Shown: positions 1 through 64,000 of the stretch, piece after piece
Position numbering within the stretch: position 1 is the stretch's first letter
How the letters are laid out: each line of letters begins with the position of its first letter
Origin: a virus
IMG/VR virus record: IMGVR_UViG_3300025120_014916
Coordinates: 1 to 64,000 of that record
DNA length: 64,000 bases
Direction: 5' to 3' (one strand)
Notes under the pieces: model-generated
What the model was told of the DNA's origin: nothing
The model's database searches: none
The model's input: the letters and a program-made list of their open reading frames with translations, nothing else
Made by a program: the position numbers and the translations under genes

Positions 1-332
1 AAAGTTGCATCCGGATCCATATAACGCATACCTTCTTCGCCAAAAGTAAATAATATTGCGCCGCAACTCATAGCTTTACCTTCAACTATTGTTGCAACGG
101 GTAATTCTGATGCTTTGATTGCCGCTATCATACTCATTAAAGAATAAACTTGACCGCCGTAACTGTCAATAATAATAGGGATTACTTTTTGTCCCGTATT
201 ATGTGCTAATGACATTTGTGATGCAAATTCTTTTGCACTTTCCTCATCAAACTTATTAACCCTGATTATAACAGGATTGTGTCTCAATTCAAGCTCTTTT
301 ACCTGTTTATCGATATTTAATTTCCACAACAT
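1..332 (-). CDS. clpP: ClpP-like serine protease (3' end runs off the window)
   Basis: Not in the ORF track. Hand translation from ATG at 332 gives MLWKLNIDKQVKELELRHNPVIIRVNKFDEESAKEF...IIIDSYGGQVYSLMSMI...TIVEGKAMSCGAILFTFGEEGMRYMDPDAT. DSYGG and AMSCG align with the ClpP NSPGG and AASMG (catalytic Ser) motifs. The His/Asp residues would lie beyond the edge. Confidence 0.8.
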   Translation of the reverse strand, partial: MLWKLNIDKQVKELELRHNPVIIRVNKFDEESAKEFASQMSLAHNTGQKVIPIIIDSYGGQVYSLMSMIAAIKASELPVATIVEGKAMSCGAILFTFGEEGMRYMDPDAT

Positions 333-350
333 ATTAATTCCTTTTTTTAT

Positions 351-2831
351 TTATGAACACTTAGACTGACCGCAAGAAGCACATGTAACACATCCTTCTT
401 GATATATTAAGGCATCTTCAGCTCCGCATATCTCGCAAATTTTATCACTGGGGATTGTACCGTCAACAATATAATTCTTTAAGCATCTAGCGATAACTTT
501 AGAAAAACTAAACAAATCTGACTCTCTATCTTTTTGCATTTGCTCAACCAAGAACTGAACAGGTACACCATGCCTTAAAGAAGTTGAAATAACTCTTGTG
601 TATCCTGCATGATTAGGGTTGTCAAAGACGTTAACAACGCCTTTAATAGTTAACGTATCATCATTTTGACCTAGTGTTAAATCATATTTACTATTTTGAG
701 TTTTAAAAACTCTTTTTGAAAGTATGCCTGTTTTATATTTTCTAGGTATCTCTATCTGATCTGCTTCACCACCAATAACTTCATAAGGTGCACCATTCAT
801 TAGACCTACAAGAACAACCCATTTTTGACCTTTAACAGAAGTATGATGAATGTCACATTCTAACATTTCAGGACGTTTTGGTGCATGTCTAGTAATTATT
901 GCTGTTTGGGATTCTTGCTGTTTCTCATCAGACGATACTAGAACACCACTTCGAGATCCATCGCGATAAACTGTTACACCCTTACAACCTAATTCCCAAC
1001 CCATCATATAAATATCTTTTACTGTTTCTACATCAATATCAGCAGGTAAGTTTGTTGTGTTTGAAATAGCATGACAGATCCATTTTTGTGCTGCGGCTTG
1101 TAATTTAACTTTTGATCGCCAATTTATCTCATTTGCAGTAGCTCCATCGTATGGGCTCTGTTGAACAGCCGCACTGAGTTCTAAATCATTATATTGGGCG
1201 TGCTTCATCCACGCTTTAAATGCATGATGATATACTGTAAATTCTGTCCATTCGTCACCTAGCTCGTCAGTAAACGTTACCTTTTCATTGTTTTGAACTT
1301 TTTTTCTTCTTTTGTAATAAAGCATAAATGCAGGTTCAATTCCTGATGTTGTCTGTGTAAGACATGACACGGAACCCGCGGGTGCTGTTGTTGTGTTTGC
1401 AATATTGCGTCGACCGTAATTGTAATAATCCTTTTTAACTTCAGGCGTTAATTCGCTAATAATTCGATTTAAAAAAGGATGATCAGATTCTTTTTCAGAA
1501 TCCCAAATAGGAAAAGAGCCTCTTTCTTTTGCTAACTGAATAGATTCTTCATACGATGCTAATGCCAACCATTTATATATTTCTTCAGTCGTTTGCACTG
1601 ATTTTTCTGATCCGTATTTCTGCCCTAGCATTGCGAGTGCGTCGCCTAATCCTGTTATTCCTAAGCCAGTCCTTCGACCATCTAGCGCAACATGTCTAAT
1701 CTTATTCCACAAATTTCTTTCGTAATATTTGACTGTGTCTGTTTCTGGGTCTCTATCAATTTTTTCTAGTATTTTGTCAATCTGCTCAACTTCTAGATCA
1801 ATCATATCATCCATGAGTCGTTGAGCTTTTTTAGCAATAATTCTAAAGTGACTATAGTCAAACTTTGCATTATTTGTCCACGGATCACTAATAAAAGAAG
1901 TTAGGTTAACTAACATTAGTCGACAGCTGTCATAAGGAGAAAGAATAATTTCTCCGCAAGGATTAGTCGACACAGATCCAAAGCCTTCTTCTGTGTATGC
2001 GTCAGAAGGCGTCATTCTTGTTGCTGTGTCCCAAAAAAGAACACCTGGCTCTGCAGAAGCATGTGCTGATTCAATCAATGCATTCCAAACTTCGTTTGCG
2101 TCGACGTATTTTGCTACTTCGGGTTCTCTACTGTCTACAGGCCATCGTTGTTGGTATGAATTGTTTGTTTTAACACAATCCATAAAGTCATCTGATACTC
2201 TAACAGAGATATTTGCACCTGTTACTTTTTTGAGATCACGCTTTATTTTAATAAAGTCCATAACTTGCGGGTGATGAACTGATATTGATAACATTAATGC
2301 GCCGCGCCGGCCCCCTTGAGCTACTTCACGACATGAGTTTGAAAACCTTTCTAAAAATACTTCAATACCATCAGTTGTTTTTGCAGCATTTGATGTATAC
2401 ATGCCTTTTGGTCTAATTGTAGATATATCAAATCCTACACCGCCGCGTCTTTTCATAATCTGGACTTGTTCTTGATCAGTCTTTAAAATACCGGCGTAAG
2501 AATCAGCAGGTGGTTCAATAACAAAGCAGTTAGACAAAGATTGTATTTTTGCTTTATTTCCGATACCACTCATTGGTGATCCTTGTGGAATAATATATTT
2601 AAAGTCTTTAAATAGACTGTATATGTCTTCATAATACATAGAATTTTCGTATTTTGCTTCAATTCCCGCAAATTCTGATGCTAGTCTTGAATGCATATCA
2701 TCTGGTGTTAATTCCAAATAATTTCCTTCTGCATCTTGAAGTGCATATTTGCCGGCAAAAACTGATGCAGCTAACTCGTCGCCCTTAAAATAGTCTAAAG
2801 ATGATTCATATACTTGTTGATAGTTGTACAT
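351..2831 (-). CDS. nrdJ: Class II (adenosylcobalamin-dependent) ribonucleotide reductase
   Basis: SNCFVI, GGVGFD, GRRGA, TNPCGE (thiyl radical Cys), APAGSVS, SGIEP and GCKGVTVYRDGSR (no class I YY pair). C-terminal TSCPD-like and Zn-ribbon region CEICG...CVTCASCGQSKC. Confidence 0.93.
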   Translation of the reverse strand: MYNYQQVYESSLDYFKGDELAASVFAGKYALQDAEGNYLELTPDDMHSRLASEFAGIEAKYENSMYYEDIYSLFKDFKYIIPQGSPMSGIGNKAKIQSLSNCFVIEPPADSYAGILKTDQEQVQIMKRRGGVGFDISTIRPKGMYTSNAAKTTDGIEVFLERFSNSCREVAQGGRRGALMLSISVHHPQVMDFIKIKRDLKKVTGANISVRVSDDFMDCVKTNNSYQQRWPVDSREPEVAKYVDANEVWNALIESAHASAEPGVLFWDTATRMTPSDAYTEEGFGSVSTNPCGEIILSPYDSCRLMLVNLTSFISDPWTNNAKFDYSHFRIIAKKAQRLMDDMIDLEVEQIDKILEKIDRDPETDTVKYYERNLWNKIRHVALDGRRTGLGITGLGDALAMLGQKYGSEKSVQTTEEIYKWLALASYEESIQLAKERGSFPIWDSEKESDHPFLNRIISELTPEVKKDYYNYGRRNIANTTTAPAGSVSCLTQTTSGIEPAFMLYYKRRKKVQNNEKVTFTDELGDEWTEFTVYHHAFKAWMKHAQYNDLELSAAVQQSPYDGATANEINWRSKVKLQAAAQKWICHAISNTTNLPADIDVETVKDIYMMGWELGCKGVTVYRDGSRSGVLVSSDEKQQESQTAIITRHAPKRPEMLECDIHHTSVKGQKWVVLVGLMNGAPYEVIGGEADQIEIPRKYKTGILSKRVFKTQNSKYDLTLGQNDDTLTIKGVVNVFDNPNHAGYTRVISTSLRHGVPVQFLVEQMQKDRESDLFSFSKVIARCLKNYIVDGTIPSDKICEICGAEDALIYQEGCVTCASCGQSKCS

Positions 2832-2843
2832 TGATACTCCGAT

Positions 2844-4238
2844 TTACTTACCTGTTATTTCTTTCCATTTTGATTTTAACATGTCTTTTGTTCCTGTGTT
2901 CTTACTTTCTAATATTTGTATAGCAGATAATTCTGATGGATCATCAATGACAGTTATTTTTGATTTTGCGCAATCAATTCTTACAGGAAAAAGTATTCCG
3001 TCCTTACCCGCTCTATTTTTTGCAACAAAAAGCCTACCTGCACCCGTTGCTTTTTCGAGTTGTTTTCTAGATAAAGAAACGACAACATCAGCGACCATTG
3101 CCTTACCATAAGCTTCTGACATGCTGTCTAGGCCTACAACTTCTTTTTCAGAAGCCTCTCTATTTGCCTGTGATGCAGTCCATACAGGAATTTTCATTTC
3201 CATTGCTAGGTTTCTTAATTCTTCATATATCAACTTTAATTCATGTCTTAATGAGTCATAACTTCTAGTTGATCGCATAATATCAGCATAGTCTATTATT
3301 ATCAAACTAGGAATAAAATCTTTCATTGCTAATTTTTCTAAATGATTTCTAATAGTCATAACGCTAGCTGAACCGGTTGGATATTCTTTGATAATTAAGC
3401 GGCCAAATTTATTATCATTATACATACTTAAGACTTCTTCTTTTCTGTCCTGAACTTCAGAAGATGATATATCACATAAGTTACTATCATATCTTACACC
3501 TACCGCGGTTTCTGTTAACTCAAAAGTATAATGAACTACGTTTTTTCCTGCCTTTAAAGCTGCAGCTCCTACATTGACAAGCCAGTGAGATTTACCTACA
3601 CCAGTCGGTGCTGTGATTACTCCTATCTCTCCTCTTGCTAAGCCTCCATTTAAAACATCTTTTTTATCCAGCTGGGGTATTCCTGTCGGGCATGTAATCC
3701 TTGTAAGTTTTGTGAATCTTGCTTCGTAGTCTTCAAAGAAAACATGACCGGTTGTTGACTTTGCGCCTTTTGCCAGTGCGTCTTTCATAATACTTAATAC
3801 AGACTCGTAATTTTCATTACTAATTGCTAGCACGGATTCTTCAAGTGCCTGCTTTAAAACCTGCTTTTTGCAAAAGTCTAGTGCTTTTTCTTTAACATAC
3901 TTTAGATCACCTAGGTTTGGAGAGCTTTTTAATCTTGAAAGAAATTCAATAACTTGTTCTCTTAGTATGACATCATTACCTGTTGTCAGTTCTTCTCTAA
4001 TAATAGAAACAAGAAGTTGTCGTGTTGGAAAGTTTTTGTACTTGTTGTGAAAGCCAAAAAATCTTGTGCCTAAGTACTGAAGATATTTGATTTCAAAGTA
4101 ATCAGCTGTCATTACTTCCATCATCTGGCTTGCCCAAGTATGATCTGTTAGAAGGGCTTGAAAAATTCTTTCTTGAAAATCTTTGCCGTATTTTGAAAAA
4201 TACGTATTTTGTTCTGTTGCTGTCATGTATGCATTCAT
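2844..4238 (-). CDS. dnaB: Replicative DNA helicase, DnaB/T4 gp41-like
   Basis: Walker A APTGVGKS, YTFEL, IIIDYAD, TASQANR, KNRAG. Confidence 0.92.
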   Translation of the reverse strand: MNAYMTATEQNTYFSKYGKDFQERIFQALLTDHTWASQMMEVMTADYFEIKYLQYLGTRFFGFHNKYKNFPTRQLLVSIIREELTTGNDVILREQVIEFLSRLKSSPNLGDLKYVKEKALDFCKKQVLKQALEESVLAISNENYESVLSIMKDALAKGAKSTTGHVFFEDYEARFTKLTRITCPTGIPQLDKKDVLNGGLARGEIGVITAPTGVGKSHWLVNVGAAALKAGKNVVHYTFELTETAVGVRYDSNLCDISSSEVQDRKEEVLSMYNDNKFGRLIIKEYPTGSASVMTIRNHLEKLAMKDFIPSLIIIDYADIMRSTRSYDSLRHELKLIYEELRNLAMEMKIPVWTASQANREASEKEVVGLDSMSEAYGKAMVADVVVSLSRKQLEKATGAGRLFVAKNRAGKDGILFPVRIDCAKSKITVIDDPSELSAIQILESKNTGTKDMLKSKWKEITGK

Positions 4239-4252
4239 TTTGTTCCTAGGAT

Positions 4253-5206
4253 TTAGTATTTTTTAAATAATATTTTAGCTTTTAGTAAGTCAATATTTAA
4301 TATGCCATTTTCATTTAATAATTTATGCGCACTCATATTATTCATTGTTTTCTTGGGATTTTCAACTTTTTCATTAATTTTTTGTACCTGGTGCGATACA
4401 AGATTATGCATATCCAAGTGAACTAGCCGCCAATTTCTTTTAATCAAGTCTTGCGTTTCTACTTTTAAAAGTTCATTGACAATTTTTAGTTTTTTAATCT
4501 TTGAAATTTCTGTTACGTCTTTAAAGAAATCTGTCATTAAGTAGTCTGCTTCTAAAGAAAATTTAGGAAAATATTTTGTTAAAGTCTTGTAAGATAATCC
4601 TCTTACACCCGGGATATTGTCACTACTGTCTCCTGTTATACATTTTGCAAGACAAAAATTGTTTGGATGCACCTTAAATCTTTCTATTACTTTTGCACTA
4701 TTAACAAATGATTTAAGTGTAGGCGACCAAATAATTAGTTTATCATTGATTAATTGATAGAAATCATGATCAGCAGATATTATGACTTTGTGATGGTTGT
4801 TTAGCTTATATTTTGCCATGTACCCAATGGCGTCGTCAGCTTCAGCATCTTCTACGTATATCTGAGTTATTGGAAAGCTATCTAAAAGTGATATCAACGT
4901 TTTAATTTGATAATTTCTATTTTGAATGGTGTCGGGTATGTCCTCGTAGTACCTATTAAGCTTAGCTGGCCTTCTACCTTTTTTATATTCTGGATATAAA
5001 TCTCTTTTTCTTTTAGACCCACCGCTTTCCCATATAACGTAAATATGCTCTGGATTTATTCTTTCTACTAGCCTAATAACATTATTAAAAAAACCAACAA
5101 CACCTCCAATTTGTTCACCATTTTTTGACATGCCTGGATGCGCGACATAATGTCTAGTGAACAAATTGTAAGCGTCTATGATAATTACACGATTAGAGAT
5201 CGACAT
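4253..5206 (-). CDS. 5'-3' exonuclease / flap endonuclease (Pol I N-terminal domain or T4 RNase H-like)
   Basis: IIIDAYN, YPEYKKGR, EADDAIG, ISADHDFYQL and the helix-turn-helix GDSSDNIPGVRGL. Confidence 0.92.
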   Translation of the reverse strand: MSISNRVIIIDAYNLFTRHYVAHPGMSKNGEQIGGVVGFFNNVIRLVERINPEHIYVIWESGGSKRKRDLYPEYKKGRRPAKLNRYYEDIPDTIQNRNYQIKTLISLLDSFPITQIYVEDAEADDAIGYMAKYKLNNHHKVIISADHDFYQLINDKLIIWSPTLKSFVNSAKVIERFKVHPNNFCLAKCITGDSSDNIPGVRGLSYKTLTKYFPKFSLEADYLMTDFFKDVTEISKIKKLKIVNELLKVETQDLIKRNWRLVHLDMHNLVSHQVQKINEKVENPKKTMNNMSAHKLLNENGILNIDLLKAKILFKKY

Positions 5207-6347
5207 CTAGCTCGTCCGCAAGTGCTTTAATTTCTTCGTAAGACTCAGGATTAATATCTATCCCCTCGTCAGAATTTAAAAGTTTAACCATTGCTTTTTC
5301 AATCAAACCGTCTAAATAAACAGAATATTGTCTATCATTTAATAATTCGTTAAACTCTGTTTTTCTAAACTTCTTTTCTAAAATAATCTCACCAGAGTTT
5401 TTTTCTACAACAGACATGTGTTTCCATCCGCCCGTACCACTTACTTTTACAATATACTCATCAACTATTTCTTCACCATGTTTTCTAAGAAGATCAAAAA
5501 GTTCTTCATGCTCAACGATTCCTTTTCCAAAGTGTATTTGAAAATTAACCTTTCTAAAAGGTGGCGCAACTTTATTTTTAACAGTTTTTGCCCAAACTTG
5601 AATACCTATGACATCATCACCATCTTTAATTTGTTGTCCTGCTCCGAGCTTAATCCTAATTGACGAATGAAAAGGTATTGCCTTTCCTCCCGGTGTTGTG
5701 TCAGGGTCACCGTACATTACACCAATTTTTGTTCTTATCTGATTTAGAATAACAAAAAGTGAATTTGTTTGACCAATTACACCCGTAATCTTTCGCATAC
5801 CTTTCGATATTGCTCTTGCTTGTAATCCTATTGTTTCTTTATCATAGTCACCTAAAAGTTCTGCTTTTGGCGAGGATGCTGCTACTGAATCCCAAACAAT
5901 TGTTACTGGAATATCTTTGTTTAAAGCTTTTGCTTTTAAAATTGTTTTTTCTGCAATTGAGAGTACTTCTTCTGTACAGTGTGTATCAACGTAAACAAAT
6001 CTATTTGAAACGTCTACGCCCAAAGATCCTAAATTTTCAACAGACGTTGCATTTTCTGTGTCTATGTAAACTACAATACCTCCCATAGCTTGTGTACTTC
6101 TTGCGATTTGTGTTGCGATATGAGACTTTCCAATACTAGGCGGGCCAAATATTTCTACAATTCTACCTTCAGGAAAGCCTCCGTTCTTTCTATTCGCACA
6201 AATATAATCTAACATTTTAGATCCTGTGCTGATCCATCGTTTGACATGAGTCGGGCTTTCATCTTCTGAAAGATTATAAGCGACTCTTGTACCGTGATCT
6301 TTGTTTAACGACTTGATCAAGTCTTTCGTAAAGTTATCAGATGACAT
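5193..6347 (-). CDS. recA: RecA-family recombinase (bacterial-like sequence)
   Basis: GRIVEIFGPPSIGKS, YIDTEN, IVWDSVAA, GLQARAISKGMRK, NQIRTKIGVMYGDPDTTPGG. Confidence 0.95.
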   Translation of the reverse strand: MSSDNFTKDLIKSLNKDHGTRVAYNLSEDESPTHVKRWISTGSKMLDYICANRKNGGFPEGRIVEIFGPPSIGKSHIATQIARSTQAMGGIVVYIDTENATSVENLGSLGVDVSNRFVYVDTHCTEEVLSIAEKTILKAKALNKDIPVTIVWDSVAASSPKAELLGDYDKETIGLQARAISKGMRKITGVIGQTNSLFVILNQIRTKIGVMYGDPDTTPGGKAIPFHSSIRIKLGAGQQIKDGDDVIGIQVWAKTVKNKVAPPFRKVNFQIHFGKGIVEHEELFDLLRKHGEEIVDEYIVKVSGTGGWKHMSVVEKNSGEIILEKKFRKTEFNELLNDRQYSVYLDGLIEKAMVKLLNSDEGIDINPESYEEIKALADELDVDL

Positions 6348-6366
6348 ATTTTCTCCGTTTGTTTTT

Positions 6367-6396
6367 ATTATACACTTGCTGCTAATAGATTTTCAA
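6367..6396 (-). promoter_or_regulatory. Sigma70-like promoter upstream of recA
   Basis: Minus strand TTGAAA-N18-TATAAT, 20 nt upstream of the recA ATG. Confidence 0.65.
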
Positions 6397-6427
6397 ATAA
6401 AAAGGGAGGTAAAATTAATTACCTCCC
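6395..6427 (-). terminator. Rho-independent terminator after ssb
   Basis: GGGAGGTAA-6 nt loop-TTACCTCCC followed by TTTTTATTT. Confidence 0.85.
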
Positions 6428-6448
6428 CCAGATAAAATAATTAATTAA

Positions 6449-7225
6449 TTATTCCATCAAATCTGCAAATGCATCATCTAAACTTCCGTAAGATCCTGAC
6501 TTGTCTTTTGTTTTAGTATCATTGCTAGTATCAGTAGTTGATGAACGTTCAGTGCCCGTATCATCTTCTTCATCACCTGCCAACCAATCATTAATGATTT
6601 TGCTTAGCTCATCATATGACTTAAGCTGGAAAATACTTTCTACGTCAGGAAGATTATCCATCCACTCTTTTGCTTGTTTTGTACTCGAAGCTAGCTTAGT
6701 TTCTCTACCTCGAGGAGTTACTTCTGTCATTGCCCATTGTTGGCCTGGATTTTTACTGCAAACAACATTAATATCTCTACCGGTCGTAGGATCAGTAATA
6801 TCTCCGTAGTCTTCATCGAGCATTAATGCTAAAAGCTTTTGATAAACTGTCTTACCAAATCCCCAAAGTTTTACGCCTTCGCCCTCTTCTCCTCTTACTA
6901 CACATGCGGCATAAACTCTCATTTTTGGATACAACTTCTTTGCCATTTCATAGCTTTCTTTTGTACCTTCATCACGAAGCTTATTGATCAATTCCTGAAT
7001 TGGATCCTTTTTGCCAAATTGAGACGGCGCCAAGAGGCCTCTTTGACCGGGAATATTATAATAAAACATCATTTCTTTAAAAGGCTGCCCATCATTATCA
7101 GGAAAGCTTAAAAGACGAACTGTGTGTTTTTCACCTTCTACCGGTTTCCACATTGAGTTCCTGCTGCTGTTATTGCCGCTTAGTCTGTCTAGTTTACGTT
7201 TAATAGCATCAAAATCGATTGCCAT
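6449..7225 (-). CDS. Single-stranded DNA-binding protein, T4 gp32-like
   Basis: MAIDFDAIKRKL...WKP...VRLL...PF...FYY, VVRGEE..GVKLWGFGK, acidic tail SLDDAFADLME. I prefer the ATG at 7225 (GGAG 7 nt upstream) over the track's TTG at 7237. Confidence 0.82.
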   Translation of the reverse strand: MAIDFDAIKRKLDRLSGNNSSRNSMWKPVEGEKHTVRLLSFPDNDGQPFKEMMFYYNIPGQRGLLAPSQFGKKDPIQELINKLRDEGTKESYEMAKKLYPKMRVYAACVVRGEEGEGVKLWGFGKTVYQKLLALMLDEDYGDITDPTTGRDINVVCSKNPGQQWAMTEVTPRGRETKLASSTKQAKEWMDNLPDVESIFQLKSYDELSKIINDWLAGDEEDDTGTERSSTTDTSNDTKTKDKSGSYGSLDDAFADLME

Positions 7226-7284
7226 GATTATCTCCAATTTTTTAATTTTTAATTTGCAATAGTTATTTTTTTTATTGCTTAAGC

Positions 7285-7313
7285 ATTATACCTAAACAGT
7301 ACTCATTATACAA
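7285..7313 (-). promoter_or_regulatory. Sigma70-like promoter upstream of ssb
   Basis: TTGTAT-N17-TATAAT. Confidence 0.65.
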
Positions 7314-7339
7314 ATTAATTATAAAAATATTAACAATCT

Positions 7340-8659
7340 TTAACTTCTTGTTCTACCGGTGGTTTTTAATTTCCAGTCTTGTAATCTTTGAAGATCTTCT
7401 TTGAGCGTCATTAACTTTTTTTGTTGAGCTTTTGTTGGTGACTTTAAAGAAGTTGCATAGCCGCCAACTGCATGTTCTTCGACATCTTCTAATTCTTCTT
7501 CATCTAGATCAGAATATAGGTCTAGATCTTCTTCTAAGTCTTCATCTATCCCATAATACGTAGATTCGCGTACGTTTGCTGCAATAGCTTTGTCTATCAT
7601 TGATTCTAAATTACTAGTTGTTATTTGGGATTTGGCTGCATCAACTGTTGCACCAGCAACATCTGCGATTGGTGATTTTCCGGTTTCTATTGCAGTATAA
7701 AATTCGCCTAATCGGGACATCGATCGGACGGGGTGTGTTAAGATTGCGAGGAAAATCGGACCTCCCTTATCTATGGCTTCACTCATTTTGCTACTTTCAT
7801 CTTTTTCTTTTTGCCCAAGAATAAAGTCAAACATTGCCTTAATCATTGTTGCAAGCTTACCTGTCAAGTCAAGCGCAAATCTTTCCCAAGGCACAGTATC
7901 AGCTACAAAACCAGCAATTGCAGTTGTGAGATTTGTCCCTGTTTCAGCAGCTGCTAGAGCAACAGGACCGCCAACAACGCCGGACGACGCGAACACAGAA
8001 TCATATGATTGAAATGCAGTAGTTATAAAAGTCTTTATGTTGTGAAGTAGATCTTCAAAGTGATCTTCTAGTTCTGCTCTTTCTTTTTCATCTAGACTAT
8101 TAACAACATTAATAATTTCTAGCCATGCTTCGTCATTTTCGCTAGATATTGCCTCAGCAAATGTATTTTCTTCAACACTGGGGACTAATTCAATAATATC
8201 ATCTGTCAGTTGTTTGAAACTACCGATACCCGAAACAAGCATCATGCTGCCAGCAATAGTATCGATAAAAGGTATTGATAATAAAGTGCTTTTTCCTGCA
8301 GCTTTTAATGCCCGGGCGCCATATTTTAATCCTGCGGCTGCTGTATCTAGTATCTCCCAATCTTCGTTAATTGCACTCAACGTTTCGTTTAATGAATATC
8401 CTGTGTTGTTTCTAACTCGGTATTTCAATATATTTTCAGGCATTAGATCTATTTCCTCTTCTGATTCTTCTGATTCTTCTGATTCTTCTTCTATGTCAAT
8501 TTTAACTTTTTTACTTCCTGCCCATGAGCTATATGAGCTAGAAGCTGAATCTGTCATTCCACCGGTGGAGCCTGCGTAGTAAGGTTGTTTTCCTTTAATA
8601 TGCGGTGCGTCTCCTCTTCCAGACGAAGGTGTTAAGTTAATTTCTTTTAGTTTTTTCAT
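7340..8659 (-). CDS. Hypothetical acidic protein, possible internal virion protein
   Basis: Long ORF with acidic N- and C-terminal tracts and a hydrophobic Ala/Gly-rich centre. Probable ATG at 8659, preceded by ATAATTAA (8664-8671). The track starts it at 8686. Confidence 0.75.
   Translation of the reverse strand: MKKLKEINLTPSSGRGDAPHIKGKQPYYAGSTGGMTDSASSSYSSWAGSKKVKIDIEEESEESEESEEEIDLMPENILKYRVRNNTGYSLNETLSAINEDWEILDTAAAGLKYGARALKAAGKSTLLSIPFIDTIAGSMMLVSGIGSFKQLTDDIIELVPSVEENTFAEAISSENDEAWLEIINVVNSLDEKERAELEDHFEDLLHNIKTFITTAFQSYDSVFASSGVVGGPVALAAAETGTNLTTAIAGFVADTVPWERFALDLTGKLATMIKAMFDFILGQKEKDESSKMSEAIDKGGPIFLAILTHPVRSMSRLGEFYTAIETGKSPIADVAGATVDAAKSQITTSNLESMIDKAIAANVRESTYYGIDEDLEEDLDLYSDLDEEELEDVEEHAVGGYATSLKSPTKAQQKKLMTLKEDLQRLQDWKLKTTGRTRS
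8459..8485. repeat. Coding tandem repeat, 9 bp x3 (EES EES EES)
   Basis: ttctgattc repeated three times exactly. Confidence 0.9.
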
Positions 8660-8663
8660 ATAG

Positions 8664-9695
8664 TTAATTATCAGCTTTAATTTCATTTATCTCAATAGGG
8701 ATAGATAAATTATCAGTGCCTAGTGATTTAAAATTATTTAAAGTGTTTATTTTTTCATTAGGCACAGAAAAAACAATTGCATCATGTATAACTGCATGCA
8801 GTTTAAAACTTGGGTTGTCATTTAAAAAGTTTAAAAAAGAAAGACAGCAAAAATCTACTGCCGATGATTGTATCCAATAATTAACAAGGTTTGTATCACT
8901 TAATATCGGTCTGTCATACAAGTTTTTAATAAAACCTTTTTTATTAAACTCTTTTTTAAGCATTAATTCAAAATCATCAACATTTAAAATTCTTTTGACT
9001 TCTTTTACTTTTTTTATGTTAATATTTGCGATTTTACTGATTGCTCTTTCATTTGCACCATACAAAATAGAAAGTACAATTCTCTTTAGTTTAGTTCTAT
9101 CACTTATGTTAATACCTATTTCTTTTGCGAGGTATGTATATATGTCTGTTGTTTCTTCTGGCACTAAATTAAAATACCTTGCGTATAAATTAGGTTCACA
9201 AGACTTAAAATCCAATTCAAACAATTGATGATCTTTAAAGGGGCTACGTAACTGCTTCTTGTGTTCTTTCTTCATTGTAAGGTAGTTAACACCACTTTCC
9301 ATAGAAAGTCTTCCTGTTACATTACTGTGTTTGTACACGGGTGGTTTATCACCGGTGCTTAAAACATGTATGTTTCTAAAAAGAGAAAGTCTTTTTGGAA
9401 ATGTTTCGTAAAAATAATTTGTTACATATTTTTCGCTTGAAATTATTTCTTTTTTTAAGTATGAAGAATACTTTGTTTTTTGTAATGCAGGCAAAAACCT
9501 TGACCAGTCAACAACTTGTCTGTTTAAAGAATCATGTATATTTTTGAAATATTCATCTATTGATTTTATTTTATTTAGCTTTAAAGTTTCTAAAATTGCA
9601 TTTACAGTTTTTATTGACAATGTGCGTGATTCATTATTTTTTATTCTTATTGTTTTGTTTTTAAAGTTGTATTCTTTAGTTAATAATAAATTCAT
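8664..9695 (-). CDS. Stand-alone, shortened family A DNA polymerase domain
   Basis: TGRLS, motif A DFKSCEP, motif B RTKLKRIVLSILYG, NYWIQSSAVD and motif C VIHDAIVF. Only 343 aa, with no exonuclease domains. Confidence 0.8.
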   Translation of the reverse strand: MNLLLTKEYNFKNKTIRIKNNESRTLSIKTVNAILETLKLNKIKSIDEYFKNIHDSLNRQVVDWSRFLPALQKTKYSSYLKKEIISSEKYVTNYFYETFPKRLSLFRNIHVLSTGDKPPVYKHSNVTGRLSMESGVNYLTMKKEHKKQLRSPFKDHQLFELDFKSCEPNLYARYFNLVPEETTDIYTYLAKEIGINISDRTKLKRIVLSILYGANERAISKIANINIKKVKEVKRILNVDDFELMLKKEFNKKGFIKNLYDRPILSDTNLVNYWIQSSAVDFCCLSFLNFLNDNPSFKLHAVIHDAIVFSVPNEKINTLNNFKSLGTDNLSIPIEINEIKADN

Positions 9696-9712
9696 TATTT
9701 TCCTGTTTTAAA

Positions 9713-12700
9713 CTACACGGTTCTGTATGTGGACGGGCCATTATTTATTTCACCAATAAAACTTTCAGCAATTGGAATTTCTTCAGTTGGTGATACTATA
9801 GCATTTAGCTTTTGTAACAAGTTACCGCGTGCGTTAATAACTGTACCTTGATTTCCAACTACAAGACCCAGACTCGTAGTAAAGTCGCCGCTGCTTATTG
9901 TATGTGTTACTGAATTAACAACGTAGCAATTATCTAAGTCTGTATTTGTTCCCATATCTATAAAAATAATAGTACCTCTTTCAACTAGTGGACAGCCAAG
10001 AATTTGCATATCAATTGTTGCTGGTAGCATTCTAATACTTTCGCCTACTGTATTTACATTTTTACTTACACTTTTTGATCTTCTATTTTTTTCAAAAGTC
10101 AACATTTTTGCCTGAGCTAATCTGTCTGAGGTTGTTGATGAAAGATTAATACTTTTTACAGTTGAAGATCCGGCGCCATATATCACAGTTGCATAATGAC
10201 GCTTAATATATTCTTTAAGTTCTGCATCAGATAGTTTGTTAATTCCTTTTGATATTATATCAGGTACAGTTTGATTTTTTGACAGTGATTTTTTACCACC
10301 ATATAATATCTGATTTGCTAAATCAACATTTGGAGAACCAATATTTACTTCATCAACTACGTGAATTCTTAATATTCTACCTGTGGCATACTCAGTTTGG
10401 GTTTCTTTATCATATAAAGCCCCTGCAGCTCCTAAAAATCTTATATCTGCATCTACATCGCTAGCTCCAATTGGTCGTATTGGTGATAAAACTTCAAGAT
10501 GTATGTTTAAAGCTGGAAACCTAAATGTATTAGTATCAGTTGCACCCAAGCCATCATTGGCGTATATCTCTTCTAATATCTCTAATTTTCTTTCACTAAA
10601 AGATTCTGTTATAAACTGACTGACTGCTGCTTTTAATATTTCTTCTTTCTTTTCTTTTATTTTTATTTTATTGTAATCTGTTAACCCCTTATCTCCAAAC
10701 TTACTAAAATAAGCGCTAATAACCTTCTCTTCAATTTTTTTATCCTTTTTAGCTTGTTTTAACATTTCATCGTATTTAAGTTTTCTTGCTTTTGTACCTA
10801 CTTCAGAAAGACCATATGCAGAAAAATCAGTTGAGTTTGTCAAAGCTGCAATCTTTGCAAACATTGTTTTTGCTGATATTGTGCCTAACTTAATTGTTTC
10901 GTCAAGTGGATCTAGAGAATCATCTTCAGATATCGTTGGTTCAAATATCATATCTAATTCTTCCTTCTTAAAAGGAAATGACGCGGTAGTATATTTTCTT
11001 GCTGCGCCTGCTGCGCTATTTAGAGGATAAAAAAACATCTGCACTTCTGAATAGTCACCTGTTGATATTAAGGGCGCTGCTACAAAGTTTGATATTATTT
11101 TTCCTAAAGAAACATATGATATATCATAAGCAGGACTACCTTCTGTGGCATTATAAAGGCTAGCCAATTCCGTTTCGTCTTTTTCTTCTGCAGTACCTCT
11201 TACGAAGCATGATGCTGTAAAGTAATCAGGCTGGACCATCTCACCATTAATTGAGTGAAAAAGTGAAGTATACTTTTCCTTAAGAAGTTTACCTGTATTT
11301 AATTTTAAGCTGCGGAATGTATTTGTTGCTATTTCTGAATTTGTAGATGTTGTTGTGTCTTTTTTAGATTCAATTTTTAATTTTTTCTTTAATGCTTCAA
11401 AACCTTCCTCTAGATTTTCTATACCTAGCATTTTGGCAATTGCTGTTATTATCGCTTCGTCTAGATTTCCGCCTTGATTTGCCCTTATCTTTGTCACTAT
11501 CTGTTCATAATCTTCAGCATTAACAACTGTTTCTACTGCATTTGCTGTTTGTATTAACAGTTCAAGCTGAGGATGAACGTACGTTATTTCTTCTAGGTGG
11601 ATACCAGATTGCCTTTTTTTTGCTTTTGCTACTAAAGACGTTACTATGCTTTCAATTGCAGGTGCTATAGATCTCAGCGGTATTCGTGCGCCGGCTGCTG
11701 CTGACACATCTTCAATATGTTGATTTCCCATAGAAACTATTTGCAAGTCTGCTTCAACTGAATTTCCTTGAAATCTTAAATTTGAAGATACTAAAGTGTA
11801 CATTTGTGTAGATTTCATTGAATCTAAAAATCTGCCTATCGGGTTATCTGAGTCTACAGCACCGTCCGGGTGACTCCACCCGATTGTTATTTTTACTCTT
11901 GACTTTGCTAATTGATTAATTGATATCAGTGGCGCAAAGTGTTTTAAGCGACTACGATCATGTATTGTTATAGCCATCGATCCTTTTTTATTACTAGTAA
12001 AGCCATAGCCACCCGATACAGTTGATAGTACTACGTTTTTTAGTGTTGCTTGCGGTGCAAATGGATCTAGTGCACTATTGTACGAGTTTGTTTTAATATT
12101 ACCAAGACTGAAAGAACCAGGCTCGCTATTTATATTTGCATTAACCATTGTTTGAGGTGATGTAAATATATTCATATACCCAATGTCTGTATCATATAAA
12201 TTAAGCTCTCTTTCATTGATTGGATATGTTTTGCCGGCGAAACCTTGTAATTTTTGTCTTTCATTACTATCAGTTTCATTACTAAAAAACTTCATATATC
12301 CCGCTGGATTTAAAAAATTCTCTTCGTGAGTACCAAAGTTTTGGTGATAGAATGTTACCTCTATGTACGGTGTGCATCTTGACATCTCTAAAGGCGTAAT
12401 ACCATTAAAAAAAAGTGATAAAAACTCTACTCTTCGCTTACTATAATTAAATTCGCTATCTTTAATTACGTAAGCACACATTTTTTTATCTACTAAAGAT
12501 GCAGGGTTTATTTTACCTTCTTTATTCACTATTTGTGTTTCAATAGGATCAGGTATTTTAAATTCTTCGAGAAAGATCTCTTTCTCTCCGTCTGTATACT
12601 CATCTACGTAAGTTAAACTTCTTGTGCCCAGGACATTTGAAGTATAAGCCTCAGTCCCTATATATATTGATTCACCGTCAGCGACGTCGCTTCCTATATA

Positions 12701-13207
12701 TGTCGCATCAATAATTCTTGATCGCAAATTTATATGTTCTCTTGTCATATACCGCATAGATGCCAAACTATTCTTGGAAACACTGTCGCCTGGGGTTTTT
12801 GAATCTCTATTTTTTAAGAGTACTTCTTTTGAAATACTTTGTTCCGACGATGATGTTGCACTAGTATCTGCAAGAATTTTTATATATCTATGAAGATTAG
12901 AAAGATCTCCTTTTTTATTGATACTAGCTAAACGACTTTGCCCGGAAATAACATCTGACGTGTGATATGCGCCAACAGCTGTGTCTAGTAAAGTTGAAAA
13001 AAACTCTCTTCTTATACTAGTAATATATTCTGCATCTTCATCATCATCTGATATCTTTAAATTAGATTGATTATCATTGTTTAAGCCAAATGAATAAAAA
13101 TCGTTACTCGGTCCTAGACCCATTATAAACCCATCATATTCTTCAATAACACTTAACAAAGTTTTCATTAATTCGTTTGGGTTTCTTGTCCTTTTAAAGT
13201 CTGGCAT
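9713..13207 (-). CDS. Large baseplate hub / late-control-D-like protein
   Basis: C-terminal ILGCPLVERGTIIFIDMG...YVVNSVTHTISSGDFTTSL is typical of gpD/gp27-like hubs. It follows the LysM gene in the tail operon. Confidence 0.6.
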   Translation of the reverse strand: MPDFKRTRNPNELMKTLLSVIEEYDGFIMGLGPSNDFYSFGLNNDNQSNLKISDDDEDAEYITSIRREFFSTLLDTAVGAYHTSDVISGQSRLASINKKGDLSNLHRYIKILADTSATSSSEQSISKEVLLKNRDSKTPGDSVSKNSLASMRYMTREHINLRSRIIDATYIGSDVADGESIYIGTEAYTSNVLGTRSLTYVDEYTDGEKEIFLEEFKIPDPIETQIVNKEGKINPASLVDKKMCAYVIKDSEFNYSKRRVEFLSLFFNGITPLEMSRCTPYIEVTFYHQNFGTHEENFLNPAGYMKFFSNETDSNERQKLQGFAGKTYPINERELNLYDTDIGYMNIFTSPQTMVNANINSEPGSFSLGNIKTNSYNSALDPFAPQATLKNVVLSTVSGGYGFTSNKKGSMAITIHDRSRLKHFAPLISINQLAKSRVKITIGWSHPDGAVDSDNPIGRFLDSMKSTQMYTLVSSNLRFQGNSVEADLQIVSMGNQHIEDVSAAAGARIPLRSIAPAIESIVTSLVAKAKKRQSGIHLEEITYVHPQLELLIQTANAVETVVNAEDYEQIVTKIRANQGGNLDEAIITAIAKMLGIENLEEGFEALKKKLKIESKKDTTTSTNSEIATNTFRSLKLNTGKLLKEKYTSLFHSINGEMVQPDYFTASCFVRGTAEEKDETELASLYNATEGSPAYDISYVSLGKIISNFVAAPLISTGDYSEVQMFFYPLNSAAGAARKYTTASFPFKKEELDMIFEPTISEDDSLDPLDETIKLGTISAKTMFAKIAALTNSTDFSAYGLSEVGTKARKLKYDEMLKQAKKDKKIEEKVISAYFSKFGDKGLTDYNKIKIKEKKEEILKAAVSQFITESFSERKLEILEEIYANDGLGATDTNTFRFPALNIHLEVLSPIRPIGASDVDADIRFLGAAGALYDKETQTEYATGRILRIHVVDEVNIGSPNVDLANQILYGGKKSLSKNQTVPDIISKGINKLSDAELKEYIKRHYATVIYGAGSSTVKSINLSSTTSDRLAQAKMLTFEKNRRSKSVSKNVNTVGESIRMLPATIDMQILGCPLVERGTIIFIDMGTNTDLDNCYVVNSVTHTISSGDFTTSLGLVVGNQGTVINARGNLLQKLNAIVSPTEEIPIAESFIGEINNGPSTYRTV

Positions 13208-13515
13208 TATCTTAGGTATCCTATAATAGAATCAATACCGATGGGTATTTGTAGAAGAGTTCCTGGAGGTACTTGTAAAGACCACCCGATTCCGCTAGCT
13301 GCGGCTATAACCCACCAATATTCTGATGATTTTAAATATAACTGAGCTAAAGTATCTAATCTTTCACCTTCTTGCACAGTATGTGTATTAAATTCTATTT
13401 CTGATCTAGTTATTGCAGACCTTATTCGCACATTGATCTTATTTGTTGATTTAAAAGATTTACCTTCGTCATTTTTCAAAGAAGGTATGAACGAATATCT
13501 AGAAAAAGATGACAT
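13207..13515 (-). CDS. LysM-domain baseplate protein (gpX/gp53-like)
   Basis: HTVQEGERLDTLAQLYLKSSEYWWVIAAASGI...VPPGTLLQIP. Confidence 0.85.
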   Translation of the reverse strand: MSSFSRYSFIPSLKNDEGKSFKSTNKINVRIRSAITRSEIEFNTHTVQEGERLDTLAQLYLKSSEYWWVIAAASGIGWSLQVPPGTLLQIPIGIDSIIGYLR

Positions 13516-13527
13516 TATGATCTCCTG

Positions 13528-16500
13528 TTATTTCTTACCTGTTATTTTAATACCTTTATTAGCTTGTTTTCTAAACTCAAACTCATCTTCTTTAAAGAAG
13601 CTTTCATATGAATCGCCAGATACGTTTTTCATTATATCACCAACATTATAAAGTGGTGCTCTATTGTATCCACTGTGGTCTAGACCAGGAGCTATATCAT
13701 GAATTACATCAAATGAAAAGCTTATCTTGCATCCGATAGGAGCTCTGCTATTATGATCTATTTCCCATGGAAAGTTATCTAACCAATTAAAAGAAACAGA
13801 TCCGATTGTTCCTGCTAAACCTCTACCGGAGGTTGATTCATAAGCTTTTGCAAATGGGTTGTTGAAAGAATCCATAAAGCTTGATTCTTGTGACTGATAG
13901 AGTGATCTTATCAAATCAATGGCTGGAGCTGTTCCTGTTGAATTTGCAAAACCTTTAATCAAGTTAGAGTTTAGTCCAGAATCTGCTAACGGAGAAATTA
14001 CACCGCCGGCTCCTGCTAATAATAGTCCAAACTCTAGTGTATCGATTAACGTCTTATTTGGCATTTGATATATATCAGAAGGCATGCAATACAAAACTAG
14101 ACTTTGGGCATCTGCGGGTATTGAAAAGTCGACAATTTCAACTTCATAAGTCACCTTAGTTTTACTAGTTTTTTCTAAATCTTTTGAAAATTTAATACCT
14201 TCATAAGAGCTTAAGTTCTTTTTTACTATTTTTACTTTAATTGGCTTTTGGATCATTAAGCGTTTACCAACCATTACATCATTACCGCCAATGATTTTAT
14301 ATCCTTGATTATAGTTTGAATTAAGATAAACAGTATAGTTTTTGTGTGGACCTGAAAGCTGATCGCCAATCGATTCTGCTATAGATTGGCCGGCATTCTG
14401 AGCAGGTGTAGTTTTGTCAAATTTATTTCCAGCTATTGCTGAATTAATCTCTACGTTAGGATCTTTTATTCTATTTAAAACGAAACCCAATGTCAAAGGA
14501 TTGACAAAACCATTTTTTAAAAAGTTTGTTGCTGTTGAGCTAAGACCCGACAGTGCTTTTTGTCCAAAACTGCCAAGTTTGGCAGCTTGGTCTTTAGTAC
14601 CTTGCAAATTAAAAAATTGAATTGGAGATCCATACACAAGTGCTAACAATGAAACACTGTAATCTTTTATTTTATTTATTACATTTTGTGCTTCGTAATC
14701 AAATGCATTTGTTATAATCGCAGCAGGCGAACTATCTGCTGGTAGAGGTTGTACATCGCCATCTCCAATTCCAAACATTCTAGCTAGATTAAACTTTGAA
14801 TAATTTGATTTTATTATATCACCTACTCTCATTCTTACTAACGGTGATGCACCCAGTACTTGGGTATTTGGTTGAAGAAACTTGCTAGTTACTCCGCCCT
14901 CCAAACTTTGGCCTACCATGGTTCCTTTTGTCCACTGTGGATAGAGTAAAGTTACAAACTTATTAATCTTATACCACATTGTGTTAAAATCTTGTTTAGA
15001 AGTTGCAACAACTGTGAAGCCTATTGATATACTTCTAGTGGTACTTTCGTATATTCTTACCGGATCTAGTCTTCCGTAGCCTGGAAACGTACTATAGTTG
15101 GGATTGATAGTGTCAGTAAGTGAATCTAAAAATGCATGAAAAGATATAATTTCATTAGTTCTAAGATCTTGAAAATAAAACGGTACGTATTCAGCATCTA
15201 ATTTGTTTTCTAATGTTTCTACTACCTCTTTTGGTATTCTATTACTTGACCCGTCCATGTTTTTTGAAAAATAAGTTTGATCAACTAATTCAGAACCAAC
15301 CATTGCTGTGAAAGGATTAGGGCCCGAAACTATTTTATCCAATCTTCCTGCTGCTCTTATAGGATTAAGTGGTAATAAATATGCAGAAGGTACATCATTT
15401 TGTGACCAAGCTAATTGGTTTTGCCTGTAACCATTATCTTTTCTGCTCTTTCCCACTCTTGTCCCGGGTGAATCCGGCAATGAATCAACGTTTCTAGATC
15501 TTTTAAAAAATGCGTCATTTGATATATCTCCGCCGCCATATGCCTGAAATGATGCATCACCCACAGTTGCAATTGCATTCATATATCTTATAATGTTATT
15601 TGAGGCCATGGCAGATATAAAATTATTTATACTTTCAGAATCTATATCAGTTTGGCTAAGAAGATCTAAACTGTCAAATGTTTGATTTGCTGACTTAATT
15701 GCTGATCTAGATACAGCTAGCCAAAAACCAGGTGACGATGTAACTTGTTTTGATATTTTTATACTTTCAACTGTTGGTTTTTCCCTTTTGGCAGTATTAT
15801 CTACATATTCAATACCGAATAGAACTTTTAGGCCTCTATCGAAACTAGACTTGTAAGGATATCTAGTTGGAACCAATACAGAATTTTTTATATAATCTAG
15901 TTTTAAATTGACTAGTTTTCTTGCATGTCCTAAAAGTGGCTCGTGAAGAAATTCATTAAAATTATCTTCAATTTTACTGTATACATCGCCATTTAGATCT
16001 GCTATACTAGTCAAGTGTCTAATTATGCTGCTGTAAATTCGCCTTGATACCTCATCAAGCGCGTAAAGAGACAATGCGGCTTGATACTTGTGAAGTTTAT
16101 GATTTTTACCTGAAAAATGCATTCCTGAATTATATGTTGCGCCGTAAGAACTTCTAGTGTCTACATGACCAATAGCCTCACCTCTTCCAGCTCTAATGCT
16201 CTCATCTGACGCTTCTTTTTGTGGAAACCCGGTTGCGTTTTTTGCTCGATAAGCTTCCGCCTGAATTCCTGGCGCACCAATCTCGTTTGGTCTGCCTTTT
16301 ATTAAGCTACTTCTTAATTCCCCGGTCACCATACTAGCTTCTAGTTCTTCTGGGTTTAAACTTTCTCCCGGGGTATCACCATTATCAAATCCACTGACTT
16401 TCATTAGTAAACTAGCACCTAAATTTTTAAGCTGTTCTAGTCTGACTAGTGTTTCTTCATCTAGATGAGAATGAGAACCAAACTTATTGTTAATTTTAAG

Positions 16501-17154
16501 TTTTTCTTTTTGATCATGGGTATCCTGTGATTCGTTTTTACTTACAAAGATTTCTTTGTTTGGAATATTACCAAATCTAGACTTGATTAATACTTCATTG
16601 TGCACAGCTTGTACAACCTTGTTATCTTCACCTTCTTGATGAGTTACTTCTCCATAGTCATTTGTACCGGTACCTTCAATTGAATTTAAAAGTTTATGCC
16701 CACTGTTTTCATCATTGTCTAGACCTATTTTATCTACTACATCTTTAATATTTACAAATTGTCCGTTAGAGTAGACATTAAAGTTTGAAGCCAATTCAGT
16801 ACCGGGCGTTATATATATTTTTTCTGCGCCATGCTCACTAGATATTGCTAGATACTCGCCTCTATTTGTTGGTGCTGAGGCTTCATTTCCCGGGCTAATA
16901 GGATATACATGATCTGCTTCTTTAGATAAAAAACTTAAGTAGTCACCAAGTATTCCTGCCGGGTCAGCACTGTCTAAGTCTAATAAAGTTTGTCCGGAGT
17001 TAGGATCTATTTTAATATCTTCATTACCGCCTAAATGTAAAGAATTTAGATTACCAAGACCGTCAGGCGTAGGCTCCGAATCATGAGAAAAAGATATACT
17101 ATCTTCAGGTATTGCATTTTTTATAAAAAAATCTTTTAAGGTCTCTCTAGACAT
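13528..17154 (-). CDS. Large baseplate / tail tube initiator-like protein
   Basis: C-terminal half has a tube-initiator-like pattern (FHAFLDSLTD...YGRLDPVRIYESTTRSISIGF...PLVRMRVGD...GSVSFNW...WEI...PIGCKISFSF). Probable ATG at 17154; the track uses GTG at 17190. Confidence 0.55.
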   Translation of the reverse strand: MSRETLKDFFIKNAIPEDSISFSHDSEPTPDGLGNLNSLHLGGNEDIKIDPNSGQTLLDLDSADPAGILGDYLSFLSKEADHVYPISPGNEASAPTNRGEYLAISSEHGAEKIYITPGTELASNFNVYSNGQFVNIKDVVDKIGLDNDENSGHKLLNSIEGTGTNDYGEVTHQEGEDNKVVQAVHNEVLIKSRFGNIPNKEIFVSKNESQDTHDQKEKLKINNKFGSHSHLDEETLVRLEQLKNLGASLLMKVSGFDNGDTPGESLNPEELEASMVTGELRSSLIKGRPNEIGAPGIQAEAYRAKNATGFPQKEASDESIRAGRGEAIGHVDTRSSYGATYNSGMHFSGKNHKLHKYQAALSLYALDEVSRRIYSSIIRHLTSIADLNGDVYSKIEDNFNEFLHEPLLGHARKLVNLKLDYIKNSVLVPTRYPYKSSFDRGLKVLFGIEYVDNTAKREKPTVESIKISKQVTSSPGFWLAVSRSAIKSANQTFDSLDLLSQTDIDSESINNFISAMASNNIIRYMNAIATVGDASFQAYGGGDISNDAFFKRSRNVDSLPDSPGTRVGKSRKDNGYRQNQLAWSQNDVPSAYLLPLNPIRAAGRLDKIVSGPNPFTAMVGSELVDQTYFSKNMDGSSNRIPKEVVETLENKLDAEYVPFYFQDLRTNEIISFHAFLDSLTDTINPNYSTFPGYGRLDPVRIYESTTRSISIGFTVVATSKQDFNTMWYKINKFVTLLYPQWTKGTMVGQSLEGGVTSKFLQPNTQVLGASPLVRMRVGDIIKSNYSKFNLARMFGIGDGDVQPLPADSSPAAIITNAFDYEAQNVINKIKDYSVSLLALVYGSPIQFFNLQGTKDQAAKLGSFGQKALSGLSSTATNFLKNGFVNPLTLGFVLNRIKDPNVEINSAIAGNKFDKTTPAQNAGQSIAESIGDQLSGPHKNYTVYLNSNYNQGYKIIGGNDVMVGKRLMIQKPIKVKIVKKNLSSYEGIKFSKDLEKTSKTKVTYEVEIVDFSIPADAQSLVLYCMPSDIYQMPNKTLIDTLEFGLLLAGAGGVISPLADSGLNSNLIKGFANSTGTAPAIDLIRSLYQSQESSFMDSFNNPFAKAYESTSGRGLAGTIGSVSFNWLDNFPWEIDHNSRAPIGCKISFSFDVIHDIAPGLDHSGYNRAPLYNVGDIMKNVSGDSYESFFKEDEFEFRKQANKGIKITGKK

Positions 17155-17353
17155 TGTCGTTCTCTTCAATATACTGTTTAATCGATTCACTTAGATTTTT
17201 AATATTAATTTTTTCGACTTTTTTTTGTAAATTAGAAACTAATTGTTCTATAAATATATTAATCTCTTTTTCTTCTTCTTCACTAAGATCAGTAGCAATA
17301 TAATTTTTTGTTTTTTGTAATGATTCTTTTATTTCGTCTATGTTGATTTTCAT
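17147..17353 (-). CDS. Small hypothetical protein (68 aa)
   Basis: Fills the gap between tape measure and initiator genes, has an AGGA RBS, and its stop overlaps the next start. Confidence 0.7.
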   Translation of the reverse strand: MKINIDEIKESLQKTKNYIATDLSEEEEKEINIFIEQLVSNLQKKVEKINIKNLSESIKQYIEENDNV

Positions 17354-17361
17354 TATATTCC

Positions 17362-19413
17362 TTATTTAGTTTCTGTTTTAACAATTTTTTGCGGCTCGCC
17401 GGCGATAATAAACTCACCATCTAACATTATCCTACCTAATTCAGACTTGTTTACCATAAGTATTATTTCTTTATTAGAATTTGTATTTTGATTATAATTT
17501 GTCAGTGCCGTTGTTAGTTCCGCCAATTTTCTGTTTGTTTCTTCATTGTTGGTACCAGCTGTCGATGCGTTTAGTATTGCTGTACTTTCAACTTCTTCAA
17601 GTTTTGCAACAATAGCTGAATTACTGTCAGCATTTGATACCGGTTGAGCTGTGTTTGTGCCACCGGTAGTATTTTGAACAGGTGTAATTGCCGCATTCTT
17701 ACCAAAAAGAGCTCCTGATTTGCTTAGCAAAGCAGCTGCTCTGCTTCCATAAGTTGTATTAGCGACTGTCGGAGGAACTTGTGCTTGAACAGACGGGCTA
17801 GCATTTTTAGAAGGATTCTGTTTTTCAGAAACTGCACTAGCTCCTTCTGTCAATAATTCTAGAAATTCATGTACGCCTATTCTTGTTTCAGTATCTATTT
17901 TTGTGCTAGCTGACTTAGCAATACCGCCTTGAGTCTGAACAGCAAATTTCATACCTTCCACAGCAGTTACTTGATCAGTTAAATCTATGTTATCTCTAAT
18001 ATTAGCATTAAGCTTAGAATATTCATCTGAAGCATTAAGCAGATCTTGCTTAAGCGGATGAAGAGCTCTTGTTCTCATATAATTTATAGCCTTAGCTGAA
18101 TCGTTAGCATACTTTGGTGCTAATTCCAATTGATCTGTTAACGCCTGTGCAGCAGGAGTTTTATCAGCTGCGATTTTATCAATTTCATCAATTAACCCAT
18201 GCTCGTCAAACTCTCTACTTGTGTCCAACATGGCTCTAAATTGCTCTCTACCCATGCTTAAGCCGGCTGCCATTTGCCTTTGTTCAGCTTTTCCTAGCGA
18301 TTCGAATTTTTCTTTTGTAAAGTTTCCTGCCAAAAACATTCTTCTCAATTCAGGCAAGAATTTTTCTTGTTCTTCAGATGCTAGATACATTAATTGTTGT
18401 GCATCTAAGTTAACGGCGCCGCCTGTGATTTGAGATATTAGACCGCTTGTTTCTGCAGATGATCCAAACTCTTGAAATTTGTCTAGAACACCGGTAAAGC
18501 TATCATATGTCTGTCCTAATTGTCCTAAGGTTGCTGCTATTCTCGTTGCTTCTTCTGCAGTCACATCACCCATTCGCTGCGTATCATTTGTTATCTGCAC
18601 AGCGTTTTGAGCAATTGATTTTAAAGGTACTCCGGTCGACTTTGCTAATCCTTGTGAAAACTTTGCTATGTCATCTAGCATAGTAGTTTGGGCTTTACCT
18701 GTAGTGTTGATTTGAATCTCAATGTTTTTAGCAACATCTGCAGAAGAGATGCCTAGTGCTTTTGAGTATAAAGGTAATTTGTAGAGAGTTTCTTCGTCTA
18801 ACTGATTAATATACTGTGAATGTTGATCAACTAAACGACCTAGAACTCTTTCTGACTCGTTAAATGCTTCTGCTTCATCCTCGAAATAAGCACTGACAGC
18901 ATTATTAGAAAAGCCTAGTTTTTTAGCCATATCTGTGCCGGAATTACCAACATCGTAGTAGTATTTTTGCATACTGTCTAATCTATCTATGACTGCTTTT
19001 GAAGAGCCGGTAGCTTTGTCTAGATCGATATTTAAACCACCGTATCCTTCCTGTATTGCATTATACTGATCTAGCACCGGTGTTGCCATAGTTGATAGTG
19101 CTTCAAGGCTTCCGTCATAAATCTCAACTGCTTTTGCTGGTAAAGATATAGCTTTTGTAAAAGCAGTCATCTGTTTTTTTAATTGACTGTCGATATTTTT
19201 AGTTGATTCGGAATCAAGATTAATTGATGTGTCGATTTGTCTAGACTCTGTCGACGACCTATCATCTTTCATTTTACTCGGATCAATTGTTTGGTCTCTG
19301 TTATCCGGAACAAACTCTCCAGATTTGGCCACACCATAGTCTGTTAATGCTTTCTTAAAAGCACCTTCTAGCATGTTTTGAACTGACGATTCTTCTTCCC
19401 ACCAATTAGCCAT
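17362..19413 (-). CDS. Tail tape measure protein
   Basis: Helical Ala/Gln/Leu-rich protein located directly after the tube and chaperone genes. RBS CAGGAGAGG. Confidence 0.7.
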   Translation of the reverse strand: MANWWEEESSVQNMLEGAFKKALTDYGVAKSGEFVPDNRDQTIDPSKMKDDRSSTESRQIDTSINLDSESTKNIDSQLKKQMTAFTKAISLPAKAVEIYDGSLEALSTMATPVLDQYNAIQEGYGGLNIDLDKATGSSKAVIDRLDSMQKYYYDVGNSGTDMAKKLGFSNNAVSAYFEDEAEAFNESERVLGRLVDQHSQYINQLDEETLYKLPLYSKALGISSADVAKNIEIQINTTGKAQTTMLDDIAKFSQGLAKSTGVPLKSIAQNAVQITNDTQRMGDVTAEEATRIAATLGQLGQTYDSFTGVLDKFQEFGSSAETSGLISQITGGAVNLDAQQLMYLASEEQEKFLPELRRMFLAGNFTKEKFESLGKAEQRQMAAGLSMGREQFRAMLDTSREFDEHGLIDEIDKIAADKTPAAQALTDQLELAPKYANDSAKAINYMRTRALHPLKQDLLNASDEYSKLNANIRDNIDLTDQVTAVEGMKFAVQTQGGIAKSASTKIDTETRIGVHEFLELLTEGASAVSEKQNPSKNASPSVQAQVPPTVANTTYGSRAAALLSKSGALFGKNAAITPVQNTTGGTNTAQPVSNADSNSAIVAKLEEVESTAILNASTAGTNNEETNRKLAELTTALTNYNQNTNSNKEIILMVNKSELGRIMLDGEFIIAGEPQKIVKTETK

Positions 19414-19445
19414 TTACCTCTCCTGATAATACTAATTATATATCA

Positions 19446-19691
19446 TCAAGAATTCTTTGACAACATATCTTCATATTCTCTGAGTTTGCTCATATTTTCA
19501 TGACCCGCATCTTGATTCTGCTTGCCAGATATTGCTTCGTTTCTTTGCTCAATATCTTGCACTATACGGGTGATAAACCACTTGCGATAAGCAACCGGTA
19601 GATTTTTCACCTCTGAATATGACATATTGAGGTGGCGCTGGAGCACGAAAGCTTCTTCTAAGAAACTAACCCTCCAGCTATGTACTGGGCC
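19446..19691 (-). CDS. Second tail assembly chaperone segment, probably reached by frameshift
   Basis: GPVHSWRVSFLEEAFVLQRHLNMSYSEVKNLPVAYRKWFITRI... overlaps the end of the upstream gene at a T7 run. No well-placed RBS and start codon precede this segment. Confidence 0.65.
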   Translation of the reverse strand, partial: GPVHSWRVSFLEEAFVLQRHLNMSYSEVKNLPVAYRKWFITRIVQDIEQRNEAISGKQNQDAGHENMSKLREYEDMLSKNS

Positions 19692-20505
19692 AAAAAAACT
19701 CTGAAGTAATCGGAAGTTTGATTTCATTTGTATGCCCACAATTTTTACATTCAAAACTGTGTGACATATCCATGCCCGGTTCATTTTTATTTATAAACTT
19801 TCTTAAGGCTTTTGAATCGAATGCCGGCATATTCATTACAAAATGTTTAATTTTGTTCTTATCTCTAATGCCCTCAATTGATAATATTGAGTATTCTAAA
19901 AAAGAAGTTATATTGTTTTCAACTTTTGTTTCTAAATGCCTAGAAGTAAATTTTGCCGCGGCAGCTCTATCTTTATCATCTTTGTCAGTTAAAAATTTAA
20001 AAGTTACTTTTTTCTTTGTAACTGGAAGAAAAAATTCAAATTCATTTTTGCCATTCTCCACAGGAGGTATTTCTAAACGCTTAATCCCTAGATTATCTAG
20101 TTTTGCTGTGGCTTTGTTTTTATAAGAACAACTTTCGCATTCACCCGTATAAGGGTATTCAGGCCCGTATCCAGTAATTCTAATAGAAATCATTAATGCG
20201 TTTCTGTCACCAGATATCATATCAGAAGGATCAAACTTTGTGTTAACAACACAAGATCTAATTAAGTTTGTTACGACTGTGCCTTGTTTTAAAAGCGCTT
20301 GTGATGCTAGAATATCTTCTTCTTTTGCAGTCATTGCTTTTATTTGGACTGATTCTAGCCCATACAAATCAGAATCCGGATCGTATATTACACCTCTTGA
20401 GGGGATTGGAACTAGTTCGTACGGTACTTCCCATCCAAATTCGTCTTTCATTACGTTGCTTTTCATGACATGCTGTGACATGTCTTTTCCAAATAGTTCT
20501 GACAT
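19678..20505 (-). CDS. Baseplate hub assembly / tail assembly chaperone, T4 gp26-like
   Basis: IKAMTAKEEDIL, SGDRNALMISIRITGYG, CxxC twice, C-terminal FFWP. Lies between tube and tape measure. Confidence 0.7.
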   Translation of the reverse strand: MSELFGKDMSQHVMKSNVMKDEFGWEVPYELVPIPSRGVIYDPDSDLYGLESVQIKAMTAKEEDILASQALLKQGTVVTNLIRSCVVNTKFDPSDMISGDRNALMISIRITGYGPEYPYTGECESCSYKNKATAKLDNLGIKRLEIPPVENGKNEFEFFLPVTKKKVTFKFLTDKDDKDRAAAAKFTSRHLETKVENNITSFLEYSILSIEGIRDKNKIKHFVMNMPAFDSKALRKFINKNEPGMDMSHSFECKNCGHTNEIKLPITSEFFWPST

Positions 20506-20518
20506 ATTTTCCTCTTAT

Positions 20519-20555
20519 AAAAATAAAAAATCCCTACATAGAATTGTAAGGATTT
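20519..20555 (-). terminator. Rho-independent terminator after the tail tube gene
   Basis: AAATCCTTACA-ATTCTA-TGTAGGGATTT plus U tract. The single non-Watson-Crick pair is G-U on the minus strand only. Confidence 0.8.
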
Positions 20556-20588
20556 AAATTTACTAGTAAAGGTAAATTATATTATAAA

Positions 20589-21077
20589 CTAGAATTGTAA
20601 AACGCAGTTGTCAAATGTTAGAGTTAAATCAATCATCATTATTTCATTACCGCTATAGTCTAAGCTTCCAAAGTTTGCTTGCTTAATAAACGCACCCTTT
20701 ATATCCCATAACTCAACTACAGTTCCAATTGGATCCAAAAGTTTTAATTGAATGTCTCTTTTGTAAAAGTCAGCGTAACCTGCACGACCTGAAACAGACT
20801 CATAATGCGTTCTGATCCATTCCATAACTTGTTGCGCGCCACTAGGAGCAATCGGGTCATGAAGTTGTACAGATATATCACCCATATCAAGCTTTCCAGA
20901 TATTTTACGATAACTATTAATATAGTCTATTTTCATGTCTTGAAGCGTGAAGTCAGGGCGTTTTGTTGTCTTAGCTAAAAATGAGTCAATACCTTCAATA
21001 GCAAGAACCCATCTATAATTTCTTTTAGGTTCAAACTTGTTGGGTAGCATGTCTGTTACTGATAGTGTTTCTGCCAT
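20589..21077 (-). CDS. Tail tube protein, T4 gp19-like
   Basis: FEPKRNYRWVL, LHDPIAPSGAQQVMEW, GRAGYADFYKRD, ELWDIKGAF. 162 aa, directly after the sheath genes. Confidence 0.9.
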   Translation of the reverse strand: MAETLSVTDMLPNKFEPKRNYRWVLAIEGIDSFLAKTTKRPDFTLQDMKIDYINSYRKISGKLDMGDISVQLHDPIAPSGAQQVMEWIRTHYESVSGRAGYADFYKRDIQLKLLDPIGTVVELWDIKGAFIKQANFGSLDYSGNEIMMIDLTLTFDNCVLQF

Positions 21078-21130
21078 TTTAAATCTCCTGAGATATTCTT
21101 ATATATTATTCAACTAGACTTTTTATTAGA

Positions 21131-24100
21131 TTAAAGAAGTTCTGAACCTGCATTTGTAACAACAAAGTCTAAAGCTACAAATTCTACTGTTCTTGTAGGT
21201 TGCAAGAATATTTTACCTCTGATCGTATTGTTTTCAACGTCAGCTTGCGTAGTCGTAGTCGTATCAATGACCACCTTATACCTATCAACACCACTTTGTG
21301 ATTGAATTCTTTGCAAAATAGGATTAACAAGCGCAGAGAATTTTTCTAAAGTTTCTACTCTATTAGGTTCAAATAACAAAGTATTAGCAATATTTCTAAC
21401 TTTTCTTCTAACATCAATAAGCAGCCTTCTAACGTTAACTCTATCCAATGCAGATGCGCCTTGGAGTAATGTTTTTTGTCCCCATACCGTAATACCGGTG
21501 CCTGGAAATGCAGTGATAGGATTAATATCTGCATCATAAAGATCATCTAAATTGTCTCTATTAAGTGTAACAGATGACATTTCTATAGAAGACAATGCGC
21601 CTCTTGAAAAACCAGCAGGAGCAGTCCATGGATGACCAACTACGTCATTTAAGCCGTAAGCACCCAGTACAGCAACTGAAGGTGGGACTTGAACAAATGC
21701 GCCTGTTTCCGGATCAACAGTTGTTAAGTCAGGAAAGTATGCAGCTGCAAATGAAGAGTCCAAAACGCGGTTTTTAAAATCATTAACTGTATTTAATACG
21801 TGAGGATTTTGCACTGACGCAGTAATCACTGTATTTACTGTGTCCCGCTCTTCAATATCCATGATGTAAAGTGAGTCAAATCTAGACTCAACAGCAGATA
21901 TTGCAAAGTCTGTTACAGAAGGATGCCGGATACCTGGGATTGCAAGTAATTTTATCTCTGCATCTGTTTTTGATCCCATAACATCTACAGCTTTACGATA
22001 AGCAGCAACTGTTGGACCGGATGTCTCTCCCTGCGCTGTATCTACCATTTCTCGTCTAACAGCGTTATTTGTTAACTCATACTTGTCTTTATTGAAAATG
22101 TTTGTACCGTCAAATCCGCCTTGCATAGGCAAGGTAAACTTGGCAAATTTTCTATTTGAAACTGTTTGCAAGTCTGTCGCTTTAAATTTTCTAGTTTTTG
22201 CATCTTCATCTGCAGAAATACTTCCTTGACGCATATATTCAGCACTAGTCCAACTACCTGGATTTGCTCTGGTGTTTGAACCGGTTATAACCTTAATCTT
22301 TTCTAAACTAAACCTATTGTTGTTAAATCTGTCGCAATCTAAAACTGTACCACCAGTTAAGTCTGCTGCTCCAGCATTGTTTCCAATAGCAAAAGGTGTT
22401 ACTGACTTTCTATGATTTGGAAAATGTTTGCTATAAGTTCGAATAGACTCGTCAAATGCTGCTGTTTTACTTGGATCTAAAGGTGTTGTAAATTGTTCAG
22501 TTTTCATACCCCAATATAACCCGGTATCTATAACTTGATTCAATCCTGTACCTTTTGCGACCTTTTTTCTCATTGGGAAGGGAGGCTCAACAACACGTTG
22601 AATTAAATCAGTTGTCGCGTAAACAGATCCGTTGTCTCCTGACAGTAATGAACCGCTAGAGTTAAGGTGTCTAGGCCCTCTAAATCCAAACGGAAGTGCT
22701 TCTTTGGGTACTTCTTTCTTTTTTAATGCATTTGATAATTCAACCCTAACATATCTAGACCGGCTTGGATGAACACCATCGACAATAAGTTTTTGAGATT
22801 CTAGATCATTATCAAAGTTAAAGAATATATGCTGATCACCTATTACTCTACCAATATACCTGTCTGCACCCGGGTCTAAAGAAAGACCTCTGTGGGATTC
22901 TAAAACCTTTTTGACATCGTCAGTATCATTAAACTTTCTAATAATTAGGTCAAAGCTACCATACGCTTCTGTTCTATATACTAAGTTTTCAATTGACGCC
23001 TTATATCTTTGTCCGCCCGACTCACCACTATCTAATGCAACAAGCTTGAAAAGGTCATACCCGCCTGGGGAATCAAAACCTTGTGATATCACGAAAGGTG
23101 ACTCTGCATGTGTGAATCTGTCTTGAAAGTCCTCATAATCAGCATGCTCAGCAGTTGTTGCTCCGCCTCTTACCTGAGAACCAGTTAATAAGAATGCAAT
23201 ATCTAGTTTTCCACTGTTTTCAGATCCTGCAGTTAGTGCGCCGCTACCCGTCACGTTTGCAACAGTTGGGTATATATCGTATTGTCCGTAGAGCAAGTGT
23301 CCTTTTTCTTCTATCTTAAGTGGGTCTTTGTTAAATACATCGACAAAATAGCTAGTTGAAGTCATATCAAAAGATGCTGTTACGATTGTTGGATTTGATG
23401 CATCGCCTTTGAAACCGTTCATTAACATAACAAAGTCTTGTGATGATAAGTCAACTGAACCGGTTACACCACCTTTTCGACCCATAAGATCACCAGAAGT
23501 AGCAATTGCAGTGTCTGTGACGCCTGGCGCGCCTGGTGCAGCCATGTTGTTTCCACTAAGATGTAGTATAACGCCACTTGGTGCTAAAAGAACACCACGA
23601 AGAATAGGAACAGCGCCGCCGGCCTCACCAGACAATGCACCGTCATTTGCCATTGTACCACCAGTATCATCAATTCGAATTGGATTTCCGTATGCGCCGT
23701 TACCCGCCAAACCTGGGTTTCTTGCCTTTATTGTAATTTTTCCGTCGCCCGTGCCTTCTTCAAATGTAATACGACTTATAAGATTTGCAACGTCAGCACC
23801 CTGTGTTGTTAATGCTTGGTCGACGCCTGTATTGATTAGCGCTAACAATTGAGTTCTAACTGTATTAGCAACAGATGGGGTTGATAAGGTCAATCCGCTT
23901 GTACCTACTCCAATTGTTCTAGCAGCAGCTGATCCAGCTGCTTGAGCTACAGCGCCAGTAGAATCACCGGTATTTAGCTTAATATATAACGCTGCTGCTC
24001 CACCTGGCCCAGGAACACCAAAGTGAGGAATAGATATCTGAACTTCACTATTCTGGGCACCAACTAGTAAGTTAATTGCATCAACTCTAGTTGCAAATGT

Positions 24101-24583
24101 ATTTGCTTGTTGTATTCCAGCCTCAGAAAAGATTGTGCTTCCGTTCGATTCAGACATGAATGTGCCTAAGAAATATGTACGACCTTTAACACCTGCTGTC
24201 TCATTTGAGAATGGGTTGTTACCTAGGAAGCCGCTGTCTTGAACTATTTTGTCGCCTACTGAGAATCCCGCGTTTGTTACAATGCCTGTTCCCGAGTCTC
24301 TCTTTTTTCCGTCTCCAATCCCCAATACTCTAATATAAGTTCCAGCTCGTGATGATCTCATCCACTCGTTAACAGCAAGAGGGCCAAACTTTTTACCGTC
24401 AGTAGCGCCAAAAATTGTAACAAAGTCTGAAAACGATCCAAATGTCAAGGGGACAAATGCTGGGCCTTCAACTGATGTACCGATGACACCTGCTGGGACA
24501 CCTTGAGGAGTTTGTGGAGTTGGACCAGAAAGATCTATTTCTCTTGTGCTGACTCCAGCTGATTTGAATGTTAATTCTGCCAT
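21131..24583 (-). CDS. Tail sheath protein (paralogue A, 1150 aa)
   Basis: SAGVSTREID, GVIGTSVEGPAFVP, C-terminal PWTAPAGFSRG, INPI, WGQKTL, LDRVNVRRLL, LFEPN. Confidence 0.93.
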   Translation of the reverse strand: MAELTFKSAGVSTREIDLSGPTPQTPQGVPAGVIGTSVEGPAFVPLTFGSFSDFVTIFGATDGKKFGPLAVNEWMRSSRAGTYIRVLGIGDGKKRDSGTGIVTNAGFSVGDKIVQDSGFLGNNPFSNETAGVKGRTYFLGTFMSESNGSTIFSEAGIQQANTFATRVDAINLLVGAQNSEVQISIPHFGVPGPGGAAALYIKLNTGDSTGAVAQAAGSAAARTIGVGTSGLTLSTPSVANTVRTQLLALINTGVDQALTTQGADVANLISRITFEEGTGDGKITIKARNPGLAGNGAYGNPIRIDDTGGTMANDGALSGEAGGAVPILRGVLLAPSGVILHLSGNNMAAPGAPGVTDTAIATSGDLMGRKGGVTGSVDLSSQDFVMLMNGFKGDASNPTIVTASFDMTSTSYFVDVFNKDPLKIEEKGHLLYGQYDIYPTVANVTGSGALTAGSENSGKLDIAFLLTGSQVRGGATTAEHADYEDFQDRFTHAESPFVISQGFDSPGGYDLFKLVALDSGESGGQRYKASIENLVYRTEAYGSFDLIIRKFNDTDDVKKVLESHRGLSLDPGADRYIGRVIGDQHIFFNFDNDLESQKLIVDGVHPSRSRYVRVELSNALKKKEVPKEALPFGFRGPRHLNSSGSLLSGDNGSVYATTDLIQRVVEPPFPMRKKVAKGTGLNQVIDTGLYWGMKTEQFTTPLDPSKTAAFDESIRTYSKHFPNHRKSVTPFAIGNNAGAADLTGGTVLDCDRFNNNRFSLEKIKVITGSNTRANPGSWTSAEYMRQGSISADEDAKTRKFKATDLQTVSNRKFAKFTLPMQGGFDGTNIFNKDKYELTNNAVRREMVDTAQGETSGPTVAAYRKAVDVMGSKTDAEIKLLAIPGIRHPSVTDFAISAVESRFDSLYIMDIEERDTVNTVITASVQNPHVLNTVNDFKNRVLDSSFAAAYFPDLTTVDPETGAFVQVPPSVAVLGAYGLNDVVGHPWTAPAGFSRGALSSIEMSSVTLNRDNLDDLYDADINPITAFPGTGITVWGQKTLLQGASALDRVNVRRLLIDVRRKVRNIANTLLFEPNRVETLEKFSALVNPILQRIQSQSGVDRYKVVIDTTTTTQADVENNTIRGKIFLQPTRTVEFVALDFVVTNAGSELL

Positions 24584-24606
24584 TTAAATTCTCCGATTAT
24601 ATTCTT

Positions 24607-24614
24607 ATAATTAT
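24607..24614 (-). promoter_or_regulatory. Putative late promoter motif ATAATTAT before sheath A
   Basis: One member of a recurring ATANTTA(T/A) motif found 15-50 nt upstream of structural genes. Confidence 0.45.
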
Positions 24615-24619
24615 ATATA

Positions 24620-27600
24620 TTACTCAAAACTAACACCTGAATTTGTAATAATAAAATCCATTGCAATAAATTCTATTGCTCTTGTTGGTACTAATATTAT
24701 TTTACCGTTAAGTCTATTTTGTTCAACATCTAATTGCGTGTTATTTGATGCATCCATAACTACTCTAAATTGATCAACACCTTGTTGAACCTGAATATTT
24801 GATAAAGCTGGCGTAACTTCTGCAACAAATCTATTTCTTGTGCTAGGCGTATTTTGTTCAAATACTATTCTATTTGCAATATCAGAAACTATCCGTTTTA
24901 CTTCTAGGAGCATTCTTCTAACATTTACTCTGTCAAGTGCTGATCTAGATTGTTGAAGTGTTTTTTGTCCGAATATAACAAAAGGACCGGTAGGAAAGTT
25001 TGCAATAGGATTAATTCTTGCTTCGTATAGGATGTTTCTATCTTCAGTATTTAATCTAACTTCTGTATTAATAACTTCATTTAGTGCGCCTCTATTAAAT
25101 CCTGCAGGAGCAAACCACGGATATGCAATTGCGTCGTTATACGCTAATGCACCTAGTGCAGCAACTGACGCCGGCATATTGACTGCATCACCATTGATTC
25201 TGTCGTTTTTAATAACATCAGGAAAATATGTTGCAACATAATTGTTGTCAATAGCACGACCATCAAATTGTTCCACGGTTTTTCTAACATTTGGTCTTGT
25301 TGTACTATCATCAAATATTGTGTTCAGATTGTCATCGTATGCGTTGATATCCATTATATATATTGCTTTACTATATTCTTTTGCCAATTGGCCTATATGA
25401 TCTGTTACATAATTGGAACGAATGCCCGGAGTTGCAATAACATTGACTCTTGAAGCTAGCGGATCAGTTATAATCTTTCCAGCAGTTTTATAAGATGAAA
25501 TAATATTATTGTCATCACCTTGACCTGACGTATATCCAGTACCGTTACTAGAATTAAATATTTTAAGAGGCCCATGGTCAGATCCAGCTGCTTTTCCGCC
25601 GGCTGCTGAATCATTTGAGCTCGCCTTGTCATTCATAAGTCGCATATCACGATCAAGAATATTTAAACCGTCAAACCCACCATACATAATGTTTGTAAAT
25701 TTAAGATAATCTGTAAATCTATTAAAATATTTATATTCTGTTGATGCCATCAATGAAGCAAATGTTAATCTTCGCGTAAAGCCTACATCAACAACTGTGC
25801 TGTTTGGAGAAACTAGCTCTGCGTTTCTAATATATGCTGCTTCTCTCATATGTTCGTTTGCAGATCCTGTTATTTCATTTTTAAGTGCATCTTCAAGATT
25901 TGCTGTTGCGTCAGACTGATTATTTAAACACACACGCGCTAAAGTAAATTTATTATTATTAAATGCATCTGCACCCGAACCTGTAACAAGTGTGTCTAGT
26001 TTTTGAATTCCTAGTAACTTTGAATAACTTTCAATAATTTTATTGACCCCACCGTATCCGTTTGGATAAAGTGCAGGCTGACCAATACTTCCAGTTAATC
26101 CTATTCTTTGTGTTTTAACACCCCAGAAATATCTATTATCTGAAAGTTCTAAAGAGCCTGGTTGTCCTGTAAACGTTGGACTGGATGCAACCTTTCCTTT
26201 TGTAGCTTTAAAAGTAAAAGGAATCGGAGGTACGATTGAATGTGTTATTTGTGCATCATTCGCAGTACCCGCCGCAACAAATGATAGTCGTGAACGATTT
26301 GAACCCATGGAAAGTACAGCAGTACCGTCAGTTAGATTGTCATTTAACTTAAGAACAGGTAGGCCTCTAAACCCAAAAGGAAGCGAACTTTTTGGAATTA
26401 ATCCATCTTCTACAGCCGAATTCATTATTATTCTAACATATGAAGACCGGTTTGGTCGCATACCAGATACAACAGCTCTTTTTTCTGATTCAGTGGCAGC
26501 ATCAAAGTTGTAGTAAGCTTTCATGTCACCTATTTTTTTACCTACATAATCGTCGCTGGCTGGATTTAAAGTACACAAGGAATACATTTCAAGAATGTTC
26601 ATATCCCGGTCATTGTCTCGAAGGTCTCTAACTAGAACAGAAAAAGTACCGTACGGATCTTTTATATTCGTTGATCTTCTAATGTTTGATATACTAATTT
26701 TTACTCTTTTGTTGCCTATTTCACCGTCATCTAACGCTTCAAAGTGAAAAAGATCGTATTCGTTTGCACCAAATGGCTGTGATATAAATGAAGTTGTTCT
26801 AGCTGTTTGATATCTTGTTTTAAAGTTTCCAAAAAGATCTCTAAAAGACGTAGTTGAAAGACCGCTATTTGCACTAGTTCCTTCTGAACCTGATGCTATA
26901 ATAACAGAATAATTTGTAGCAGCTGATGGGTCATGCTTTACTTTTGCAATTTCAGATTCAACTGGAAAATCTAAATAGAGGAAATGCTGTGTTTCCTCAA
27001 ATCTATCTGGGTTTGTATTTAAAACTTTTGCAACATAGTATTCGCTGGTAGGATCAAGTGATGCTGTAACGATCTTTATTCCAGGTTTTCCTTCGTCAGA
27101 TGAAAACGAAGCACCTTGTGACGACGATATAACTAGTTTAAATGTACCTTGTATATCTGTTCCATTGTATGATTTAATTGCTGCGACGTCGTTAGTTGTA
27201 GACGTACCAGAATAACTAGCATCGTGGCTTAAAATTTCTATTCGTGAAGCTGTTGTTGGAAAAATTGCAGCACGAACAAGATTTACTTCGAGCGGATCAG
27301 GAAAAGAATTATTGTCTGTAAATCTTAAATCTCCAACACCTTCTTCAGACGCTAATACTTCGTGTGTTGCAGCAATAAATTGAACTGCGCCTCTATGCCT
27401 ACCTAATGTATCTGGCGCGCCGGCAAGTGTACCTTCTATAACATAGCCGGCGTTCTTAACAGTTCCTGCTAATTCTGTTGTCTGTATATCTGCAATTGAG
27501 TTGTTTGCGCCTGCTCCTAAAACTCTAATATATGTTAAAGCAGTCTTGTGCTTAAGAAAAGCATCAGCTGCATAAGGTCCGAATCTATCCGGATCCAAGG

Positions 27601-27775
27601 TGCCAAACTTAAATTCAAAGTCTGAAAAAGATCCAACTGTCACAGGCACAAAAGCAGGGCCCCTCTCAGCAGTCCCAATAACTCCACCGGGGACGCCTTC
27701 AATAGTTGTTTCTCTTGCACTTAGATCAATTTCTCTTTCAAAAAATCCGGGTGATCTGAATGTTTGTTCTTTCAT
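24620..27775 (-). CDS. Tail sheath protein (paralogue B, 1051 aa)
   Basis: SPGFFEREID, GVIGTAERGPAFVP, PWFAPAGFNRG, INPI, FGQKTL, LDRVNVRRML, VFEQN. Confidence 0.93.
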   Translation of the reverse strand: MKEQTFRSPGFFEREIDLSARETTIEGVPGGVIGTAERGPAFVPVTVGSFSDFEFKFGTLDPDRFGPYAADAFLKHKTALTYIRVLGAGANNSIADIQTTELAGTVKNAGYVIEGTLAGAPDTLGRHRGAVQFIAATHEVLASEEGVGDLRFTDNNSFPDPLEVNLVRAAIFPTTASRIEILSHDASYSGTSTTNDVAAIKSYNGTDIQGTFKLVISSSQGASFSSDEGKPGIKIVTASLDPTSEYYVAKVLNTNPDRFEETQHFLYLDFPVESEIAKVKHDPSAATNYSVIIASGSEGTSANSGLSTTSFRDLFGNFKTRYQTARTTSFISQPFGANEYDLFHFEALDDGEIGNKRVKISISNIRRSTNIKDPYGTFSVLVRDLRDNDRDMNILEMYSLCTLNPASDDYVGKKIGDMKAYYNFDAATESEKRAVVSGMRPNRSSYVRIIMNSAVEDGLIPKSSLPFGFRGLPVLKLNDNLTDGTAVLSMGSNRSRLSFVAAGTANDAQITHSIVPPIPFTFKATKGKVASSPTFTGQPGSLELSDNRYFWGVKTQRIGLTGSIGQPALYPNGYGGVNKIIESYSKLLGIQKLDTLVTGSGADAFNNNKFTLARVCLNNQSDATANLEDALKNEITGSANEHMREAAYIRNAELVSPNSTVVDVGFTRRLTFASLMASTEYKYFNRFTDYLKFTNIMYGGFDGLNILDRDMRLMNDKASSNDSAAGGKAAGSDHGPLKIFNSSNGTGYTSGQGDDNNIISSYKTAGKIITDPLASRVNVIATPGIRSNYVTDHIGQLAKEYSKAIYIMDINAYDDNLNTIFDDSTTRPNVRKTVEQFDGRAIDNNYVATYFPDVIKNDRINGDAVNMPASVAALGALAYNDAIAYPWFAPAGFNRGALNEVINTEVRLNTEDRNILYEARINPIANFPTGPFVIFGQKTLQQSRSALDRVNVRRMLLEVKRIVSDIANRIVFEQNTPSTRNRFVAEVTPALSNIQVQQGVDQFRVVMDASNNTQLDVEQNRLNGKIILVPTRAIEFIAMDFIITNSGVSFE

Positions 27776-27796
27776 TATTCACTCCTCAATATATTC

Positions 27797-27804
27797 ATAA
27801 CTAT
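27797..27804 (-). promoter_or_regulatory. Putative late promoter motif ATAGTTAT before sheath B
   Basis: Same recurring motif, followed by a GAGGAG RBS. Confidence 0.45.
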
Positions 27805-27831
27805 CTTCTTCCTTATCAAAAAACTGCTATT

Positions 27832-29031
27832 TTACTCATTCTGGTTTTCAATATCTTTAATTATTAAAGAAGAACCTACAGTTTCTCCTTTTCTTTGATT
27901 TCTGTGTCTGATTTTTGAAAACTGAATGGTTTCTTCACCAGTAAACGGGTTGACGATTCTTTCCTCGATCACTGGTGACAAGTCGCCTCTTTTGTTTTCC
28001 TCTAAAGGGTTTGTTAAGTCTTGAAGTACATTTTTTTTAAACATATCTTTTTTCCTTTCTGGCTGATTATTTTCTACTATTTTTGCAAATGGTTCTTGAT
28101 ATCCAAAGTCAATAGTCGGTGCTGAAAAATAAGATCGCGCAAGATTAGGAAGTCCAGGATTTTTAGGATTAAGTATATAACCCGGTATCGTAAGACTAAT
28201 ACTATTTTTGACTATTCTTTCATCGTCTGAGTAATTATCAAAATTGGATGCATTTGTAAAGCTTGTTTCAAAAAAAGCAATTAATTCATAGCCTGTGTCT
28301 GTTTTCATTGCTATTTCTTGACCTTGACCGTCAAAGTTAAAGATAAGTGTTTCCATCATTTGATTTGCTTGTTGAATATATTGTGTCCAGAAAGTTACTT
28401 CGTAAGTTATTGCAATAAATTCTGGATATGGAATATCAATTATTTCAAAAATATTATTTCCTAAACTAGCATCTAGGTTTATAAGCCCTGCCTGCGAAGA
28501 AAAGCTAATATTGTTACCGTTCCTCCTAGAAGCTTGTTCGTCGTTCTTAGCAACGTTACCGGGCACAATATCGTTAAGTACAAAAGCACGCCTAGAAGAT
28601 ACATTTTTTTGATTTGTTAAACCTATCTTATTTATAACATTTTGATAATTTCTATCTTTTTTGCTTAATCTTTTTTTAATTGTGTATGAAGGTTGGTTTC
28701 TAAAAGAAATTGCTGTGCCTTTTCCTTTTTGATCTGCAGAAAAGTCTATGTCGTTTCTTATTATAGATATTAAAGGCAAGATTAAAGCATTGTTCTTATC
28801 TCTTATAGGATTTTTTCTACGTGTAAGTGCGAATCTTTCGCCCGAAGCGAAAACAACTGGTACTTTTTTAGATTCTTTTTTTTGCGTTGTTTGAAAATTT
28901 AATTTTGCATCAAATAACTTAAATACTGCTCTATCAATATCTTCTATTCCAATACTTGGAAAATCAAAGTCTTCTGGGGGATTATCACCTTCAAACTTTT
29001 TAATAACTTTATCACCTTTTTTAGTACTCAT
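27832..29031 (-). CDS. Tail completion / terminator protein (gp15-like position)
   Basis: VPVVFASGERF, LPLISIIR, IPYPEFIAITYEVTFWT. Lies between neck and sheath genes. Confidence 0.55.
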   Translation of the reverse strand: MSTKKGDKVIKKFEGDNPPEDFDFPSIGIEDIDRAVFKLFDAKLNFQTTQKKESKKVPVVFASGERFALTRRKNPIRDKNNALILPLISIIRNDIDFSADQKGKGTAISFRNQPSYTIKKRLSKKDRNYQNVINKIGLTNQKNVSSRRAFVLNDIVPGNVAKNDEQASRRNGNNISFSSQAGLINLDASLGNNIFEIIDIPYPEFIAITYEVTFWTQYIQQANQMMETLIFNFDGQGQEIAMKTDTGYELIAFFETSFTNASNFDNYSDDERIVKNSISLTIPGYILNPKNPGLPNLARSYFSAPTIDFGYQEPFAKIVENNQPERKKDMFKKNVLQDLTNPLEENKRGDLSPVIEERIVNPFTGEETIQFSKIRHRNQRKGETVGSSLIIKDIENQNE

Positions 29032-29696
29032 TTATCATCTCCGTAAAAAGACGATCCTGCGCCTGTTTCGTCACCCTTAGGTGAAACCTCCCTAGGACCG
29101 GTTAAAGGTGATTCAAGAACTCCATTTTTCTGAAGATCTCTTACGTCGTTAGTTTTCCCTTCGCTATTTTCAGATTGCCCTCTTTGCTGCACAAACGTTT
29201 CTTGAACTGCGTCTGCATCTGTGTACTGTTCTGATGTTGGACCAAAAACTTTTGAAATAAACTGCCCTTTTCTTGATTGTTTTGCTTTTACTGAAATATA
29301 TCGTCCATGTTCTATTTGTCCAAATATAACGTCTGCGTTTGGGCTTTGTGTGACTTCAAAAAATACTGAACCGTATGAGAAGAAATCACCTTCAAGTACT
29401 TCTATCTTCTTATCTAATAAGTCTCGAGACTGTATGTAGACTTCGACAGAATAATACTTTTCTGATCCAAATCTATCGGTTGTTGTAGCAGGTGCTTCAT
29501 ATTTTACAAAACAATCAATTTCAATAGGGTTATCAAATATCTTTTCTGGTGATTCTTCATATACATCATGTACTTTTGACTTGATCTCACTTATTGGGAA
29601 GTAATAGATTTTTTGACCGACGACATCTTTAACCAACTCCTTTGCAATATCGTTAATAAAATTAATCTCTCTTGGCGTAATAAAAAATCTACTCAT
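29028..29696 (-). CDS. Head completion / neck protein (gp14-like)
   Basis: ELVKDVVGQKIYYFPIS...VYEES...FDNPIEI...EGDFF. ATGA overlap with the next gene. Confidence 0.6.
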   Translation of the reverse strand: MSRFFITPREINFINDIAKELVKDVVGQKIYYFPISEIKSKVHDVYEESPEKIFDNPIEIDCFVKYEAPATTTDRFGSEKYYSVEVYIQSRDLLDKKIEVLEGDFFSYGSVFFEVTQSPNADVIFGQIEHGRYISVKAKQSRKGQFISKVFGPTSEQYTDADAVQETFVQQRGQSENSEGKTNDVRDLQKNGVLESPLTGPREVSPKGDETGAGSSFYGDDK

Positions 29697-29699
29697 ATT

Positions 29700-30872
29700 T
29701 TATCCTAGAAATATTGCTGAACCATTAGGCATTGGCACATACTTTAGCTGTTTATTCATATTTTCTGCTCTTGTTGCCTGCATTTCTATTAATTTGTCGT
29801 AAGTCATAGTATCTAACATTTCACGGAGTGTTGTTATTAACTTATCCTTATCTTCTCTTCCCTGACTGATCAATTCAGTACCATTTAAACTAACCTCAGC
29901 ACCCGGTACGGGAATACTTCCAAATTTTGATCTAATTAAACCTAATATTTCCCTACACAATGCAACTGTAAATTGTCTAATCCACTGGCGCCCAATTGAA
30001 TTAATTTTATTGTACTGTATGTTACCAAACGGTAGATTGCCCATATTTGAAACGCCAAATATTGTTGCGTCTTTGTAAGAAGGTGAATTAGGATCAGGAT
30101 ATTGTCTAACTCTAAGCCACATCTTATTTTGTCTTCCTGAAGGACACGGAAACAATCTTATTTTTGTACCTTCCACTCTATAACTATAGTTTGATCTTCT
30201 TACTCTGTTTGATAAATCGAGCTGGCCAGCTCTTAATATGTCTTCAAAGACTGGTAGCACATAAAAAATTGTTTCCGGCGTAAAAGATTCAAAACTAAAT
30301 TCATTATTAAGATAATTTATTGCTGATGTTGTATCAAAAAATCTATATGCTGCTTGCGGATTAAAATGGTATACCTCGGCTATTTTTATTTTACCCTTTG
30401 CACTATTAAATACTAGCGTACCGTCTTCTTTTTTTAATTCTGTATAAATGTCATAGTCTTGTTGTCCGGGTTTTAAAGTAATAGACCCAGATGTTGTATT
30501 GTAAGAGCCTCCGATACCTGCTTCCATAGCATAAGGTTCCGCAAATCTTGTCAAGTATTCTAGGTTATCTCTAGGATACTTTTCTTGCGAATTTGTTTCC
30601 ATATGAGGTTTTTCATCGCTTCCAGTTGGAAAGCCTAAATAATTAACTAATTGAGATTTAGCCTGAAATTGGTTAAGAATTGAACTATATTCTAATACTG
30701 CTTCTTCAAATGCACCAAATATTTGCTTTTTTGTGAGCTCGACAGAAAGAATATCATCACCCATCTTACGCTTAACAAAAGTAACCATATTGTCAGCCTC
30801 AGTAATAAAATCACCCTCAGCATCATAAAATCCAAACGGAGTTGGATTAGTAATTTGAGCAAATGTAGCCAT
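29700..30872 (-). CDS. Neck / head-tail adaptor protein (gp13-like)
   Basis: VKRKMGDDILSVELT, WIRQFTVALCREILGLIRSKF..IPVPG..VSLNG..L. Confidence 0.7.
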   Translation of the reverse strand: MATFAQITNPTPFGFYDAEGDFITEADNMVTFVKRKMGDDILSVELTKKQIFGAFEEAVLEYSSILNQFQAKSQLVNYLGFPTGSDEKPHMETNSQEKYPRDNLEYLTRFAEPYAMEAGIGGSYNTTSGSITLKPGQQDYDIYTELKKEDGTLVFNSAKGKIKIAEVYHFNPQAAYRFFDTTSAINYLNNEFSFESFTPETIFYVLPVFEDILRAGQLDLSNRVRRSNYSYRVEGTKIRLFPCPSGRQNKMWLRVRQYPDPNSPSYKDATIFGVSNMGNLPFGNIQYNKINSIGRQWIRQFTVALCREILGLIRSKFGSIPVPGAEVSLNGTELISQGREDKDKLITTLREMLDTMTYDKLIEMQATRAENMNKQLKYVPMPNGSAIFLG

Positions 30873-30951
30873 GCTGCATCCTCTTAAAGTTAAAAAATCT
30901 TCGCTATTAATATATATGCAAACTCAACAAGACTGTCTAATTTTAAAGAAA

Positions 30952-31497
30952 CTATTCGCCTCCGCCGTCAAAGCCGGCTTCGATACCACCTTCTATGCCG
31001 GGTTCATAATAATTGTCATGATCTCTGTAGCCATAAAAATAAGGGTATAGCTTTTTTAAATTTCTTTTAGAAGTTTTTTTCTTTTTCTTTTTTTTGTATT
31101 TTTTGTATTTTCTTTCGCTAATAGCAGACCCTTCTTCGTGCATTTCAATGCCATGCTTTTCGTGAAGTTCGTCAATACTATCTGAATCTTTTACTTTTTC
31201 AAGCAATATTGCAGGAATATCAGTCTCAATAGCACCACCAGACCATCTTACGTCATAAAAGTTAATATCACCATTCTCTTTCAATGAATGCCACATCACT
31301 TCACCAACTTCATTTAAGGAAGAACCCTTCTTCCGGACATGAGTCAGTCATGTATGTCCTATAATATCTTTTGCAGCTTGATCCTTATTGCTCACATGAT
31401 TAATGCCGTAAGTAAACCCGTCTTCCTTGCTGACGTAAGAAAGCCTTTCTAGCTCTTCAAATATTAGAGCTCGCAATTTGCTTATTGATAGTTTCAT
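30952..31497 (-). CDS. Hypothetical head-associated protein interrupted by an in-frame UGA at codon 50 (readthrough, nonsense mutation, or two genes)
   Basis: ATG at 31497 gives MKLSISKLRALIFEEL...DIIGHT*LTHVRKKGSSLNEVGEVMWHSL..., in frame with the track's 30952..31299 ORF. Confidence 0.6.
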
Positions 31498-31515
31498 TTT
31501 GTTTTTCTTGCTTGG

Positions 31516-31884
31516 TTAATAATTTCGATCTTCATCCGGATCTCGGGCATTCATTCGAACATATTCCATATAACTGTCATGCTGATCAGGTGCTAAGTCT
31601 TCAGAACTTTGTTCATCATATTCTAAAGGTAGTGCTAATTGCTCAGGTTGAGATTCTATCTGATAGATTTTAGAATATATACTACTTAATTCTGTTTCCA
31701 TCGGGCCGAGATATCCATACGCGTATGCTTCGTTCTCTCCGCCCATATCTAACACATGATCATTCATCTGCTTTGTGAGCATGGCTGCTTTTTCTTTAAG
31801 AGCACGCAATTCATTGCTAGCTTCTGCAATTAAGCTTAGCTCTTCTTTAATGAGTCTTCTTATTGCTTTTCTATTTAATTTCAT
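31516..31884 (-). CDS. Small acidic hypothetical protein with shared N-terminal leader
   Basis: MKLNRKAIRRLIKEEL; AGGAG RBS. Confidence 0.8.
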   Translation of the reverse strand: MKLNRKAIRRLIKEELSLIAEASNELRALKEKAAMLTKQMNDHVLDMGGENEAYAYGYLGPMETELSSIYSKIYQIESQPEQLALPLEYDEQSSEDLAPDQHDSYMEYVRMNARDPDEDRNY

Positions 31885-31905
31885 TTCTTGCTCCTAAAAT
31901 TTAAA

Positions 31906-32304
31906 CTATCTATCGTAGTCGCCGCTCATGATATCTTCACAGCATTCAATGAGCGCAGCTTTTGTTATTTCGCAAGAGCAACATTCAATAAGGCACATAA
32001 CAGCTGCACAGCAGTCTTCACGAGAAACATTGCCCATTGAAGATCCCATCATTGGAGTTGCGTCTGATGTGTGCATTGGAAGAAGTGCATCCATGTCATT
32101 ATCCTTAGGCATGTCATCTTCGTATTCATCACAACCGCAAGGACTCATTCCACATGCGTCACATCCGTGTTTATGACTTCCAACATGTCCTATGTCTTGT
32201 GAGAATGCACCGACTTTTCCGAAAGGTTGCATTCCAGTCATACCGATCATTTTAAATTCTGTAAGAATCATTTTTTGTAGTTGTTTCCGATTTAGTTTTG
32301 ACAT
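31906..32304 (-). CDS. Small Cys-rich protein with shared N-terminal leader
   Basis: MSKLNRKQLQKMILTEF; 12 Cys in two clusters; AGGAG RBS. Confidence 0.8.
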   Translation of the reverse strand: MSKLNRKQLQKMILTEFKMIGMTGMQPFGKVGAFSQDIGHVGSHKHGCDACGMSPCGCDEYEDDMPKDNDMDALLPMHTSDATPMMGSSMGNVSREDCCAAVMCLIECCSCEITKAALIECCEDIMSGDYDR

Positions 32305-32391
32305 CTCTGTGCTCCTGTAAAGTTTACCTTATTAAATATACCTGTGCGAACGTAAATGATCATAGATTTTAACCTCGTTTGCAGAAAACAT

Positions 32392-32420
32392 AAAAAAAGA
32401 CACCCACAAGGGGTGTCTTT
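32392..32420 (-). terminator. Rho-independent terminator
   Basis: AAAGACACCC-CTTGT-GGGTGTCTTT followed by TTTT. Confidence 0.88.
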
Positions 32421-32469
32421 AAAATATTATTAGACTAACTAATTTATACTTTTTAAGAGCTTATTGTAT

Positions 32470-33288
32470 TTATTGCAATCCAAATTCAAACTCTTTCCAA
32501 ATCAGCGCGCCACCTACGTCGGAGTCGTGTCTGTGGAACCAGTATGGCGTTACAACTTCAGCATCGTCAAAGCTATAAGCTACAGCACCAGTGCCTGCTA
32601 CTCCGTCAATAGTATATGTTACTGCGCCTGCTGCAGATACCATAACTTTAAGTGTATGAGTTCCACCATTTGCCCAGTTTCCGGCGCCGTCGCCACCGCC
32701 AGATGTGATATCTGTTACAACTGTACTGGCATTATTAATAATTGTTGTGGTTTTAATATCGCCTGAAACTACTGATAGTGCAGCTAGCTCATCTAATGCG
32801 TCTGGACTGGCGTTGTGTGCCTCAACCTTTGCAAAGCCGCATCGAATATCATCAAACCCGGAAACATCTTCTATTGAAAACTTAACAGACATAAAGAATG
32901 CTGGAGATGTGCCTACTGTAAAATAGTCTTTGTTTAGTTTGCCTAAGGCTGCTACTGATCTACCTCGAATAGCCCAGCCTTCATTATTTGTTTGATCGCC
33001 TGATACATTTAACCCTGCTACATTTAATGCTGGTGCTAAAAGCGTTTGAGTTCCAATAGCATGTACTGCTAGTGTATTACCACATCTAAATCCCCATTGA
33101 TTAATTTCTCCGGTTGCGCCGGAGAAAATTGTCCCGTCTGATTGTGGATCTAAACTTACTTGTGCACCTAAATCAAATTTAGTTACGCGTATGTCACTAG
33201 TAGTAAATGTAACTGTTGACGCACAGTTGACACCTGATCCTGTTTTTTGAATCAGACCTTTTGAGTCTGTGATTTCTATTGCTGGCAT
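32470..33288 (-). CDS. Hypothetical Gly/Ala/Thr-rich beta-structured protein, possible capsid decoration or fibre protein
   Basis: MPAIEITDSKGLIQKTGSG... Monocistronic, with its own leader, AGGAG RBS and terminator. Confidence 0.75.
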   Translation of the reverse strand: MPAIEITDSKGLIQKTGSGVNCASTVTFTTSDIRVTKFDLGAQVSLDPQSDGTIFSGATGEINQWGFRCGNTLAVHAIGTQTLLAPALNVAGLNVSGDQTNNEGWAIRGRSVAALGKLNKDYFTVGTSPAFFMSVKFSIEDVSGFDDIRCGFAKVEAHNASPDALDELAALSVVSGDIKTTTIINNASTVVTDITSGGGDGAGNWANGGTHTLKVMVSAAGAVTYTIDGVAGTGAVAYSFDDAEVVTPYWFHRHDSDVGGALIWKEFEFGLQ

Positions 33289-33325
33289 AATTTTCTCCTA
33301 TTTTTTAGATTTGTTTTAGAGTTTA

Positions 33326-33382
33326 CTTGTTCGCAAGATTCCGTCACGCTGGCGAGGTCAGCTTTATGCAATGTGTCGGGCC
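33326..33382 (-). ncRNA. Candidate structured cis-regulatory RNA (pseudoknot-like) in the 5' leader
   Basis: GC-rich island in an AT-rich intergenic region. CCGACAC/GUGACGG (one A-A mismatch) encloses GCUG-ACCUCGC-CAGC, and UUGCA can pair with downstream UGCGA. Confidence 0.5.
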
Positions 33383-33427
33383 TACTATTATATATTACTT
33401 AAGAATGCATTTAATTACAACAAATGA

Positions 33428-33769
33428 TTATTTGTTTTTATATTTTAATCTTAATTGCGCATAACCAATATTATGCTTAATGTTTGAAATTAACTTATCA
33501 ACTCTAGGATCTCTAGCTGATAATTCTTTAGAGTTAGTCTCGCCAACTTTTAACTTAAGCAATTCTAAAGTCTCAGCAAGCTGTGCATCTGATTTCTCAT
33601 GAGCAATAATTGACTCAGCAAGCGCTAATTTTAAAATAGCAACTTCTTTCTTTAAACTATCAATATCTGACTTAAGTTCTGAGTGGTCATGCGAAACTGC
33701 TGCAACTTCTTTTTTCGCTACTGCGGGCTTTTTTGCTGTAGGCACAGCTGTTGTTTTCTTTGAGGGCAT
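33428..33769 (-). CDS. Hypothetical coiled-coil protein with Lys/Ala/Pro-rich N-terminus
   Basis: MPSKKTTAVPTAKKPAVAKK followed by heptads; AGGAG RBS. Confidence 0.75.
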   Translation of the reverse strand: MPSKKTTAVPTAKKPAVAKKEVAAVSHDHSELKSDIDSLKKEVAILKLALAESIIAHEKSDAQLAETLELLKLKVGETNSKELSARDPRVDKLISNIKHNIGYAQLRLKYKNK

Positions 33770-33806
33770 TTTTATTTCTCCTATGAAATTATTAATTAAT
33801 ACATAT

Positions 33807-33814
33807 AATTATAA
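33807..33814. promoter_or_regulatory. Palindromic ATAATTAT motif between divergent genes
   Basis: Lies 37 nt from both the 33769 (-) and 33852 (+) start codons. Confidence 0.4.
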
Positions 33815-33851
33815 CGTCAAAACAAAAATTTTAAAGGAATATAGAAATATT

Positions 33852-34202
33852 ATGAAGCCTATTATTATTAAGTCAAATCTAATCACAAAAGTGCTCTCTG
33901 TCTACATAGACGTCTGCGCCATTACATTATACCCATTTATAGTAATTAACGAAGCTTGTGATCATCCTGTTATCATGAACCATGAAAAGATTCATTTAAA
34001 GCAACAAAGTGAGCTCTGGATCATTCCTTTTTATGTTCTATATGTATGGTATTGGCTTAAAGGAAGGATGCAAGGAATGGACAACCACGATGCTTATATG
34101 TCTATTCCGTTTGAAAAAGAAGCATATGAACATCAATACGATTTTGAGTATATTGAGAACAGAAAACCCGGGTCATGGAAAAGTTATATTAATTTAACTT
34201 AA
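33852..34202 (+). CDS. Small membrane-associated HExxH putative metalloprotease
   Basis: AITLYPFI...NHEKIHLKQQ...PFYVLYVWYW...AYMSIPFEKEAY. ATG at 33852 follows AAGGA; the track starts it at 33783. The only credible plus-strand gene. Confidence 0.75.
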   Translation: MKPIIIKSNLITKVLSVYIDVCAITLYPFIVINEACDHPVIMNHEKIHLKQQSELWIIPFYVLYVWYWLKGRMQGMDNHDAYMSIPFEKEAYEHQYDFEYIENRKPGSWKSYINLT

Positions 34203-34926
34203 CACCCATAAAAAGACCTATTGAGGCTTGATGAAGATTTTTGTCAATAAGTCTAGGGGGTATAGAAAACCTTAAAGGTAGATCTTCTTTAGACTTATCA
34301 ATGTTTGTTACTGAATTAATCTGCGGGTTAACGGGAACCGGTATACAATTTGCACCAACACAGTTAACGTTACTAGGTTGAACTACTGTCGGTGTGGTTG
34401 TTGCAGAATTTGATCTGACTTCTTGCTGCTTGATCCACTTTACAACTTCTTTAGACCCGTTGGAAGATGTGTTAACAATAAGTGCACTAGAATTATATAG
34501 CGTCATTCTCACGACTATTTCATAATCATTAATACTAATATTTGTTCGAACTAAGTAATGATCATTCTTTACAGCACATGCTAATGCATCTTTTTTATAA
34601 TTGCAATCTTCATATGCATAGTTTATTGTATCAGCATCGTATACTTCAATTCTTTCTGTGTGCATTGTTACCGGTTCGTATATGCCTCTTTGATTTTTTA
34701 CTTTACCTAGTCTAGAATGTGAATTTACGTATCCAGCAATTGACGCGTCATTTATATCATCACTTATTTTTTTACTTACATTATCTATGATCGGATCTTC
34801 TACATAAATAACCATATTTCTTCGGGCTTCAACAATAATTGTTTTACCTACATTTTCATCATCAAGCAAAGCCGGTTCATCAGCATATGCTATTTGTATT
34901 ACCAAACCAATCAGAATTGCAATCAT
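34189..34926 (-). CDS. Hypothetical exported protein with signal peptide
   Basis: MIAILIGLVIQIAYA-DE: hydrophobic core plus an AxA cleavage site. Confidence 0.75.
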   Translation of the reverse strand: MIAILIGLVIQIAYADEPALLDDENVGKTIIVEARRNMVIYVEDPIIDNVSKKISDDINDASIAGYVNSHSRLGKVKNQRGIYEPVTMHTERIEVYDADTINYAYEDCNYKKDALACAVKNDHYLVRTNISINDYEIVVRMTLYNSSALIVNTSSNGSKEVVKWIKQQEVRSNSATTTPTVVQPSNVNCVGANCIPVPVNPQINSVTNIDKSKEDLPLRFSIPPRLIDKNLHQASIGLFMGVKLN

Positions 34927-34964
34927 ATAACTTTCCCTTTTATTATATAAATATACACATGCAT

Positions 34965-34991
34965 AAAAAAAGGATGCTTTAAAAGCACCCT
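34965..34991 (-). terminator. Rho-independent terminator
   Basis: AGGGTGCTT-TTA-AAGCATCCT followed by TTTTTT. Confidence 0.8.
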
Positions 34992-35024
34992 CATTAATTT
35001 AAATATCACTTAAATTTAAATATT

Positions 35025-35291
35025 TTATTCATAATCTTCGTATATAAAGTCTAATAACTCTCTGGCACCTTCAATAATGCCGGGAATTGAGACGTCGATA
35101 AACTTGGTATTTGTTTCCCATGATAGATGTGACTGGTGCTCTAGTATTTCTTTTGATAATCCCAGTAGTTGAAGTCTCATTGCAGCAGGAGATATTTCTT
35201 CAGGCTGCTGTATCATTAAAACTTCCTCTTCTTGGGGGGTTTCAACAACTTCGGGTTCTTCTACTAATTCTTGTTTCTTTTTGCGAGGCAT
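35025..35291 (-). CDS. Small hypothetical protein (paralogue of neighbour)
   Basis: MRLQLLGLSKEILEH...IIEGARELLDFI; AGGAG RBS. Confidence 0.75.
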   Translation of the reverse strand: MPRKKKQELVEEPEVVETPQEEEVLMIQQPEEISPAAMRLQLLGLSKEILEHQSHLSWETNTKFIDVSIPGIIEGARELLDFIYEDYE

Positions 35292-35332
35292 AATTTCTCC
35301 TAATTATTTCTTTTGTTACATTATATAAGGTT

Positions 35333-35545
35333 TTATTTTGTTTGTACAAACTTATAAAGTTTTTCTGCCTCTAAAATAATGTTTTCTGTGGATGGTAGTG
35401 TAGGCCATACAGTTGTCTTTAAGACAATTGCATCCCGATCACAAAGGTATCTAATTCTTTCATATTCCTGATGATATCTGTGTGTTAAAATTTGCGCAGC
35501 TTGCGCTAACAGGCTTGCCCGCAGTGCATAAGTTGTTCCATTCAT
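35333..35545 (-). CDS. Small hypothetical protein (paralogue of neighbour)
   Basis: LRASLLAQAAQILTH...IILEAEKLYKFV. ATG at 35545 follows CAGGA; the track starts it at 35611. Confidence 0.7.
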   Translation of the reverse strand: MNGTTYALRASLLAQAAQILTHRYHQEYERIRYLCDRDAIVLKTTVWPTLPSTENIILEAEKLYKFVQTK

Positions 35546-35643
35546 ATCATTTCCTGTGTACTGTGTAGATCTGTTCTTAGTAAACAGTATCAGTATATAC
35601 AAAAAATACACATTTTATAATACTTTATCTATTGGGTGATCAT

Positions 35644-35678
35644 AAAAAACAAAAAAGGCGCCCATAAAGAGCGCCTTT
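35644..35678 (-). terminator. Rho-independent terminator after the major capsid gene
   Basis: AAAGGCGCTC-TTTAT-GGGCGCCTTT followed by TTTGTTTTTT. Confidence 0.88.
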
Positions 35679-35711
35679 CATTTAACTATACACACCACGA
35701 AGGCGTTAGAT

Positions 35712-37661
35712 TTAGATAATTTCCATATCTAAACATGTAACTGTTCCGTAGAAGTCGGCACGAACCATTTTCTTTCCGTAACGAGTCATAACACCTTTTC
35801 TTGGGGTGAAATCCTCTGGAGCGAAGATGGTAGGTGTAACAATCAATGGTACGTAAGGAGCATAGACGTATCCAGACTCTAAGTAAGAACCACCTTTATA
35901 TCCAACAAGAATCTTGTTACGTGGGAAGTAAGGATCTTTATAAACAGTAAATCTGTTAGTAAGTGATCCAATAGCTTCAGCACCAAGACTGAATGGGGCA
36001 GCAACTTGACCTTGACCATCAATTTTAATTGAAGGCTTGTAAAGTACAGAAGCTTCGAAGATTGTCGCGACTTCAGGGGAAACTACGATGAAGTTTGCAC
36101 TTCCACGAAGAGTCTTTCTGTGAATCTCATTAGCAACGTCGATAATGGTCTCAACAAGAGTCTCATACCATTCGCGAACTGTACCAGTAAAAGTCGGACT
36201 CATTGACAAAGAAGAAGCTAATTCTTGAATTGCCCCTGTTCTTTTGTTAACAAATCTACCTGGCGCACGTGACCAAAAGAAGTTTGCACCTTTTGCTTCA
36301 ACCAAGAGGTCATTAAGAATCTCACGATCGATTTCTAATGCAATCTGCTCTGAAAGAATCTGAGTCAATTCAACTTCAGCGTCCAAAGAGTGATAAGCAT
36401 TAAGATCTTGTGCAAGTTCTGGGGACCAACGAGCTCTTAACTTACGTGTTTGAGCTGTTACCGCAATAGATTCGATCTTAATGTCGATCTCGGGTATGAT
36501 TGGTGTAGGATCAGATCCGGAGAAGCTAGACTCAAAGCTTGGAATTGTAACAACACCACCTGTACCACCCTCGGCAGTTAGACCGTCAGCTTTAGGGTAA
36601 GCTACAATTGTAATGCCACCGGTGAATAATGCATCAGCTGAGGTACTAACAGTACCAGGACAAACAAACAGCACGTCCACAGCAGCCGAATCGGCTGATG
36701 TTCTTTGAGTCCATGTTGATCCATCCCAAGATCCTAATTGATTAAGTCTACGTACGTTTAATACGTTCGTACCTTGCTGAATAGTAGATTTAACTTTAGT
36801 AATACCACCGGAACTAGTTCCTCCAGCTGAATCAAGCAGTGATACACCTTTAACAAGTGTTTTGTCAAAGCTAGTTAGCTTTGATATATCTGCAATTACA
36901 AAGTGATAATTTGTGCTGTTATCAACAATATCAGCAATAATTTGCGGATCATGTTGCAATAGCGCCAAGTTTTTACTATTTGTAGTTTCAATCTGATTAC
37001 CAATCGCAAAAACACCAGTTGTTGCATGGTATGCACCAGCAGCTGTTGCGTGTGCTGCAGCAATTTGTCCAGCAGCATGACCGGAGATTGCGTGTCCTGA
37101 ACCAGTAACATATGCTTTTGAATATGTTGAACCAGCTAAGTCATACATACCGCCGATTGCGTCAGCACCTGACTGAATACTGTTTCCACTTGGTGAGCCA
37201 TAAAGTGAGTTACCTTTTTCAAAAGTAGCTGCTGTATTTCCTGTTAAAGCTGCGTTTCCGAGTGTACTTCCTGCAGAACCGGCATCTTCACCACCTACTT
37301 GACTTCCATAAGAATAGTCTAAGTAGAAAAGAAGTCCACTTGGAAGACTCATTGGCTGAATAGATACTAGTTCATTAGCAACTAAACCACCAAATACACG
37401 GCGTACAATTGGAAATGCGATGTTACTAAAACCATCGATTGCGCCTGCGCCACCAGATCCGTTACCCATTGTGTTAGCTTCTCTAAGTACTTGAGCAGCT
37501 TGATTTTCAAGCAAACGAGCCATATTCTCGCGCTTGGTTTCTTGAAGGCCACGTAACAATCCTGTTCGTGTCCATTTGTTCATAAGTCGGCTACCGTCTT
37601 GACCCACGTTTCTATCGCGGATGCCCTCGGTAAGTTGACCTAATGTAAATTCTCTAGACAT
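35712..37661 (-). CDS. Major capsid protein, T4 gp23-like, with a large insertion
   Basis: LLENQ, FPIVRRVFGGLVANELVSIQPMSLPSGLLFYL, IESIAVTAQTRKLRARWSPELAQDLNAYHSLDAEVELT, YAPYVPL, FTPRKGVMTRYG. Confidence 0.96.
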   Translation of the reverse strand: MSREFTLGQLTEGIRDRNVGQDGSRLMNKWTRTGLLRGLQETKRENMARLLENQAAQVLREANTMGNGSGGAGAIDGFSNIAFPIVRRVFGGLVANELVSIQPMSLPSGLLFYLDYSYGSQVGGEDAGSAGSTLGNAALTGNTAATFEKGNSLYGSPSGNSIQSGADAIGGMYDLAGSTYSKAYVTGSGHAISGHAAGQIAAAHATAAGAYHATTGVFAIGNQIETTNSKNLALLQHDPQIIADIVDNSTNYHFVIADISKLTSFDKTLVKGVSLLDSAGGTSSGGITKVKSTIQQGTNVLNVRRLNQLGSWDGSTWTQRTSADSAAVDVLFVCPGTVSTSADALFTGGITIVAYPKADGLTAEGGTGGVVTIPSFESSFSGSDPTPIIPEIDIKIESIAVTAQTRKLRARWSPELAQDLNAYHSLDAEVELTQILSEQIALEIDREILNDLLVEAKGANFFWSRAPGRFVNKRTGAIQELASSLSMSPTFTGTVREWYETLVETIIDVANEIHRKTLRGSANFIVVSPEVATIFEASVLYKPSIKIDGQGQVAAPFSLGAEAIGSLTNRFTVYKDPYFPRNKILVGYKGGSYLESGYVYAPYVPLIVTPTIFAPEDFTPRKGVMTRYGKKMVRADFYGTVTCLDMEII

Positions 37662-37694
37662 GTTATATATCTCCTATAAACAATTGAAATTAAG

Positions 37695-39185
37695 TTATTT
37701 TTTAAGTCCCGCAAGTTTTTGCCAGCGTCCAAGATCACTAGAACCTTGTGCCTTTCTTGAGCTAGCTGACGTAGTAGTGCGGGATGAACTACCGTATCTC
37801 ACTGATTCATTAATTGTACCTTTCCTACTTGAAGAAAGAGATTCAGTTAATGACTTATATAATGCTTTAGTTTCGCTAAGTGAGTTTGCTTCGTCAAGAG
37901 CCTTGATTACAGATTTTTTCTGAGATTCATTAAGTGACTTATTCTGAAGTAGCTTATTCACATAAAGTAATTTAGCATTAAATAAATTGAGATCTTCCAA
38001 CTGTTCACGAAGAGTATTAATAGCTCCTCTGTATTTATTCAGTTTCTCAGACTGAGCTCGATTTGTACGTCTCAGATTTCGAATTGCTTCGTTTAATTTG
38101 TTAATTTGTGGTGGATTGACGAAAGGATCTTGGCCTTCTTTGCCGCCGCCAAATGCTGATTTAACACCTGCGTTCTTCTTTCCTTTTCCGCCATATGATC
38201 CATCGACGCCTGCCTTAGCACCGCCGTTACCACCAAAGTGATGATCCATTTTTCCTTCACGGAGTTGTCTTTTAACTCGAGCTAATTCTTGACGAAGCAT
38301 GCGAGGATCGATATCAAAGGTTTCGTTTAAAGCAGCTTCATCTTCTGCATCTTCACCTTCTTCATCAAACATCCCTTCTAGATCTGGTAATTCTGGAGCA
38401 TCTTCACCTTCTTCGTCTTCTTCACCTTCTTCTTCACCTAGTTCTAACGCGTCTTCTGCATCTTCACCTTCTTCTTCTTCTTCGGCCATGCCTTTAAGAA
38501 TTTCTGGTAGGTTATCAATTTCGATATCATCGCCTAAATCAAGAACAAGACGAATTTCATTCATCAGTGCGTCCATGTCATCTTCTTCCATAGGCTCATC
38601 TGCTTCATATGCATCATCCATTTCTTCCATAGAATCATTATCCATTTCATCCATATCACTCATTTCTTTTTCAATGGATTCTCTTAGTGCTTGAAGATCA
38701 ACTTCATAAAATTTTTCGCGGTTTGACATTTCTGTTTTCTCCTGATTTAAATCAATGTTATTATTTATATTGCGCGATTCTAAAATATCTGCTTTTTTGT
38801 TAAATTTATTTGCAATTTGCTGCAATTTTCTTCTGTTAGAACTTGAAAGACCACCAAGTGTCTTCTCAACAGATTCTTGAACCACACTTGAAGAAGATGA
38901 AAGATCAAATTCAGAAAGTATTTCTTCGCCTCCAACAAGATTAATTAAAGCTTTAAGAGCAGATTCATCCAAGACAACCTCTTCTTTTTCTTCAATATCT
39001 TCTTTTTCAGCGTCTAGTTCGTTTTTATTAGTGTCTTCTTCGTCGCCTTCTATTAATTGAGCTTCGATGAATTCTCTAATTCTAGGTGTAACTGCTTCTA
39101 ATATTGCCTTTTTGGCATTATCTTCAGCAACTTCGCGAAGCTTTTTAGCATCGGCAATTGCTTCTTCAAAAAGTTTGCTTGACAT
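37695..39185 (-). CDS. Prohead core / scaffolding protein (gp22-like)
   Basis: Very acidic low-complexity centre, C-terminal coiled coil LNLFNAKLLYVNKL, many L/I-x-E sites, directly upstream of the capsid gene. Confidence 0.85.
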   Translation of the reverse strand: MSSKLFEEAIADAKKLREVAEDNAKKAILEAVTPRIREFIEAQLIEGDEEDTNKNELDAEKEDIEEKEEVVLDESALKALINLVGGEEILSEFDLSSSSSVVQESVEKTLGGLSSSNRRKLQQIANKFNKKADILESRNINNNIDLNQEKTEMSNREKFYEVDLQALRESIEKEMSDMDEMDNDSMEEMDDAYEADEPMEEDDMDALMNEIRLVLDLGDDIEIDNLPEILKGMAEEEEEGEDAEDALELGEEEGEEDEEGEDAPELPDLEGMFDEEGEDAEDEAALNETFDIDPRMLRQELARVKRQLREGKMDHHFGGNGGAKAGVDGSYGGKGKKNAGVKSAFGGGKEGQDPFVNPPQINKLNEAIRNLRRTNRAQSEKLNKYRGAINTLREQLEDLNLFNAKLLYVNKLLQNKSLNESQKKSVIKALDEANSLSETKALYKSLTESLSSSRKGTINESVRYGSSSRTTTSASSRKAQGSSDLGRWQKLAGLKK

Positions 39186-39211
39186 TATGTCCTACTCCTG
39201 TTAATTCTTTT

Positions 39212-39225
39212 ATACTTATAAGTAT
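39212..39225. promoter_or_regulatory. Perfect 14-bp palindrome ATACTTATAAGTAT containing the putative late motif
   Basis: Located 27 nt upstream of the scaffold ATG. Confidence 0.5.
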
Positions 39226-39236
39226 CTTTACTAAAG

Positions 39237-39809
39237 TTAATTATCTCTCAAACACTCATTAATCTTATATAAAGTATGCTTTAATGACTTTTGATATCTT
39301 TTAAACGATCTTTCAATAGGATCTAATATGTCATCTAAACTCTTTATATTGTCATCTTCTGTATCTGTCAATAACTTATGAGGACCAACCCAACCTTTTT
39401 CATCACCAGTAAACATCTGATTACCCGTAGTGCTAAATGCTTGATTAGCGCCACCGGTACCTATTATAGGCCCTGTTCCATTTGGGTATAACTGATTATG
39501 GGAAAAAGGAGAAATAGTTGATCTAGCAGTTGTTGTATGCGTGCCTTCATTTCTATAACCGGTTGTCAAGCTATTCATGTCACTTCTTTGCGGTTCCATC
39601 TTAATAGCAGTATTGCCATCTCCATGTATTTTCTTTGCGATTAAATCTTCTACAAAATCATCTACGTCATTTACATCTTCAGGTACAGGTTCTAGAGTTT
39701 CTGATTCTAATGCATTGTTATACATTGCTCTAGTTGAGCCTAGCGGTCCATTCTTTATAGATCCGTAACCGTGACCTATGTTTCTAGCATGTGCACCAGA
39801 CGAAGACAT
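39237..39809 (-). CDS. Hypothetical head-module protein
   Basis: 190-aa ORF tightly packed in the head operon. Confidence 0.75.
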   Translation of the reverse strand: MSSSGAHARNIGHGYGSIKNGPLGSTRAMYNNALESETLEPVPEDVNDVDDFVEDLIAKKIHGDGNTAIKMEPQRSDMNSLTTGYRNEGTHTTTARSTISPFSHNQLYPNGTGPIIGTGGANQAFSTTGNQMFTGDEKGWVGPHKLLTDTEDDNIKSLDDILDPIERSFKRYQKSLKHTLYKINECLRDN

Positions 39810-39811
39810 GT

Positions 39812-40336
39812 TTAGGCTTGCCCGTCCGATCCTGCATAAGATCTACCCGAGATATATGAAGATAGATATACACTTTGCTTGCTAATTTCTTTTGCAGTTT
39901 CACTTGGTGAAACAGTACCACCTTTTCCGGAACCAAACTCTATATTAAAATCTTGATCTGGGACGTCGCCTGTGTATGCCGGTTTGTCAGCAGCATTAAT
40001 ACTTCCTGGACCGGGAGATGTCGGATTCGGCATATAAGGTGAAGGCAGATTATGTGTAGTCACATCGACGTCTTCTAAATTTGGGGCATCAACAAAGTCT
40101 CTATTGAAACTATTAAGACCATTACCTGGGCCGGCCAGGGGGCCTCCGCTAACTGCAACGTCGCCTTCCAATGCTAGCTTTGCATACATTTGTTTTCTTT
40201 CTTCATTGCTAATACCACCGGGCGCATAAATTGGAGATCCGGGGAAACATGATGTCAAATTATCTTGTTTTCTAGACCCTTTTGCTGCACCTGTTGCAAC
40301 AACAGGTTCTACAATGATTTGATTTTGTTCAGCCAT
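39812..40336 (-). CDS. Hypothetical Pro/Gly-rich head-module protein
   Basis: 174-aa ORF with 1-2 nt spacing to its neighbours and a GAGG RBS. Confidence 0.78.
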   Translation of the reverse strand: MAEQNQIIVEPVVATGAAKGSRKQDNLTSCFPGSPIYAPGGISNEERKQMYAKLALEGDVAVSGGPLAGPGNGLNSFNRDFVDAPNLEDVDVTTHNLPSPYMPNPTSPGPGSINAADKPAYTGDVPDQDFNIEFGSGKGGTVSPSETAKEISKQSVYLSSYISGRSYAGSDGQA

Positions 40337-40337
40337 C

Positions 40338-40574
40338 TTATAACCTCTTTAATAGTTTTTGTTTAAGAGTATTTTTTACTGCTTCTATTTTTTTTAAATC
40401 AGATCTTTTTTTTGTTTTTGATTCGTTAAGAAGTTTAATAACTTTTAAATACGATTCAATAATTCTTTTATTTGATAATTTACTTTTTCTATTTTGCAAC
40501 TTTCTAAGTTTAAATTTTTCTTCTGCAATTATTCTTTTAAGCGTTGCAGGTGTTAGTTTTCTTACTCTTTTCAT
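40338..40574 (-). CDS. Small basic protein with shared N-terminal leader
   Basis: KLTPATLKRIIAEE; very Lys/Arg-rich; AGGAG RBS. Confidence 0.75.
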   Translation of the reverse strand: MKRVRKLTPATLKRIIAEEKFKLRKLQNRKSKLSNKRIIESYLKVIKLLNESKTKKRSDLKKIEAVKNTLKQKLLKRL

Positions 40575-40596
40575 ATCTTCTCCTGTTAAAATAAAA

Positions 40597-40644
40597 ACAC
40601 AACTTAACTTTGCATTTATAACTATCGCCTAGGTTAAGTTGTGT
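40597..40644. repeat. 12-bp perfect inverted repeat with a 24-bp spacer
   Basis: ACACAACTTAAC (40597-40608) and GTTAAGTTGTGT (40633-40644). Confidence 0.9.
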
Positions 40645-40667
40645 CTTATTTATAAAATAAAAAAATG

Positions 40668-41138
40668 TTATCCAAACGCTAAAGATGCCCATTTTGAAGA
40701 AGCTTCTTCCCCAAACAATTTCTCAGGACTATTACTCTCTACCATTCGCTGCGCAGTATCACCAGAACCTGTGGGTGTAAAACCTTTTTTACTATCTGCT
40801 GCTAATTGATCCTGGAGGGTTGTATGTGCTGTATCAGCCAACATTTCTGCAAGTACAGGATCGTTAGTAATATTTGAAGCTAACTCATCTAGCCTTTTGT
40901 TCTTTTTTATATTCTTACTGACTTCACTGTCATTGTCAATGTTATCTAAGTATTTGGGCGTTTTTGATCTTCTGCTATACTTGCTTTCTGAAACAGACAT
41001 CGCTTCTTTGAGTGTTCTGGCTTTTTTTGCGCTCGAACGCGATGTCTTGGCTTCAGAATTCAAACCTTCAGCTAAGATTTCTATTAAGCATTCTTTAACA
41101 ATACCTTTTATAACGTTTTTGGTTAATTTATCTGCCAT
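40668..41138 (-). CDS. Hypothetical head-module protein with shared N-terminal leader
   Basis: MADKLTKNVIKGIVKECLIEILAEG. ATG at 41138 overlaps the protease stop (TAATG). Confidence 0.78.
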   Translation of the reverse strand: MADKLTKNVIKGIVKECLIEILAEGLNSEAKTSRSSAKKARTLKEAMSVSESKYSRRSKTPKYLDNIDNDSEVSKNIKKNKRLDELASNITNDPVLAEMLADTAHTTLQDQLAADSKKGFTPTGSGDTAQRMVESNSPEKLFGEEASSKWASLAFG

Positions 41139-41743
41139 TAGTCTTCCCACCTTAATATGTCATTAAACATTCTATTTATTCTATCTGATTTGTTAAAAGA
41201 TTTGTTAAGCTCAGAATTTGATATTTTCTTACCTTCACTCATCATAAAAGCACCTGGGGTGCTAGGTTCGGAAACCATGTCAAAGCAGATTAATTGAAAA
41301 TCTTCTTGAACTATTTGTGTATCGCCTTGGCTTTGTGTAGAACCTACGCCACGTGATGAGATGCCTAGTGTTACGCCACTCTCAATAAGTGACTGTATAA
41401 TTTTACCGCTAGGCGTATCAAGTAACTCTATGACACCGTAGACGTTGTCACCTTGCATCCTAGCTTCTTTTACTACGTGCGAAACATTTTTAAGTTCAAC
41501 AACAGATGATTCTGGGTGGTCACATTCGCCCAGTGCTCTATTTTCTTGAATGAGTTTTTGATAATTAATCACTTCCCGTTCTAAAATTGTTCTGGGGTAT
41601 ATTCTGCCATTTTGATTAAGTGTATTAGCTCTTTGTATAATGCCTTTTAGTAATACCTTTCCGTATTTTTCTTTTGATTCTTTAAGCATCTGCTTGTCAA
41701 TACTAATTGGACACCATTCTGTTAATAATTTTCTATCTGTCAT
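41138..41743 (-). CDS. Prohead maturation protease, T4 gp21-like
   Basis: NQNGRIYPR, RALGECDHP (catalytic His), LGISSRGVGS (catalytic Ser), DMVSEPSTPGAF. Confidence 0.95.
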   Translation of the reverse strand: MTDRKLLTEWCPISIDKQMLKESKEKYGKVLLKGIIQRANTLNQNGRIYPRTILEREVINYQKLIQENRALGECDHPESSVVELKNVSHVVKEARMQGDNVYGVIELLDTPSGKIIQSLIESGVTLGISSRGVGSTQSQGDTQIVQEDFQLICFDMVSEPSTPGAFMMSEGKKISNSELNKSFNKSDRINRMFNDILRWED

Positions 41744-41745
41744 TT

Positions 41746-42603
41746 TTATTCCCCTAAACTAATTTCTTCAACTAATTTTGTTAAAGTTAAAAACTTACTT
41801 ATCGTACCATCATTAAGCACTTCGACATCTAGATTTATAATTTTATTTTTAACAAGATCGATCTTTTTTGATAAATATGAATTTTCATTTATTGTGCCAA
41901 AACTTTTTAATGATTTTAGTGATATTTGTTTTTGTGTGTTCAAATATTTTTTAAGCTTTTCATGCTTGTCACTATCATTACTATATAATGCGTATTTTTG
42001 CAATATTTCTCTCTGTGATGATGAAAAATCTGTATATTTTTTATTTATTTTTTCCATCATTATTTTTTCAACAAGAACATCAGAATTAGTTTCACTAGCT
42101 GAAGTATTTAAAATATCTAGACTTGAGTCTGATTTTTCTTTAATAAGATGATTTAGCGCGCTTTGCTCTAAAATTACCATCTTTTTCAAATCAGATGTAT
42201 CTCCTTTTTGCCATTCTTGAATCATATTGTGAATATTTGCCAACTCTCTGTACTCTGGGATTGATCGATAATAAAACGATCTATCTTTAATACTATAGTT
42301 AATGTCTCTAATCAACATTGATTTTTCTTTTTCAATTTTATTTCTATTAAATCTTCTAGCTGCGTTTTTTGCTTCTGTTAGAATTGCCGCGGCTATTTCT
42401 GTATTTTGAACTGTTGTCTTTGCCAATGCATTAAAAAGACGAAACTCTTTATACAATTCTGTATCTTTACTAAAACGTTTTTCTATAATTCTGGTTGCAG
42501 ATAATGCACCCTTTCTATCATTTTCAATTAATTTGGTAGATATATGCCTTAACAGTAGTTCGTACATTATACCTATGTTTCTTTTTTTATTATGCTTTGT
42601 CAT
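41746..42603 (-). CDS. Hypothetical protein between portal and protease (prohead core position)
   Basis: 285-aa helical ORF overlapping the portal stop. Confidence 0.75.
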   Translation of the reverse strand: MTKHNKKRNIGIMYELLLRHISTKLIENDRKGALSATRIIEKRFSKDTELYKEFRLFNALAKTTVQNTEIAAAILTEAKNAARRFNRNKIEKEKSMLIRDINYSIKDRSFYYRSIPEYRELANIHNMIQEWQKGDTSDLKKMVILEQSALNHLIKEKSDSSLDILNTSASETNSDVLVEKIMMEKINKKYTDFSSSQREILQKYALYSNDSDKHEKLKKYLNTQKQISLKSLKSFGTINENSYLSKKIDLVKNKIINLDVEVLNDGTISKFLTLTKLVEEISLGE

Positions 42604-44605
42604 CGTCTTCCCCTGATGAATTGTTCTCAGAGATTATACTTTGCTTTAGTGATTTACCAAACTTACCATCAAACCTCTTAAGTGTTGATTCTAACCTTGA
42701 TGTCATTTTAGCGTTTTGTATTATCTTACTATCTAAGTATTCACTAATATCCCATTCTTCTTCATTTAACATCGTATCTTTTGCTAAATTTCTCACTGGG
42801 TTAATTAATGCTTTCATGTCTGACATATGTCGAGGCATTCCAGAAGCGTCAAATTTTCCTTTATTACCCTTATAAGACATTATGTCTTCAGTACCGGCAT
42901 CCTCTTTATGTTTTGCTTTTTTTCTTTTTGTTTTATAATCTTGCTGTGCTTTCTTTTGCCATGATTCAAATTCTGTTAGTTTGAATTCTTCTTTATCTTC
43001 TTCATTGATCATTGCAGCATTATTTATCATGTTTTGTACCCTAATAGGGGCATTTTCATCTGATATGGAAAGTTTATTTTCTTCAGAAAGACCCGGTATA
43101 TCCGGTCCCGGGCCTATTCCGCCTAAATCAAGCCCGGGCAATTGAGGGCCACCATCGCCTATCGTATCTGGTGGCCCTAGCTCAGGACCTTCAGGCGCTT
43201 GCAATTGAGTTCCTTCAATTTCTAAATCTCCGATCTTGTCAGAAACCAATCCCGATCTGATAGCTTTAACTTCTTCATCATTAAGTCTTAATATATTTTT
43301 TTGAACCCATTTTCTATCAACTATACCTGGAACTTGTAATGCTGAACCGGCGACTTCAAATCTAGTTCTAAAAAGCTCAAGTTTTTGTTGTTGTGCTATT
43401 GTAGAAGGATTAGAAAGTCTAAGTTCAAAATCTAGAAGATCTTCGTCAGTAAAACCCTGGCAATAAAGGTGAACTATCGCAATTTTGTTCATTTCTGAAA
43501 GTATTGTTCTTTGTATTCTTGCTATGGTTCTACTAAATCTTATGTCTTCTTGGGATAACGTCGCCTTTGCCCCTAAGCCTTCATCATAGCCTAAATAAGC
43601 TTTAGGTATTTTAAGAGCAGAAAATAATTTCTTTTGAATATACTCAACATCATTTGTTTCACCGGCCATAGTTCCGCCGCCCAAGGTATCTATCGCAGTT
43701 CCCGAATCAGCGCCTCTAACAGGAATAAAATAGTCCTCGTCAACTGAAAGCGGATTATATCTTAGATCAACCTTACCGGTTGTCTTGTCGACAACCTGTG
43801 AACGTTTAAGACTGCTTTGAGCCTGTTCCATGTAGTTTTGTACATCTTCTGGAGGGACGTTACCAACGTCAATTTTAAAAACTCTTCTTTCTGGCGCTCT
43901 GACTATTCTATATACTAGCATCGCGTCTTCTAATAAAATTAATTGTCGCCAAATTCTTCTAGCAGGTTCTAATACTGAAGAACCGTATGGCAAGAATGCA
44001 TCGTTACCTAAAAGTCGCATATGAGAAATTTGCCAGTTTTCTAATATCTGATTACCTTGTGTTACCCATCTAAACCTAACTGCCATCGGATCGTTAGTAT
44101 CAAACCCTTCTTCTCTTTCTAGCTCTGCTATGGGTAGCGGATATGCGTTTATTACACCGTACTTGGGATGTACATCATTAAATAAGAAAAAGTCACCATA
44201 TTTTACTAAATTTCTTACCCATGAAGTCATATTAAATTCAATATTTAGTGTATCATAAAACAATTCGTTTAAGATCTCTTTGATTTTTGAATTTTCTGAG
44301 TATATATGAAGTGTCTTGCCGTTTTCGTCTGCTGCTACTGATTCTTCTGCGTAGATGTCTAAAGCACTCGCGATTTCCGGTGTGTACTCCATTTCTGAAA
44401 AGTCTGCATATCTGGCCATTCTGTCATACGCACCGTATGCAGACATAGCAGCACTGTATACCTGACTCTGGTTTTTTCTAAAAGTTTCAAACGCTGTTGA
44501 TGTTTTGTTATCAATTGGTTTTAAAACATTTCTTTTGACCACCGGTCCGGACCTAAATAGTCGAGTAAGTCTACCAAATAAACTTCCTTGTTGCTTGTCT
44601 GCCAT
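42590..44605 (-). CDS. Portal protein, T4 gp20-like, with C-terminal extension
   Basis: MEYTPEIASALDIYAEE, PYGSSVLEPARRIW, EDAMLVYRIVRAPERRVFKIDVGN, EDYFIPVRG, ALKIPKAYL, QEDIRFSRTI. Confidence 0.96.
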   Translation of the reverse strand: MADKQQGSLFGRLTRLFRSGPVVKRNVLKPIDNKTSTAFETFRKNQSQVYSAAMSAYGAYDRMARYADFSEMEYTPEIASALDIYAEESVAADENGKTLHIYSENSKIKEILNELFYDTLNIEFNMTSWVRNLVKYGDFFLFNDVHPKYGVINAYPLPIAELEREEGFDTNDPMAVRFRWVTQGNQILENWQISHMRLLGNDAFLPYGSSVLEPARRIWRQLILLEDAMLVYRIVRAPERRVFKIDVGNVPPEDVQNYMEQAQSSLKRSQVVDKTTGKVDLRYNPLSVDEDYFIPVRGADSGTAIDTLGGGTMAGETNDVEYIQKKLFSALKIPKAYLGYDEGLGAKATLSQEDIRFSRTIARIQRTILSEMNKIAIVHLYCQGFTDEDLLDFELRLSNPSTIAQQQKLELFRTRFEVAGSALQVPGIVDRKWVQKNILRLNDEEVKAIRSGLVSDKIGDLEIEGTQLQAPEGPELGPPDTIGDGGPQLPGLDLGGIGPGPDIPGLSEENKLSISDENAPIRVQNMINNAAMINEEDKEEFKLTEFESWQKKAQQDYKTKRKKAKHKEDAGTEDIMSYKGNKGKFDASGMPRHMSDMKALINPVRNLAKDTMLNEEEWDISEYLDSKIIQNAKMTSRLESTLKRFDGKFGKSLKQSIISENNSSGEDDDKA

Positions 44606-44616
44606 TACTTATTTCC

Positions 44617-46245
44617 TTACTTTAGAACCCATAACATATCATTAGGTATATTACTGCGATTTGTTGCAGAATTAATATCTGTTTTAACAATTCTTTTATT
44701 TTGATCACCATTTGATCTATAGATCGGTGACCCTAGTCCGTTGCCACTGCTTTCTGATTGATAGCTTTTTCTTTCTACCTTAAATGCGTTTATCATTGCT
44801 TGATTGACAGCTTTTGAATCTTTGCTATAGTCAGAACTAGCATCATATAACCAAGACCCTATTGCAAGACTCATTACTAGATCATCGTTAAAGCCTCTTT
44901 TTGCTTGTGCTTTACCACTTTGCCATGTAAAAACTTTTAATTCTTCATAAAATCGAGAAGAATAAGATATTATTTGCTTATTTCTTATAACTTCTTCTAA
45001 TTTAGCAAGAATCGTACCTCTTGTTTTCCCGTTTGTATTGAAGCCAGCTTGATCGGCTGTTGACGGAGGGACGTAGTTACCTATATAAGCAGCTTTTTTA
45101 TTTTGCTTATAGTAAATCCTAGGGTATCTTAGTTCAATCAATTTAAGTATCGTGGCAAACCCGTACGAATTGTTTTCTGGACACAGCAATGCTTTATTAT
45201 ATTTTATGCCAAATTCATTTAAAAGCAAACCGAAGTTATCTGGCCTTATTTTACCTTTATACTCACAAACAACTTCGCCTGTATTGCAGTCAACTATATG
45301 AAACGTTGAGTAGTCTTTTGAATCGCCTCTTGATACATCTGCAGACATTATATAGTCATGTTCTGAGAGAGGATATTTCCATATCCAAACATTTCTGTCG
45401 TCGCCAGCTCTATCAATAGGCTTTTGTATACAGGTTCTCATCCATTCTATAGCAGCATCATCTAAAAACGTTTCACCGCTGCTAGCAAAATCACATAAAA
45501 ATTCTTGAGCAATCTGTCTTTTTGACATGTTTGATGTCATCTTGTCAAACCATGCTTGATCATAATCAGGGTTGAAGTGCCATGGGATTTTTATTGCATT
45601 AAATTCATTAAGGTTTGCTTCAGCTTGTGTATAGAGTTTATAATATTGGCCGCCGGCTCCATTTGGCGTTGACAGTATAATTGCACGCCCACCTGTCGAT
45701 AGTGTTGGGTATATACCCGTCCATATAGTATCAAAATTTCTTACAAAAGCAGCCTCATCTACAATGAGTAGTGATAACGACTCAGAACGTCCAGCATCTT
45801 CAGAAGTTGGAATTGCTTTTATTTGTGAGCCAGTGTTAAATACGATCTCTTGCTTATTATTTGATACCATTTCTGGGAGTATCAGCCACTTAGGTAATGA
45901 TCTTAGCATAGACTTTACTTTTACAATAAAGTTTTGAGCAATTTTAAGTTTTGTGGCAATTACTAATATACTTTGTTCTTTTTTAAATATAGCTAGCCAA
46001 ACAGAATATGCTGCAGCCAGTGTCGACAATCCTTGTTGTCTAGATTTAAGAACTATGTTAAATCTATGTTCATTAAAATCATCAATGCAATCTTTTTGAA
46101 AGTCATACATGTTAAACGGGATCATTCCGCGCATAGGATGCTGTATCTTTACATAAGTTTCAAAGAAATAATTAGCATTCTTACCACACTTAATTATTTC
46201 TTGAACTTGCTGCTGCCTAGATTTAATGCTAGATTTAATTGCCAT
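44617..46245 (-). CDS. terL: Terminase large subunit, T4 gp17-like
   Basis: LKSRQQGLST, LIVDEAAF, LSTPNG, AQEFLCDF, SADVSRG, DDLVMS. Confidence 0.96.
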   Translation of the reverse strand: MAIKSSIKSRQQQVQEIIKCGKNANYFFETYVKIQHPMRGMIPFNMYDFQKDCIDDFNEHRFNIVLKSRQQGLSTLAAAYSVWLAIFKKEQSILVIATKLKIAQNFIVKVKSMLRSLPKWLILPEMVSNNKQEIVFNTGSQIKAIPTSEDAGRSESLSLLIVDEAAFVRNFDTIWTGIYPTLSTGGRAIILSTPNGAGGQYYKLYTQAEANLNEFNAIKIPWHFNPDYDQAWFDKMTSNMSKRQIAQEFLCDFASSGETFLDDAAIEWMRTCIQKPIDRAGDDRNVWIWKYPLSEHDYIMSADVSRGDSKDYSTFHIVDCNTGEVVCEYKGKIRPDNFGLLLNEFGIKYNKALLCPENNSYGFATILKLIELRYPRIYYKQNKKAAYIGNYVPPSTADQAGFNTNGKTRGTILAKLEEVIRNKQIISYSSRFYEELKVFTWQSGKAQAKRGFNDDLVMSLAIGSWLYDASSDYSKDSKAVNQAMINAFKVERKSYQSESSGNGLGSPIYRSNGDQNKRIVKTDINSATNRSNIPNDMLWVLK

Positions 46246-46622
46246 TAACTAATCTCAAACGAATAGACATTTCTTACTAGCGCAGTACCTTTTGGTGAAA
46301 AAGCAGACATATTTATTAACTCTACAGATGGGTTTTCACCTATATTTTTAGTCTTGAGTACTCGACCCGCTGCTATCTTAAATTCATCTTTAATTTCTTT
46401 AAGACTAACATCACATGCTTTGTTTAGTTGATCTTGAGCTTTTTTAGCTTCTGCATGCATTTCAGATCGGTTCAACAAATTAACAACTGTCATGACAGTT
46501 ATTTCTAGCAGGCCTTCAGAGACAATTTTTGGAAGTACCTTAAAAGCTCCGATGCTGTCATATGCATTTTTATATGTTGGATCAATAATGTTTCCTAATA
46601 TGTTAGTTTCTTCTAAATTCAT
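46245..46622 (-). CDS. Hypothetical protein coupled to terL
   Basis: 125 aa; GAGGAG RBS; TAATG overlap with terL. Confidence 0.75.
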   Translation of the reverse strand: MNLEETNILGNIIDPTYKNAYDSIGAFKVLPKIVSEGLLEITVMTVVNLLNRSEMHAEAKKAQDQLNKACDVSLKEIKDEFKIAAGRVLKTKNIGENPSVELINMSAFSPKGTALVRNVYSFEIS

Positions 46623-46885
46623 TTTTTCTCCTCAGGGTTTAACTGACATTTTCTATTATAAATATGCGTTTCTAGAGTTTCTTTATCAGGTCGCCACCCT
46701 TCTTTCCATTCTTTTTTTCTTGCTTCTATAAAAGTTAAGTAACAATCATTACAAGAACCGTCATAATCTTTTGAACTTTTAAAGTCTAATAAAGATGTTA
46801 ATGTAAACTTGCACAACGAACAGAAAAAATATTCATTACTTTGAGATAGTGAATCTTTAAAAATAACTTTATGGTTGATATACAT
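46619..46885 (-). CDS. Small CxxC...CxxC Zn-binding protein
   Basis: FCSLC...SCNDCY...WKEGWRP; ATGA overlap with the next gene. Confidence 0.72.
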   Translation of the reverse strand: MYINHKVIFKDSLSQSNEYFFCSLCKFTLTSLLDFKSSKDYDGSCNDCYLTFIEARKKEWKEGWRPDKETLETHIYNRKCQLNPEEKK

Positions 46886-49800
46886 GTGAATCTACTCCTT
46901 CTTTTATTATTTCTATTGTATTGTCTACAATATCTTTAATCGCATCAATATGAGAAATAATTATAATGTTTTTAAATAATTTTTTAAACGATGTTAGTAG
47001 TTTACTACAAGATTCTAGATTTGTTTCATCTAGCGCACCAAAACCTTCATCAATTATCAGCATGTTTGTCTTAGGAAGCGTTGAGACATTAATCAATGCA
47101 ACCCTTATCGCCAACGATGCCATCATTTTTTCCATACCTGATGCTAATTCAACAATTCTTCTGCTATCACCGTAGTTTATATAGATATCCATAGCATTAC
47201 TTTTTAAATCTGCTTCTAACTCTATAGTGAATCCGACAACGCCTTGTAAGATTTTTGATATCTCTGCATTAATTTTTGGTAATAGTGAGTATAGAAGCTG
47301 AACTGGAATTCCTCTTTTTGAGGTTGCTTGAATAAACATGTCATAAAGTTTAAGATCTTTATTTATTTTCTGATAATCCTCTAAATTCTTTTTGTAGAGA
47401 TCTCTTTTTGCGCGCCATGATGCAGTTTGACTTATCGCAGTGTCTCTTTTAGAATTAATTTGTTTTCTTTCTCTTTCAAGCTGACTGATGCGATTATGTA
47501 TTTCTTGAAACTCGCTCGAGTCTTGCGAATTAAAAAGTACTAATGTGTTTTTGTAATCTTGTTCTGCAGTGTTTAGCTGTCTTTTTAAGTTAACTATAGT
47601 TTGAATTGCTCTTTCAATTTTAATCTTTCTTTCAGATATTTCATCTACAAATTTTGACTTTTTGCTTAGAATTGTATTGTATTGTTCTATTTTCTTTTCG
47701 TAATCTTCTGATAGATTATTTAATTCGTTATCTATGTCATCAACTTTTACAGATAGAAAAGTTACTTTTTCTTCTTGATTGTCAAGTTTTTGCTTATTTC
47801 TATGTGAATTCTTAATGAATTTGCATGTTGGGAAACTGTCGCCACAAGGTACTTGATCTAGTATTTTTACAGATTTAGATATGTTATCTAATTCTTTCCT
47901 CTCAAGTTTTAAATTTCCTTTGAGTTCAATCAAAGATTGCCTGATTTTTCTTTTTGCGTCCCTCTTCTTTTTTATATCTTTTAAATTAAAATTGACTAAA
48001 AAGTTTTCAATCTTTTTAATTTTTGCTGTTTGCTCACTAATAGATTCAACTAGTTCAAACTTTTTATTTTCTAAAATTGATATATCGTTTTTTATCTTTA
48101 TGCAGCTAGCTTCCTTCTTATCAACAGTAGACTGCGGCATGTATTCTATTTCTTCGCTTATGCTCGTTTTCATTTCTTTTATTGTTGATTCAACTTCTTC
48201 TAGCTTGTTTTCACACGAAACCTTTACTAATAAGTGTTCATCAATCTTGCTTAAGCAGTGATTGTATTTATCTTCCCAGTTATCTGATGACAATACATTG
48301 ATTTTACTTCTTAAAGGACTGCACTCTTTTTTTGCCAATTCTGACATTTTATCGAAAACTTCCAAGTCTAAAAAGTTTGATAGGATATTTTTTCTAGCAG
48401 CCGCCTTTTCTTTAATAAAATTATTTATCTCTCCCTGTGAAGCTAAACTTGTCATTAAAAATTCTTCACTGGTGCCTATTGTCTTTCTAAGTATTTTTTC
48501 TGTTTCTCTTCTTTGTTCATCTGTTAAATCCTCTATAATATCTCCCGATCCGTTAAGTCTATAAAACTTTAAAGAGGTAGGTGCCCAAATATCTTTCTTT
48601 GTCTGCTTTTTAATTGTTTCTCTAGATATTCTATAAGGTATTCCTGCTACGCTTATGTCTATGTCTGCTGAACAGCTACTAAATCTTGTGTTGATTATGT
48701 GTAGATTTTTTATAGAGCCACGATCTGATGCATTAAAAAGTCCGTATACTAGACTTCCAATAACAGAAGACTTTCCGCGTGCATTTCTTCCAAATATACC
48801 AGTAATACCCGGCAAATTATCAAAATTAATATAGTTACCTTTACCGTATGAAAAGGTACTATCAAATTTCATGGAGTTGATGGTCCAATTGGAATTTCTA
48901 TTGTCTTCACCAGATTTTGATATTGTGTCAATATATTGGCTAGTCATTAAATTTAACTTTTCCCACTGATGATCATCTAAGTCATGACTGTCATAATAAG
49001 CTTTGATTAATTCAATTTGAACGTTTGAGTCTCTTAGATTTAATGCCTTATCATTTGTTTGATCGACTAGATTTTTTTCAGAATCAAACTTTGTCTCTAT
49101 CTTAAAAACAACTTCTTTTGCGTTATGACTCTTTTTTAACTGTTTTCTCAGTCTTTTAGCATCTGCTTGGGATATAAAATTATCAGCGCGTATTCTAAAT
49201 CTAGATTGGCGCGGATGATATTTGCATTCTATTAGCGTTGTCTTTATATCGCCTTGCCAGTCAACAGTTATGAAAGGATGAATATTTTTTACAGGTATGT
49301 ATTTAACATCAAAGTCGTTTCGGCCTCTTATGTCCCAAAACAAAAAACCCTTATCTGGCGTTTCGCCATAATTTTGCTGAATCGTACTTCCACAATACGC
49401 AACAGTTTTGTGTTTATCTAGAAACTGTCGCTTATGTATGTCTCCTAGTAATGCAAAATCATAATTTTTAAAAAACCCTAAGTTAACTTCGCCGCCTAAT
49501 TGCCAATCAATGTCTGTTAGTGATCCTCGCACGGAGCCATGAAACAATGCGATATTTATATCAGAAGGATCAGGTTTTAGATCGACCCAGTTTTCTTCAT
49601 CAAAACATGAAAAGACGCACCATTTAAAACCTGGATGACCCGTATCATATATACCTGTATCCTTTAAAAGAAATATGTTAGGATTGTCTATAGCGTTTAT
49701 GATTGGTGTGATTGCGTCTTGTCGATCTTTGTTTAATATGAGTCCGTCATGATTGCCTAATATTACATGAACTGGGCATATTGATGCCATCTTATTAAAC

Positions 49801-49991
49801 CACCAACAGAGACTCTGTATTAGCTCTGGTGATATTCCTTGTGTTTTACTATGTACAATATCACCCCCAATGTATATTACGTCAGGTTTGCAATCTCGTG
49901 CTTTTTTAAAAAAATCATTAAATGCTAATATGTACTCTTCATGCCTAGATAGTCCGCGCCAGTGGACGTCTGCAATATGAATAATCTTCAT
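46869..49991 (-). CDS. Fused SbcD(Mre11)-SbcC(Rad50) nuclease-ATPase
   Basis: N-terminal metallophosphoesterase (HIADVH, GGDIVH, LGNHD, FHG, LGDIH), then Walker A GRNARGKS, coiled coil, ASGME signature, IIDEG and ISH, all in one ORF. Confidence 0.92.
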   Translation of the reverse strand: MKIIHIADVHWRGLSRHEEYILAFNDFFKKARDCKPDVIYIGGDIVHSKTQGISPELIQSLCWWFNKMASICPVHVILGNHDGLILNKDRQDAITPIINAIDNPNIFLLKDTGIYDTGHPGFKWCVFSCFDEENWVDLKPDPSDINIALFHGSVRGSLTDIDWQLGGEVNLGFFKNYDFALLGDIHKRQFLDKHKTVAYCGSTIQQNYGETPDKGFLFWDIRGRNDFDVKYIPVKNIHPFITVDWQGDIKTTLIECKYHPRQSRFRIRADNFISQADAKRLRKQLKKSHNAKEVVFKIETKFDSEKNLVDQTNDKALNLRDSNVQIELIKAYYDSHDLDDHQWEKLNLMTSQYIDTISKSGEDNRNSNWTINSMKFDSTFSYGKGNYINFDNLPGITGIFGRNARGKSSVIGSLVYGLFNASDRGSIKNLHIINTRFSSCSADIDISVAGIPYRISRETIKKQTKKDIWAPTSLKFYRLNGSGDIIEDLTDEQRRETEKILRKTIGTSEEFLMTSLASQGEINNFIKEKAAARKNILSNFLDLEVFDKMSELAKKECSPLRSKINVLSSDNWEDKYNHCLSKIDEHLLVKVSCENKLEEVESTIKEMKTSISEEIEYMPQSTVDKKEASCIKIKNDISILENKKFELVESISEQTAKIKKIENFLVNFNLKDIKKKRDAKRKIRQSLIELKGNLKLERKELDNISKSVKILDQVPCGDSFPTCKFIKNSHRNKQKLDNQEEKVTFLSVKVDDIDNELNNLSEDYEKKIEQYNTILSKKSKFVDEISERKIKIERAIQTIVNLKRQLNTAEQDYKNTLVLFNSQDSSEFQEIHNRISQLERERKQINSKRDTAISQTASWRAKRDLYKKNLEDYQKINKDLKLYDMFIQATSKRGIPVQLLYSLLPKINAEISKILQGVVGFTIELEADLKSNAMDIYINYGDSRRIVELASGMEKMMASLAIRVALINVSTLPKTNMLIIDEGFGALDETNLESCSKLLTSFKKLFKNIIIISHIDAIKDIVDNTIEIIKEGVDSHVYQP

Positions 49992-50004
49992 TTATTCTCC
50001 TTGT

Positions 50005-51264
50005 TTAACTCATCTTCACAATAGAATCTCTTTTTTCTTTTGTGAAGTGAAGTTCGTATCCTGGTAATAATACCCAGCATCTTTTAGAAATACAAGTTTT
50101 TGGTTTAGGGGCACAACCATCTGTCATTACAATGCAACCGTCAAACTCAGATGATCTAGATCGAAAGTGATCTTCAACGCAATTAAAACATGTACCACCT
50201 GTTAATGTTCTCATAGGATTTCTATATTTCTGACCTTTTCTCCATGCGTACTCTGAGCCTTTATCAACTGTTGTATCAAAATGAAAGACCTTAAATGATA
50301 CGTTTTTTGCTAGTCCTTCTAAGGCTGAAAAAAACATTGCAATGCCATCATCGCCAACAGATCCGGATTGATCTATGTATATCGCAAGACTGGACGTCCT
50401 TCTTACTCTTGTCCCAGGATGAATATAAGGATATTTTCTATTTATTTTTCTAAAAGTTCTAGATTTTTTTGACTTTTGTTTAGTTCCACAAAAGTACTGG
50501 AGCGTTTTTTTCCAATCAATAACGGTGTCAAACATTAACGATATATCATCTTTTACCAATGTTGAACATGATCCCCAGCCATTCGATCTTGTATTTGCTT
50601 TATTTGCTGATCTCTTTATAATATCTTTAAGTTTTCCTTTCATAATTTCAATATCAGAATCTGTTAATGATCCGTCACCATCTAGATGCACATCAAAACC
50701 TGATGATGTTCCATCACCATATGCTTCTTGAAAAGCGCTTGAGACTTCTTTGTCTTCCTTAAGCTTTTCCATGTACCACTCTGAAGCCTTGCACTTTGGA
50801 AGATCAGCTAAAAACTTAGACATTTTTTTATTTCTTTTAATTATTTCTTCGGGCAAGTCTGACACACTTTTTTCGCTTAACGGTTTTCCCGGAATCAAAC
50901 CACCATCTGGTAGATAGTTTTCTGAAATAAGTGAATTAATTGCGAGATCTGTTGCTATATTCCAAAGTGTGTGTGGATCTTGCTTTCTAGCTACTACGTG
51001 TTGGTATATCAAGTGGTAACATTCATGTTTCATAAGTCCATAAAATTTAAGCTTGGGTAAGCTCGAAACAAAGTCAGGATTCCAATAAAGTGCAAAAGAG
51101 TTGTCTTTTACTGTAACACCCGCAGTCGGAATGTCATACGTCTTTATTTTCTTTAAATTCATAACTATTGATGCAAAAAATGGTTCTTCAAGTAAAAAAT
51201 CAACCATTAATTTATCAAATTTTCTGTCTGTTATCGTATGACCGTTAAATTCTTTAATTTCCAT
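50005..51264 (-). CDS. Putative metallopeptidase-vWA protein (DUF2201-like)
   Basis: HECYH...WNIATDLAIN; C-terminal MIDAS DQSGS, GGT and TDG. Confidence 0.85.
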   Translation of the reverse strand: MEIKEFNGHTITDRKFDKLMVDFLLEEPFFASIVMNLKKIKTYDIPTAGVTVKDNSFALYWNPDFVSSLPKLKFYGLMKHECYHLIYQHVVARKQDPHTLWNIATDLAINSLISENYLPDGGLIPGKPLSEKSVSDLPEEIIKRNKKMSKFLADLPKCKASEWYMEKLKEDKEVSSAFQEAYGDGTSSGFDVHLDGDGSLTDSDIEIMKGKLKDIIKRSANKANTRSNGWGSCSTLVKDDISLMFDTVIDWKKTLQYFCGTKQKSKKSRTFRKINRKYPYIHPGTRVRRTSSLAIYIDQSGSVGDDGIAMFFSALEGLAKNVSFKVFHFDTTVDKGSEYAWRKGQKYRNPMRTLTGGTCFNCVEDHFRSRSSEFDGCIVMTDGCAPKPKTCISKRCWVLLPGYELHFTKEKRDSIVKMS

Positions 51265-51290
51265 TATTTCTCCTTTATGTTTATAATACT

Positions 51291-51319
51291 ATTATAACGT
51301 ATTATGCATACCGTTACAT
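51291..51319 (-). promoter_or_regulatory. Sigma70-like promoter, atypical -35
   Basis: ATGTAA-N17-TATAAT. Confidence 0.5.
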
Positions 51320-51349
51320 GCGTTAACAATTACTGCATATGCATAATAC
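51299..51349. repeat. 12-bp perfect inverted repeat with a 27-bp spacer
   Basis: GTATTATGCATA (51299-51310) and TATGCATAATAC (51338-51349). Confidence 0.85.
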
Positions 51350-51364
51350 ATGCTTATAAAACTA

Positions 51365-52432
51365 TTATTTCATTTCCGGACTGGCTTTGACTATTTTTGT
51401 TACTAGCGTTCCAAAATGTCTATGAAAATTCTTTATCAAATTAAGAATTTTTGTTTCCATAATCAAGTTAAAGAAATTGACAATCATTTCATCCGGACAT
51501 GCTTTAACATAATCTGAAATATTTTTAACTTGCTTAAGTGTAATGGTTTCGTGATTGGCATCAAGATATAACATGATTTTTTCAATTAAATCATTTTTCT
51601 TATCTTCGTTTAACATTGTCATTATGTCGTCTTTTACTTCACCATAACGATCTGCTACATCTTCAGCGCTAAAGCTTCTTGTATAGTCTTGCAAAAATCC
51701 AATAAACTTAGTTGTTGCAGAACTTCCAATAAATCCTAAACTTAGAGGAAATAAAAGTGCCGGCATTGATTTGTTTCCAGCATAATGATTAGGATTTAAA
51801 TTAGCGTGAATGAGTGTTTCACATAATCTATGCCATGACGCAGGATTTGGATATACTTTCCCCGGTTCCATTTCACCAGTATGACGCAAAAAATTTGAAT
51901 GCGTTTTTATAAATTCTTGCACAACAGAAGGAATATCGTCTCTGCTATACGCCCAGTCTAACCAGTCGTCTACAGTAGGCTCTAAGTCTATAGTCCAAAA
52001 TCTACGCAATAGTGCTGGATCCATATCTAGAACTTGGTATTCACTGCCTTCGTTAACTGCTGCATAAACACGTGTCTCTGGGTGCAATTTATGGCCGTTA
52101 AGCTCTCTATCTAAAACGATCTGGAATGCGCATTGTTGTACTTCCAAAGTTGCTCTGTTAAGCTCATCAAAAAATAGTACAACAGGCTCTTTACATGCCC
52201 TTACATACCAGTTTACCGGTGCAAAGCGCGTAACGCCATCAACCAATTCCGGAAGGCCTATAATATCACCTTCAGTCATTTGTGCTAGACGTCTATCGAT
52301 AACCGGCATATTAAGCGCTTTACCGACACTATGAACAATGTGTGATTTTCCAATACCTGTTGGGCCTTTTGCCAAAATAGAAATATGTGCAGGTAGGTTT
52401 GATGCTGACTTGATGAATGTTTTGATATCCAT
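51365..52432 (-). CDS. MoxR/dynein-related AAA+ ATPase
   Basis: GPTGIGKS, LFFDELNR, AAVN, DPALLRRF, PNPASW. Confidence 0.9.
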   Translation of the reverse strand: MDIKTFIKSASNLPAHISILAKGPTGIGKSHIVHSVGKALNMPVIDRRLAQMTEGDIIGLPELVDGVTRFAPVNWYVRACKEPVVLFFDELNRATLEVQQCAFQIVLDRELNGHKLHPETRVYAAVNEGSEYQVLDMDPALLRRFWTIDLEPTVDDWLDWAYSRDDIPSVVQEFIKTHSNFLRHTGEMEPGKVYPNPASWHRLCETLIHANLNPNHYAGNKSMPALLFPLSLGFIGSSATTKFIGFLQDYTRSFSAEDVADRYGEVKDDIMTMLNEDKKNDLIEKIMLYLDANHETITLKQVKNISDYVKACPDEMIVNFFNLIMETKILNLIKNFHRHFGTLVTKIVKASPEMK

Positions 52433-52468
52433 GTTTTTCTCCTTGATTGTTATTTTGTTTGCTTTATT

Positions 52469-52497
52469 ATTATATTTGGTTTTTGTTTTGATTGCAC
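52469..52497 (-). promoter_or_regulatory. Sigma70-like promoter, atypical -35
   Basis: GTGCAA-N17-TATAAT. Confidence 0.5.
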
Positions 52498-52502
52498 GAT
52501 TT

Positions 52503-52931
52503 TCATCTAACGGGTTTTAATGTTTTTGGGTAATACCAGTTATTACCGGAGGAAGTAACAACATATACTTGACCCGAATAGCTATCTAGATTTTTTTTCA
52601 TATCATGAGCGTGATTTTGATTTAATTCTATGTTTACTGCATTGTTGTTAACTATAATACCGATTTCACCATTTGGTAAGTATACTAACTCACCTTCTAA
52701 ATAGTTCCAGCTTACTTTAGGCTTAGGCTTGTTAATTTCTTTCTTGCGATCATATATTTCAGACCGGTCCTTCCTGGTAAAGCCTAACTTGTCTTTTTTC
52801 TCTTTAGACTCAATAACTTTTTCTTCATACATGTCAGGATTTTTGTCTTTCAGCGCTTCAAGTTCTAGTTGCCTTTTTTCTTTAGCTTGCTCTCTGGCTT
52901 TTTTTATTTGGGATCTAGATAATTTTGCCAT
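52503..52931 (-). CDS. Hypothetical protein, charged N-terminus and possible SH3-like C-terminus
   Basis: 142-aa ORF; EGELVYLPNGEIGIIV...GQVYVVTS pattern. Confidence 0.7.
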   Translation of the reverse strand: MAKLSRSQIKKAREQAKEKRQLELEALKDKNPDMYEEKVIESKEKKDKLGFTRKDRSEIYDRKKEINKPKPKVSWNYLEGELVYLPNGEIGIIVNNNAVNIELNQNHAHDMKKNLDSYSGQVYVVTSSGNNWYYPKTLKPVR

Positions 52932-52963
52932 GGCTGTACCTTTTGTTTAATTGTTATGTTTAT

Positions 52964-52992
52964 ATTATATACCAATTATAAGGTGATTGCAT
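52964..52992 (-). promoter_or_regulatory. Sigma70-like promoter, atypical -35
   Basis: ATGCAA-N17-TATAAT. Confidence 0.5.
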
Positions 52993-53008
52993 GAAAATTA
53001 CAAGTATA

Positions 53009-54274
53009 CTATCTTAAAGCATCAAAGTACAAGTTTAATTTATCTATATAGTTATGACCTATTATTTTATTGACCCTTTCAAAGTTATAATTCATGTCTT
53101 TGCAAAGAATTGTTCTGCCAATCCTTCCATTACCATCAGAAAATGGATGTATATGCTCAAAATATGCGTGTCTCATGAATGGGTTTGAAGAATCTAGCGC
53201 GCAAAAATATTGTAGTTCATTGTAAATTTTATTAGTATCTATATATTTGTGACCGGTCGGGGAATTATGTTCAAAGTTTCGAAATTCCCCAGGTTTACCT
53301 CTTGTAAGACACTCAGGAAACATCTGGTTGTGCAAAGCAACAATATTAAAAGGGCTTTCAATATCATTAAACTTATATGAATATACTAGTGGTGCTATTA
53401 AAGTTTTTAAAAAAACACTATCAGTAACATATTCGAGAGGATACCCGCTATAAACTTTTGATGCCGCATTAATGCATTCTTGATATGGTACATTAAAGTT
53501 TTCTTTTTGATTAGACTTGTGAAGAAATGTGGCTAATGCAGTAATTGAATTATCTAGATTGTTTGACTTTTTTATCAAGAAGTTTGCAAAGCTTTTGTGA
53601 TCAGCTTTTTTTAACTTTTCAAAATTATAATTTTTATCTTGTGTTCCTGCAATAAATATTGCAGATAACATTTGGCCTATTATTTTGCCTGATGATATAT
53701 CAGTCGGGTAGTGTTTTCCGTTTTCTATTCTTGACTGGCCAATTAACTCTGCCAACATTTCCAAATCAGGCATCAATTCAGGATAAGAATCTCCAAGAAT
53801 GCCAGCTATAAAATAAGCTATACATGTATGTCCGGACGGAAAAGAAGGCGAAGATGATTCCTTAATTGACTCATAAATACTTCCCTCATCAACCAGGTAT
53901 GTTTTTGGTCGGGGCCGCTTGTGGGTGTACTTAAGTCTAAGAATGATTGTGTCTACATCTTTTAGAATATTTTTTATTTTTTTCCAATCAGGATTTAAAC
54001 TCATTTCTTCACAAAATACATTAAAACAATCTTCAACGGAACTGTCAGAAAGATTTAAAAAGCCGTCATCAAGACTAGGATTACTATAATAAAACTTTAC
54101 TGCGTCTAGATCTCTTTGATGCTCTATAGAGAAAACATCGGGACATGTTAATCGAGGTAGATTTTTTTCACTGTCTATAATAAACTTGCAATCTCTAGCA
54201 ATTCTTTTCTTAAATTTCTTAGGTACAACATTGTCGTCCTTAGTAAGATCAAATAGAGATTGTATCGAATTCAT
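53009..54274 (-). CDS. PAP2-family phosphatase fused to a Fic domain
   Basis: KYTHKRPRP (Kx6RP), FPSGH and SRIENGKHYPTD (SRx5Hx3D); C-terminal HPFSDGNGRIGR. Confidence 0.9.
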   Translation of the reverse strand: MNSIQSLFDLTKDDNVVPKKFKKRIARDCKFIIDSEKNLPRLTCPDVFSIEHQRDLDAVKFYYSNPSLDDGFLNLSDSSVEDCFNVFCEEMSLNPDWKKIKNILKDVDTIILRLKYTHKRPRPKTYLVDEGSIYESIKESSSPSFPSGHTCIAYFIAGILGDSYPELMPDLEMLAELIGQSRIENGKHYPTDISSGKIIGQMLSAIFIAGTQDKNYNFEKLKKADHKSFANFLIKKSNNLDNSITALATFLHKSNQKENFNVPYQECINAASKVYSGYPLEYVTDSVFLKTLIAPLVYSYKFNDIESPFNIVALHNQMFPECLTRGKPGEFRNFEHNSPTGHKYIDTNKIYNELQYFCALDSSNPFMRHAYFEHIHPFSDGNGRIGRTILCKDMNYNFERVNKIIGHNYIDKLNLYFDALR

Positions 54275-54813
54275 TACAGATCGCCTTCAAATTTATCGTA
54301 GTCAAGCGAGTGATACACTTCTGATATATCATCAGATATTTGTGCTATTTTAGTTCTTTGCCAATCATCTAGCTCGTAACCATCAGGAATCATTCCTAAA
54401 AGCTTTTGTGCGTATTTTGCAACTTTATAAAGTGAAGGCTTTGCCATGTAATTGTTGGATTTAATTTCGTGACTGTTAGCGTCGTTAAAACTAATCTGTG
54501 TTGATTTTGCGCCTACATCAAACAAATCATACATTGCATCTATAGAATTGTCTGTGCTATTATTAGAAGATCCTCCGCAACCGCAGTCACCCTCAGTCAA
54601 ACTAGATATTTCATACATGCTACCGCATTGTTCGCAAACTGATTCACCTTCATACATTGCTGACCCACACTCTGTACATGATCTTTTATTCTGCATGCTT
54701 CTATACAAATCTTGTCGACCCGGGTCATCAAAGCCTGATTGTAATGCGTCTTCTTTGATTTTATTTATTTCTTGAATTATAAGCTTTCTAATTATGCTTC
54801 TTTTTAGCTTCAT
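54274..54813 (-). CDS. Zn-ribbon protein with shared N-terminal leader
   Basis: MKLKRSIIRKLIIQEI; CTECG...CEQCG; stop overlaps the PAP2-Fic start (TAATG). Confidence 0.8.
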   Translation of the reverse strand: MKLKRSIIRKLIIQEINKIKEDALQSGFDDPGRQDLYRSMQNKRSCTECGSAMYEGESVCEQCGSMYEISSLTEGDCGCGGSSNNSTDNSIDAMYDLFDVGAKSTQISFNDANSHEIKSNNYMAKPSLYKVAKYAQKLLGMIPDGYELDDWQRTKIAQISDDISEVYHSLDYDKFEGDL

Positions 54814-54823
54814 GGTATATCCT

Positions 54824-55789
54824 TTAAAACATTGAGCCTGAATTGATGTTCGATATTAAATATCTTACAGACTGAGCAAAATCAAAAGGTTTTGCATTGT
54901 TTATGTAGTATTGTACTTCATCTTTTTTCATGTCACCAAAATCTTTATTTTTGTGAAGTGAGATTCTAGCTGGTACACAATAACTATTAAGTAGCTTAAC
55001 TATATTTAATGATTTTTTTCTGGCATCCGGGTCTAGACAAACAACAACTGGCGTTTTGTTTTTTACAATTTCTTTAAAAAGCAGGTAGTCTTCACCAAGC
55101 CAACTGCCTAAAATGCAAGTGGCATTGTCAGGAGCATTCATTAAATCAAATACGCCCTCTACAAGAATCAATTCTTTTTTAAAGTCTAAATTAAATTGTC
55201 TAAATATCACTTCTTTTCTGGAAACTGTACAGTTTTTGTATCTTCTTGGATTTTTTCTATTTATAGATCGCGAAACAAAATAATTTAAATTGCCGATAGC
55301 ATCATGCGAAGGAAAGATAACTCTGTCTTTAAACTCATAGCTGTTACTAACGCCTATGCAGAATTTATGTAAATGATCGTTACTCATTCCGCGTTCTTTT
55401 AAATAGTTGATATGATATCGATATCTTTGCATGCCGCGAGAACTTAAGTTTGTCAATAGTGTAAAGTCATCAGGAAGTTCAACCTTTTTTTCTTCTTCCT
55501 CTTCTATTTCTTTTTTAAACCCGCCATACGAATCTGACAGTTTTTTCGCGGTATCTTTGTTTTTTGCAAATTTAAATGCGGGCCGGCCAATATTTCTACC
55601 TTTTGACTCGCAAACCCAGCAGTGATACACACCGCTTTCTAATCGTATTGATAATTTCTTCTTTGAAGATATTTTTCCTTTTTCTTTACAGAAAGGACAT
55701 GCGATAGACACGTTTTTTTCGTCCCCAGATAGGGAATATTTACCAAAGCATGCTTCAATTAAATTTAATTTTTGAGATAATGTAATCAT
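54824..55789 (-). CDS. DNA primase (DnaG/T4 gp61-like)
   Basis: Zn finger CPFC...HCWVC, YLKERG, RVIFP, TOPRIM LVEGVFD and CLDPDA, KDFGD. Confidence 0.9.
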   Translation of the reverse strand: MITLSQKLNLIEACFGKYSLSGDEKNVSIACPFCKEKGKISSKKKLSIRLESGVYHCWVCESKGRNIGRPAFKFAKNKDTAKKLSDSYGGFKKEIEEEEEKKVELPDDFTLLTNLSSRGMQRYRYHINYLKERGMSNDHLHKFCIGVSNSYEFKDRVIFPSHDAIGNLNYFVSRSINRKNPRRYKNCTVSRKEVIFRQFNLDFKKELILVEGVFDLMNAPDNATCILGSWLGEDYLLFKEIVKNKTPVVVCLDPDARKKSLNIVKLLNSYCVPARISLHKNKDFGDMKKDEVQYYINNAKPFDFAQSVRYLISNINSGSMF

Positions 55790-55795
55790 GTGTAT

Positions 55796-55824
55796 ATTAT
55801 ATCAAAACATTAATCTTTTTTCAA
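55796..55824 (-). promoter_or_regulatory. Sigma70-like promoter upstream of primase
   Basis: TTGAAA-N17-TATAAT; the -35 overlaps the upstream TGA stop. Confidence 0.65.
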
Positions 55825-56351
55825 ATTTTATTATACGCTCTTCCAATAACATATGCATCTGCCATATCATAACAAGCAGACAGCTCTCTAGTCTTGCCTT
55901 TGCTTGGGCCACTTTTCATAATCTTTGTTGGCCATTTTACATTTTCTTGTAACTTTACCCAATCTAAAACCTGTTCTTTGGTTGAAGCATCAGATTTTCT
56001 ATTAATTTTTAAACCTACAGACTTTCTAGCAGAATTAACATTAATTGATTCTATTTCAACATTAAGCATCTCATGGCATATCCACCTAACAGTTCCGTTA
56101 AACTGGGCTAATGTCATTAAAGTTTTTGCTGAGCTTAGTCCTGGCCTAAATGCTTGCAAGTTCTCTTCAATTCCAATTTTTGTAATATTATACTTTTTAT
56201 TTATCTTAGATATCTCAGATTTGATGTGAGCAGCTTTTTTGTAAAAGTCCTTATGTTTACTTAGTTCTATATAACCGATGTCTCTAAGTTCATCCTGGTC
56301 AAACACACAGTATCCTGTGCAACTAGTTGATACGTCTAGTGATAATAACAT
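55821..56351 (-). CDS. RuvC-like Holliday junction resolvase
   Basis: LLSLDVSTSCTGY, IGIEE, ARKSVG, YDMADAYVIG. Confidence 0.8.
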   Translation of the reverse strand: MLLSLDVSTSCTGYCVFDQDELRDIGYIELSKHKDFYKKAAHIKSEISKINKKYNITKIGIEENLQAFRPGLSSAKTLMTLAQFNGTVRWICHEMLNVEIESINVNSARKSVGLKINRKSDASTKEQVLDWVKLQENVKWPTKIMKSGPSKGKTRELSACYDMADAYVIGRAYNKI

Positions 56352-58732
56352 TAAAAATCCTGTTTAAGTCTGATAATAAATTCATCTTCCTCAGTCTTTG
56401 GAATCGGTTGAGAAAAATTTGCCTTCATTATAATATTAAAGTTATCATCATGAATGTTAACTGCTGAAATGTAAACAGTTGTTAAATCTCTATCAGAAAC
56501 AGCATTTGTTGGGGGATTAGGTCTAAATGTTTTATTGCTCGAGCTATTTATCTGGCCTTTTTCACAAGGTACGTTTAATATCATTGTGTGAATGTTTTGA
56601 TCACCTTTAAACTTTATATCTGTCTTGTCTTTTCCAAAATAAGGCAGGTGAGGGGTTTTTAAAACAACCATACCTTCATGATAAAATATGTCACCAATAT
56701 TATTCCATCTTGCTTGTTTTGTTTTACAATCTGCCCTGTAAAGACTTCCAGCACCATTGTCTTTAATCTTTATTTTTATCTTGCCTTCTGATCCTGTCAA
56801 GTTTTCATCATATATTTCTAAAGTCTCTTCTGTTATTTTGTTACCATAATACAGATTAGATATGTCAAAAATAGTTGTTTCATTACTGGAAAGATCTCTT
56901 GTTCTTTGAGCTATTGTAAGAACGCTACCCGGAGCTGATCCGGGGTTTTCCGGGCTAGCTCCAACTATTTGATCAAAGATAGACCCAGCTTGGAAAACTA
57001 ATCCTGGGTACAAAGAAGACGCAGGAATCAAGTCATCTAAATTTATCCTGCCATAATCTACTACACTTCCATTGTTAACATAAGACAAGCTAGCACTTTG
57101 CGCAGATATCGAAAGCGGATAATAGTCAGGATAAAACAGACCATTATCACATGGCAGCAGTGAAAGATTTCTCTTTTTTAGTGAGCCGGTGTTATAGACA
57201 AAGTCATCAGCAGTTATGTTTAATACAGTTTCTGTCATAACAGAACCGGTTAGCGATTGCAATCTCGGGTATTCGCCTTTTATAAATTCTCTTACAAAAT
57301 TTTCTAAATTTATCATCTTGCCGCCTACTCCAAAAGAGTACGCAGTATTAATAGGATCGTCTGTCTTTGTCTTTATTGTCTGAAAAGGCGTGACAATAAC
57401 TTCTCTTGTTCTCGAGTCAGGATAAAAGAAGGGGGGCACATAAAATATAAGATCAGAATACAAACTATCATCTGACACATCACAGCCTTCTTTAGTTGTC
57501 TTGACTTGATTGACACCTTGAATCGCTAGATTGTTTATTTCATGCGGGTTTAAAGCGCGCTTGAATAGCTTAACATCATGTAATTCTGCATTTAGCGGAT
57601 GATTTAATAAACTTTCTTGATTTAAAGGCTCACTTGAAATAGAAGTCAATTGCGTTAAACCTTGAGCTACAGAAACTGTCGAGTTAAAAAATGTTTCGGC
57701 TACTGAAGGGCTACCATTGTAGTAATTACCAATGCATATTATTTTATTATTACTAGTTGTAATAGAACTAGAAGGGATATGAAAATCAGTGTAATTTTTG
57801 TCAATACCAATACTGCCTGATGCATTATTAAAATTTGGATCCCAGTACACAGTTACATGATGCCAATTATTCTTTCTTAAAGCAAAAGAGGAAGTAAATA
57901 TCAAATCACTTTGACCATTAATGTTATTTAAATTTATACTTGCAGGCGTAATGTCAGCACTATGACTAAGTTGTAATAATATTTTATAATCATCAACTAG
58001 ATTATACTCATCTCTCAAAGAGCCTGTAACTAAACTTACAGCAATTGACGATGACATGTGAAATATTGTTCCTGCTGAAAACTCAGCGCTGGGTGTTACA
58101 TTGTCATACCTGGGATTGATCCAGAAATCAAGTGTAAACCCAGCTGATGGGTTGTACACATCATTTTTGTTTGGGTAGATTAAACAACTATCGTCGGGAG
58201 TATTGTTTGTTGTATAAAAATTAAGACAGTTAAAGTTTGTATAGTGTATTCCAGAGTCTGGATATCTGTGTTTGTGATATGGGTATAATATGTTGTTTAA
58301 ATTTCGTTTAACAACATGGTTTAAATTAAACTTTAAAGGTGTGTCAAATCTAAAAATATCAAGAAGTTTGGAAAATCTAATGTTTTTCGGTGCTTTGTTT
58401 GATGCATCTAAATACTCAGACATGTGACTATGTATGTCAATACCCGGAGATGAGTATTTAGATGCAGATGTGATTGTTTTTACTTTTGCATCACTTAAAA
58501 CATTATCAATATTAAAATCTAACTCGTTAAACGCAATATTATCTTTTTTTAAATTGACCTCAGTGATATTATCACTAGCAATATTGCGAATACATTTTGA
58601 TCTTATAGGTGAAACATAAACACTACCAGTCGCAGGTATTTCTCCGATTGAAGAAGAAATGAAATGTACCTGTGGTCTGGTTTTGATAGTTGTTGTTTCA
58701 AACAATTCACGTGATAGTTTAATAAAGGACAT
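56351..58732 (-). CDS. LamG / concanavalin-A-like domain virion protein
   Basis: FTLDFWINP...NWHHVTV...LHDVKLFKRAL; C-terminal module shared with the upstream gene. Confidence 0.65.
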   Translation of the reverse strand: MSFIKLSRELFETTTIKTRPQVHFISSSIGEIPATGSVYVSPIRSKCIRNIASDNITEVNLKKDNIAFNELDFNIDNVLSDAKVKTITSASKYSSPGIDIHSHMSEYLDASNKAPKNIRFSKLLDIFRFDTPLKFNLNHVVKRNLNNILYPYHKHRYPDSGIHYTNFNCLNFYTTNNTPDDSCLIYPNKNDVYNPSAGFTLDFWINPRYDNVTPSAEFSAGTIFHMSSSIAVSLVTGSLRDEYNLVDDYKILLQLSHSADITPASINLNNINGQSDLIFTSSFALRKNNWHHVTVYWDPNFNNASGSIGIDKNYTDFHIPSSSITTSNNKIICIGNYYNGSPSVAETFFNSTVSVAQGLTQLTSISSEPLNQESLLNHPLNAELHDVKLFKRALNPHEINNLAIQGVNQVKTTKEGCDVSDDSLYSDLIFYVPPFFYPDSRTREVIVTPFQTIKTKTDDPINTAYSFGVGGKMINLENFVREFIKGEYPRLQSLTGSVMTETVLNITADDFVYNTGSLKKRNLSLLPCDNGLFYPDYYPLSISAQSASLSYVNNGSVVDYGRINLDDLIPASSLYPGLVFQAGSIFDQIVGASPENPGSAPGSVLTIAQRTRDLSSNETTIFDISNLYYGNKITEETLEIYDENLTGSEGKIKIKIKDNGAGSLYRADCKTKQARWNNIGDIFYHEGMVVLKTPHLPYFGKDKTDIKFKGDQNIHTMILNVPCEKGQINSSSNKTFRPNPPTNAVSDRDLTTVYISAVNIHDDNFNIIMKANFSQPIPKTEEDEFIIRLKQDF

Positions 58733-58733
58733 A

Positions 58734-59939
58734 TTAAAAATCTAGTCTGACTCTCATAGTAAGGTCTTTTTCATCATTTTTCTCAACAGGCCTACTTAAT
58801 TTTGAAACTGCCAACAATTGCTCATTTGCATCATAAAGTCCTACTGTTGTTATAAAAGAAAAAGCTTTTTGGATTGATTGTTGCGATTCGTCAATTACTA
58901 CAATTCTACCTTCAGAATCTGTGTAAGTTGGATTTGAAGAGAAGTTAAATTCATCTGCTGTAGCTCTACAAAATATCAAGGTTGAATTGATTTGTGTATT
59001 GTTTTGAAAAGTTAAAAATGTTTGTGAACCGCTTCCAAATCTTGTGGTTGCAAAATGATCTATACAATCATCCATCGATGCTGACACGATAAAGTTTGGA
59101 ATTAGCTTATCTTCCATTACCACTTTGCCACTCGCAGCGCCCACAGCATTAATAGAACCGCTTATTAATTGAGAGCCTGAACAGATTTTTTCAATGTCAA
59201 GCACTACTATACCTTTTTGATAGAATATTAATCCTAATGTTTCTGATGTGTTTGAACTATTAACAATGTTGCCCACATCTCCACCAAAGCTTGATCTTTC
59301 AATACTGCTAGCAGCGCCTACGTCTGTTAGTATAATAGAACCGCTAATTGAAGAATTGAAGACGTTACTCTGGCCGCCTACAGGTAGTGCACCATCTTCA
59401 GCCTTCTCTGCTGCTGATGCGCTTCGATACATCCTCATTGCAAATGTTTCTCGCTTAATTCCATCACGGACAAATAATCTTTTAAAGTTAAGAAAAAGTG
59501 CTGTATCAATCTTATCAGCATCAGTTGCACTACCAAAAGGAGCTGTGAACTGTTGTGTATTATCTCCTAATAAATCCTGTGTAAACTGATTATAAACTGC
59601 AACTTTCTCTCTCATCATTAATGACTTACTAGGGAATAGAAGCTTGTCATTAATGTCAGTGCCTGTAGATGAATTAGTAACTATATCGGAAGTTTTAAAC
59701 ACACCCAATGTTATGTCAAACAACTCATTTGATGTTTGAAGTGTAAAGTCTTGATCGTAAACTGTCTGATAGATAGAGCTAGTGACGCCTGGATCTGCTG
59801 TTGTTCCCGTCACAAAAACTTTAAACTTTTTTCTAGTTAGTGATCCGGATATATCTTCTTCAACAAAATCTATTAACTGATTTAACGTTGATCTTGTGGT
59901 TTTAATATCAGCGCTTGATATTGTTTTAAAAGTTGCCAT
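58734..59939 (-). CDS. Putative baseplate / structural protein
   Basis: EFNFSSNPTY...FITTVGLYDANEQLLAVSKLSRPVEK C-terminus. Confidence 0.55.
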   Translation of the reverse strand: MATFKTISSADIKTTRSTLNQLIDFVEEDISGSLTRKKFKVFVTGTTADPGVTSSIYQTVYDQDFTLQTSNELFDITLGVFKTSDIVTNSSTGTDINDKLLFPSKSLMMREKVAVYNQFTQDLLGDNTQQFTAPFGSATDADKIDTALFLNFKRLFVRDGIKRETFAMRMYRSASAAEKAEDGALPVGGQSNVFNSSISGSIILTDVGAASSIERSSFGGDVGNIVNSSNTSETLGLIFYQKGIVVLDIEKICSGSQLISGSINAVGAASGKVVMEDKLIPNFIVSASMDDCIDHFATTRFGSGSQTFLTFQNNTQINSTLIFCRATADEFNFSSNPTYTDSEGRIVVIDESQQSIQKAFSFITTVGLYDANEQLLAVSKLSRPVEKNDEKDLTMRVRLDF

Positions 59940-59949
59940 TATTTTTTCC

Positions 59950-60636
59950 TTATGATATTCTGCATTCTATAGTTTTTGTCAAGCCAGAATTAATACCTAT
60001 AACTTTTATATAAGTTCTTATGTAAGATGAACCAGCTACGCTGTATGTATTGAACGTGCTTGTTGCAAAAGATTTAATTCTAAGCGGTATTTTTGCTGAA
60101 ATTGAATCACCTGTTGACGATTGACTAGTTGGCATTCTATACACTGCAATATTATCTGTGTATCTTACGTCTGGTGTTTCACCAACAATACCTAAAAACA
60201 AATGATTGATTTCAACCAAAACCTCAGGATCAAGTAAATCATATTCGATTGTTGTACCCGTCTGTGAAGCAATTTCAATATTCAATGAGAGTATTGAGAC
60301 GTTTGATTTTCTATCAAATGTAATTGGATTTGTTTTTGATGTCAAAGTCAAAGTTGGCATGTGAGTCAAAAACTCATTTGATATACTCACTAGCGGATAT
60401 TTCAACCCTAAGCTTCCAACTGTCATAGCTTCCATTACAGGCGTGTTTTTTTCTATTTTTTCTTTTCCCACTGTTCTACCGAATTGTTGAATAATGCCAT
60501 AGTCAATTTCATCATCAGCTAGCGCAAATTGATATATTGAAAAAGATCCATCATTTTTTGCTAGTGCTTGTCTTCCCAAATCTGTTAAAACAGCATCAAC
60601 AATAATGTTATTTGTTGAATGATCTAAAAATCCCAT
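59950..60636 (-). CDS. Putative baseplate / structural protein
   Basis: MGFLD...VDAVLTDLGRQALA...FSIYQFALADDEIDY; preceded by ATATTTAT (60672-60679). Confidence 0.55.
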   Translation of the reverse strand: MGFLDHSTNNIIVDAVLTDLGRQALAKNDGSFSIYQFALADDEIDYGIIQQFGRTVGKEKIEKNTPVMEAMTVGSLGLKYPLVSISNEFLTHMPTLTLTSKTNPITFDRKSNVSILSLNIEIASQTGTTIEYDLLDPEVLVEINHLFLGIVGETPDVRYTDNIAVYRMPTSQSSTGDSISAKIPLRIKSFATSTFNTYSVAGSSYIRTYIKVIGINSGLTKTIECRIS

Positions 60637-60705
60637 TTCTTATATTCCTCTTTAATAATGTATTTATGCATATAAATATAACTTAGCTAAAATTTTTAGT
60701 AAAAC

Positions 60706-62754
60706 TTATTCAACGCCATATTCAAAATTTATGTTACTCTTTGAAATATTTGCAACGCTTGTTAGTTTAGGTATGCCTGATTTGTCTGCTATTTTAATAT
60801 TAACTATCTGGTCTTTCTGATTATCAATATTTAAAATTTGAATTTTATAAGTTACCTTGTCAGGATTGACTATTAAAAAATTTTGATCTTTTTCAACATT
60901 TGGTCCGGTGTTTGCTGCTGCGTTTGTTCTTGTATTAGCTTTAACGCTCTTAACAACTCTATAATACTCCGGATCAAAGAAAACTGTCATTCTGTCGTAA
61001 CCTGATGTTTTCATAGCATCTGAAAATGCATCACTTTCTAAAAGCAGGTTTGGATAAGGTTTTGGGGCGCCTTCTCCACTTATTACTACTGTTTCTATCT
61101 TATTTTTAAAATTATTATATTTTACTTCAATTTGTGCGCTAAGACTAGAGGACATTCCGTGTGCGTCTACACACGAAACTGCATAAATTGCTTTTTCACC
61201 CTTCACATAGCTAGAATCTAAAAAATCTAACTTCGGTGATTTAATTCGATACAAAACTTTTTTACTGGCAATCTCGATCGGTTCAGTTCTTATCATCGAG
61301 TCGTCAAAATCATATTCACACACAAGTGTATATGCATCTAAAATCGATGGCCTTTTAAATATTTGAAATCTTTTAATATCCCGCTGTGTATTTAAAGGAA
61401 ACTGCCAAACTATTACTGGCTTTTTTAGTCTAGGCTCTAGTCTAGCTCTTACTCTTGTTGGAGGCGGTGGAGGAATATTTTCTGTACATGTTACTGATGT
61501 TGTTATTCCCTCTGATGCCAATAAAAACTCTGCTATGCTTAGCTGATCGTATGTTGGATCATTTTCATCTGTATCTCTTAGCAAAGTTTTTACTTTGGAT
61601 ACTGTTCTTATTTTATAAACATATGTTCCGCCATATCTTACGTTCTTGTCTATTGCATATAAACCTATAGGATTGTCGATAAATAGTGGTTCTAAATTTA
61701 CAGCAGATTCGTCAGGCATTATTTCAATTCTTTGAATAATATATCCAAGCTGTGTAACTTCGTGATTAGTAACAAGCATATCACTATCTTTAATTCTGTC
61801 TAGAGGTCGGACGTCAATTGCCTTCACAGAATTTTCAAATTCGGCATCACTTATTACAAACGGATCTATTTTTACTCCTGACTGTATTTCTTCACTTGCT
61901 TCTCGCAAGCTTTCAATTTCATCTTGAAAAACTTTATCAGGAATTCTAGAAGCTGCTTTTATAATATCACTAAAAAATAAATTATTAAACTTTAAAGAAA
62001 ACGTTTGCTTTGACAACGGATCGTCTGATGTTTGCGCAATTTCAGGTGGGACGTCAGATCTTGCAAAGCTCATTCCTTCGGGCTGCATATTTGTCATTGC
62101 TTCTAAAATAAGTTTTTTTGAATTACCTGAAAGACCACCCGATTCGCGAAGTTCTTTTTCTAGTTTTGAGGCTGCTGACGCTGGAGAATCTTTTCCTGTA
62201 ACTGTATCTATAAAAGTAAAAGAACCAGAAAGCATTCTATATATTGTTTTTTCTATATTTGTATCAAGTAATTCTACTCCCGTGTGGAACTTAGAAGAGC
62301 CGGCACCTTCTATTAATAGCTTATCTAGATTGTCTCTAATTATTGTGGCAGAATTTGTTGCCAAAGATTTTGCGTAAGGATCAAGGGCAGGCTGAAAAGA
62401 AAACTTAACATATCTGGGTAGTTTGTCATTTTTAACTTGATAAAATATATCGCTTGTATTGTCTGCATCTAAATTAACTAGCTGTTCATCAGGAGAGAGT
62501 AATTTTCTTACTCTTTCGTCTCTAGTAAAATAATTATATACAAATTCAGCCCGGAGCGATTTTACCTCTGGCACATCATAAGAGAAAACTGCTCTAGATA
62601 AAAAAGATCTGGCCGGGAGTGTCTCACCAAAAAAAGCTTTTTCGACATCACTGTTTATTGAACTTGACTCGATATCCCTAGAAGTTGATCTAACATCTGG
62701 CATCATTTCGCTTTTCATAGGTATTATTTGTAAATTTTTTTTATTATTTATCAT
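60706..62754 (-). CDS. Large hypothetical structural protein with Fn3-like beta-sandwich segments
   Basis: DKNVRYGGTYVYKIR and PPPPTRV...IVWQFP...FQIFKR...YAVSCVDAHG. Confidence 0.55.
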   Translation of the reverse strand: MINNKKNLQIIPMKSEMMPDVRSTSRDIESSSINSDVEKAFFGETLPARSFLSRAVFSYDVPEVKSLRAEFVYNYFTRDERVRKLLSPDEQLVNLDADNTSDIFYQVKNDKLPRYVKFSFQPALDPYAKSLATNSATIIRDNLDKLLIEGAGSSKFHTGVELLDTNIEKTIYRMLSGSFTFIDTVTGKDSPASAASKLEKELRESGGLSGNSKKLILEAMTNMQPEGMSFARSDVPPEIAQTSDDPLSKQTFSLKFNNLFFSDIIKAASRIPDKVFQDEIESLREASEEIQSGVKIDPFVISDAEFENSVKAIDVRPLDRIKDSDMLVTNHEVTQLGYIIQRIEIMPDESAVNLEPLFIDNPIGLYAIDKNVRYGGTYVYKIRTVSKVKTLLRDTDENDPTYDQLSIAEFLLASEGITTSVTCTENIPPPPPTRVRARLEPRLKKPVIVWQFPLNTQRDIKRFQIFKRPSILDAYTLVCEYDFDDSMIRTEPIEIASKKVLYRIKSPKLDFLDSSYVKGEKAIYAVSCVDAHGMSSSLSAQIEVKYNNFKNKIETVVISGEGAPKPYPNLLLESDAFSDAMKTSGYDRMTVFFDPEYYRVVKSVKANTRTNAAANTGPNVEKDQNFLIVNPDKVTYKIQILNIDNQKDQIVNIKIADKSGIPKLTSVANISKSNINFEYGVE

Positions 62755-62781
62755 TTTGCATCTCTTATAACCTTATTGATA

Positions 62782-64000
62782 CTAATCTATTTTAGACGAT
62801 TTTAAAATTGCAACTTCAATAACAAAAGAAGATACATCTGTCTTGTTACTGTCTAGACCTTTTTTAAATTCCAATATTTTCTTTGCAGGACTATAATTGA
62901 ACATTTCATTAAAAGATGATTTACGCTGTACCTCATCCATCCCTGTTACAGTACTGAGCTTATTAGCACTTATCATTTTTTTATTTGTTAGTGTGAGAAC
63001 GGGTATAGATTCAGGCTTGTATAGAACTGTTGTGTCCATATTATCTTCTGATGTTTTAAGTACAAAGTCTCTTTCTGAAACAGGAATACTGAATATTCTT
63101 TGAAAACATTGCGTTGCTAAACAGCTTTTAAGTCGCGATTCTGATGAAAAGTACAACGTATTCCTTATTGATTTAAAAACTCTATAAAATTTTTGTGCTT
63201 CTTCCGGAATTATGTTTGCTGCTGGGTATCTATTAATAACTTCTCTTGCCAATTCCTCGTAATTTAATTTGGCCGCATCATCAACTGTTCCTTCAAATAA
63301 TACATCTCTATCGATGGGAAATAAAGTTTCAGATATATCAATTCCTGTTGTTGAATGTGTATAAAGTTTTAAATAGTGATCATAAATAAGATTTTCGAGA
63401 ATTGATTCGTATACGTCTTCATCGTATTCTGACTCTTTTTTAGCTGCTGTACTAGCATTCTCAGGCAAATCTACATCTTCGATTATTGTGATTCCGTTTA
63501 AACCAATCCCGTATCCTGGCTTAATGCTACCTGCAGTTAATATTTCAATATTTTCTTTAATATTTTTAATTGACCAATTATCATCATACTTTTCTAGGTG
63601 GTTTCCAAGCGTAAATTTACCTGGCGCTGATACCGTCTTGTAACTTTCAGAAGTTTTAAAAGAAGCTACATGCTTTGCCATATTAAATACGTAAGTTCTA
63701 GATTGATATTTTATTTGTGGATCTAGATCATTCTTTTTTGTTATATGAATAGCTATGTTGTTACTATTATAATATTCTATCTCACCTGTCTTATTATACG
63801 CCTCGTTTTGAAGTGCCTTTAGCATGCCATGAGGAATACCAATATGGAAAATGCTTTTTCTGCCAAGTAAATCATCTGTATCAGAAGTTAAACCTCTACC
63901 TTTTTCAGAAAATAACTTTGCCATAATTTTTAATTCTCTTATGTCATAGCTCTCTAGCTTAAAGTAAGGATAAACTGATATGCCTTCTGGATTTGCTAGC
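62782..64000 (-). CDS. Hypothetical protein, 5' end beyond the window
   Basis: The frame stays open from the window edge (LANPEGISVYPYFKLESYDIRELKIM...) into the track's 62782..63924 ORF. Confidence 0.75.
   Translation of the reverse strand, partial: LANPEGISVYPYFKLESYDIRELKIMAKLFSEKGRGLTSDTDDLLGRKSIFHIGIPHGMLKALQNEAYNKTGEIEYYNSNNIAIHITKKNDLDPQIKYQSRTYVFNMAKHVASFKTSESYKTVSAPGKFTLGNHLEKYDDNWSIKNIKENIEILTAGSIKPGYGIGLNGITIIEDVDLPENASTAAKKESEYDEDVYESILENLIYDHYLKLYTHSTTGIDISETLFPIDRDVLFEGTVDDAAKLNYEELAREVINRYPAANIIPEEAQKFYRVFKSIRNTLYFSSESRLKSCLATQCFQRIFSIPVSERDFVLKTSEDNMDTTVLYKPESIPVLTLTNKKMISANKLSTVTGMDEVQRKSSFNEMFNYSPAKKILEFKKGLDSNKTDVSSFVIEVAILKSSKID

Follow-up and report, generated by a model that had tools for sequence, protein, structure and literature searches.

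What is the role of a short peptide that stands at the N terminus of several small, otherwise unrelated phage proteins? This question was raised by the IMG/VR record IMGVR_UViG_3300025120_014916 (136,409 bp, 40% complete according to CheckV), which stems from an uncultured marine giant phage with T4-type head genes. A preliminary description of its positions 1 to 64,000 (termed the window, i.e., the whole 64,000-nucleotide stretch of DNA analyzed here) had listed six such leaders and read them as an amphipathic-helix tag that loads diverse cargo into the prohead.

We looked into the occurrence of the tag in the entire record. ORF translations confirmed the six leader N termini, all on the minus strand. 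Six-frame translation of the record gave 7 matches to the motif K-L-x4-[LI]-x2-[LIM]-[IV]-x-x-[EC], against a mean of 0.37 and a maximum of 3 in 300 residue shuffles, and all seven were located on the coding strand, 1 to 7 residues from the start codon. The seventh match lies outside the window, where we also found four more divergent leader-like N termini (Table 1). A score of at least 8 bits was reached by 11/121 N termini and by 1/1,077 internal windows. The tag is an N-terminal element, and 7 to about 11 genes carry it in this partial record. The bodies had been described as unrelated, and BLASTP indeed revealed no significant similarity among those of the seven proteins. A profile of the six leaders, as suggested in the preliminary description, found the seventh at an E value of 1e-4 and no others at E <= 10. 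A profile built exclusively from relatives (68 leaders, three relatives) recovered 6/7 leaders at E <= 0.02 among 2,380 segments, and a leave-one-out analysis inside this genome alone recovered 3/7. Two details of the initial proposal fared less well. Most tagged genes were said to follow a late-type motif, a link that proved weak, with ATATTTAA within 50 nt upstream of only 2/7 tagged genes; upstream enrichment was modest both for ATATTTAA (7/73 versus 19/708) and for ATAATTA (15/73 versus 66/708). The term "amphipathic" is weakly supported as well, because the hydrophobic moment exceeded that of shuffled sequences in at most 2/7 leaders (p about 0.02 and about 0.07).

Table 1. Tagged genes, head genes, and recoding signals (window positions, except where the record is indicated; profile, relatives-only profile)
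Feature	Position	Strand	Basis
Candidate readthrough extension, in frame with 31497	30952..31347	-	Conservation
17-nt hairpin (7 bp, GGG/GGA loop), 13 nt after UGA	31318..31334	-	Covariation
Conserved in-frame UGA, putative recoding site (readthrough or selenocysteine)	31348..31350	-	Conservation
Tagged gene 31497, first part, 49 codons	31348..31497	-	ORF; profile E 4e-4
31497 leader MKLSISKLRALIFE	31456-31497	-	
Tagged gene 31884, 122 aa, acidic body, pI 4.6	31516..31884	-	Profile E 2e-6
31884 leader MKLNRKAIRRLIKE	31843-31884	-	
Tagged gene 32304, 132 aa, Cys-rich acidic body	31906..32304	-	Profile E 2e-5
32304 leader MSKLNRKQLQKMILTE	32257-32304	-	
Major capsid protein, gp23 family	35712..37661	-	Pfam PF07068, E 1.5e-76
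Predicted capsid propeptide, 61 residues, ending in L-R-E	37479-37661	-	Conserved sites
Acidic scaffold-like protein, 496 aa	37695..39185	-	Gene position and composition
Tagged gene 40574, 78 aa, very basic (pI 11.2), head-core block	40338..40574	-	Profile E 3e-3
40574 leader KLTPATLKRIIAE, from residue 6	40521-40574	-	
Tagged gene 41138, 156 aa	40668..41138	-	Motif of the preliminary description; orthologues
Prohead protease, Peptidase_S77, T4 gp21 type	41138..41743	-	Pfam PF03420, E 4.5e-27
Portal protein, T4 gp20 family	42590..44605	-	Pfam PF07230, E 7.7e-77
Tagged gene 54813, 179 aa	54274..54813	-	Profile E 0.01
54813 leader MKLKRSIIRKLIIQE	54769-54813	-	
Seventh tagged gene, outside the window	131666-132340 of record		Motif match
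More divergent leader-like N termini (n = 4)	128898, 129545, 133284, 134850 of record		

The prohead protease gene alone retrieved 464 relatives from IMG/VR. Three larger relatives contained 15, 25, and 29 tagged genes, and across 80 related loci (1.23 Mb), 76/76 profile matches were N-terminal and on the coding strand, lying 0 to 6 residues away from a Met or at the frame start; in four genomes, a start codon was present at 75/76 matches. The 75 tagged proteins of the four genomes formed 59 BLASTP clusters, and a Pfam family was matched in none of 71 tagged proteins; HNH, exonuclease, or LysM domains are present in a small number of tagged proteins from elsewhere. In variable regions, the tagged genes are grouped in arrays, which differ between relatives. 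The tag was also found in a 484-kb uncultured phage and, as a shorter MKKSQ form, in the cultured Flavobacterium phage immuto, including in a gene located between those for portal and protease. The relatives contribute a few nucleases and a LysM protein beside many acidic tagged proteins with no assigned function.

The family consensus of the tag is M-K-[IL]-T-R-R-Q-L-R-K-L-I-x-E (13 to 14 residues, mean charge +4.5), and most mature bodies are acidic, with a median pI of 4.8. The tag has a protease-type end: [LIVM]-x-E, a short pattern that is common in helices and about two-fold over simple expectation in most proteins here, closes 72/75 tags at motif residue 13 or 14, with Ala or Ser as the most frequent residue after the Glu. 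Inside the tagged bodies, [LI]-x-E was no more enriched than in other proteins. Selection acts on the peptide, as conservation tracks the amino acid pattern and stops past the Glu, Leu 8 is encoded by six codons and Ile 12 by three in near-equal use, and identical residues in the leaders of this genome share a codon in only half of the cases. In AlphaFold2 (AF2) models, the tag forms a separate N-terminal helix. A second, internal copy is kept in longer homologues and in one protein of the relative G004, as expected for a cleavage module.

We then examined the individual genes of the window. Three tagged genes follow the capsid block; among them, 31884 matched no Pfam or PHROG family and 32304 has orthologues in the relatives G002, G003, and G004. 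Genes 40574 and 41138 directly follow the protease gene and probably encode head-core parts. Many relatives have an orthologue of 40574 downstream of their protease gene, and these orthologues keep the leader. The start of 41138 overlaps the stop of the protease gene (TAATG), and LIE and LAE come after its leader, MADKLTKNVIKGIVKE. Its protease-adjacent orthologues keep the pattern KL[ST][RK]..[IL]K.I[IV]KECL[IV]EIL; in the relatives-only profile it is borderline, with a score at noise level, and is therefore the weakest member. Gene 54813 sits amid replication-type rather than head genes and encodes the leader, then a zinc ribbon with four Cys and, past a disordered spacer, a conserved helical hairpin at the C terminus. 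It has 184 homologues; the 74 that were aligned keep the leader, with E15 and the four Cys invariant, and its AF2 model shows the leader as a separate helix at residues 5 to 18. Several tagged proteins are predicted by AF2 to be largely disordered.

The tag co-occurs with a T4-type head gene set: portal, S77 (gp21) prohead protease, acidic scaffold, and gp23 capsid protein are encoded together, and the Pfam matches for portal, protease, and capsid protein (PF07230, PF03420, and PF07068) were all above their cut-offs. Residues 7 to 9 of the protease are L-T-E (LTE-9), similar to LIE-9 of T4 gp21 (PMC9026906). The scaffold-like protein has a net charge of -51 and 21 [LI]-x-E sites, and its gene lies between those for protease and capsid, the same placement as T4 gene 22. 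In the predicted, T4-like capsid propeptide, L-T-E, L-L-E, and L-R-E are kept across 57 unique relatives, with a variable Gly/Ser linker thereafter.

We propose that the tag is probably a variant of the T4 capsid-targeting propeptide (CTS), longer and basic, and that it most likely loads proteins into the capsid as in T4, on a much larger scale. Like a CTS, it is short, occupies the extreme N terminus of otherwise unrelated proteins, ends in L/I-x-E, and occurs with a gp21-type head gene set. We infer docking, cleavage, packaging, and delivery of the tagged proteins as follows. During prohead assembly, the tag would dock the protein on the strongly acidic scaffold core; the T4-type S77 protease would then remove the tag by a cut behind the Glu in the terminal [LIVM]-x-E, and the mature protein would remain within the head. 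Tagged proteins other than the head-core ones would probably be internal proteins that leave with the DNA. Since the tag alone would be needed, it would have spread to dozens of unrelated, fast-evolving genes. A CTS-type propeptide with a Glu cut, the core of the preliminary description, is the best-supported explanation in view of the S77 protease and the other T4-type head genes, the 72/75 tag ends, the conserved L-x-E sites of the capsid propeptide, the two tagged genes right after the protease gene, and the 59 clusters, its amphipathic and late-motif details being weak. In our weighing, the charge contrast between tags (mean, +4.5) and scaffold (-51) counted for the CTS reading, and the commonness of the short [LIVM]-x-E pattern, the mostly acidic bodies, the profile failure of 41138, the 3/7 leave-one-out result, and the location of 54813 counted against it.

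The same targeting might serve another fate, with the tagged proteins being mostly extra scaffold or core parts of a very large prohead that are cut up and expelled in maturation. T4 genes 67 and 68 adjoin gene 21 (PMC5694885), which the placement of 40574 and 41138 in the head-core block by the protease gene parallels, and the mostly acidic, scaffold-like bodies, several of them predicted to be largely disordered, would suit such parts, as would the jumbo size of these genomes (the 136-kb record is 40% complete). However, 59 unrelated, fast-changing families in varying arrays fit poorly with conserved structural roles, some proteins have folded domains (for example, the zinc ribbon and conserved C-terminal domain of 54813, or the HNH, exonuclease, and LysM domains on a few tagged proteins elsewhere), and [LI]-x-E sites in the bodies are not enriched beyond those of other proteins. 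We regard this fate as unlikely.

We give still less credit to a signal that serves in sorting or binding and has nothing to do with the capsid, be it Tat-like export, a membrane-binding helix, or an arginine-rich RNA-binding peptide. In a Tat signal, S/T-R-R-x-F-L-K precedes a hydrophobic h-region and an A-x-A cleavage site; the strongly basic consensus resembles this motif in T-R-R-Q-L-R-K. Yet the twin arginine is found in 0/7 leaders of this genome, a conserved Glu and polar or charged residues stand in place of an h-region, a protease-type site closes the tag, the phages concerned have T4-type head genes, and internal second copies would be senseless for an export signal. A Tat signal peptide was accordingly rejected. 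That the tag is a by-product at the DNA or RNA level in which the peptide itself has no function, arising from a common translation-initiation region or from a short recombination module by which gene cassettes are shuffled, seems highly improbable: the arrays in variable regions and the modest upstream enrichment of ATAATTA and ATATTTAA would agree with it, but the synonymous codons at Leu 8 and Ile 12, the half of identical residues that share a codon, and a conservation that follows the amino acid pattern and ends after the Glu all argue against it.

Gene 31497 raised an additional issue. Its leader stands as described, and the poly-Lys body previously assigned to it is reached only via decoding of a TGA, supported by conservation, the 49-codon ORF stopping before it. 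This ORF terminates in ...DIIGHT, then TGA, and the orthologues in G004, G002, and G003 (49, 96, and 225 aa, respectively) all end in IIGHT-TGA. The codon is TGA in 24/24 unique relatives and never TAA, TAG, or a sense codon, with invariant flanks IIGHT and LTHV. Database homologues spanning the site have W there in 34/34 cases, at least one of which (P0023, from G002) derives from DNA with TGA through a TGA=Trp gene call. Pairing of the downstream hairpin holds in 168/168 cells of 24 sequences (48 to 65% in slid controls), with compensatory changes in two pairs (AU/GC and AU/CG), and no Rfam family matched it. In the extension, a small beta-barrel domain is accompanied by poly-Lys and by a Gly/acidic tail. 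The 16 codons ahead of its first GTG show synonymous changes and a conserved protein sequence; the G002 extension has no ATG, GTG, or TTG at all, and the first in G003 is at codon 96. AF2 places the beta domain at residues 53 to 103 (pLDDT 62 to 77), where it resembles SH3/KOW/Tudor-like barrels (Z about 5, not specific). As in Qbeta A1 readthrough and bacterial SECIS elements (PMC7026636), an in-frame UGA with C at +4 (a leaky context) is followed closely by a stem-loop within the coding sequence, and one gene would yield a short and a long product. Unlike in bacterial selenoprotein systems, we found no Cys homologue (0/34 proteins spanning the site) and no tRNA-Sec or SelB domain in the partial phage records. 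With coding conservation on both sides of the UGA and the stem-loop downstream, 31497 stands as a clean DNA-phage candidate for programmed recoding.

Should the tag prove to be a capsid-targeting propeptide, sequence would directly reveal which proteins are packaged, and possibly injected, by a large group of uncultured marine giant phages, the T4 loading system would scale from a handful to 25 to 30 proteins per genome, and a second, differently charged tag would become available for putting foreign proteins into phage heads. Anti-restriction and host-takeover functions of T4 and P1 are found among such packaged or injected proteins. A bolder view, possible although we hold it as doubtful, is that the tag marks an "ejectome," made up, in each genome, of dozens of fast-evolving proteins that are packed into the head and injected along with the DNA by phages of this widespread marine jumbo lineage; one of them would be made by programmed UGA decoding and might be a selenoprotein encoded by the phage. 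Were this true, the tag alone would suffice to list, from metagenomes, the host-takeover and anti-defense effectors of uncultured phages.

The CTS of T4 internal proteins, reportedly a subject of Mullaney and Black in 1996, is MKTYQEFIAE, which is not basic; the phage tag presumably resembles it in the initial MK, the central Q, and the final I-x-E, and the MKKSQ...I-x-E form of immuto looks intermediate toward it. Both are short propeptides at the extreme N terminus of otherwise unrelated proteins, with a hydrophobic-x-Glu end that is the gp21 site, in genomes with gp21 (S77), gp20, gp23, and an acidic scaffold; in both, the tag is the sole conserved part of fast-evolving genes, and protease-adjacent head-core genes are tagged too. 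The T4 CTS is present on IPI, IPII, IPIII, and Alt, is removed by the gp21 prohead protease, and is all that these diverse internal proteins have in common; targeting lies in its N-terminal part, and processing takes place at L/I-x-E in its last residues (PMC9026906, PMC3012670). In contrast to this 10-residue CTS, the phage tag has 13 to 14 residues, is strongly basic (mean, +4.5), and occurs on 15 to 29 proteins per partial genome (59 sequence clusters in four genomes) instead of a handful; the mature bodies are mostly acidic, unlike the basic IPII and IPIII, and some proteins have a second, internal copy. The phiKZ-like phages, with the proteases phiKZ gp175 and SPN3US gp245, are likewise giant and have a gp21-type protease, theirs being diverged and cutting many head proteins after Glu; the long N-terminal propeptides of their inner-body and ejection proteins have been proposed to target proteins into the prohead, and paralogues have identical N termini (PMC5694885). 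These propeptides, however, mostly exceed 100 residues and have no common short consensus, in contrast to the brief, uniform tag, and they are cleaved at S/A-x-E or A-x-E (PMC5694885), whereas the phage site is hydrophobic at P3, as in T4.

We examined the six minus-strand genes, named here by their start coordinates (31497, 31884, 32304, 40574, 41138 and 54813), for which the preliminary description had reported a common N-terminal leader, and all six N-termini were borne out as described. In a six-frame translation of the record, the exact motif K-L-x4-[LI]-x2-[LIM]-[IV]-x-x-[EC] was found 7 times versus 0.37 expected (at most 3 in 300 shuffles), and all seven matches were on the coding strand, adjoining a start codon. 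A profile of the six leaders, the check proposed in that description, likewise recovered the seventh gene at E 1e-4, with no other match at E <= 10. The bodies are as unrelated as had been claimed: BLASTP detected no similarity among the seven, and Pfam and PHROGs assigned no family to the tagged proteins of the window, with only sub-threshold zinc-ribbon matches for 54813. With a profile that drew on 68 leaders from three relatives and on none from this genome, 6/7 leaders were recovered at E <= 0.02 (next match, E 0.49), gene 41138 being lost in the noise; at a score of >= 8 bits, this profile matched 11/121 N-termini versus 1/1,077 internal windows. Leave-one-out within this genome alone recovered only 3/7 leaders, and the tag family is therefore firmly established only with the relatives included. 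Among the N-termini scoring >= 8 bits are divergent leader-like ones towards the end of the record (129545 and 133284; those at 128898 and 134850 scored lower). A series of genes outside the window (128898-135869 of the record), with the divergent N-termini MIMLLSENSIRKIIFE, MKINKKRIRSLVRKKILE, MLIERKQLKNIFIKLIIE and MKIIRKQLNLIIE, surrounds the seventh strict member and probably marks the border of an array of tagged genes such as the relatives have.

Features of the record discussed in the text, with positions and strand
Feature	Position	Strand	Remark
Hairpin	31318-31334	-	7 bp, GGG/GGA loop; 13 nt 3' of the UGA
Conserved in-frame UGA	31348-31350	-	Links the tagged ORF (49 codons) to an extension of 131 codons (30952-31497)
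gp23 capsid protein	35712-37661	-	Pfam
Peptidase_S77 (gp21) prohead protease	41138-41743	-	Pfam
gp20 portal	42590-44605	-	Pfam
Large terminase	44617-46245		Pfam
Seventh tagged gene	131666-132340 of the record		Outside the window; exact motif match

The record, one IMG/VR virus entry of 136,409 bp whose first 64 kb make up the window, was estimated by CheckV to be ~40% complete as a whole, so that the full genome would probably be jumbo-sized. Almost all genes lie on the minus strand, and from its protein families the head module is of the T4 type. Between the protease and capsid genes, at the place of T4 scaffold gene 22, lies a gene for a scaffold-like protein of 496 aa with a net charge of -51 and 21 [LI]-x-E sites. 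Two tagged genes, 40574 and 41138, are in this head-core block, the start of 41138 overlapping the protease stop, and three (32304, 31884 and 31497) follow the capsid block. Megablast matched no close GenBank phage. The best matches of the capsid protein (38-50% identity) are in Microcystis phage Mel-JY01, a 484-kb uncultured phage, Flavobacterium phage immuto and Rhodothermus phage RM378, and the protease has 464 relatives in IMG/VR, mostly marine. The capsid protein has 649 aa, with a Gly/Ala/Ser/Thr-rich insertion of ~250 residues that splits its Pfam match in two; no second gp23/gp24-like gene was found in the records searched. Among the neighboring minus-strand genes, 53009-54274 encodes a 421-aa PAP2 phosphatase-Fic fusion, both Pfam families scoring above their cut-offs, and its start overlaps the stop of the tagged zinc-ribbon gene (54274-54813). 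In one 1,040-aa ORF (46869-49991), a Metallophos (SbcD/Mre11-like) nuclease domain is joined to an SbcC/Rad50-like coiled coil and Walker B region, and a DUF2201 metallopeptidase/VWA-like protein adjoins a MoxR-type AAA_5 ATPase at 50005-52432, both untagged.

We then looked for the tag in other phages. The protease gene regions of 80 relatives (1.23 Mb) gave 76 profile matches, all of them on the coding strand and either 0 to 6 residues away from a Met or where the frame opens. An iterated profile search, for which three larger relatives' records were taken whole, gave 15, 25 and 29 tagged genes in these records versus 7 here; all matches in the four genomes were on the coding strand, and 75/76 were at a start codon. 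The consensus is M-K-[IL]-T-R-R-Q-L-R-K-L-I-x-E. The tagged proteins, of 49 to 764 residues and frequently encoded in arrays, are diverse, 75 of them falling into 59 BLASTP clusters and none of 71 from the four genomes matching a Pfam family. Searching IMG/VR with a degenerate DNA version of the tag, we retrieved 92 unique ORFs, in which the positions left unconstrained likewise match the consensus; only 4 of the 83 complete ORFs contain Pfam families (one exonuclease, one HNH nuclease, one LysM protein and one Rep_fac_C). In the 484-kb uncultured phage LR756508, the tag heads seven proteins, and cultured phage immuto has a shorter MKKSQ form on two, the gene of one of them lying between those for the portal and the protease; a search of RM378 and of a 595-kb uncultured phage was negative. 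ARAGORN detected tmRNA genes, with tags ending in ALAA, in three relatives (G002, 117285-117652, L128; G003, 151825-152161, L138; G004, 36680-37040, L112), each within an array of tagged genes or at its border, and none in the present partial record.

The poly-Lys body that had been ascribed to 31497 is in the same frame as its leader but belongs to the next ORF (30952-31299), beyond the TGA that ends the tagged ORF. This codon is TGA in 24/24 unique relatives, between invariant IIGHT and LTHV. The 16 codons ahead of the first possible start show protein-level conservation with synonymous changes; the 127-codon extension of relative G002 contains no ATG, GTG or TTG, and the first such codon of relative G003 is codon 96. 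Pairing in the downstream hairpin holds in 168/168 cells, with two compensatory pairs, versus only 48-65% of cells in slid controls. At a UGA, a following C makes for a leaky context, and in bacteria SECIS elements take the form of stem-loops just 3' of the UGA (PMC7026636). The conserved UGA and its covarying hairpin point to programmed readthrough or selenocysteine incorporation, with readthrough somewhat ahead. All 34 database homologues spanning the site have W there, at least one of them from TGA-bearing DNA through a TGA=Trp gene call, and none has Cys. In the partial phage records we found no suppressor tRNA or tRNA-Sec (ARAGORN) and no SelB domain, and Rfam gave no SECIS match. Genome-wide recoding was rejected because other genes end in TGA; the 31497 pair is the only same-frame pair without a restart. 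Under either mechanism, the predicted products are a tagged protein of 49 residues and a tagged form of ~181 residues, the latter with a small beta-barrel (AF2 pLDDT 62-77), a poly-Lys stretch and a Gly/acidic tail. Relatives of the extension were found with an alignment query, a single-protein query giving none, and a fold search returned only generic small beta-barrels (SH3/KOW/Tudor-like, Z ~5).

T4 gp21 cleaves after L/I-x-E; the T4 capsid-targeting sequence (CTS) comprises residues 1 to 10 of IPIII, of which the N-terminal part targets and residues 8 and 10 govern processing, and diverse T-even internal proteins have only the CTS in common (PMC9026906; PMC3012670; PMC5694885). We found that 72/75 tags end in [LIVM]-x-E at motif residue 13 or 14, the next residue being most often Ala or Ser, and that the Glu closing the 54813 leader is invariant in 74 aligned homologues. 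The capsid protein begins with a predicted propeptide like that of T4, with an invariant L-T-E and with L-L-E and L-R-E conserved to >= 90%; a variable Gly/Ser linker separates it from the conserved mature core. In AF2 models, the tag is a helix of its own at the N-terminus, before a low-confidence linker. The mean tag charge of +4.5 and the very acidic scaffold suggest possible electrostatic docking. In longer 31497 homologues and one G004 protein, the tag recurs internally behind an acidic spacer, which fits a cleavage module. Proteins with both an N-terminal and an internal tag (G004 232230-234401, L122; database proteins P0007 and P0011) have an acidic spacer or a whole domain in between, an arrangement that suggests polyprotein-like processing.

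A DNA-level module could also give unrelated genes a shared 5' end, but it is unlikely here: the conserved tag residues are encoded by many synonymous codons, and selection therefore bears on the peptide rather than the DNA. A Tat signal was rejected, as the leaders of this genome lack a twin arginine and have the conserved Glu in place of a hydrophobic region. Two other proposals for the leaders fared poorly. The hydrophobic moment, expected to be high in the amphipathic helix envisaged earlier, exceeded that of shuffles in at most 2/7 leaders (p ~0.02 and ~0.07). The late-type motif ATATTTAA, said to precede most of the tagged genes, precedes only 2/7, without strand bias (19 versus 17), and its placement before genes is not general. 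Compared with what lies upstream of other genes in four genomes, ATATTTAA and ATAATTA are modestly enriched (p = 0.007 each), and ATATTTAATA is conserved upstream of the four 54813 orthologues; the T4 late promoter TATAAATA is not enriched, since it occurs 13 times on each strand. The one rival of weight keeps the targeting mechanism but gives the proteins another fate than the delivery to the next host proposed earlier: many could be expendable parts of the core rather than delivered cargo, as is likely for 40574 and 41138.

To judge from the genes alone, the tag has every sequence-testable defining feature of the T4 CTS. The protease itself has L-T-E at residues 7 to 9, where T4 gp21 has LIE-9. 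The tag differs from the T4 CTS in length, charge, scale and internal copies, and the mature tagged bodies are mostly acidic (median pI 4.8), whereas T4 IPII and IPIII are basic.

Follow-up and report, generated by a model that had tools for sequence, protein, structure and literature searches.

Introduction

The rpsO (S15) and alpha operon (S4) messages of Escherichia coli carry translational operator pseudoknots that are bound by the product of their own gene; both systems are cellular. In bacteriophage T4, the pseudoknot of gene 32 sits well upstream, with the start codon outside it, and nucleates the cooperative binding of gp32. Mention of this leader pseudoknot is made in PMC10690425. Another structured leader, Mu-gpT-DE RNA (Rfam RF03012), precedes a phage head gene.

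The closest described fold is that of the minimal HDV-like ribozymes, which are almost confined to tailed phages (PMC10879173). From 5' to 3', these consist of P1 (starting with G), J1/2, P2, a 3-bp P3, U, CC, NCGY, and P3', followed by P1', GG, an L4 of 5-8 nt, CNRA, and P2' (PMC10879173). The P1.1 positions covary in theta ribozymes (PMC10879173). According to structures, fast natural HDV-like ribozymes tolerate one non-Watson-Crick P1.1 pair (PMC13635239).

The window analyzed here is a stretch of 64,000 nt from the uncultured virus record IMGVR_UViG_3300025120_014916. An original prediction, made from the letters of the window, described a compact pseudoknotted leader, HDV-like in its strand order, that precedes a virion gene. 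In this study, we describe this element as a structured RNA that appears to open a late phage mRNA and that was previously uncatalogued in the sources checked.

Materials and methods

Homologues of the leader were collected by exact-pattern scans of viral and metagenome contigs, each scan fixing different parts of the motif, followed by script filtering. Because all copies were recovered via nucleotide patterns, the sample is biased towards the conserved blocks. The distinct cores were aligned (alignment A1), and a covariance model, R1, was built from them. Cultured phages (INPHARED) were searched by blastn and tblastn, and 185,579 prokaryote genomes were scanned. Rfam 15 was searched at the gathering threshold and at E <= 10 with queries of 3 kb and 121 nt as well as four variant loci. 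Downstream proteins were compared with Pfam and PHROGs.

Results

The leader sequence quoted in the original prediction is present on the minus strand of the window, at 33382-33327, and the leader reaches the AUG at 33288. It occurs as a single copy in the window and in the 136-kb record to which the window belongs; R1 also finds one. Folded alone, the 107-nt leader gave -13.7 kcal/mol, with z = 0.03 against shuffles. The single-copy fold is thus uninformative, and the case for structure rests wholly on comparative evidence.

The record has a Gp23-type major capsid protein whose closest counterparts belong to distant T4-like myoviruses, namely Flavobacterium phage immuto, Microcystis phage Mel-JY01, and Rhodothermus phage RM378. 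In this protein (35712-37661, minus strand, 649 aa), the Gp23 domain matches residues 382-639 only, and the N-terminal 380 residues are without a family match. A 139-aa ORF on the plus strand (33783-34202) lies within the minus-strand structural module and has a PHROG protease match (phrog_15610, E = 5e-25). Two pairs of direct repeats (21596-21679 / 25085-25168 and 24421-24512 / 27616-27707), 72-73% identical and 3.2-3.5 kb apart, hint that a large block of genes was duplicated in tandem, giving paralogous structural genes.

The pattern scans yielded 66 distinct homologous cores, every one immediately upstream of a gene and 16-41 nt before an AUG having a Shine-Dalgarno sequence. The element occurs in dozens of uncultured aquatic phages. 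True copies scored 57-84 bits on R1, and nothing lay between those and E = 0.1. Neither the cultured phages in INPHARED nor the 185,579 prokaryote genomes held a true copy; 14 exact-pattern matches in the latter were chance, all at 29 bits or less on R1. The original prediction had recognized no named family, and in agreement with it, Rfam 15 gave nothing at the element with any of the queries at the gathering threshold or at E <= 10. A match to Mu-gpT-DE (RF03012) was at chance level (11.9 bits) and covered the Shine-Dalgarno/AUG stretch only. In the literature searched, no occurrence of the invariant strings of the element was found.

Helix P1 is formed by CCGACAC (33373-33379, minus strand) and GUGACGG (33341-33347, minus strand). 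It encloses the P3 hairpin (33348-33362, minus strand), which consists of GCUG (33362-33359), loop L3 ACCUCGC, and CAGC (33351-33348). Alignment A1 of the 66 distinct homologues shows pairing in 98.9% of its cells for P1 (7 bp) and P3 (4 bp). Compensatory changes on both sides were found in 7 of the 11 P1/P3 pairs (107 cells versus 25 in shuffles), and the covariation score was 0.497, compared with 0.191 after shuffling and at most 0.114 with slid partners. Pairs 3-6 of P1 and pairs 1-3 of P3 covary. Pairs 2 and 7 of P1 are invariant C-G; at the first pair, 65 of 66 copies have C-G and the remaining one has U-G. RNAalifold independently gave the same two helices. The window copy has one A·A mismatch in P1, where a close relative has U-A. 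Both helices of the original prediction thus hold up in the homologous leaders.

The same could not be said of its P2, formed by UUGCA and UGCGA, for which 5 bp are possible in just 18 of 66 copies. The true 3' strand of P2 is the start-codon region, 40-70 nt further downstream than UGCGA. The J1/2 loop has the sequence AUUGCAUAAA (33363-33372, minus strand), in which GCAUAA (33369-33364) is the 5' strand of P2. It is complementary to UUAUGC (33285-33290, minus strand), which includes the AUG start codon (33288-33286). Between UUAUGC and the core lies an A-rich linker of variable length (33291-33328, minus strand) carrying the Shine-Dalgarno sequence AGGAG (33299-33295). A helix of at least 5 bp between J1/2 and the start region was found in 64 of 65 scored copies, with a minimum score of 4.5. 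The mean best P2 helix was 6.2, versus 3.9 ± 0.9 in shuffled start regions, and 4% of the shuffles reach 6.

Most copies pair GCAUAA with UUAUGC, which covers -2 to +4 and thus the AUG, and leave the Shine-Dalgarno sequence unpaired; some lineages lengthen the helix to GCAUAAUA/UAUUAUGC. In other lineages P2 falls in the spacer that separates the AUG from its Shine-Dalgarno sequence, as GUGAUC/GAUCAC or GUGAUU/AAUCAC. Further lineage-specific pairs are AUAAUC/GAUUAU, UAAUAA/UUAUUA, and AUGAUU/GAUCAU. At three loci, J1/2 reads CCAUAA and the message UUAUGG; the second codon changes from Pro to Val, and the P2 pairing is retained. The distance from CGAA to the AUG ranges from 16 to 41 nt across the copies. 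By nearest-neighbour energies, P2 by itself is weak, at about -4 to -6.6 kcal/mol and just -0.5 kcal/mol in one lineage, so any repression could be slight. A competing hairpin, CUUG/CAAG, had also been proposed; it reaches 4 bp in just 22 of 66 copies, and its variation is uncompensated. Of the proposed structured cis-regulatory element or switch, the structured leader is borne out by the covariation, while the alternative hairpin that was to make it a switch is not conserved.

About 20 positions of the element are invariant; these cluster in loops and junctions, whereas covariation marks the helices. The invariance of several blocks, including GGAA, is only partly independent because these were fixed in one or another pattern. 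AGGC (33380-33383, minus strand), unpaired and near-invariant, precedes P1 in 63 of the 66 distinct copies, though two of the scans left it unfixed; the transcript probably begins with it. A search for a pairing partner gave none. Pairing of AGGCC with the N-terminal Gly-Leu codons GGYCU was considered and rejected: five pairs are possible in just 51 of 92 cases, and the codons there are no more biased than those of another Gly residue.

In the scan that left L3 free, this loop read R-N-N-U-C-G-C. Its first position is A in 65 copies and G in one, never U; positions 2-3 are CC (51 copies), AC (7), UC (4), UA (2), GC (1), or AA (1). CCUC was ruled out as an anti-Shine-Dalgarno sequence, as the CC is variable. 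The strand that had been read as the 3' half of P2 lies in the near-invariant single strand AAUCUUG-CGAA-C (33329-33340, minus strand), which occupies the position of L4 and J4/2 in minimal HDV-like ribozymes; UGCGAAC would be the J4/2 equivalent. In the scan leaving the 3' tail free, UGCG was invariant and CGAA varied only to CGGA or CGAG. Over all copies, C-G-A-A is present in 64 of 66, the others having CGGA and CGAG. L3 UCGC and GCGA could form a 4-bp tertiary helix; both sides are invariant, and one A-to-G variant would keep U·G.

The strand order of the leader is P1-P2-P3-P3'-P1'-P2', a nested pseudoknot. It is thus HDV-like, as originally predicted, though with the start region as the 3' strand of P2, and the fold can be described as HDV-like in topology, a pseudoknot without P4. 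Segment by segment, the leader (a 7-bp P1, J1/2, P2, a 4-bp P3, A-NN-UCGC, P3', P1', AA, UCUUG, CGAA) is a near fit to the minimal forms. It shares with the minimal HDV-like and theta ribozymes the strand order, the lack of P4, the 7-bp P1, a short P3, a 7-nt L3 ending in C-G-Y, a P2 of 5-8 bp, and the occurrence in tailed phages. It also has C-G-A-A for C-N-R-A, equally far (7 nt) after P1, within UGCGAAC; a candidate for the catalytic C-R-A is therefore present, contrary to the original prediction.

Several features set the leader apart from the minimal HDV-like ribozymes. No conserved P1.1 was found in the 66 copies: L3 positions 2-3 vary, and the nucleotides after the P1 3' strand are always AA. 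The GG preceding this AA is always paired with C4 and C5, in line with the earlier remark that no GG is available for P1.1. P1 opens with C-G and not with the cleavage-site G. The 3' half of L3, U-C-G-C, fits the N-C-G-Y of the U-(P1.1)-N-C-G-Y form, but the loop opens with A rather than U, as had been noticed before. P3 has 4 bp. A linker of 9-41 nt bearing the Shine-Dalgarno sequence separates C-G-A-A from the 3' strand of P2, this strand is the start codon, and the sequence upstream of P1 is conserved. No Rfam HDV family matched at E <= 10 (121 nt, 3 kb, and four variant loci). With no covarying P1.1, a C-G first pair, and an A opening L3, the element was not filed as an HDV-like ribozyme.

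A promoter-like box, (A/C)TAnnTA (33389-33395, minus strand), spans -12 to -6 when counted from the A of AGGCCC. Its T-11, A-10, T-7, and A-6 are conserved at 97-100% across 60 distinct upstream sequences, in which position -1 holds T or C. The box agrees with the T4 late promoter core TATAAATA; this word is not enriched in the window (14 versus 9.8 expected). From the fixed distance of the box and its fit to the T4 late promoter, we infer that transcription starts at about 33383, the A of AGGCCC, which would make the element 5'-terminal. The best reading is a structured core of about 57 nt at, or a few nt from, the 5' end of a phage late mRNA.

The downstream gene (32470-33288, minus strand) encodes 272 aa, with a conserved motif in residues 1-20 and a ConA-like jelly-roll body. 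Downstream proteins range from 75 to 309 aa and have only M-P-K-V-x-x-T-x-x-K-G-L-x-Q-x-x-G-x-G at the N-terminus in common. The synonymous differences in this motif indicate selection at the protein level. The model of the window protein is a ConA-like/PL7-like jelly roll (pLDDT 87) with a disordered N-terminal stretch of 22 residues. Pfam and PHROGs gave no family for the downstream proteins, and 68 further proteins carrying the N-terminal motif were found in the protein collection. Relatives with the same body, 77-81% identical from residue 27, have two other N-termini and other promoters and lack the leader, which suggests exchange of promoter, leader, and anchor as a single module. Such relatives lie at L001:637-1518, L003:2911-3729, and L004:2736-3560, and the leader is absent from all four loci of these relatives. 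At L001-L003, the ConA-like body follows a sigma-70-like TTGACC-N17-TATAAT promoter and an upstream terminator.

Among the N-terminal-motif genes in the collected loci, 81 of 98 have the leader. About 10 motif genes are without it; most of these begin directly behind a first gene that has the leader, one of the exceptions being on L189. As the leaderless motif genes are mostly second cistrons, the element sits at the transcript head. Second motif genes at L129:1228, L139:924, L181:751, L142:6106, L006:2828, and L206:735 start 10-17 nt after the leader-bearing first gene; they have a Shine-Dalgarno sequence but are themselves leaderless. Tandem pairs of small leader-bearing genes, about 540-670 nt apart, were seen on some contigs (L229:2581-3180, L256:2185-2784, L248:125-847, and L234), each gene with its own promoter box and terminator.

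In the window, an intrinsic terminator (32396-32420, minus strand) closes the cassette, so that the gene is monocistronic there, as was first proposed; its other proposed attribute, that it is a virion gene, is probable. A terminator lies within 90 nt after the stop codon in 42 of 75 cassettes. The stem of the window terminator, AAAGACACCC / GGGTGTCTTT, recurs near-identically after unrelated cargo genes in other phage contigs, for example on L150, L178, L221, L239, and L241. Both cassette ends are thus conserved and the middle varies. Together, the collected loci show a cassette made up of promoter box, leader, 20-residue N-terminal anchor, hypervariable cargo domain, and terminator, which probably encodes a virion-surface protein.

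Discussion

On comparative grounds, the leader holds as a structured cis-acting element with HDV-like strand order. We can only infer its function, whether regulatory or catalytic. With modest confidence, we propose a 5'-terminal pseudoknot by which initiation of translation is gated or set in a late virion-surface gene cassette. P1 encloses J1/2 and the P3 hairpin; pairing of J1/2 with the translation start region 16-41 nt downstream gives P2, and the whole is an HDV-type pseudoknot that lacks P4. P2 buries the AUG in most lineages and, in the others, the spacer that separates it from the Shine-Dalgarno sequence, which itself stays exposed within an A-rich loop. The fold would in this way set or gate initiation at the first cistron of a self-contained cassette. 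P2 occupancy probably relies on the tertiary core (L3 UCGC, GGAA, UGCGAAC) or on a factor bound there.

Translational control is favoured by the covariation of P1 and P3 in the 66 cores, the lineage-specific pairs of P2, the promoter box at a fixed distance, and the position at the transcript head. Against it, second cistrons with the same N-terminal motif manage without the leader. Invariance at about 20 positions would also be more usual in a ribozyme or a riboswitch aptamer than in a protein operator, which speaks against a translational operator. The 136-kb record has no RegA homologue, and no candidate repressor protein or ligand was found.

As in the S15 and S4 operators, the start codon or ribosome-binding region lies inside the pseudoknot, a leader hairpin loop pairs with the start-codon region, and initiation would depend on the state of the pseudoknot. 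Unlike in those operators, no protein is known to bind the leader, which is unrelated to them in sequence, and its gene product is conserved only in a 20-residue peptide that has few basic residues. Like the T4 gene 32 leader, it has a pseudoknot near the 5' end and then an unstructured A/U-rich stretch in front of a T4-type phage gene, but the gene behind the new leader is structural/lectin-like and does not encode a DNA-binding protein. Mu-gpT-DE RNA is likewise a structured leader that adjoins a structural gene and ends at the Shine-Dalgarno sequence and AUG; it differs in being a simple hairpin, not a pseudoknot, and has no sequence in common with the leader.

The element could be a new branch of the HDV fold, either self-cleaving without a canonical P1.1 and cleavage-site G or acting as a ligand- or protein-sensing translational gate. 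This is a minority expectation on our part. Somewhat less probable still, and in our judgment unlikely, is that the leader is a self-cleaving variant of the minimal HDV-like ribozymes. Cleavage would fall immediately 5' of P1 or, with P1 taken as 5 bp and GG as P1.1, 5' of G6. The resulting 5'-OH mRNA would insulate the cassette from read-through or stabilize the message, and P2 would couple folding to the start codon.

The topology agrees with self-cleavage in its strand order, 7-bp P1, lack of P4, and 7-nt L3 ending in U-C-G-C, which suits the theta descriptor N-C-G-Y. So does the C-G-A-A at exactly 7 nt after P1, where minimal forms have GG and 5-8 nt of L4 before C-N-R-A; its C was invariant in the scan leaving that stretch free. 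An upstream terminator is present in just 18 of 75 cassettes, so read-through transcripts are likely, and nearly all minimal HDV-like ribozymes are in tailed phages (PMC10879173). The variable L3 positions 2-3 face candidate partners (GG, or the AA after P1) that are fixed, so no canonical P1.1 can be drawn. Since one non-Watson-Crick pair in P1.1 is tolerated by fast natural HDV-like ribozymes (PMC13635239), catalysis by the leader may nevertheless be conceivable. P1 has C-G at its head in place of the cleavage-site G or a G·U, L3 begins with A, and the 9-41 nt between C-G-A-A and the 3' strand of P2 hold the Shine-Dalgarno sequence. The conservation of the 4 nt upstream of P1 and of the promoter-like box at a fixed distance argues further against cleavage, and with a start at the A of AGGCCC, a cut would take off only about 4 nt. 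Even at E = 10, no Rfam HDV model matches the 121-nt query.

A riboswitch, in which the invariant core (L3, GGAA, UGCGAAC) would bind a small molecule or ion and shift P2 to turn translation off or on, is improbable. Some 20 invariant loop and junction positions alongside covarying helices are the usual signature of an aptamer. A marginally stable helix over the start site also resembles the expression platforms of the pseudoknot riboswitches preQ1-II and SAM-II/V. The genes behind the leader, however, are hypervariable and structural/lectin-like, with no metabolic link, and no Rfam 15 riboswitch family matches the element at E <= 10. As a rule, riboswitch classes are cellular in the first place, whereas the element is absent from the 185,579 prokaryote genomes.

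Judging by RppH and RNase E of E. coli, an mRNA is poorly protected by a 5' end with four unpaired nucleotides. A constitutive 5' structure that gates nothing, protects the mRNA end, standardizes the start region against changing cargo, and perhaps acts as a 5' homology arm for cassette exchange between phages would suit the promoter box, leader, and N-terminal 20 residues kept en bloc before unrelated cargo, the near-identical terminator behind the cassette, the ConA-like body found with three different 5' modules, and the constant place at the transcript head, but it is quite doubtful, since a homology arm requires no compensatory base changes, the four unpaired 5' nucleotides would protect little, and the start-codon pairing and the invariance of L3 and UGCGAAC are left unexplained.

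The leader adds a widespread and highly conserved family to the few phage cis-acting RNAs with strong comparative support. Links between the HDV fold and translation have so far been described for eukaryotic retrotransposons and RNA viruses; the HDV-type double-helix-stack topology of the leader, which uses the start codon as a strand, offers a directly testable link to bacterial translation initiation. Were the self-cleaving version true, the start codon as a strand of P2 would physically couple RNA folding or cleavage to translation initiation. In uncultured aquatic T4-like phages, the leader marks a mobile expression cassette that probably places many unrelated surface domains on virions, and it may therefore serve as a handy sequence tag for host-interaction genes in viromes.

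Follow-up and report, generated by a model that had tools for sequence, protein, structure and literature searches.

The DNA analysed here, referred to below as the window, is a stretch of 64,000 nucleotides from a virus (positions 1 to 64,000 of IMG/VR record IMGVR_UViG_3300025120_014916), and one of its genes, at 53009–54274 on the minus strand, encodes a PAP2-type phosphatase and a Fic-type transferase in a single polypeptide. Fic and PAP2 enzymes are each well understood, but their pairing is unstudied, virus-only and widespread in ocean metagenomes, and the question that this locus raises is what such a two-enzyme protein does for a phage. All of the features described lie on the minus strand.

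Architecture and distribution of the PAP2-Fic fusion

The reading frame is open throughout its 421 aa and encodes a soluble protein of 48.5 kDa, in the sequence of which neither a signal peptide nor a transmembrane segment was detected. An earlier note, made from the DNA letters alone, had claimed that PAP2 and Fic share this one ORF with both active sites intact, and Pfam matches together with verified motif coordinates confirm this, the three PAP2 motifs and the canonical Fic motif all lying within the one ORF. The AF2 model of the fusion (pLDDT 91.8, pTM 0.87) is confident over both domains and the linker.

The N-terminal domain (aa 23–214; 53633–54208) was assigned by Pfam (PAP2, aa 114–214, E = 3e-15, 56 bits against a cut-off of 27.2) and by structural superposition, and a motif search located within it KYTHKRPRP (K115x6RP; 53906–53932), PSGH (aa 146–149; 53828–53839) and SRIENGKHYPTD (SRx5Hx3D, S181–D192; 53699–53734), the last with its nucleophilic histidine. 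This domain superposes on the class A acid phosphatases Salmonella PhoN (2A96/2AKC), PhoC (9QCJ) and the E. blattae NSAP (1D2T/1EOI) with Z scores of 17–18 and rmsd values of 2.5–3.5 Å, about 180 of about 220 residues being aligned at ~20% identity, and it has all three motifs and the whole all-helical fold in common with them; Shigella 8YC1 and P. aeruginosa 7F17 were further class A structures compared. Vanadium haloperoxidases, which are two-bundle proteins of ~410–600 aa with a common PAP2-type active site, gave Z scores of 14–16 at 10–14% identity with part of their larger chains covered, whereas the class A phosphatases align better and over their full length. As modelled, the N-terminal half is a complete soluble class A acid phosphatase without a signal, predicted to be cytoplasmic and not periplasmic, which differs from the known class A enzymes also in being phage-encoded and Fic-fused and in carrying a 22-residue N-terminal extension in place of the signal.

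Residues 1–22 are conserved and hydrophilic and lie outside the fold that aligns to the class A phosphatases. They begin with a family-specific peptide, MNSIQSLFDLTK (54239–54274; family consensus M-x-S-I-Q-x-L-F-E/D-E-T-K), which occupies the position of the class A signal peptide, appears as a detached low-pLDDT helix in the AF2 model and is a candidate docking or targeting peptide; no other ORF of the window genome carries one. A role for its S-L-F-D element as a sliding-clamp tether was considered and is unsupported: no other ORF ends with an S-L-F-D-type peptide, the polymerase is of family A with no Pol B found, and no match to a gp45-type clamp was obtained in the phage, the gp45 model having matched none of the control genomes either.

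The C-terminal domain (aa 231–421; 53012–53584) was likewise assigned by Pfam (Fic, aa 311–390, E = 2e-8, 35.5 bits against a cut-off of 24) and by superposition. Its catalytic motif, HPFSDGNGRIGR (HPFSDGNGRIGR, aa 376–387; 53114–53149), satisfies HxFx(D/E)GN(G/K)RxxR, and about 118 residues upstream of it in the same chain lies an inhibitory-helix motif of the form (S/T)xxxE(G/N), namely SNQKEN with Glu258 (53498–53515), S254–N259 being placed in model helix 240–257 and Glu234 of FICD superposing on about Glu258. Residues 231–421 superpose on FICD (Z 15.6) and CdFic (Z 15.3) over 170–181 residues, and motif, helix and flap are alike in the class II enzymes human FICD/HYPE (4U0S/6I7G), C. difficile CdFic (4X2C-E) and Coxiella Fic2 (8CIL), which gave Z scores of 14–16; the flap region shows short strands at 330–343 in the model, and R332 is invariant. 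As modelled, the C-terminal half comprises an entire class II Fic domain, predicted to be self-inhibited in cis. In FICD, the inhibitory-glutamate configuration also supports de-AMPylation. Compared with FICD-type enzymes, the fusion lacks a TPR or other targeting domain and has an enzyme as its N-terminal partner. The biochemistry used for this class II comparison is that of PMC8097203. PADLOC matched the generic Fic core alone (SoFic, PDC-S04), NCBIfam matches were far under their cut-offs, and PF22778, which is listed for some homologues, did not recur at E <= 0.01.

The fusion is a conserved virus-only gene carried by marine T4-like myoviruses that form an uncultured clade. It is found in more than 115 protein clusters, all of them marine metagenomic or viral and none with a characterised member, and was not found among the genomes of 185,579 species; GenBank phages yielded no homologue of it or of the Zn-ribbon protein encoded upstream. 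Gene order is kept in 14 IMG/VR contigs, in which the whole 13-kb block is collinear. Nothing relevant emerged from literature searches on PAP2 with Fic, phage-encoded Fic, RNA repair with Fic or PAP2, or acid phosphatase in virions, and PAP2 is unmentioned in a survey of Fic proteins (PMC4454073). The view of the earlier note that this is an uncharacterised two-enzyme architecture, plausibly a host-directed one, is supported.

Conservation of the active sites and transcription

Among 109 family members, K115, R122 and P123 of motif 1 and P146–H149 of motif 2 are kept in every sequence, as are R182, H188 and D192 of motif 3, in which S181 is replaced by threonine in four. In the Fic half, 87 sequences retain all three of His376, Glu258 and Arg387 and 13 have lost all three, and on a PAP2-only tree the catalytic histidine was lost along with the inhibitory glutamate about six times, at least two of these losses being forced by supported branches. 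Pseudo-Fic members make up ~16% of the family, and the canonical motif with its co-varying glutamate is retained in ~80%; after catalytic loss the Fic half evolves faster, yet stays in the protein. Because the PAP2 residues are invariant while Fic catalysis has been repeatedly lost, the phosphatase is, as judged from residue conservation, the core and indispensable activity and Fic catalysis an accessory one, and the same losses speak against AMPylation as the main purpose of the protein. The proposal that the two halves form a writer/eraser pair is supported neither by this pattern nor by the known chemistry, in which PAP2 enzymes cleave phosphomonoesters and not the AMP-protein phosphodiester. 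The family itself provides a ready-made dissection, namely a natural series from intact Fic, via Glu-to-Lys forms that are possibly de-repressed, to dead Fic, with the phosphatase unchanged.

The fusion and the Zn-ribbon gene upstream of it follow a DnaG-type primase gene (54824–55789), the first gene of a putative operon, which is preceded by a strong sigma70-type promoter (TTGAAA-17-TATAAT with a TG extension, 11 of 12 positions; 55796–55824) that is kept in about ten of 14 relatives. No terminator-like site was found between this promoter and the gene pair, and no Rfam family within 50000–58000. We infer from these signals that primase, Zn-ribbon gene and fusion are probably transcribed together and, as the promoter is of the host-sigma70 type, that the fusion would be made early, contrary to the earlier note, which had it made late. 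The ‘late-type motif’ on which that note had remarked, at 54856–54863, is conserved in 10 of 12 relatives, where a ATATTTAATA box (54854–54863 in the window) lies at −48 to −52 inside the 3′ end of the primase gene. However, it reads ATATTTAA and not the T4 late box TATAAATA, which matches the window 14 times where 9.8 matches would be expected and so shows no enrichment. The box differs from the AT-rich motif that precedes structural genes in the window genome; it overlaps the conserved primase codons R-Y-L-I and may be an internal promoter or just those codons.

Possible roles of the fusion protein

The reading that we prefer, and to which we give about an even chance, is that the fusion is a host-directed bifunctional enzyme made early, with an indispensable phosphatase and an accessory Fic half, acting as an effector of takeover or counter-defence; the data show its architecture, fold, residue conservation, distribution and operon signals, and its activities, target, timing and packaging are what we infer here. 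Since a conserved 12-residue peptide stands in place of the secretion signal of a class A phosphatase, the protein would act inside the cell, and its Fic half would be a nucleotidyl (AMP) transferase restrained by its own inhibitory glutamate. Transcribed with the primase via the host-sigma70-type promoter early in infection, the effector would strip phosphate groups from host targets and add or remove AMP there, and it may in addition enter the capsid and reach the host by injection, as T4 Alt does. T4 Alt and IPI-III are capsid-targeted, injected cargo with host-modifying or anti-restriction functions. Such an effector would be the counterpart, in the world of AMPylation, of the T4 ADP-ribosyltransferases, and a rare phage use of a canonical Fic transferase. 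Against this reading stands a related phage PAP2 that shares its chain with a CCA-transferase, which points to RNA and not protein substrates.

That related protein is the reason for considering RNA-end healing or modification, in which PAP2 would take off a terminal (3′) phosphate left on cleaved RNA or tRNA and Fic would add AMP to the hydroxyl thus exposed or bind the RNA or a nucleotide, as a functional analogue of repair by a phosphoesterase and a CCA-transferase against host RNA-cleaving defences. It is a 923-aa protein (locus L031) composed of DUF192, PolyA_pol (CCA-transferase type), PolyA_pol_RNAbd and a soluble PAP2 that is 31% identical to that of the fusion, and at another locus (L016) a stand-alone Fic homologue lies directly upstream of a gene with HAD_SAK_1 (‘Swiss Army Knife RNA repair’) and PolyA_pol, although this adjacency was seen once. 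Neither PolyA_pol nor an Rnl2-type ligase was found in the three records that bear the fusion, which would fit substitution, but these records are just 40–77% complete. Bacterial CCA-adding enzymes that contain a phosphoesterase domain, like the ‘Swiss Army Knife’ RNA-repair proteins, also pair a phosphatase with a nucleotidyltransferase; in the fusion, however, the transferase has the Fic fold, for which no action on RNA is known, and neither a ligase nor a kinase was found as a partner. To our knowledge, no Fic enzyme takes a nucleic-acid hydroxyl as acceptor. With no tRNA gene in the window, and with a flap region and an inhibitory helix such as typify the Fic enzymes that modify proteins, we regard RNA healing as unlikely. 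Its more specific form, in which PAP2 would dephosphorylate host-cleaved RNA or tRNA ends and Fic would then AMPylate the ribose hydroxyl thus freed, the enzyme possibly being delivered with the DNA, we regard as very improbable; if true, it would be the first case of a Fic enzyme acting on RNA and would replace the phosphoesterase and CCA-transferase pair.

We also consider it unlikely that the fusion is a metabolic auxiliary gene, i.e. a cytoplasmic non-specific phosphatase that releases phosphate or alters nucleotide pools to serve phage replication in phosphate-poor seawater, with Fic as a nucleotide sensor or regulator. The invariant PAP2 catalysis and dispensable Fic catalysis would suit such a role, as would the position of the gene in a replication and recombination block, probably co-transcribed with the primase, the broad-specificity phosphatases acting on nucleotides that are its nearest structures, and the soluble stand-alone PAP2 genes that are common in viral contigs. 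However, dephosphorylating nucleotides opposes dNTP supply, a mere regulatory domain would need no canonical Fic motif and co-varying glutamate such as most members retain, and related Fic proteins have capsid-type tags or a head-module position.

The upstream gene and the shared leader

The ORF called immediately upstream of the fusion (54274–54813) encodes an acidic protein of 179 aa with a leader (54751–54813), a CxxC-x10-CxxC knuckle (54625–54678), a disordered middle and a conserved C-terminal helical hairpin (54289–54453). Its designation as a Zn-ribbon protein agrees with the invariant knuckle cysteines, but the Pfam Zn-ribbon matches are under the cut-off and the AF2 knuckle is of low confidence. 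The earlier note had envisaged a late-made and possibly packaged enzyme with this protein as chaperone or antitoxin; that the leader-tagged protein carries a late-made enzyme into the capsid, as chaperone, adaptor or antitoxin, we hold to be quite improbable. The two ORFs do meet at CTGTAATGAAT, a TAATG stop/start overlap, with TAATG or TTAATGA found in the window and seven relatives, the Zn-ribbon gene immediately precedes the fusion in 12 of 14 loci, the leader has features like those of the T4 CTS, and the ATATTTAATA box is kept at −48. However, such coupling is ordinary in the window genome, where the gap is <=2 nt at 14 of 49 junctions, the adjacency is not specific because the whole block is collinear, the promoter evidence favours early transcription, and the box is unlike the motif before structural genes. 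In addition, at two loci (L004 and L010) the fusion is kept but the leader-tagged ORF is short and has no C-terminal hairpin, which means that piggy-back packaging cannot be general.

As an antitoxin, the 179-aa protein would recall the class I Fic pairs VbhT/VbhA and FicT/FicA and Doc/Phd of P1, where a Fic-fold gene lies downstream of a small coupled gene on a mobile element. In contrast with these, the inhibitory glutamate sits in cis, in the fusion and not in the upstream protein as class I trans-inhibition would have it, and the catalytic motif has GNGR and not the GNKR of Doc. In the 179-aa protein a conserved helical (S/T)xxxE(G/N) is lacking, its SSLTEG having no conserved S/T at −4 and lying in a low-confidence, non-helical stretch, and its gene persists beside a catalytically dead Fic (L015, i.e. 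P0104) and beside L014 of the same low-identity group; these findings speak against the antitoxin proposal. Finally, an assembly or annotation artefact, whether two neighbouring genes falsely joined or a gene in decay, can be dismissed, as no supporting evidence was found, the ~420-aa architecture is repeated in those >115 clusters, which are independent and derive from numerous assemblies and sources, and in the 14 contigs, and the model is confident across PAP2, linker and Fic.

For the host-directed effector that we prefer, the leader bears on possible delivery. The sequence MKLKRSIIRKLIIQE on the Zn-ribbon protein recurs on five other ORFs of the window and on none in shuffled genomes; two of these ORFs (156 and 78 aa; 40338–41138) are directly downstream of a T4 gp21-type prohead maturation protease gene (41138–41743; phrog_207, E 1e-53) and three further small ones are downstream of the capsid gene (31348–32304), and leader-tagged ORFs flank the protease gene. 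The leader ends in [ILV]-x-E, the glutamates of IQE15 and IKE21 being invariant in 13 homologues, and on comparison with T4 capsid targeting and the gp21-type L/I-x-E cleavage rule (PMC9026906) it looks like a T4 capsid-targeting tag. The setting has in common with that of T4 Alt and IPI-III a T4-like phage, a gp21-type protease, an [ILV]-x-E leader on unrelated small head-module proteins and a protein-modifying enzyme as candidate cargo; it differs in its Fic and PAP2 chemistry in place of an ADP-ribosyltransferase, in a leader sequence unlike that of T4 and in a fusion that does not bear the shared leader.

The suggestion that the fusion is possibly packaged has circumstantial support from this leader and from related stand-alone Fic proteins, which bear that tag themselves or are encoded within the head module. 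The N-terminal decapeptide of the fusion, a possible capsid-targeting sequence, has hydrophobic residues at 4, 7 and 8 and Glu10, positions important in T4 IPIII (PMC9026906), in 63 of the 109 members, the window copy having Leu10. The fusion-type peptide, which matches 10 of 6643 starts against 0.32 expected, also occurs at an internal Met of a head-module Fic protein (L019) of uncertain start. The N-terminal tags associated with the fusion could reveal which proteins a large group of uncultured phages carries in its capsids.

Architecture and distribution of the fusion

The 421-aa ORF at 53009-54274(-) had been read in an earlier note, made from the sequence alone, as a PAP2–Fic fusion with two intact enzymes, and this was confirmed by Pfam, which assigns PAP2 to aa 114-214 (E 3e-15) and Fic to aa 311-390 (E 2e-8), each exceeding its curated cut-off, and by the four motifs reported there (three PAP2 and one Fic), all found where that note placed them. 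We built an AlphaFold2 model from 43 homologues (pLDDT 91.8, pTM 0.87). Complete class A non-specific acid phosphatases superpose on its residues 23-214 (Z 17-18, rmsd 2.5-3.5 Å, ~180 of ~220 residues), and FICD, CdFic and Coxiella Fic2 on residues 231-421 (Z 14-16). With FICD chain 214-411 aligned onto model residues 238-421, FICD Glu234 falls at about Glu258, within S254-N-Q-K-E-N259, a perfect (S/T)xxxE(G/N) inhibitory motif. On the basis of these superpositions and of the motif match, the modelled protein comprises a complete phosphatase followed, after ~16 linker residues, by a complete class II Fic enzyme. In such enzymes the inhibitory Glu is salt-bridged to the second Arg in the Fic motif and prevents ATP from binding productively; in FICD it supports de-AMPylation, and CdFic auto-AMPylates despite its presence (PMC8097203). 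Class A acid phosphatases carry a signal peptide at the N-terminus, whereas the fusion has there residues 1-22, which lie outside the phosphatase fold, and a sequence scan found neither a signal peptide nor a membrane segment in it.

Searching 5.8 billion proteins gave 117 relatives, ~400-440 aa long and identical in architecture, all from marine or metagenomic sources and named only ‘hypothetical’, ‘acid phosphatase (class A)’ or ‘fido’, and the two fusion clusters in the ESM Atlas are 100% viral. The fusion was not detected in prokaryotes (one genome per species, 185,579 species, single peptide pattern) or in GenBank phages. It is present in fourteen IMG/VR contigs of up to 237 kb, inside a collinear block ordered orf401, a LamG-like protein of 793 aa, RuvC, primase, Zn-ribbon, PAP2–Fic, orf142, AAA5 ATPase, VWA-metallopeptidase and gp46/47. 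As the architecture recurs in all 117 relatives and the block in all 14 contigs, the objections that the fusion is an artefact or a split ORF fail. We found no paper describing the architecture in the literature; judged from sequence, PAP2–Fic is a widespread new combination of two known enzyme kinds with predicted activities.

Conservation of the active sites and proposed role

Among 109 full-length members, K115, R122, P123, PSGH, R182, H188 and D192 of the PAP2 half are invariant, S181 being replaced by Thr in four, and the Fic His376 is kept in 92. Loss of His376, mapped on a tree of the PAP2 half only, took approximately six changes, at least two of them forced by supported branches. Given this invariance and the repeated loss of the Fic His, the phosphatase is the constant, indispensable predicted activity and Fic catalysis the accessory one. 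Glu258, His376 and Arg387 are all kept in 87 members and all lost in 13 (His–Glu association, Fisher p = 2e-12, not phylogeny-corrected), and this linked loss of the Glu with the His places the predicted inhibitory helix firmly within the Fic active site. After catalytic loss the Fic half drifts faster yet stays full length, with 31% identity against 48% for PAP2, compared with 38% against 44% in intact members. One sub-clade (P0083, P0085, P0089 and P0099) keeps the catalytic His376 within the motif HPFxDGNGRLNR and has Lys in place of Glu258 (NFKN/NFKK); its members may be naturally de-repressed Fic variants.

The most likely role, to which we would give about an even chance, is that of a cytoplasmic effector made early and perhaps injected as well, with histidine phosphatase as its constant activity and a self-inhibited AMP transferase or de-AMPylase as its accessory one. 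A minority reading, that PAP2–Fic heals or modifies RNA ends, draws support from two related viral loci and from the three fusion-bearing records (40-77% complete), in which neither PolyA_pol nor an Rnl2-type ligase was found. In the first, on a 293-kb contig, a 923-aa protein (L031:3712-6483) surrounded by leader-tagged ORFs joins DUF192, a PolyA_pol head of the CCA-transferase type, PolyA_pol_RNAbd and a soluble PAP2; in the second, a stand-alone Fic gene is immediately followed by a HAD_SAK_1 + PolyA_pol RNA-repair gene (L016:6597-9307), which a GIY-YIG homing-endonuclease ORF (7599-8399) apparently splits. However, we know of no Fic enzyme that acts on RNA. Separate, soluble PAP2 proteins, 214-240 aa long, are common in viral contigs.

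Transcription, the Zn-ribbon protein and possible packaging

The coding strand has its best sigma70-type promoter (TTGAAA-17-TATAAT, TG-extended, 11/12 positions) just upstream of the primase, TTGAAA-17-TAxAAT recurs at the equivalent position in ~10 of 14 relatives, and no terminator-like site was found on the coding strand between this promoter and orf142, which is preceded by its own. Promoter and uninterrupted stretch favour early transcription, and predicted co-transcription of the fusion with the primase is better supported than the late expression suggested earlier. The ‘late-type motif’ in the primase 3′ end reads ATATTTAA and not TATAAATA. An additional internal promoter is possible at an ATATTTA(A/T)TA box (-48 to -52, conserved in 10/12 relatives), which overlaps the conserved primase codons R-Y-L-I and is unlike the TATATAA/TATAAGA boxes preceding structural genes; ATATTTA also occurs upstream of six genes.

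The 179-aa Zn-ribbon ORF (54274-54813(-)) does overlap the fusion by TAATG, and in 12 of the 14 loci the gene next upstream of the fusion is a homologue, mostly overlapping by TTAATGA. The protein encoded in the window has an invariant CxxC-x10-CxxC and a CGCG cluster. In its AlphaFold2 model the leader forms a helix (aa 5-25), followed by a weak Zn knuckle, an acidic, disordered middle part and, at the C-terminus, a conserved hairpin of helices (aa 121-175). Adjacency and overlap are a weak sign of partnership, because collinearity extends over the whole block and, of the 49 junctions in the window, 14 are just as tight; two loci (L004 and L010) keep the fusion with only a short leader-tagged Cys-containing ORF that lacks the hairpin. 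A class I Fic-type antitoxin role was rejected, since the Fic inhibition is in cis, the gene is kept in L014 and in L015, where the fusion (P0104) has a dead Fic, and the SSLTEG of its product does not form a conserved inhibitory motif on a helix. The first reading is partly supported: there are two intact enzymes, which probably act on the host and may be packaged, but late timing, a toxin–antitoxin pair and a writer/eraser pair are not supported.

The Zn-ribbon leader (MKLKRSIIRKLIIQE, 54751-54813(-)) is common to five other window ORFs, three after the capsid gene (31348-32304(-)) and two directly after the gp21-type protease (40338-41138(-)); the six are unrelated and fit K-L-x4-[LIV]-x-[KR..]-[LIMV]-[ILV]-x1-2-E. 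A leader-tagged site also occurs in G000 (129545-131647(-)), and the leader is found in four related loci (L017, L018, L019 and L031). A stricter pattern marked four ORFs in the genome against none in ten shuffles. All copies end in [ILV]-x-E; T4 gp21 cleaves after L/I-X-E, and in T4 a capsid-targeting sequence of 10 N-terminal residues directs a range of internal proteins into the head; on ejection these enter the host together with Alt (PMC9026906, PMC3012670). The shared leader is probably a capsid-targeting propeptide.

This leader is absent from the fusion itself, which begins with a strongly conserved peptide, M-x-S-I-Q-x-L-F-E/D-E-T-K, detached in the model (F8 in 102/102 sequences with an N-terminus, L7 in 92, I/L4 in 96, E10 in 63/109). 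Of the 6,643 Met starts in all loci, 10 fit the peptide pattern where 0.32 would be expected, namely nine fusions and an internal Met (at 4120, MLTLNNIFNE, no clear RBS) of the L019 Fic protein. Positions 4, 7, 8 and 10, conserved here, are those reported as important in T4 IPIII (PMC9026906). Packaging of the fusion is therefore plausible but circumstantial: the leader resembles a capsid-targeting sequence and related Fic proteins are tagged or near head genes, whereas the fusion lacks the leader and in the window has Leu at position 10.

In other marine phages the Fic half has homologues that stand alone, at ~34% identity, inhibitory helix included. Two class II examples of 210-218 aa (L017:5917-6573 and L018:5926-6558) start with the leaders MRITRKNLRKIILENI and MRITKNDLRKIIVESI respectively. 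They lie amid further tagged ORFs, one of which encodes a LysM protein, and adjoin an amidase_2 + PG_binding_1 gene. A 1026-aa LRV/HEAT-repeat + Fic protein (L019:4009-7089) is encoded directly upstream of scaffold and major capsid genes.

The source phage

The 136-kb viral record that contains the window (CheckV ~40% complete, GC ~34%, all genes on the minus strand) is that of a T4-like myovirus, with a Gp23-type capsid protein, Gp20 portal, two long sheath paralogues, ribonucleotide reductase, a fused gp46/47-like nuclease, gp21-type prohead protease and large terminase. Cultured relatives of the capsid protein are all distant, namely those of Flavobacterium phage immuto (46% identity), Rhodothermus phage RM378 (40%) and Microcystis phage Mel-JY01 (38%). 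The DNA polymerase is of family A; its signal lies within a 343-aa ORF (8664-9695(-)) overlapping a 448-aa ORF (7340-8686), and the gene (region 7340-9695(-)) may be split or frameshifted. Neither Pol B nor a gp45-type clamp was found in the three related records searched; the gp45 model gave no hit in the control genomes either.

In T4 gp47 and gp46 are separate, whereas here a single 1040-aa protein (46869-49991(-)) has an N-terminal Mre11-like metallophosphoesterase and a C-terminal Rad50/SbcC-like Walker B region, a fusion conserved across all relatives. Two adjacent proteins of ~1100 aa (21131-24583 and 24620-27775, both (-)), with tail-sheath domains confined to their C-terminal ends, look like giant duplicated sheath paralogues whose N-terminal parts of ~850 residues have no assigned domain. 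Just downstream of the fusion block, a conserved pair (50005-52432(-)) encodes an AAA_5 (MoxR/CobS-like) ATPase and a DUF2201 VWA/metallopeptidase protein, for which the PHROGs label ‘HNH endonuclease’ looks like a misnomer.
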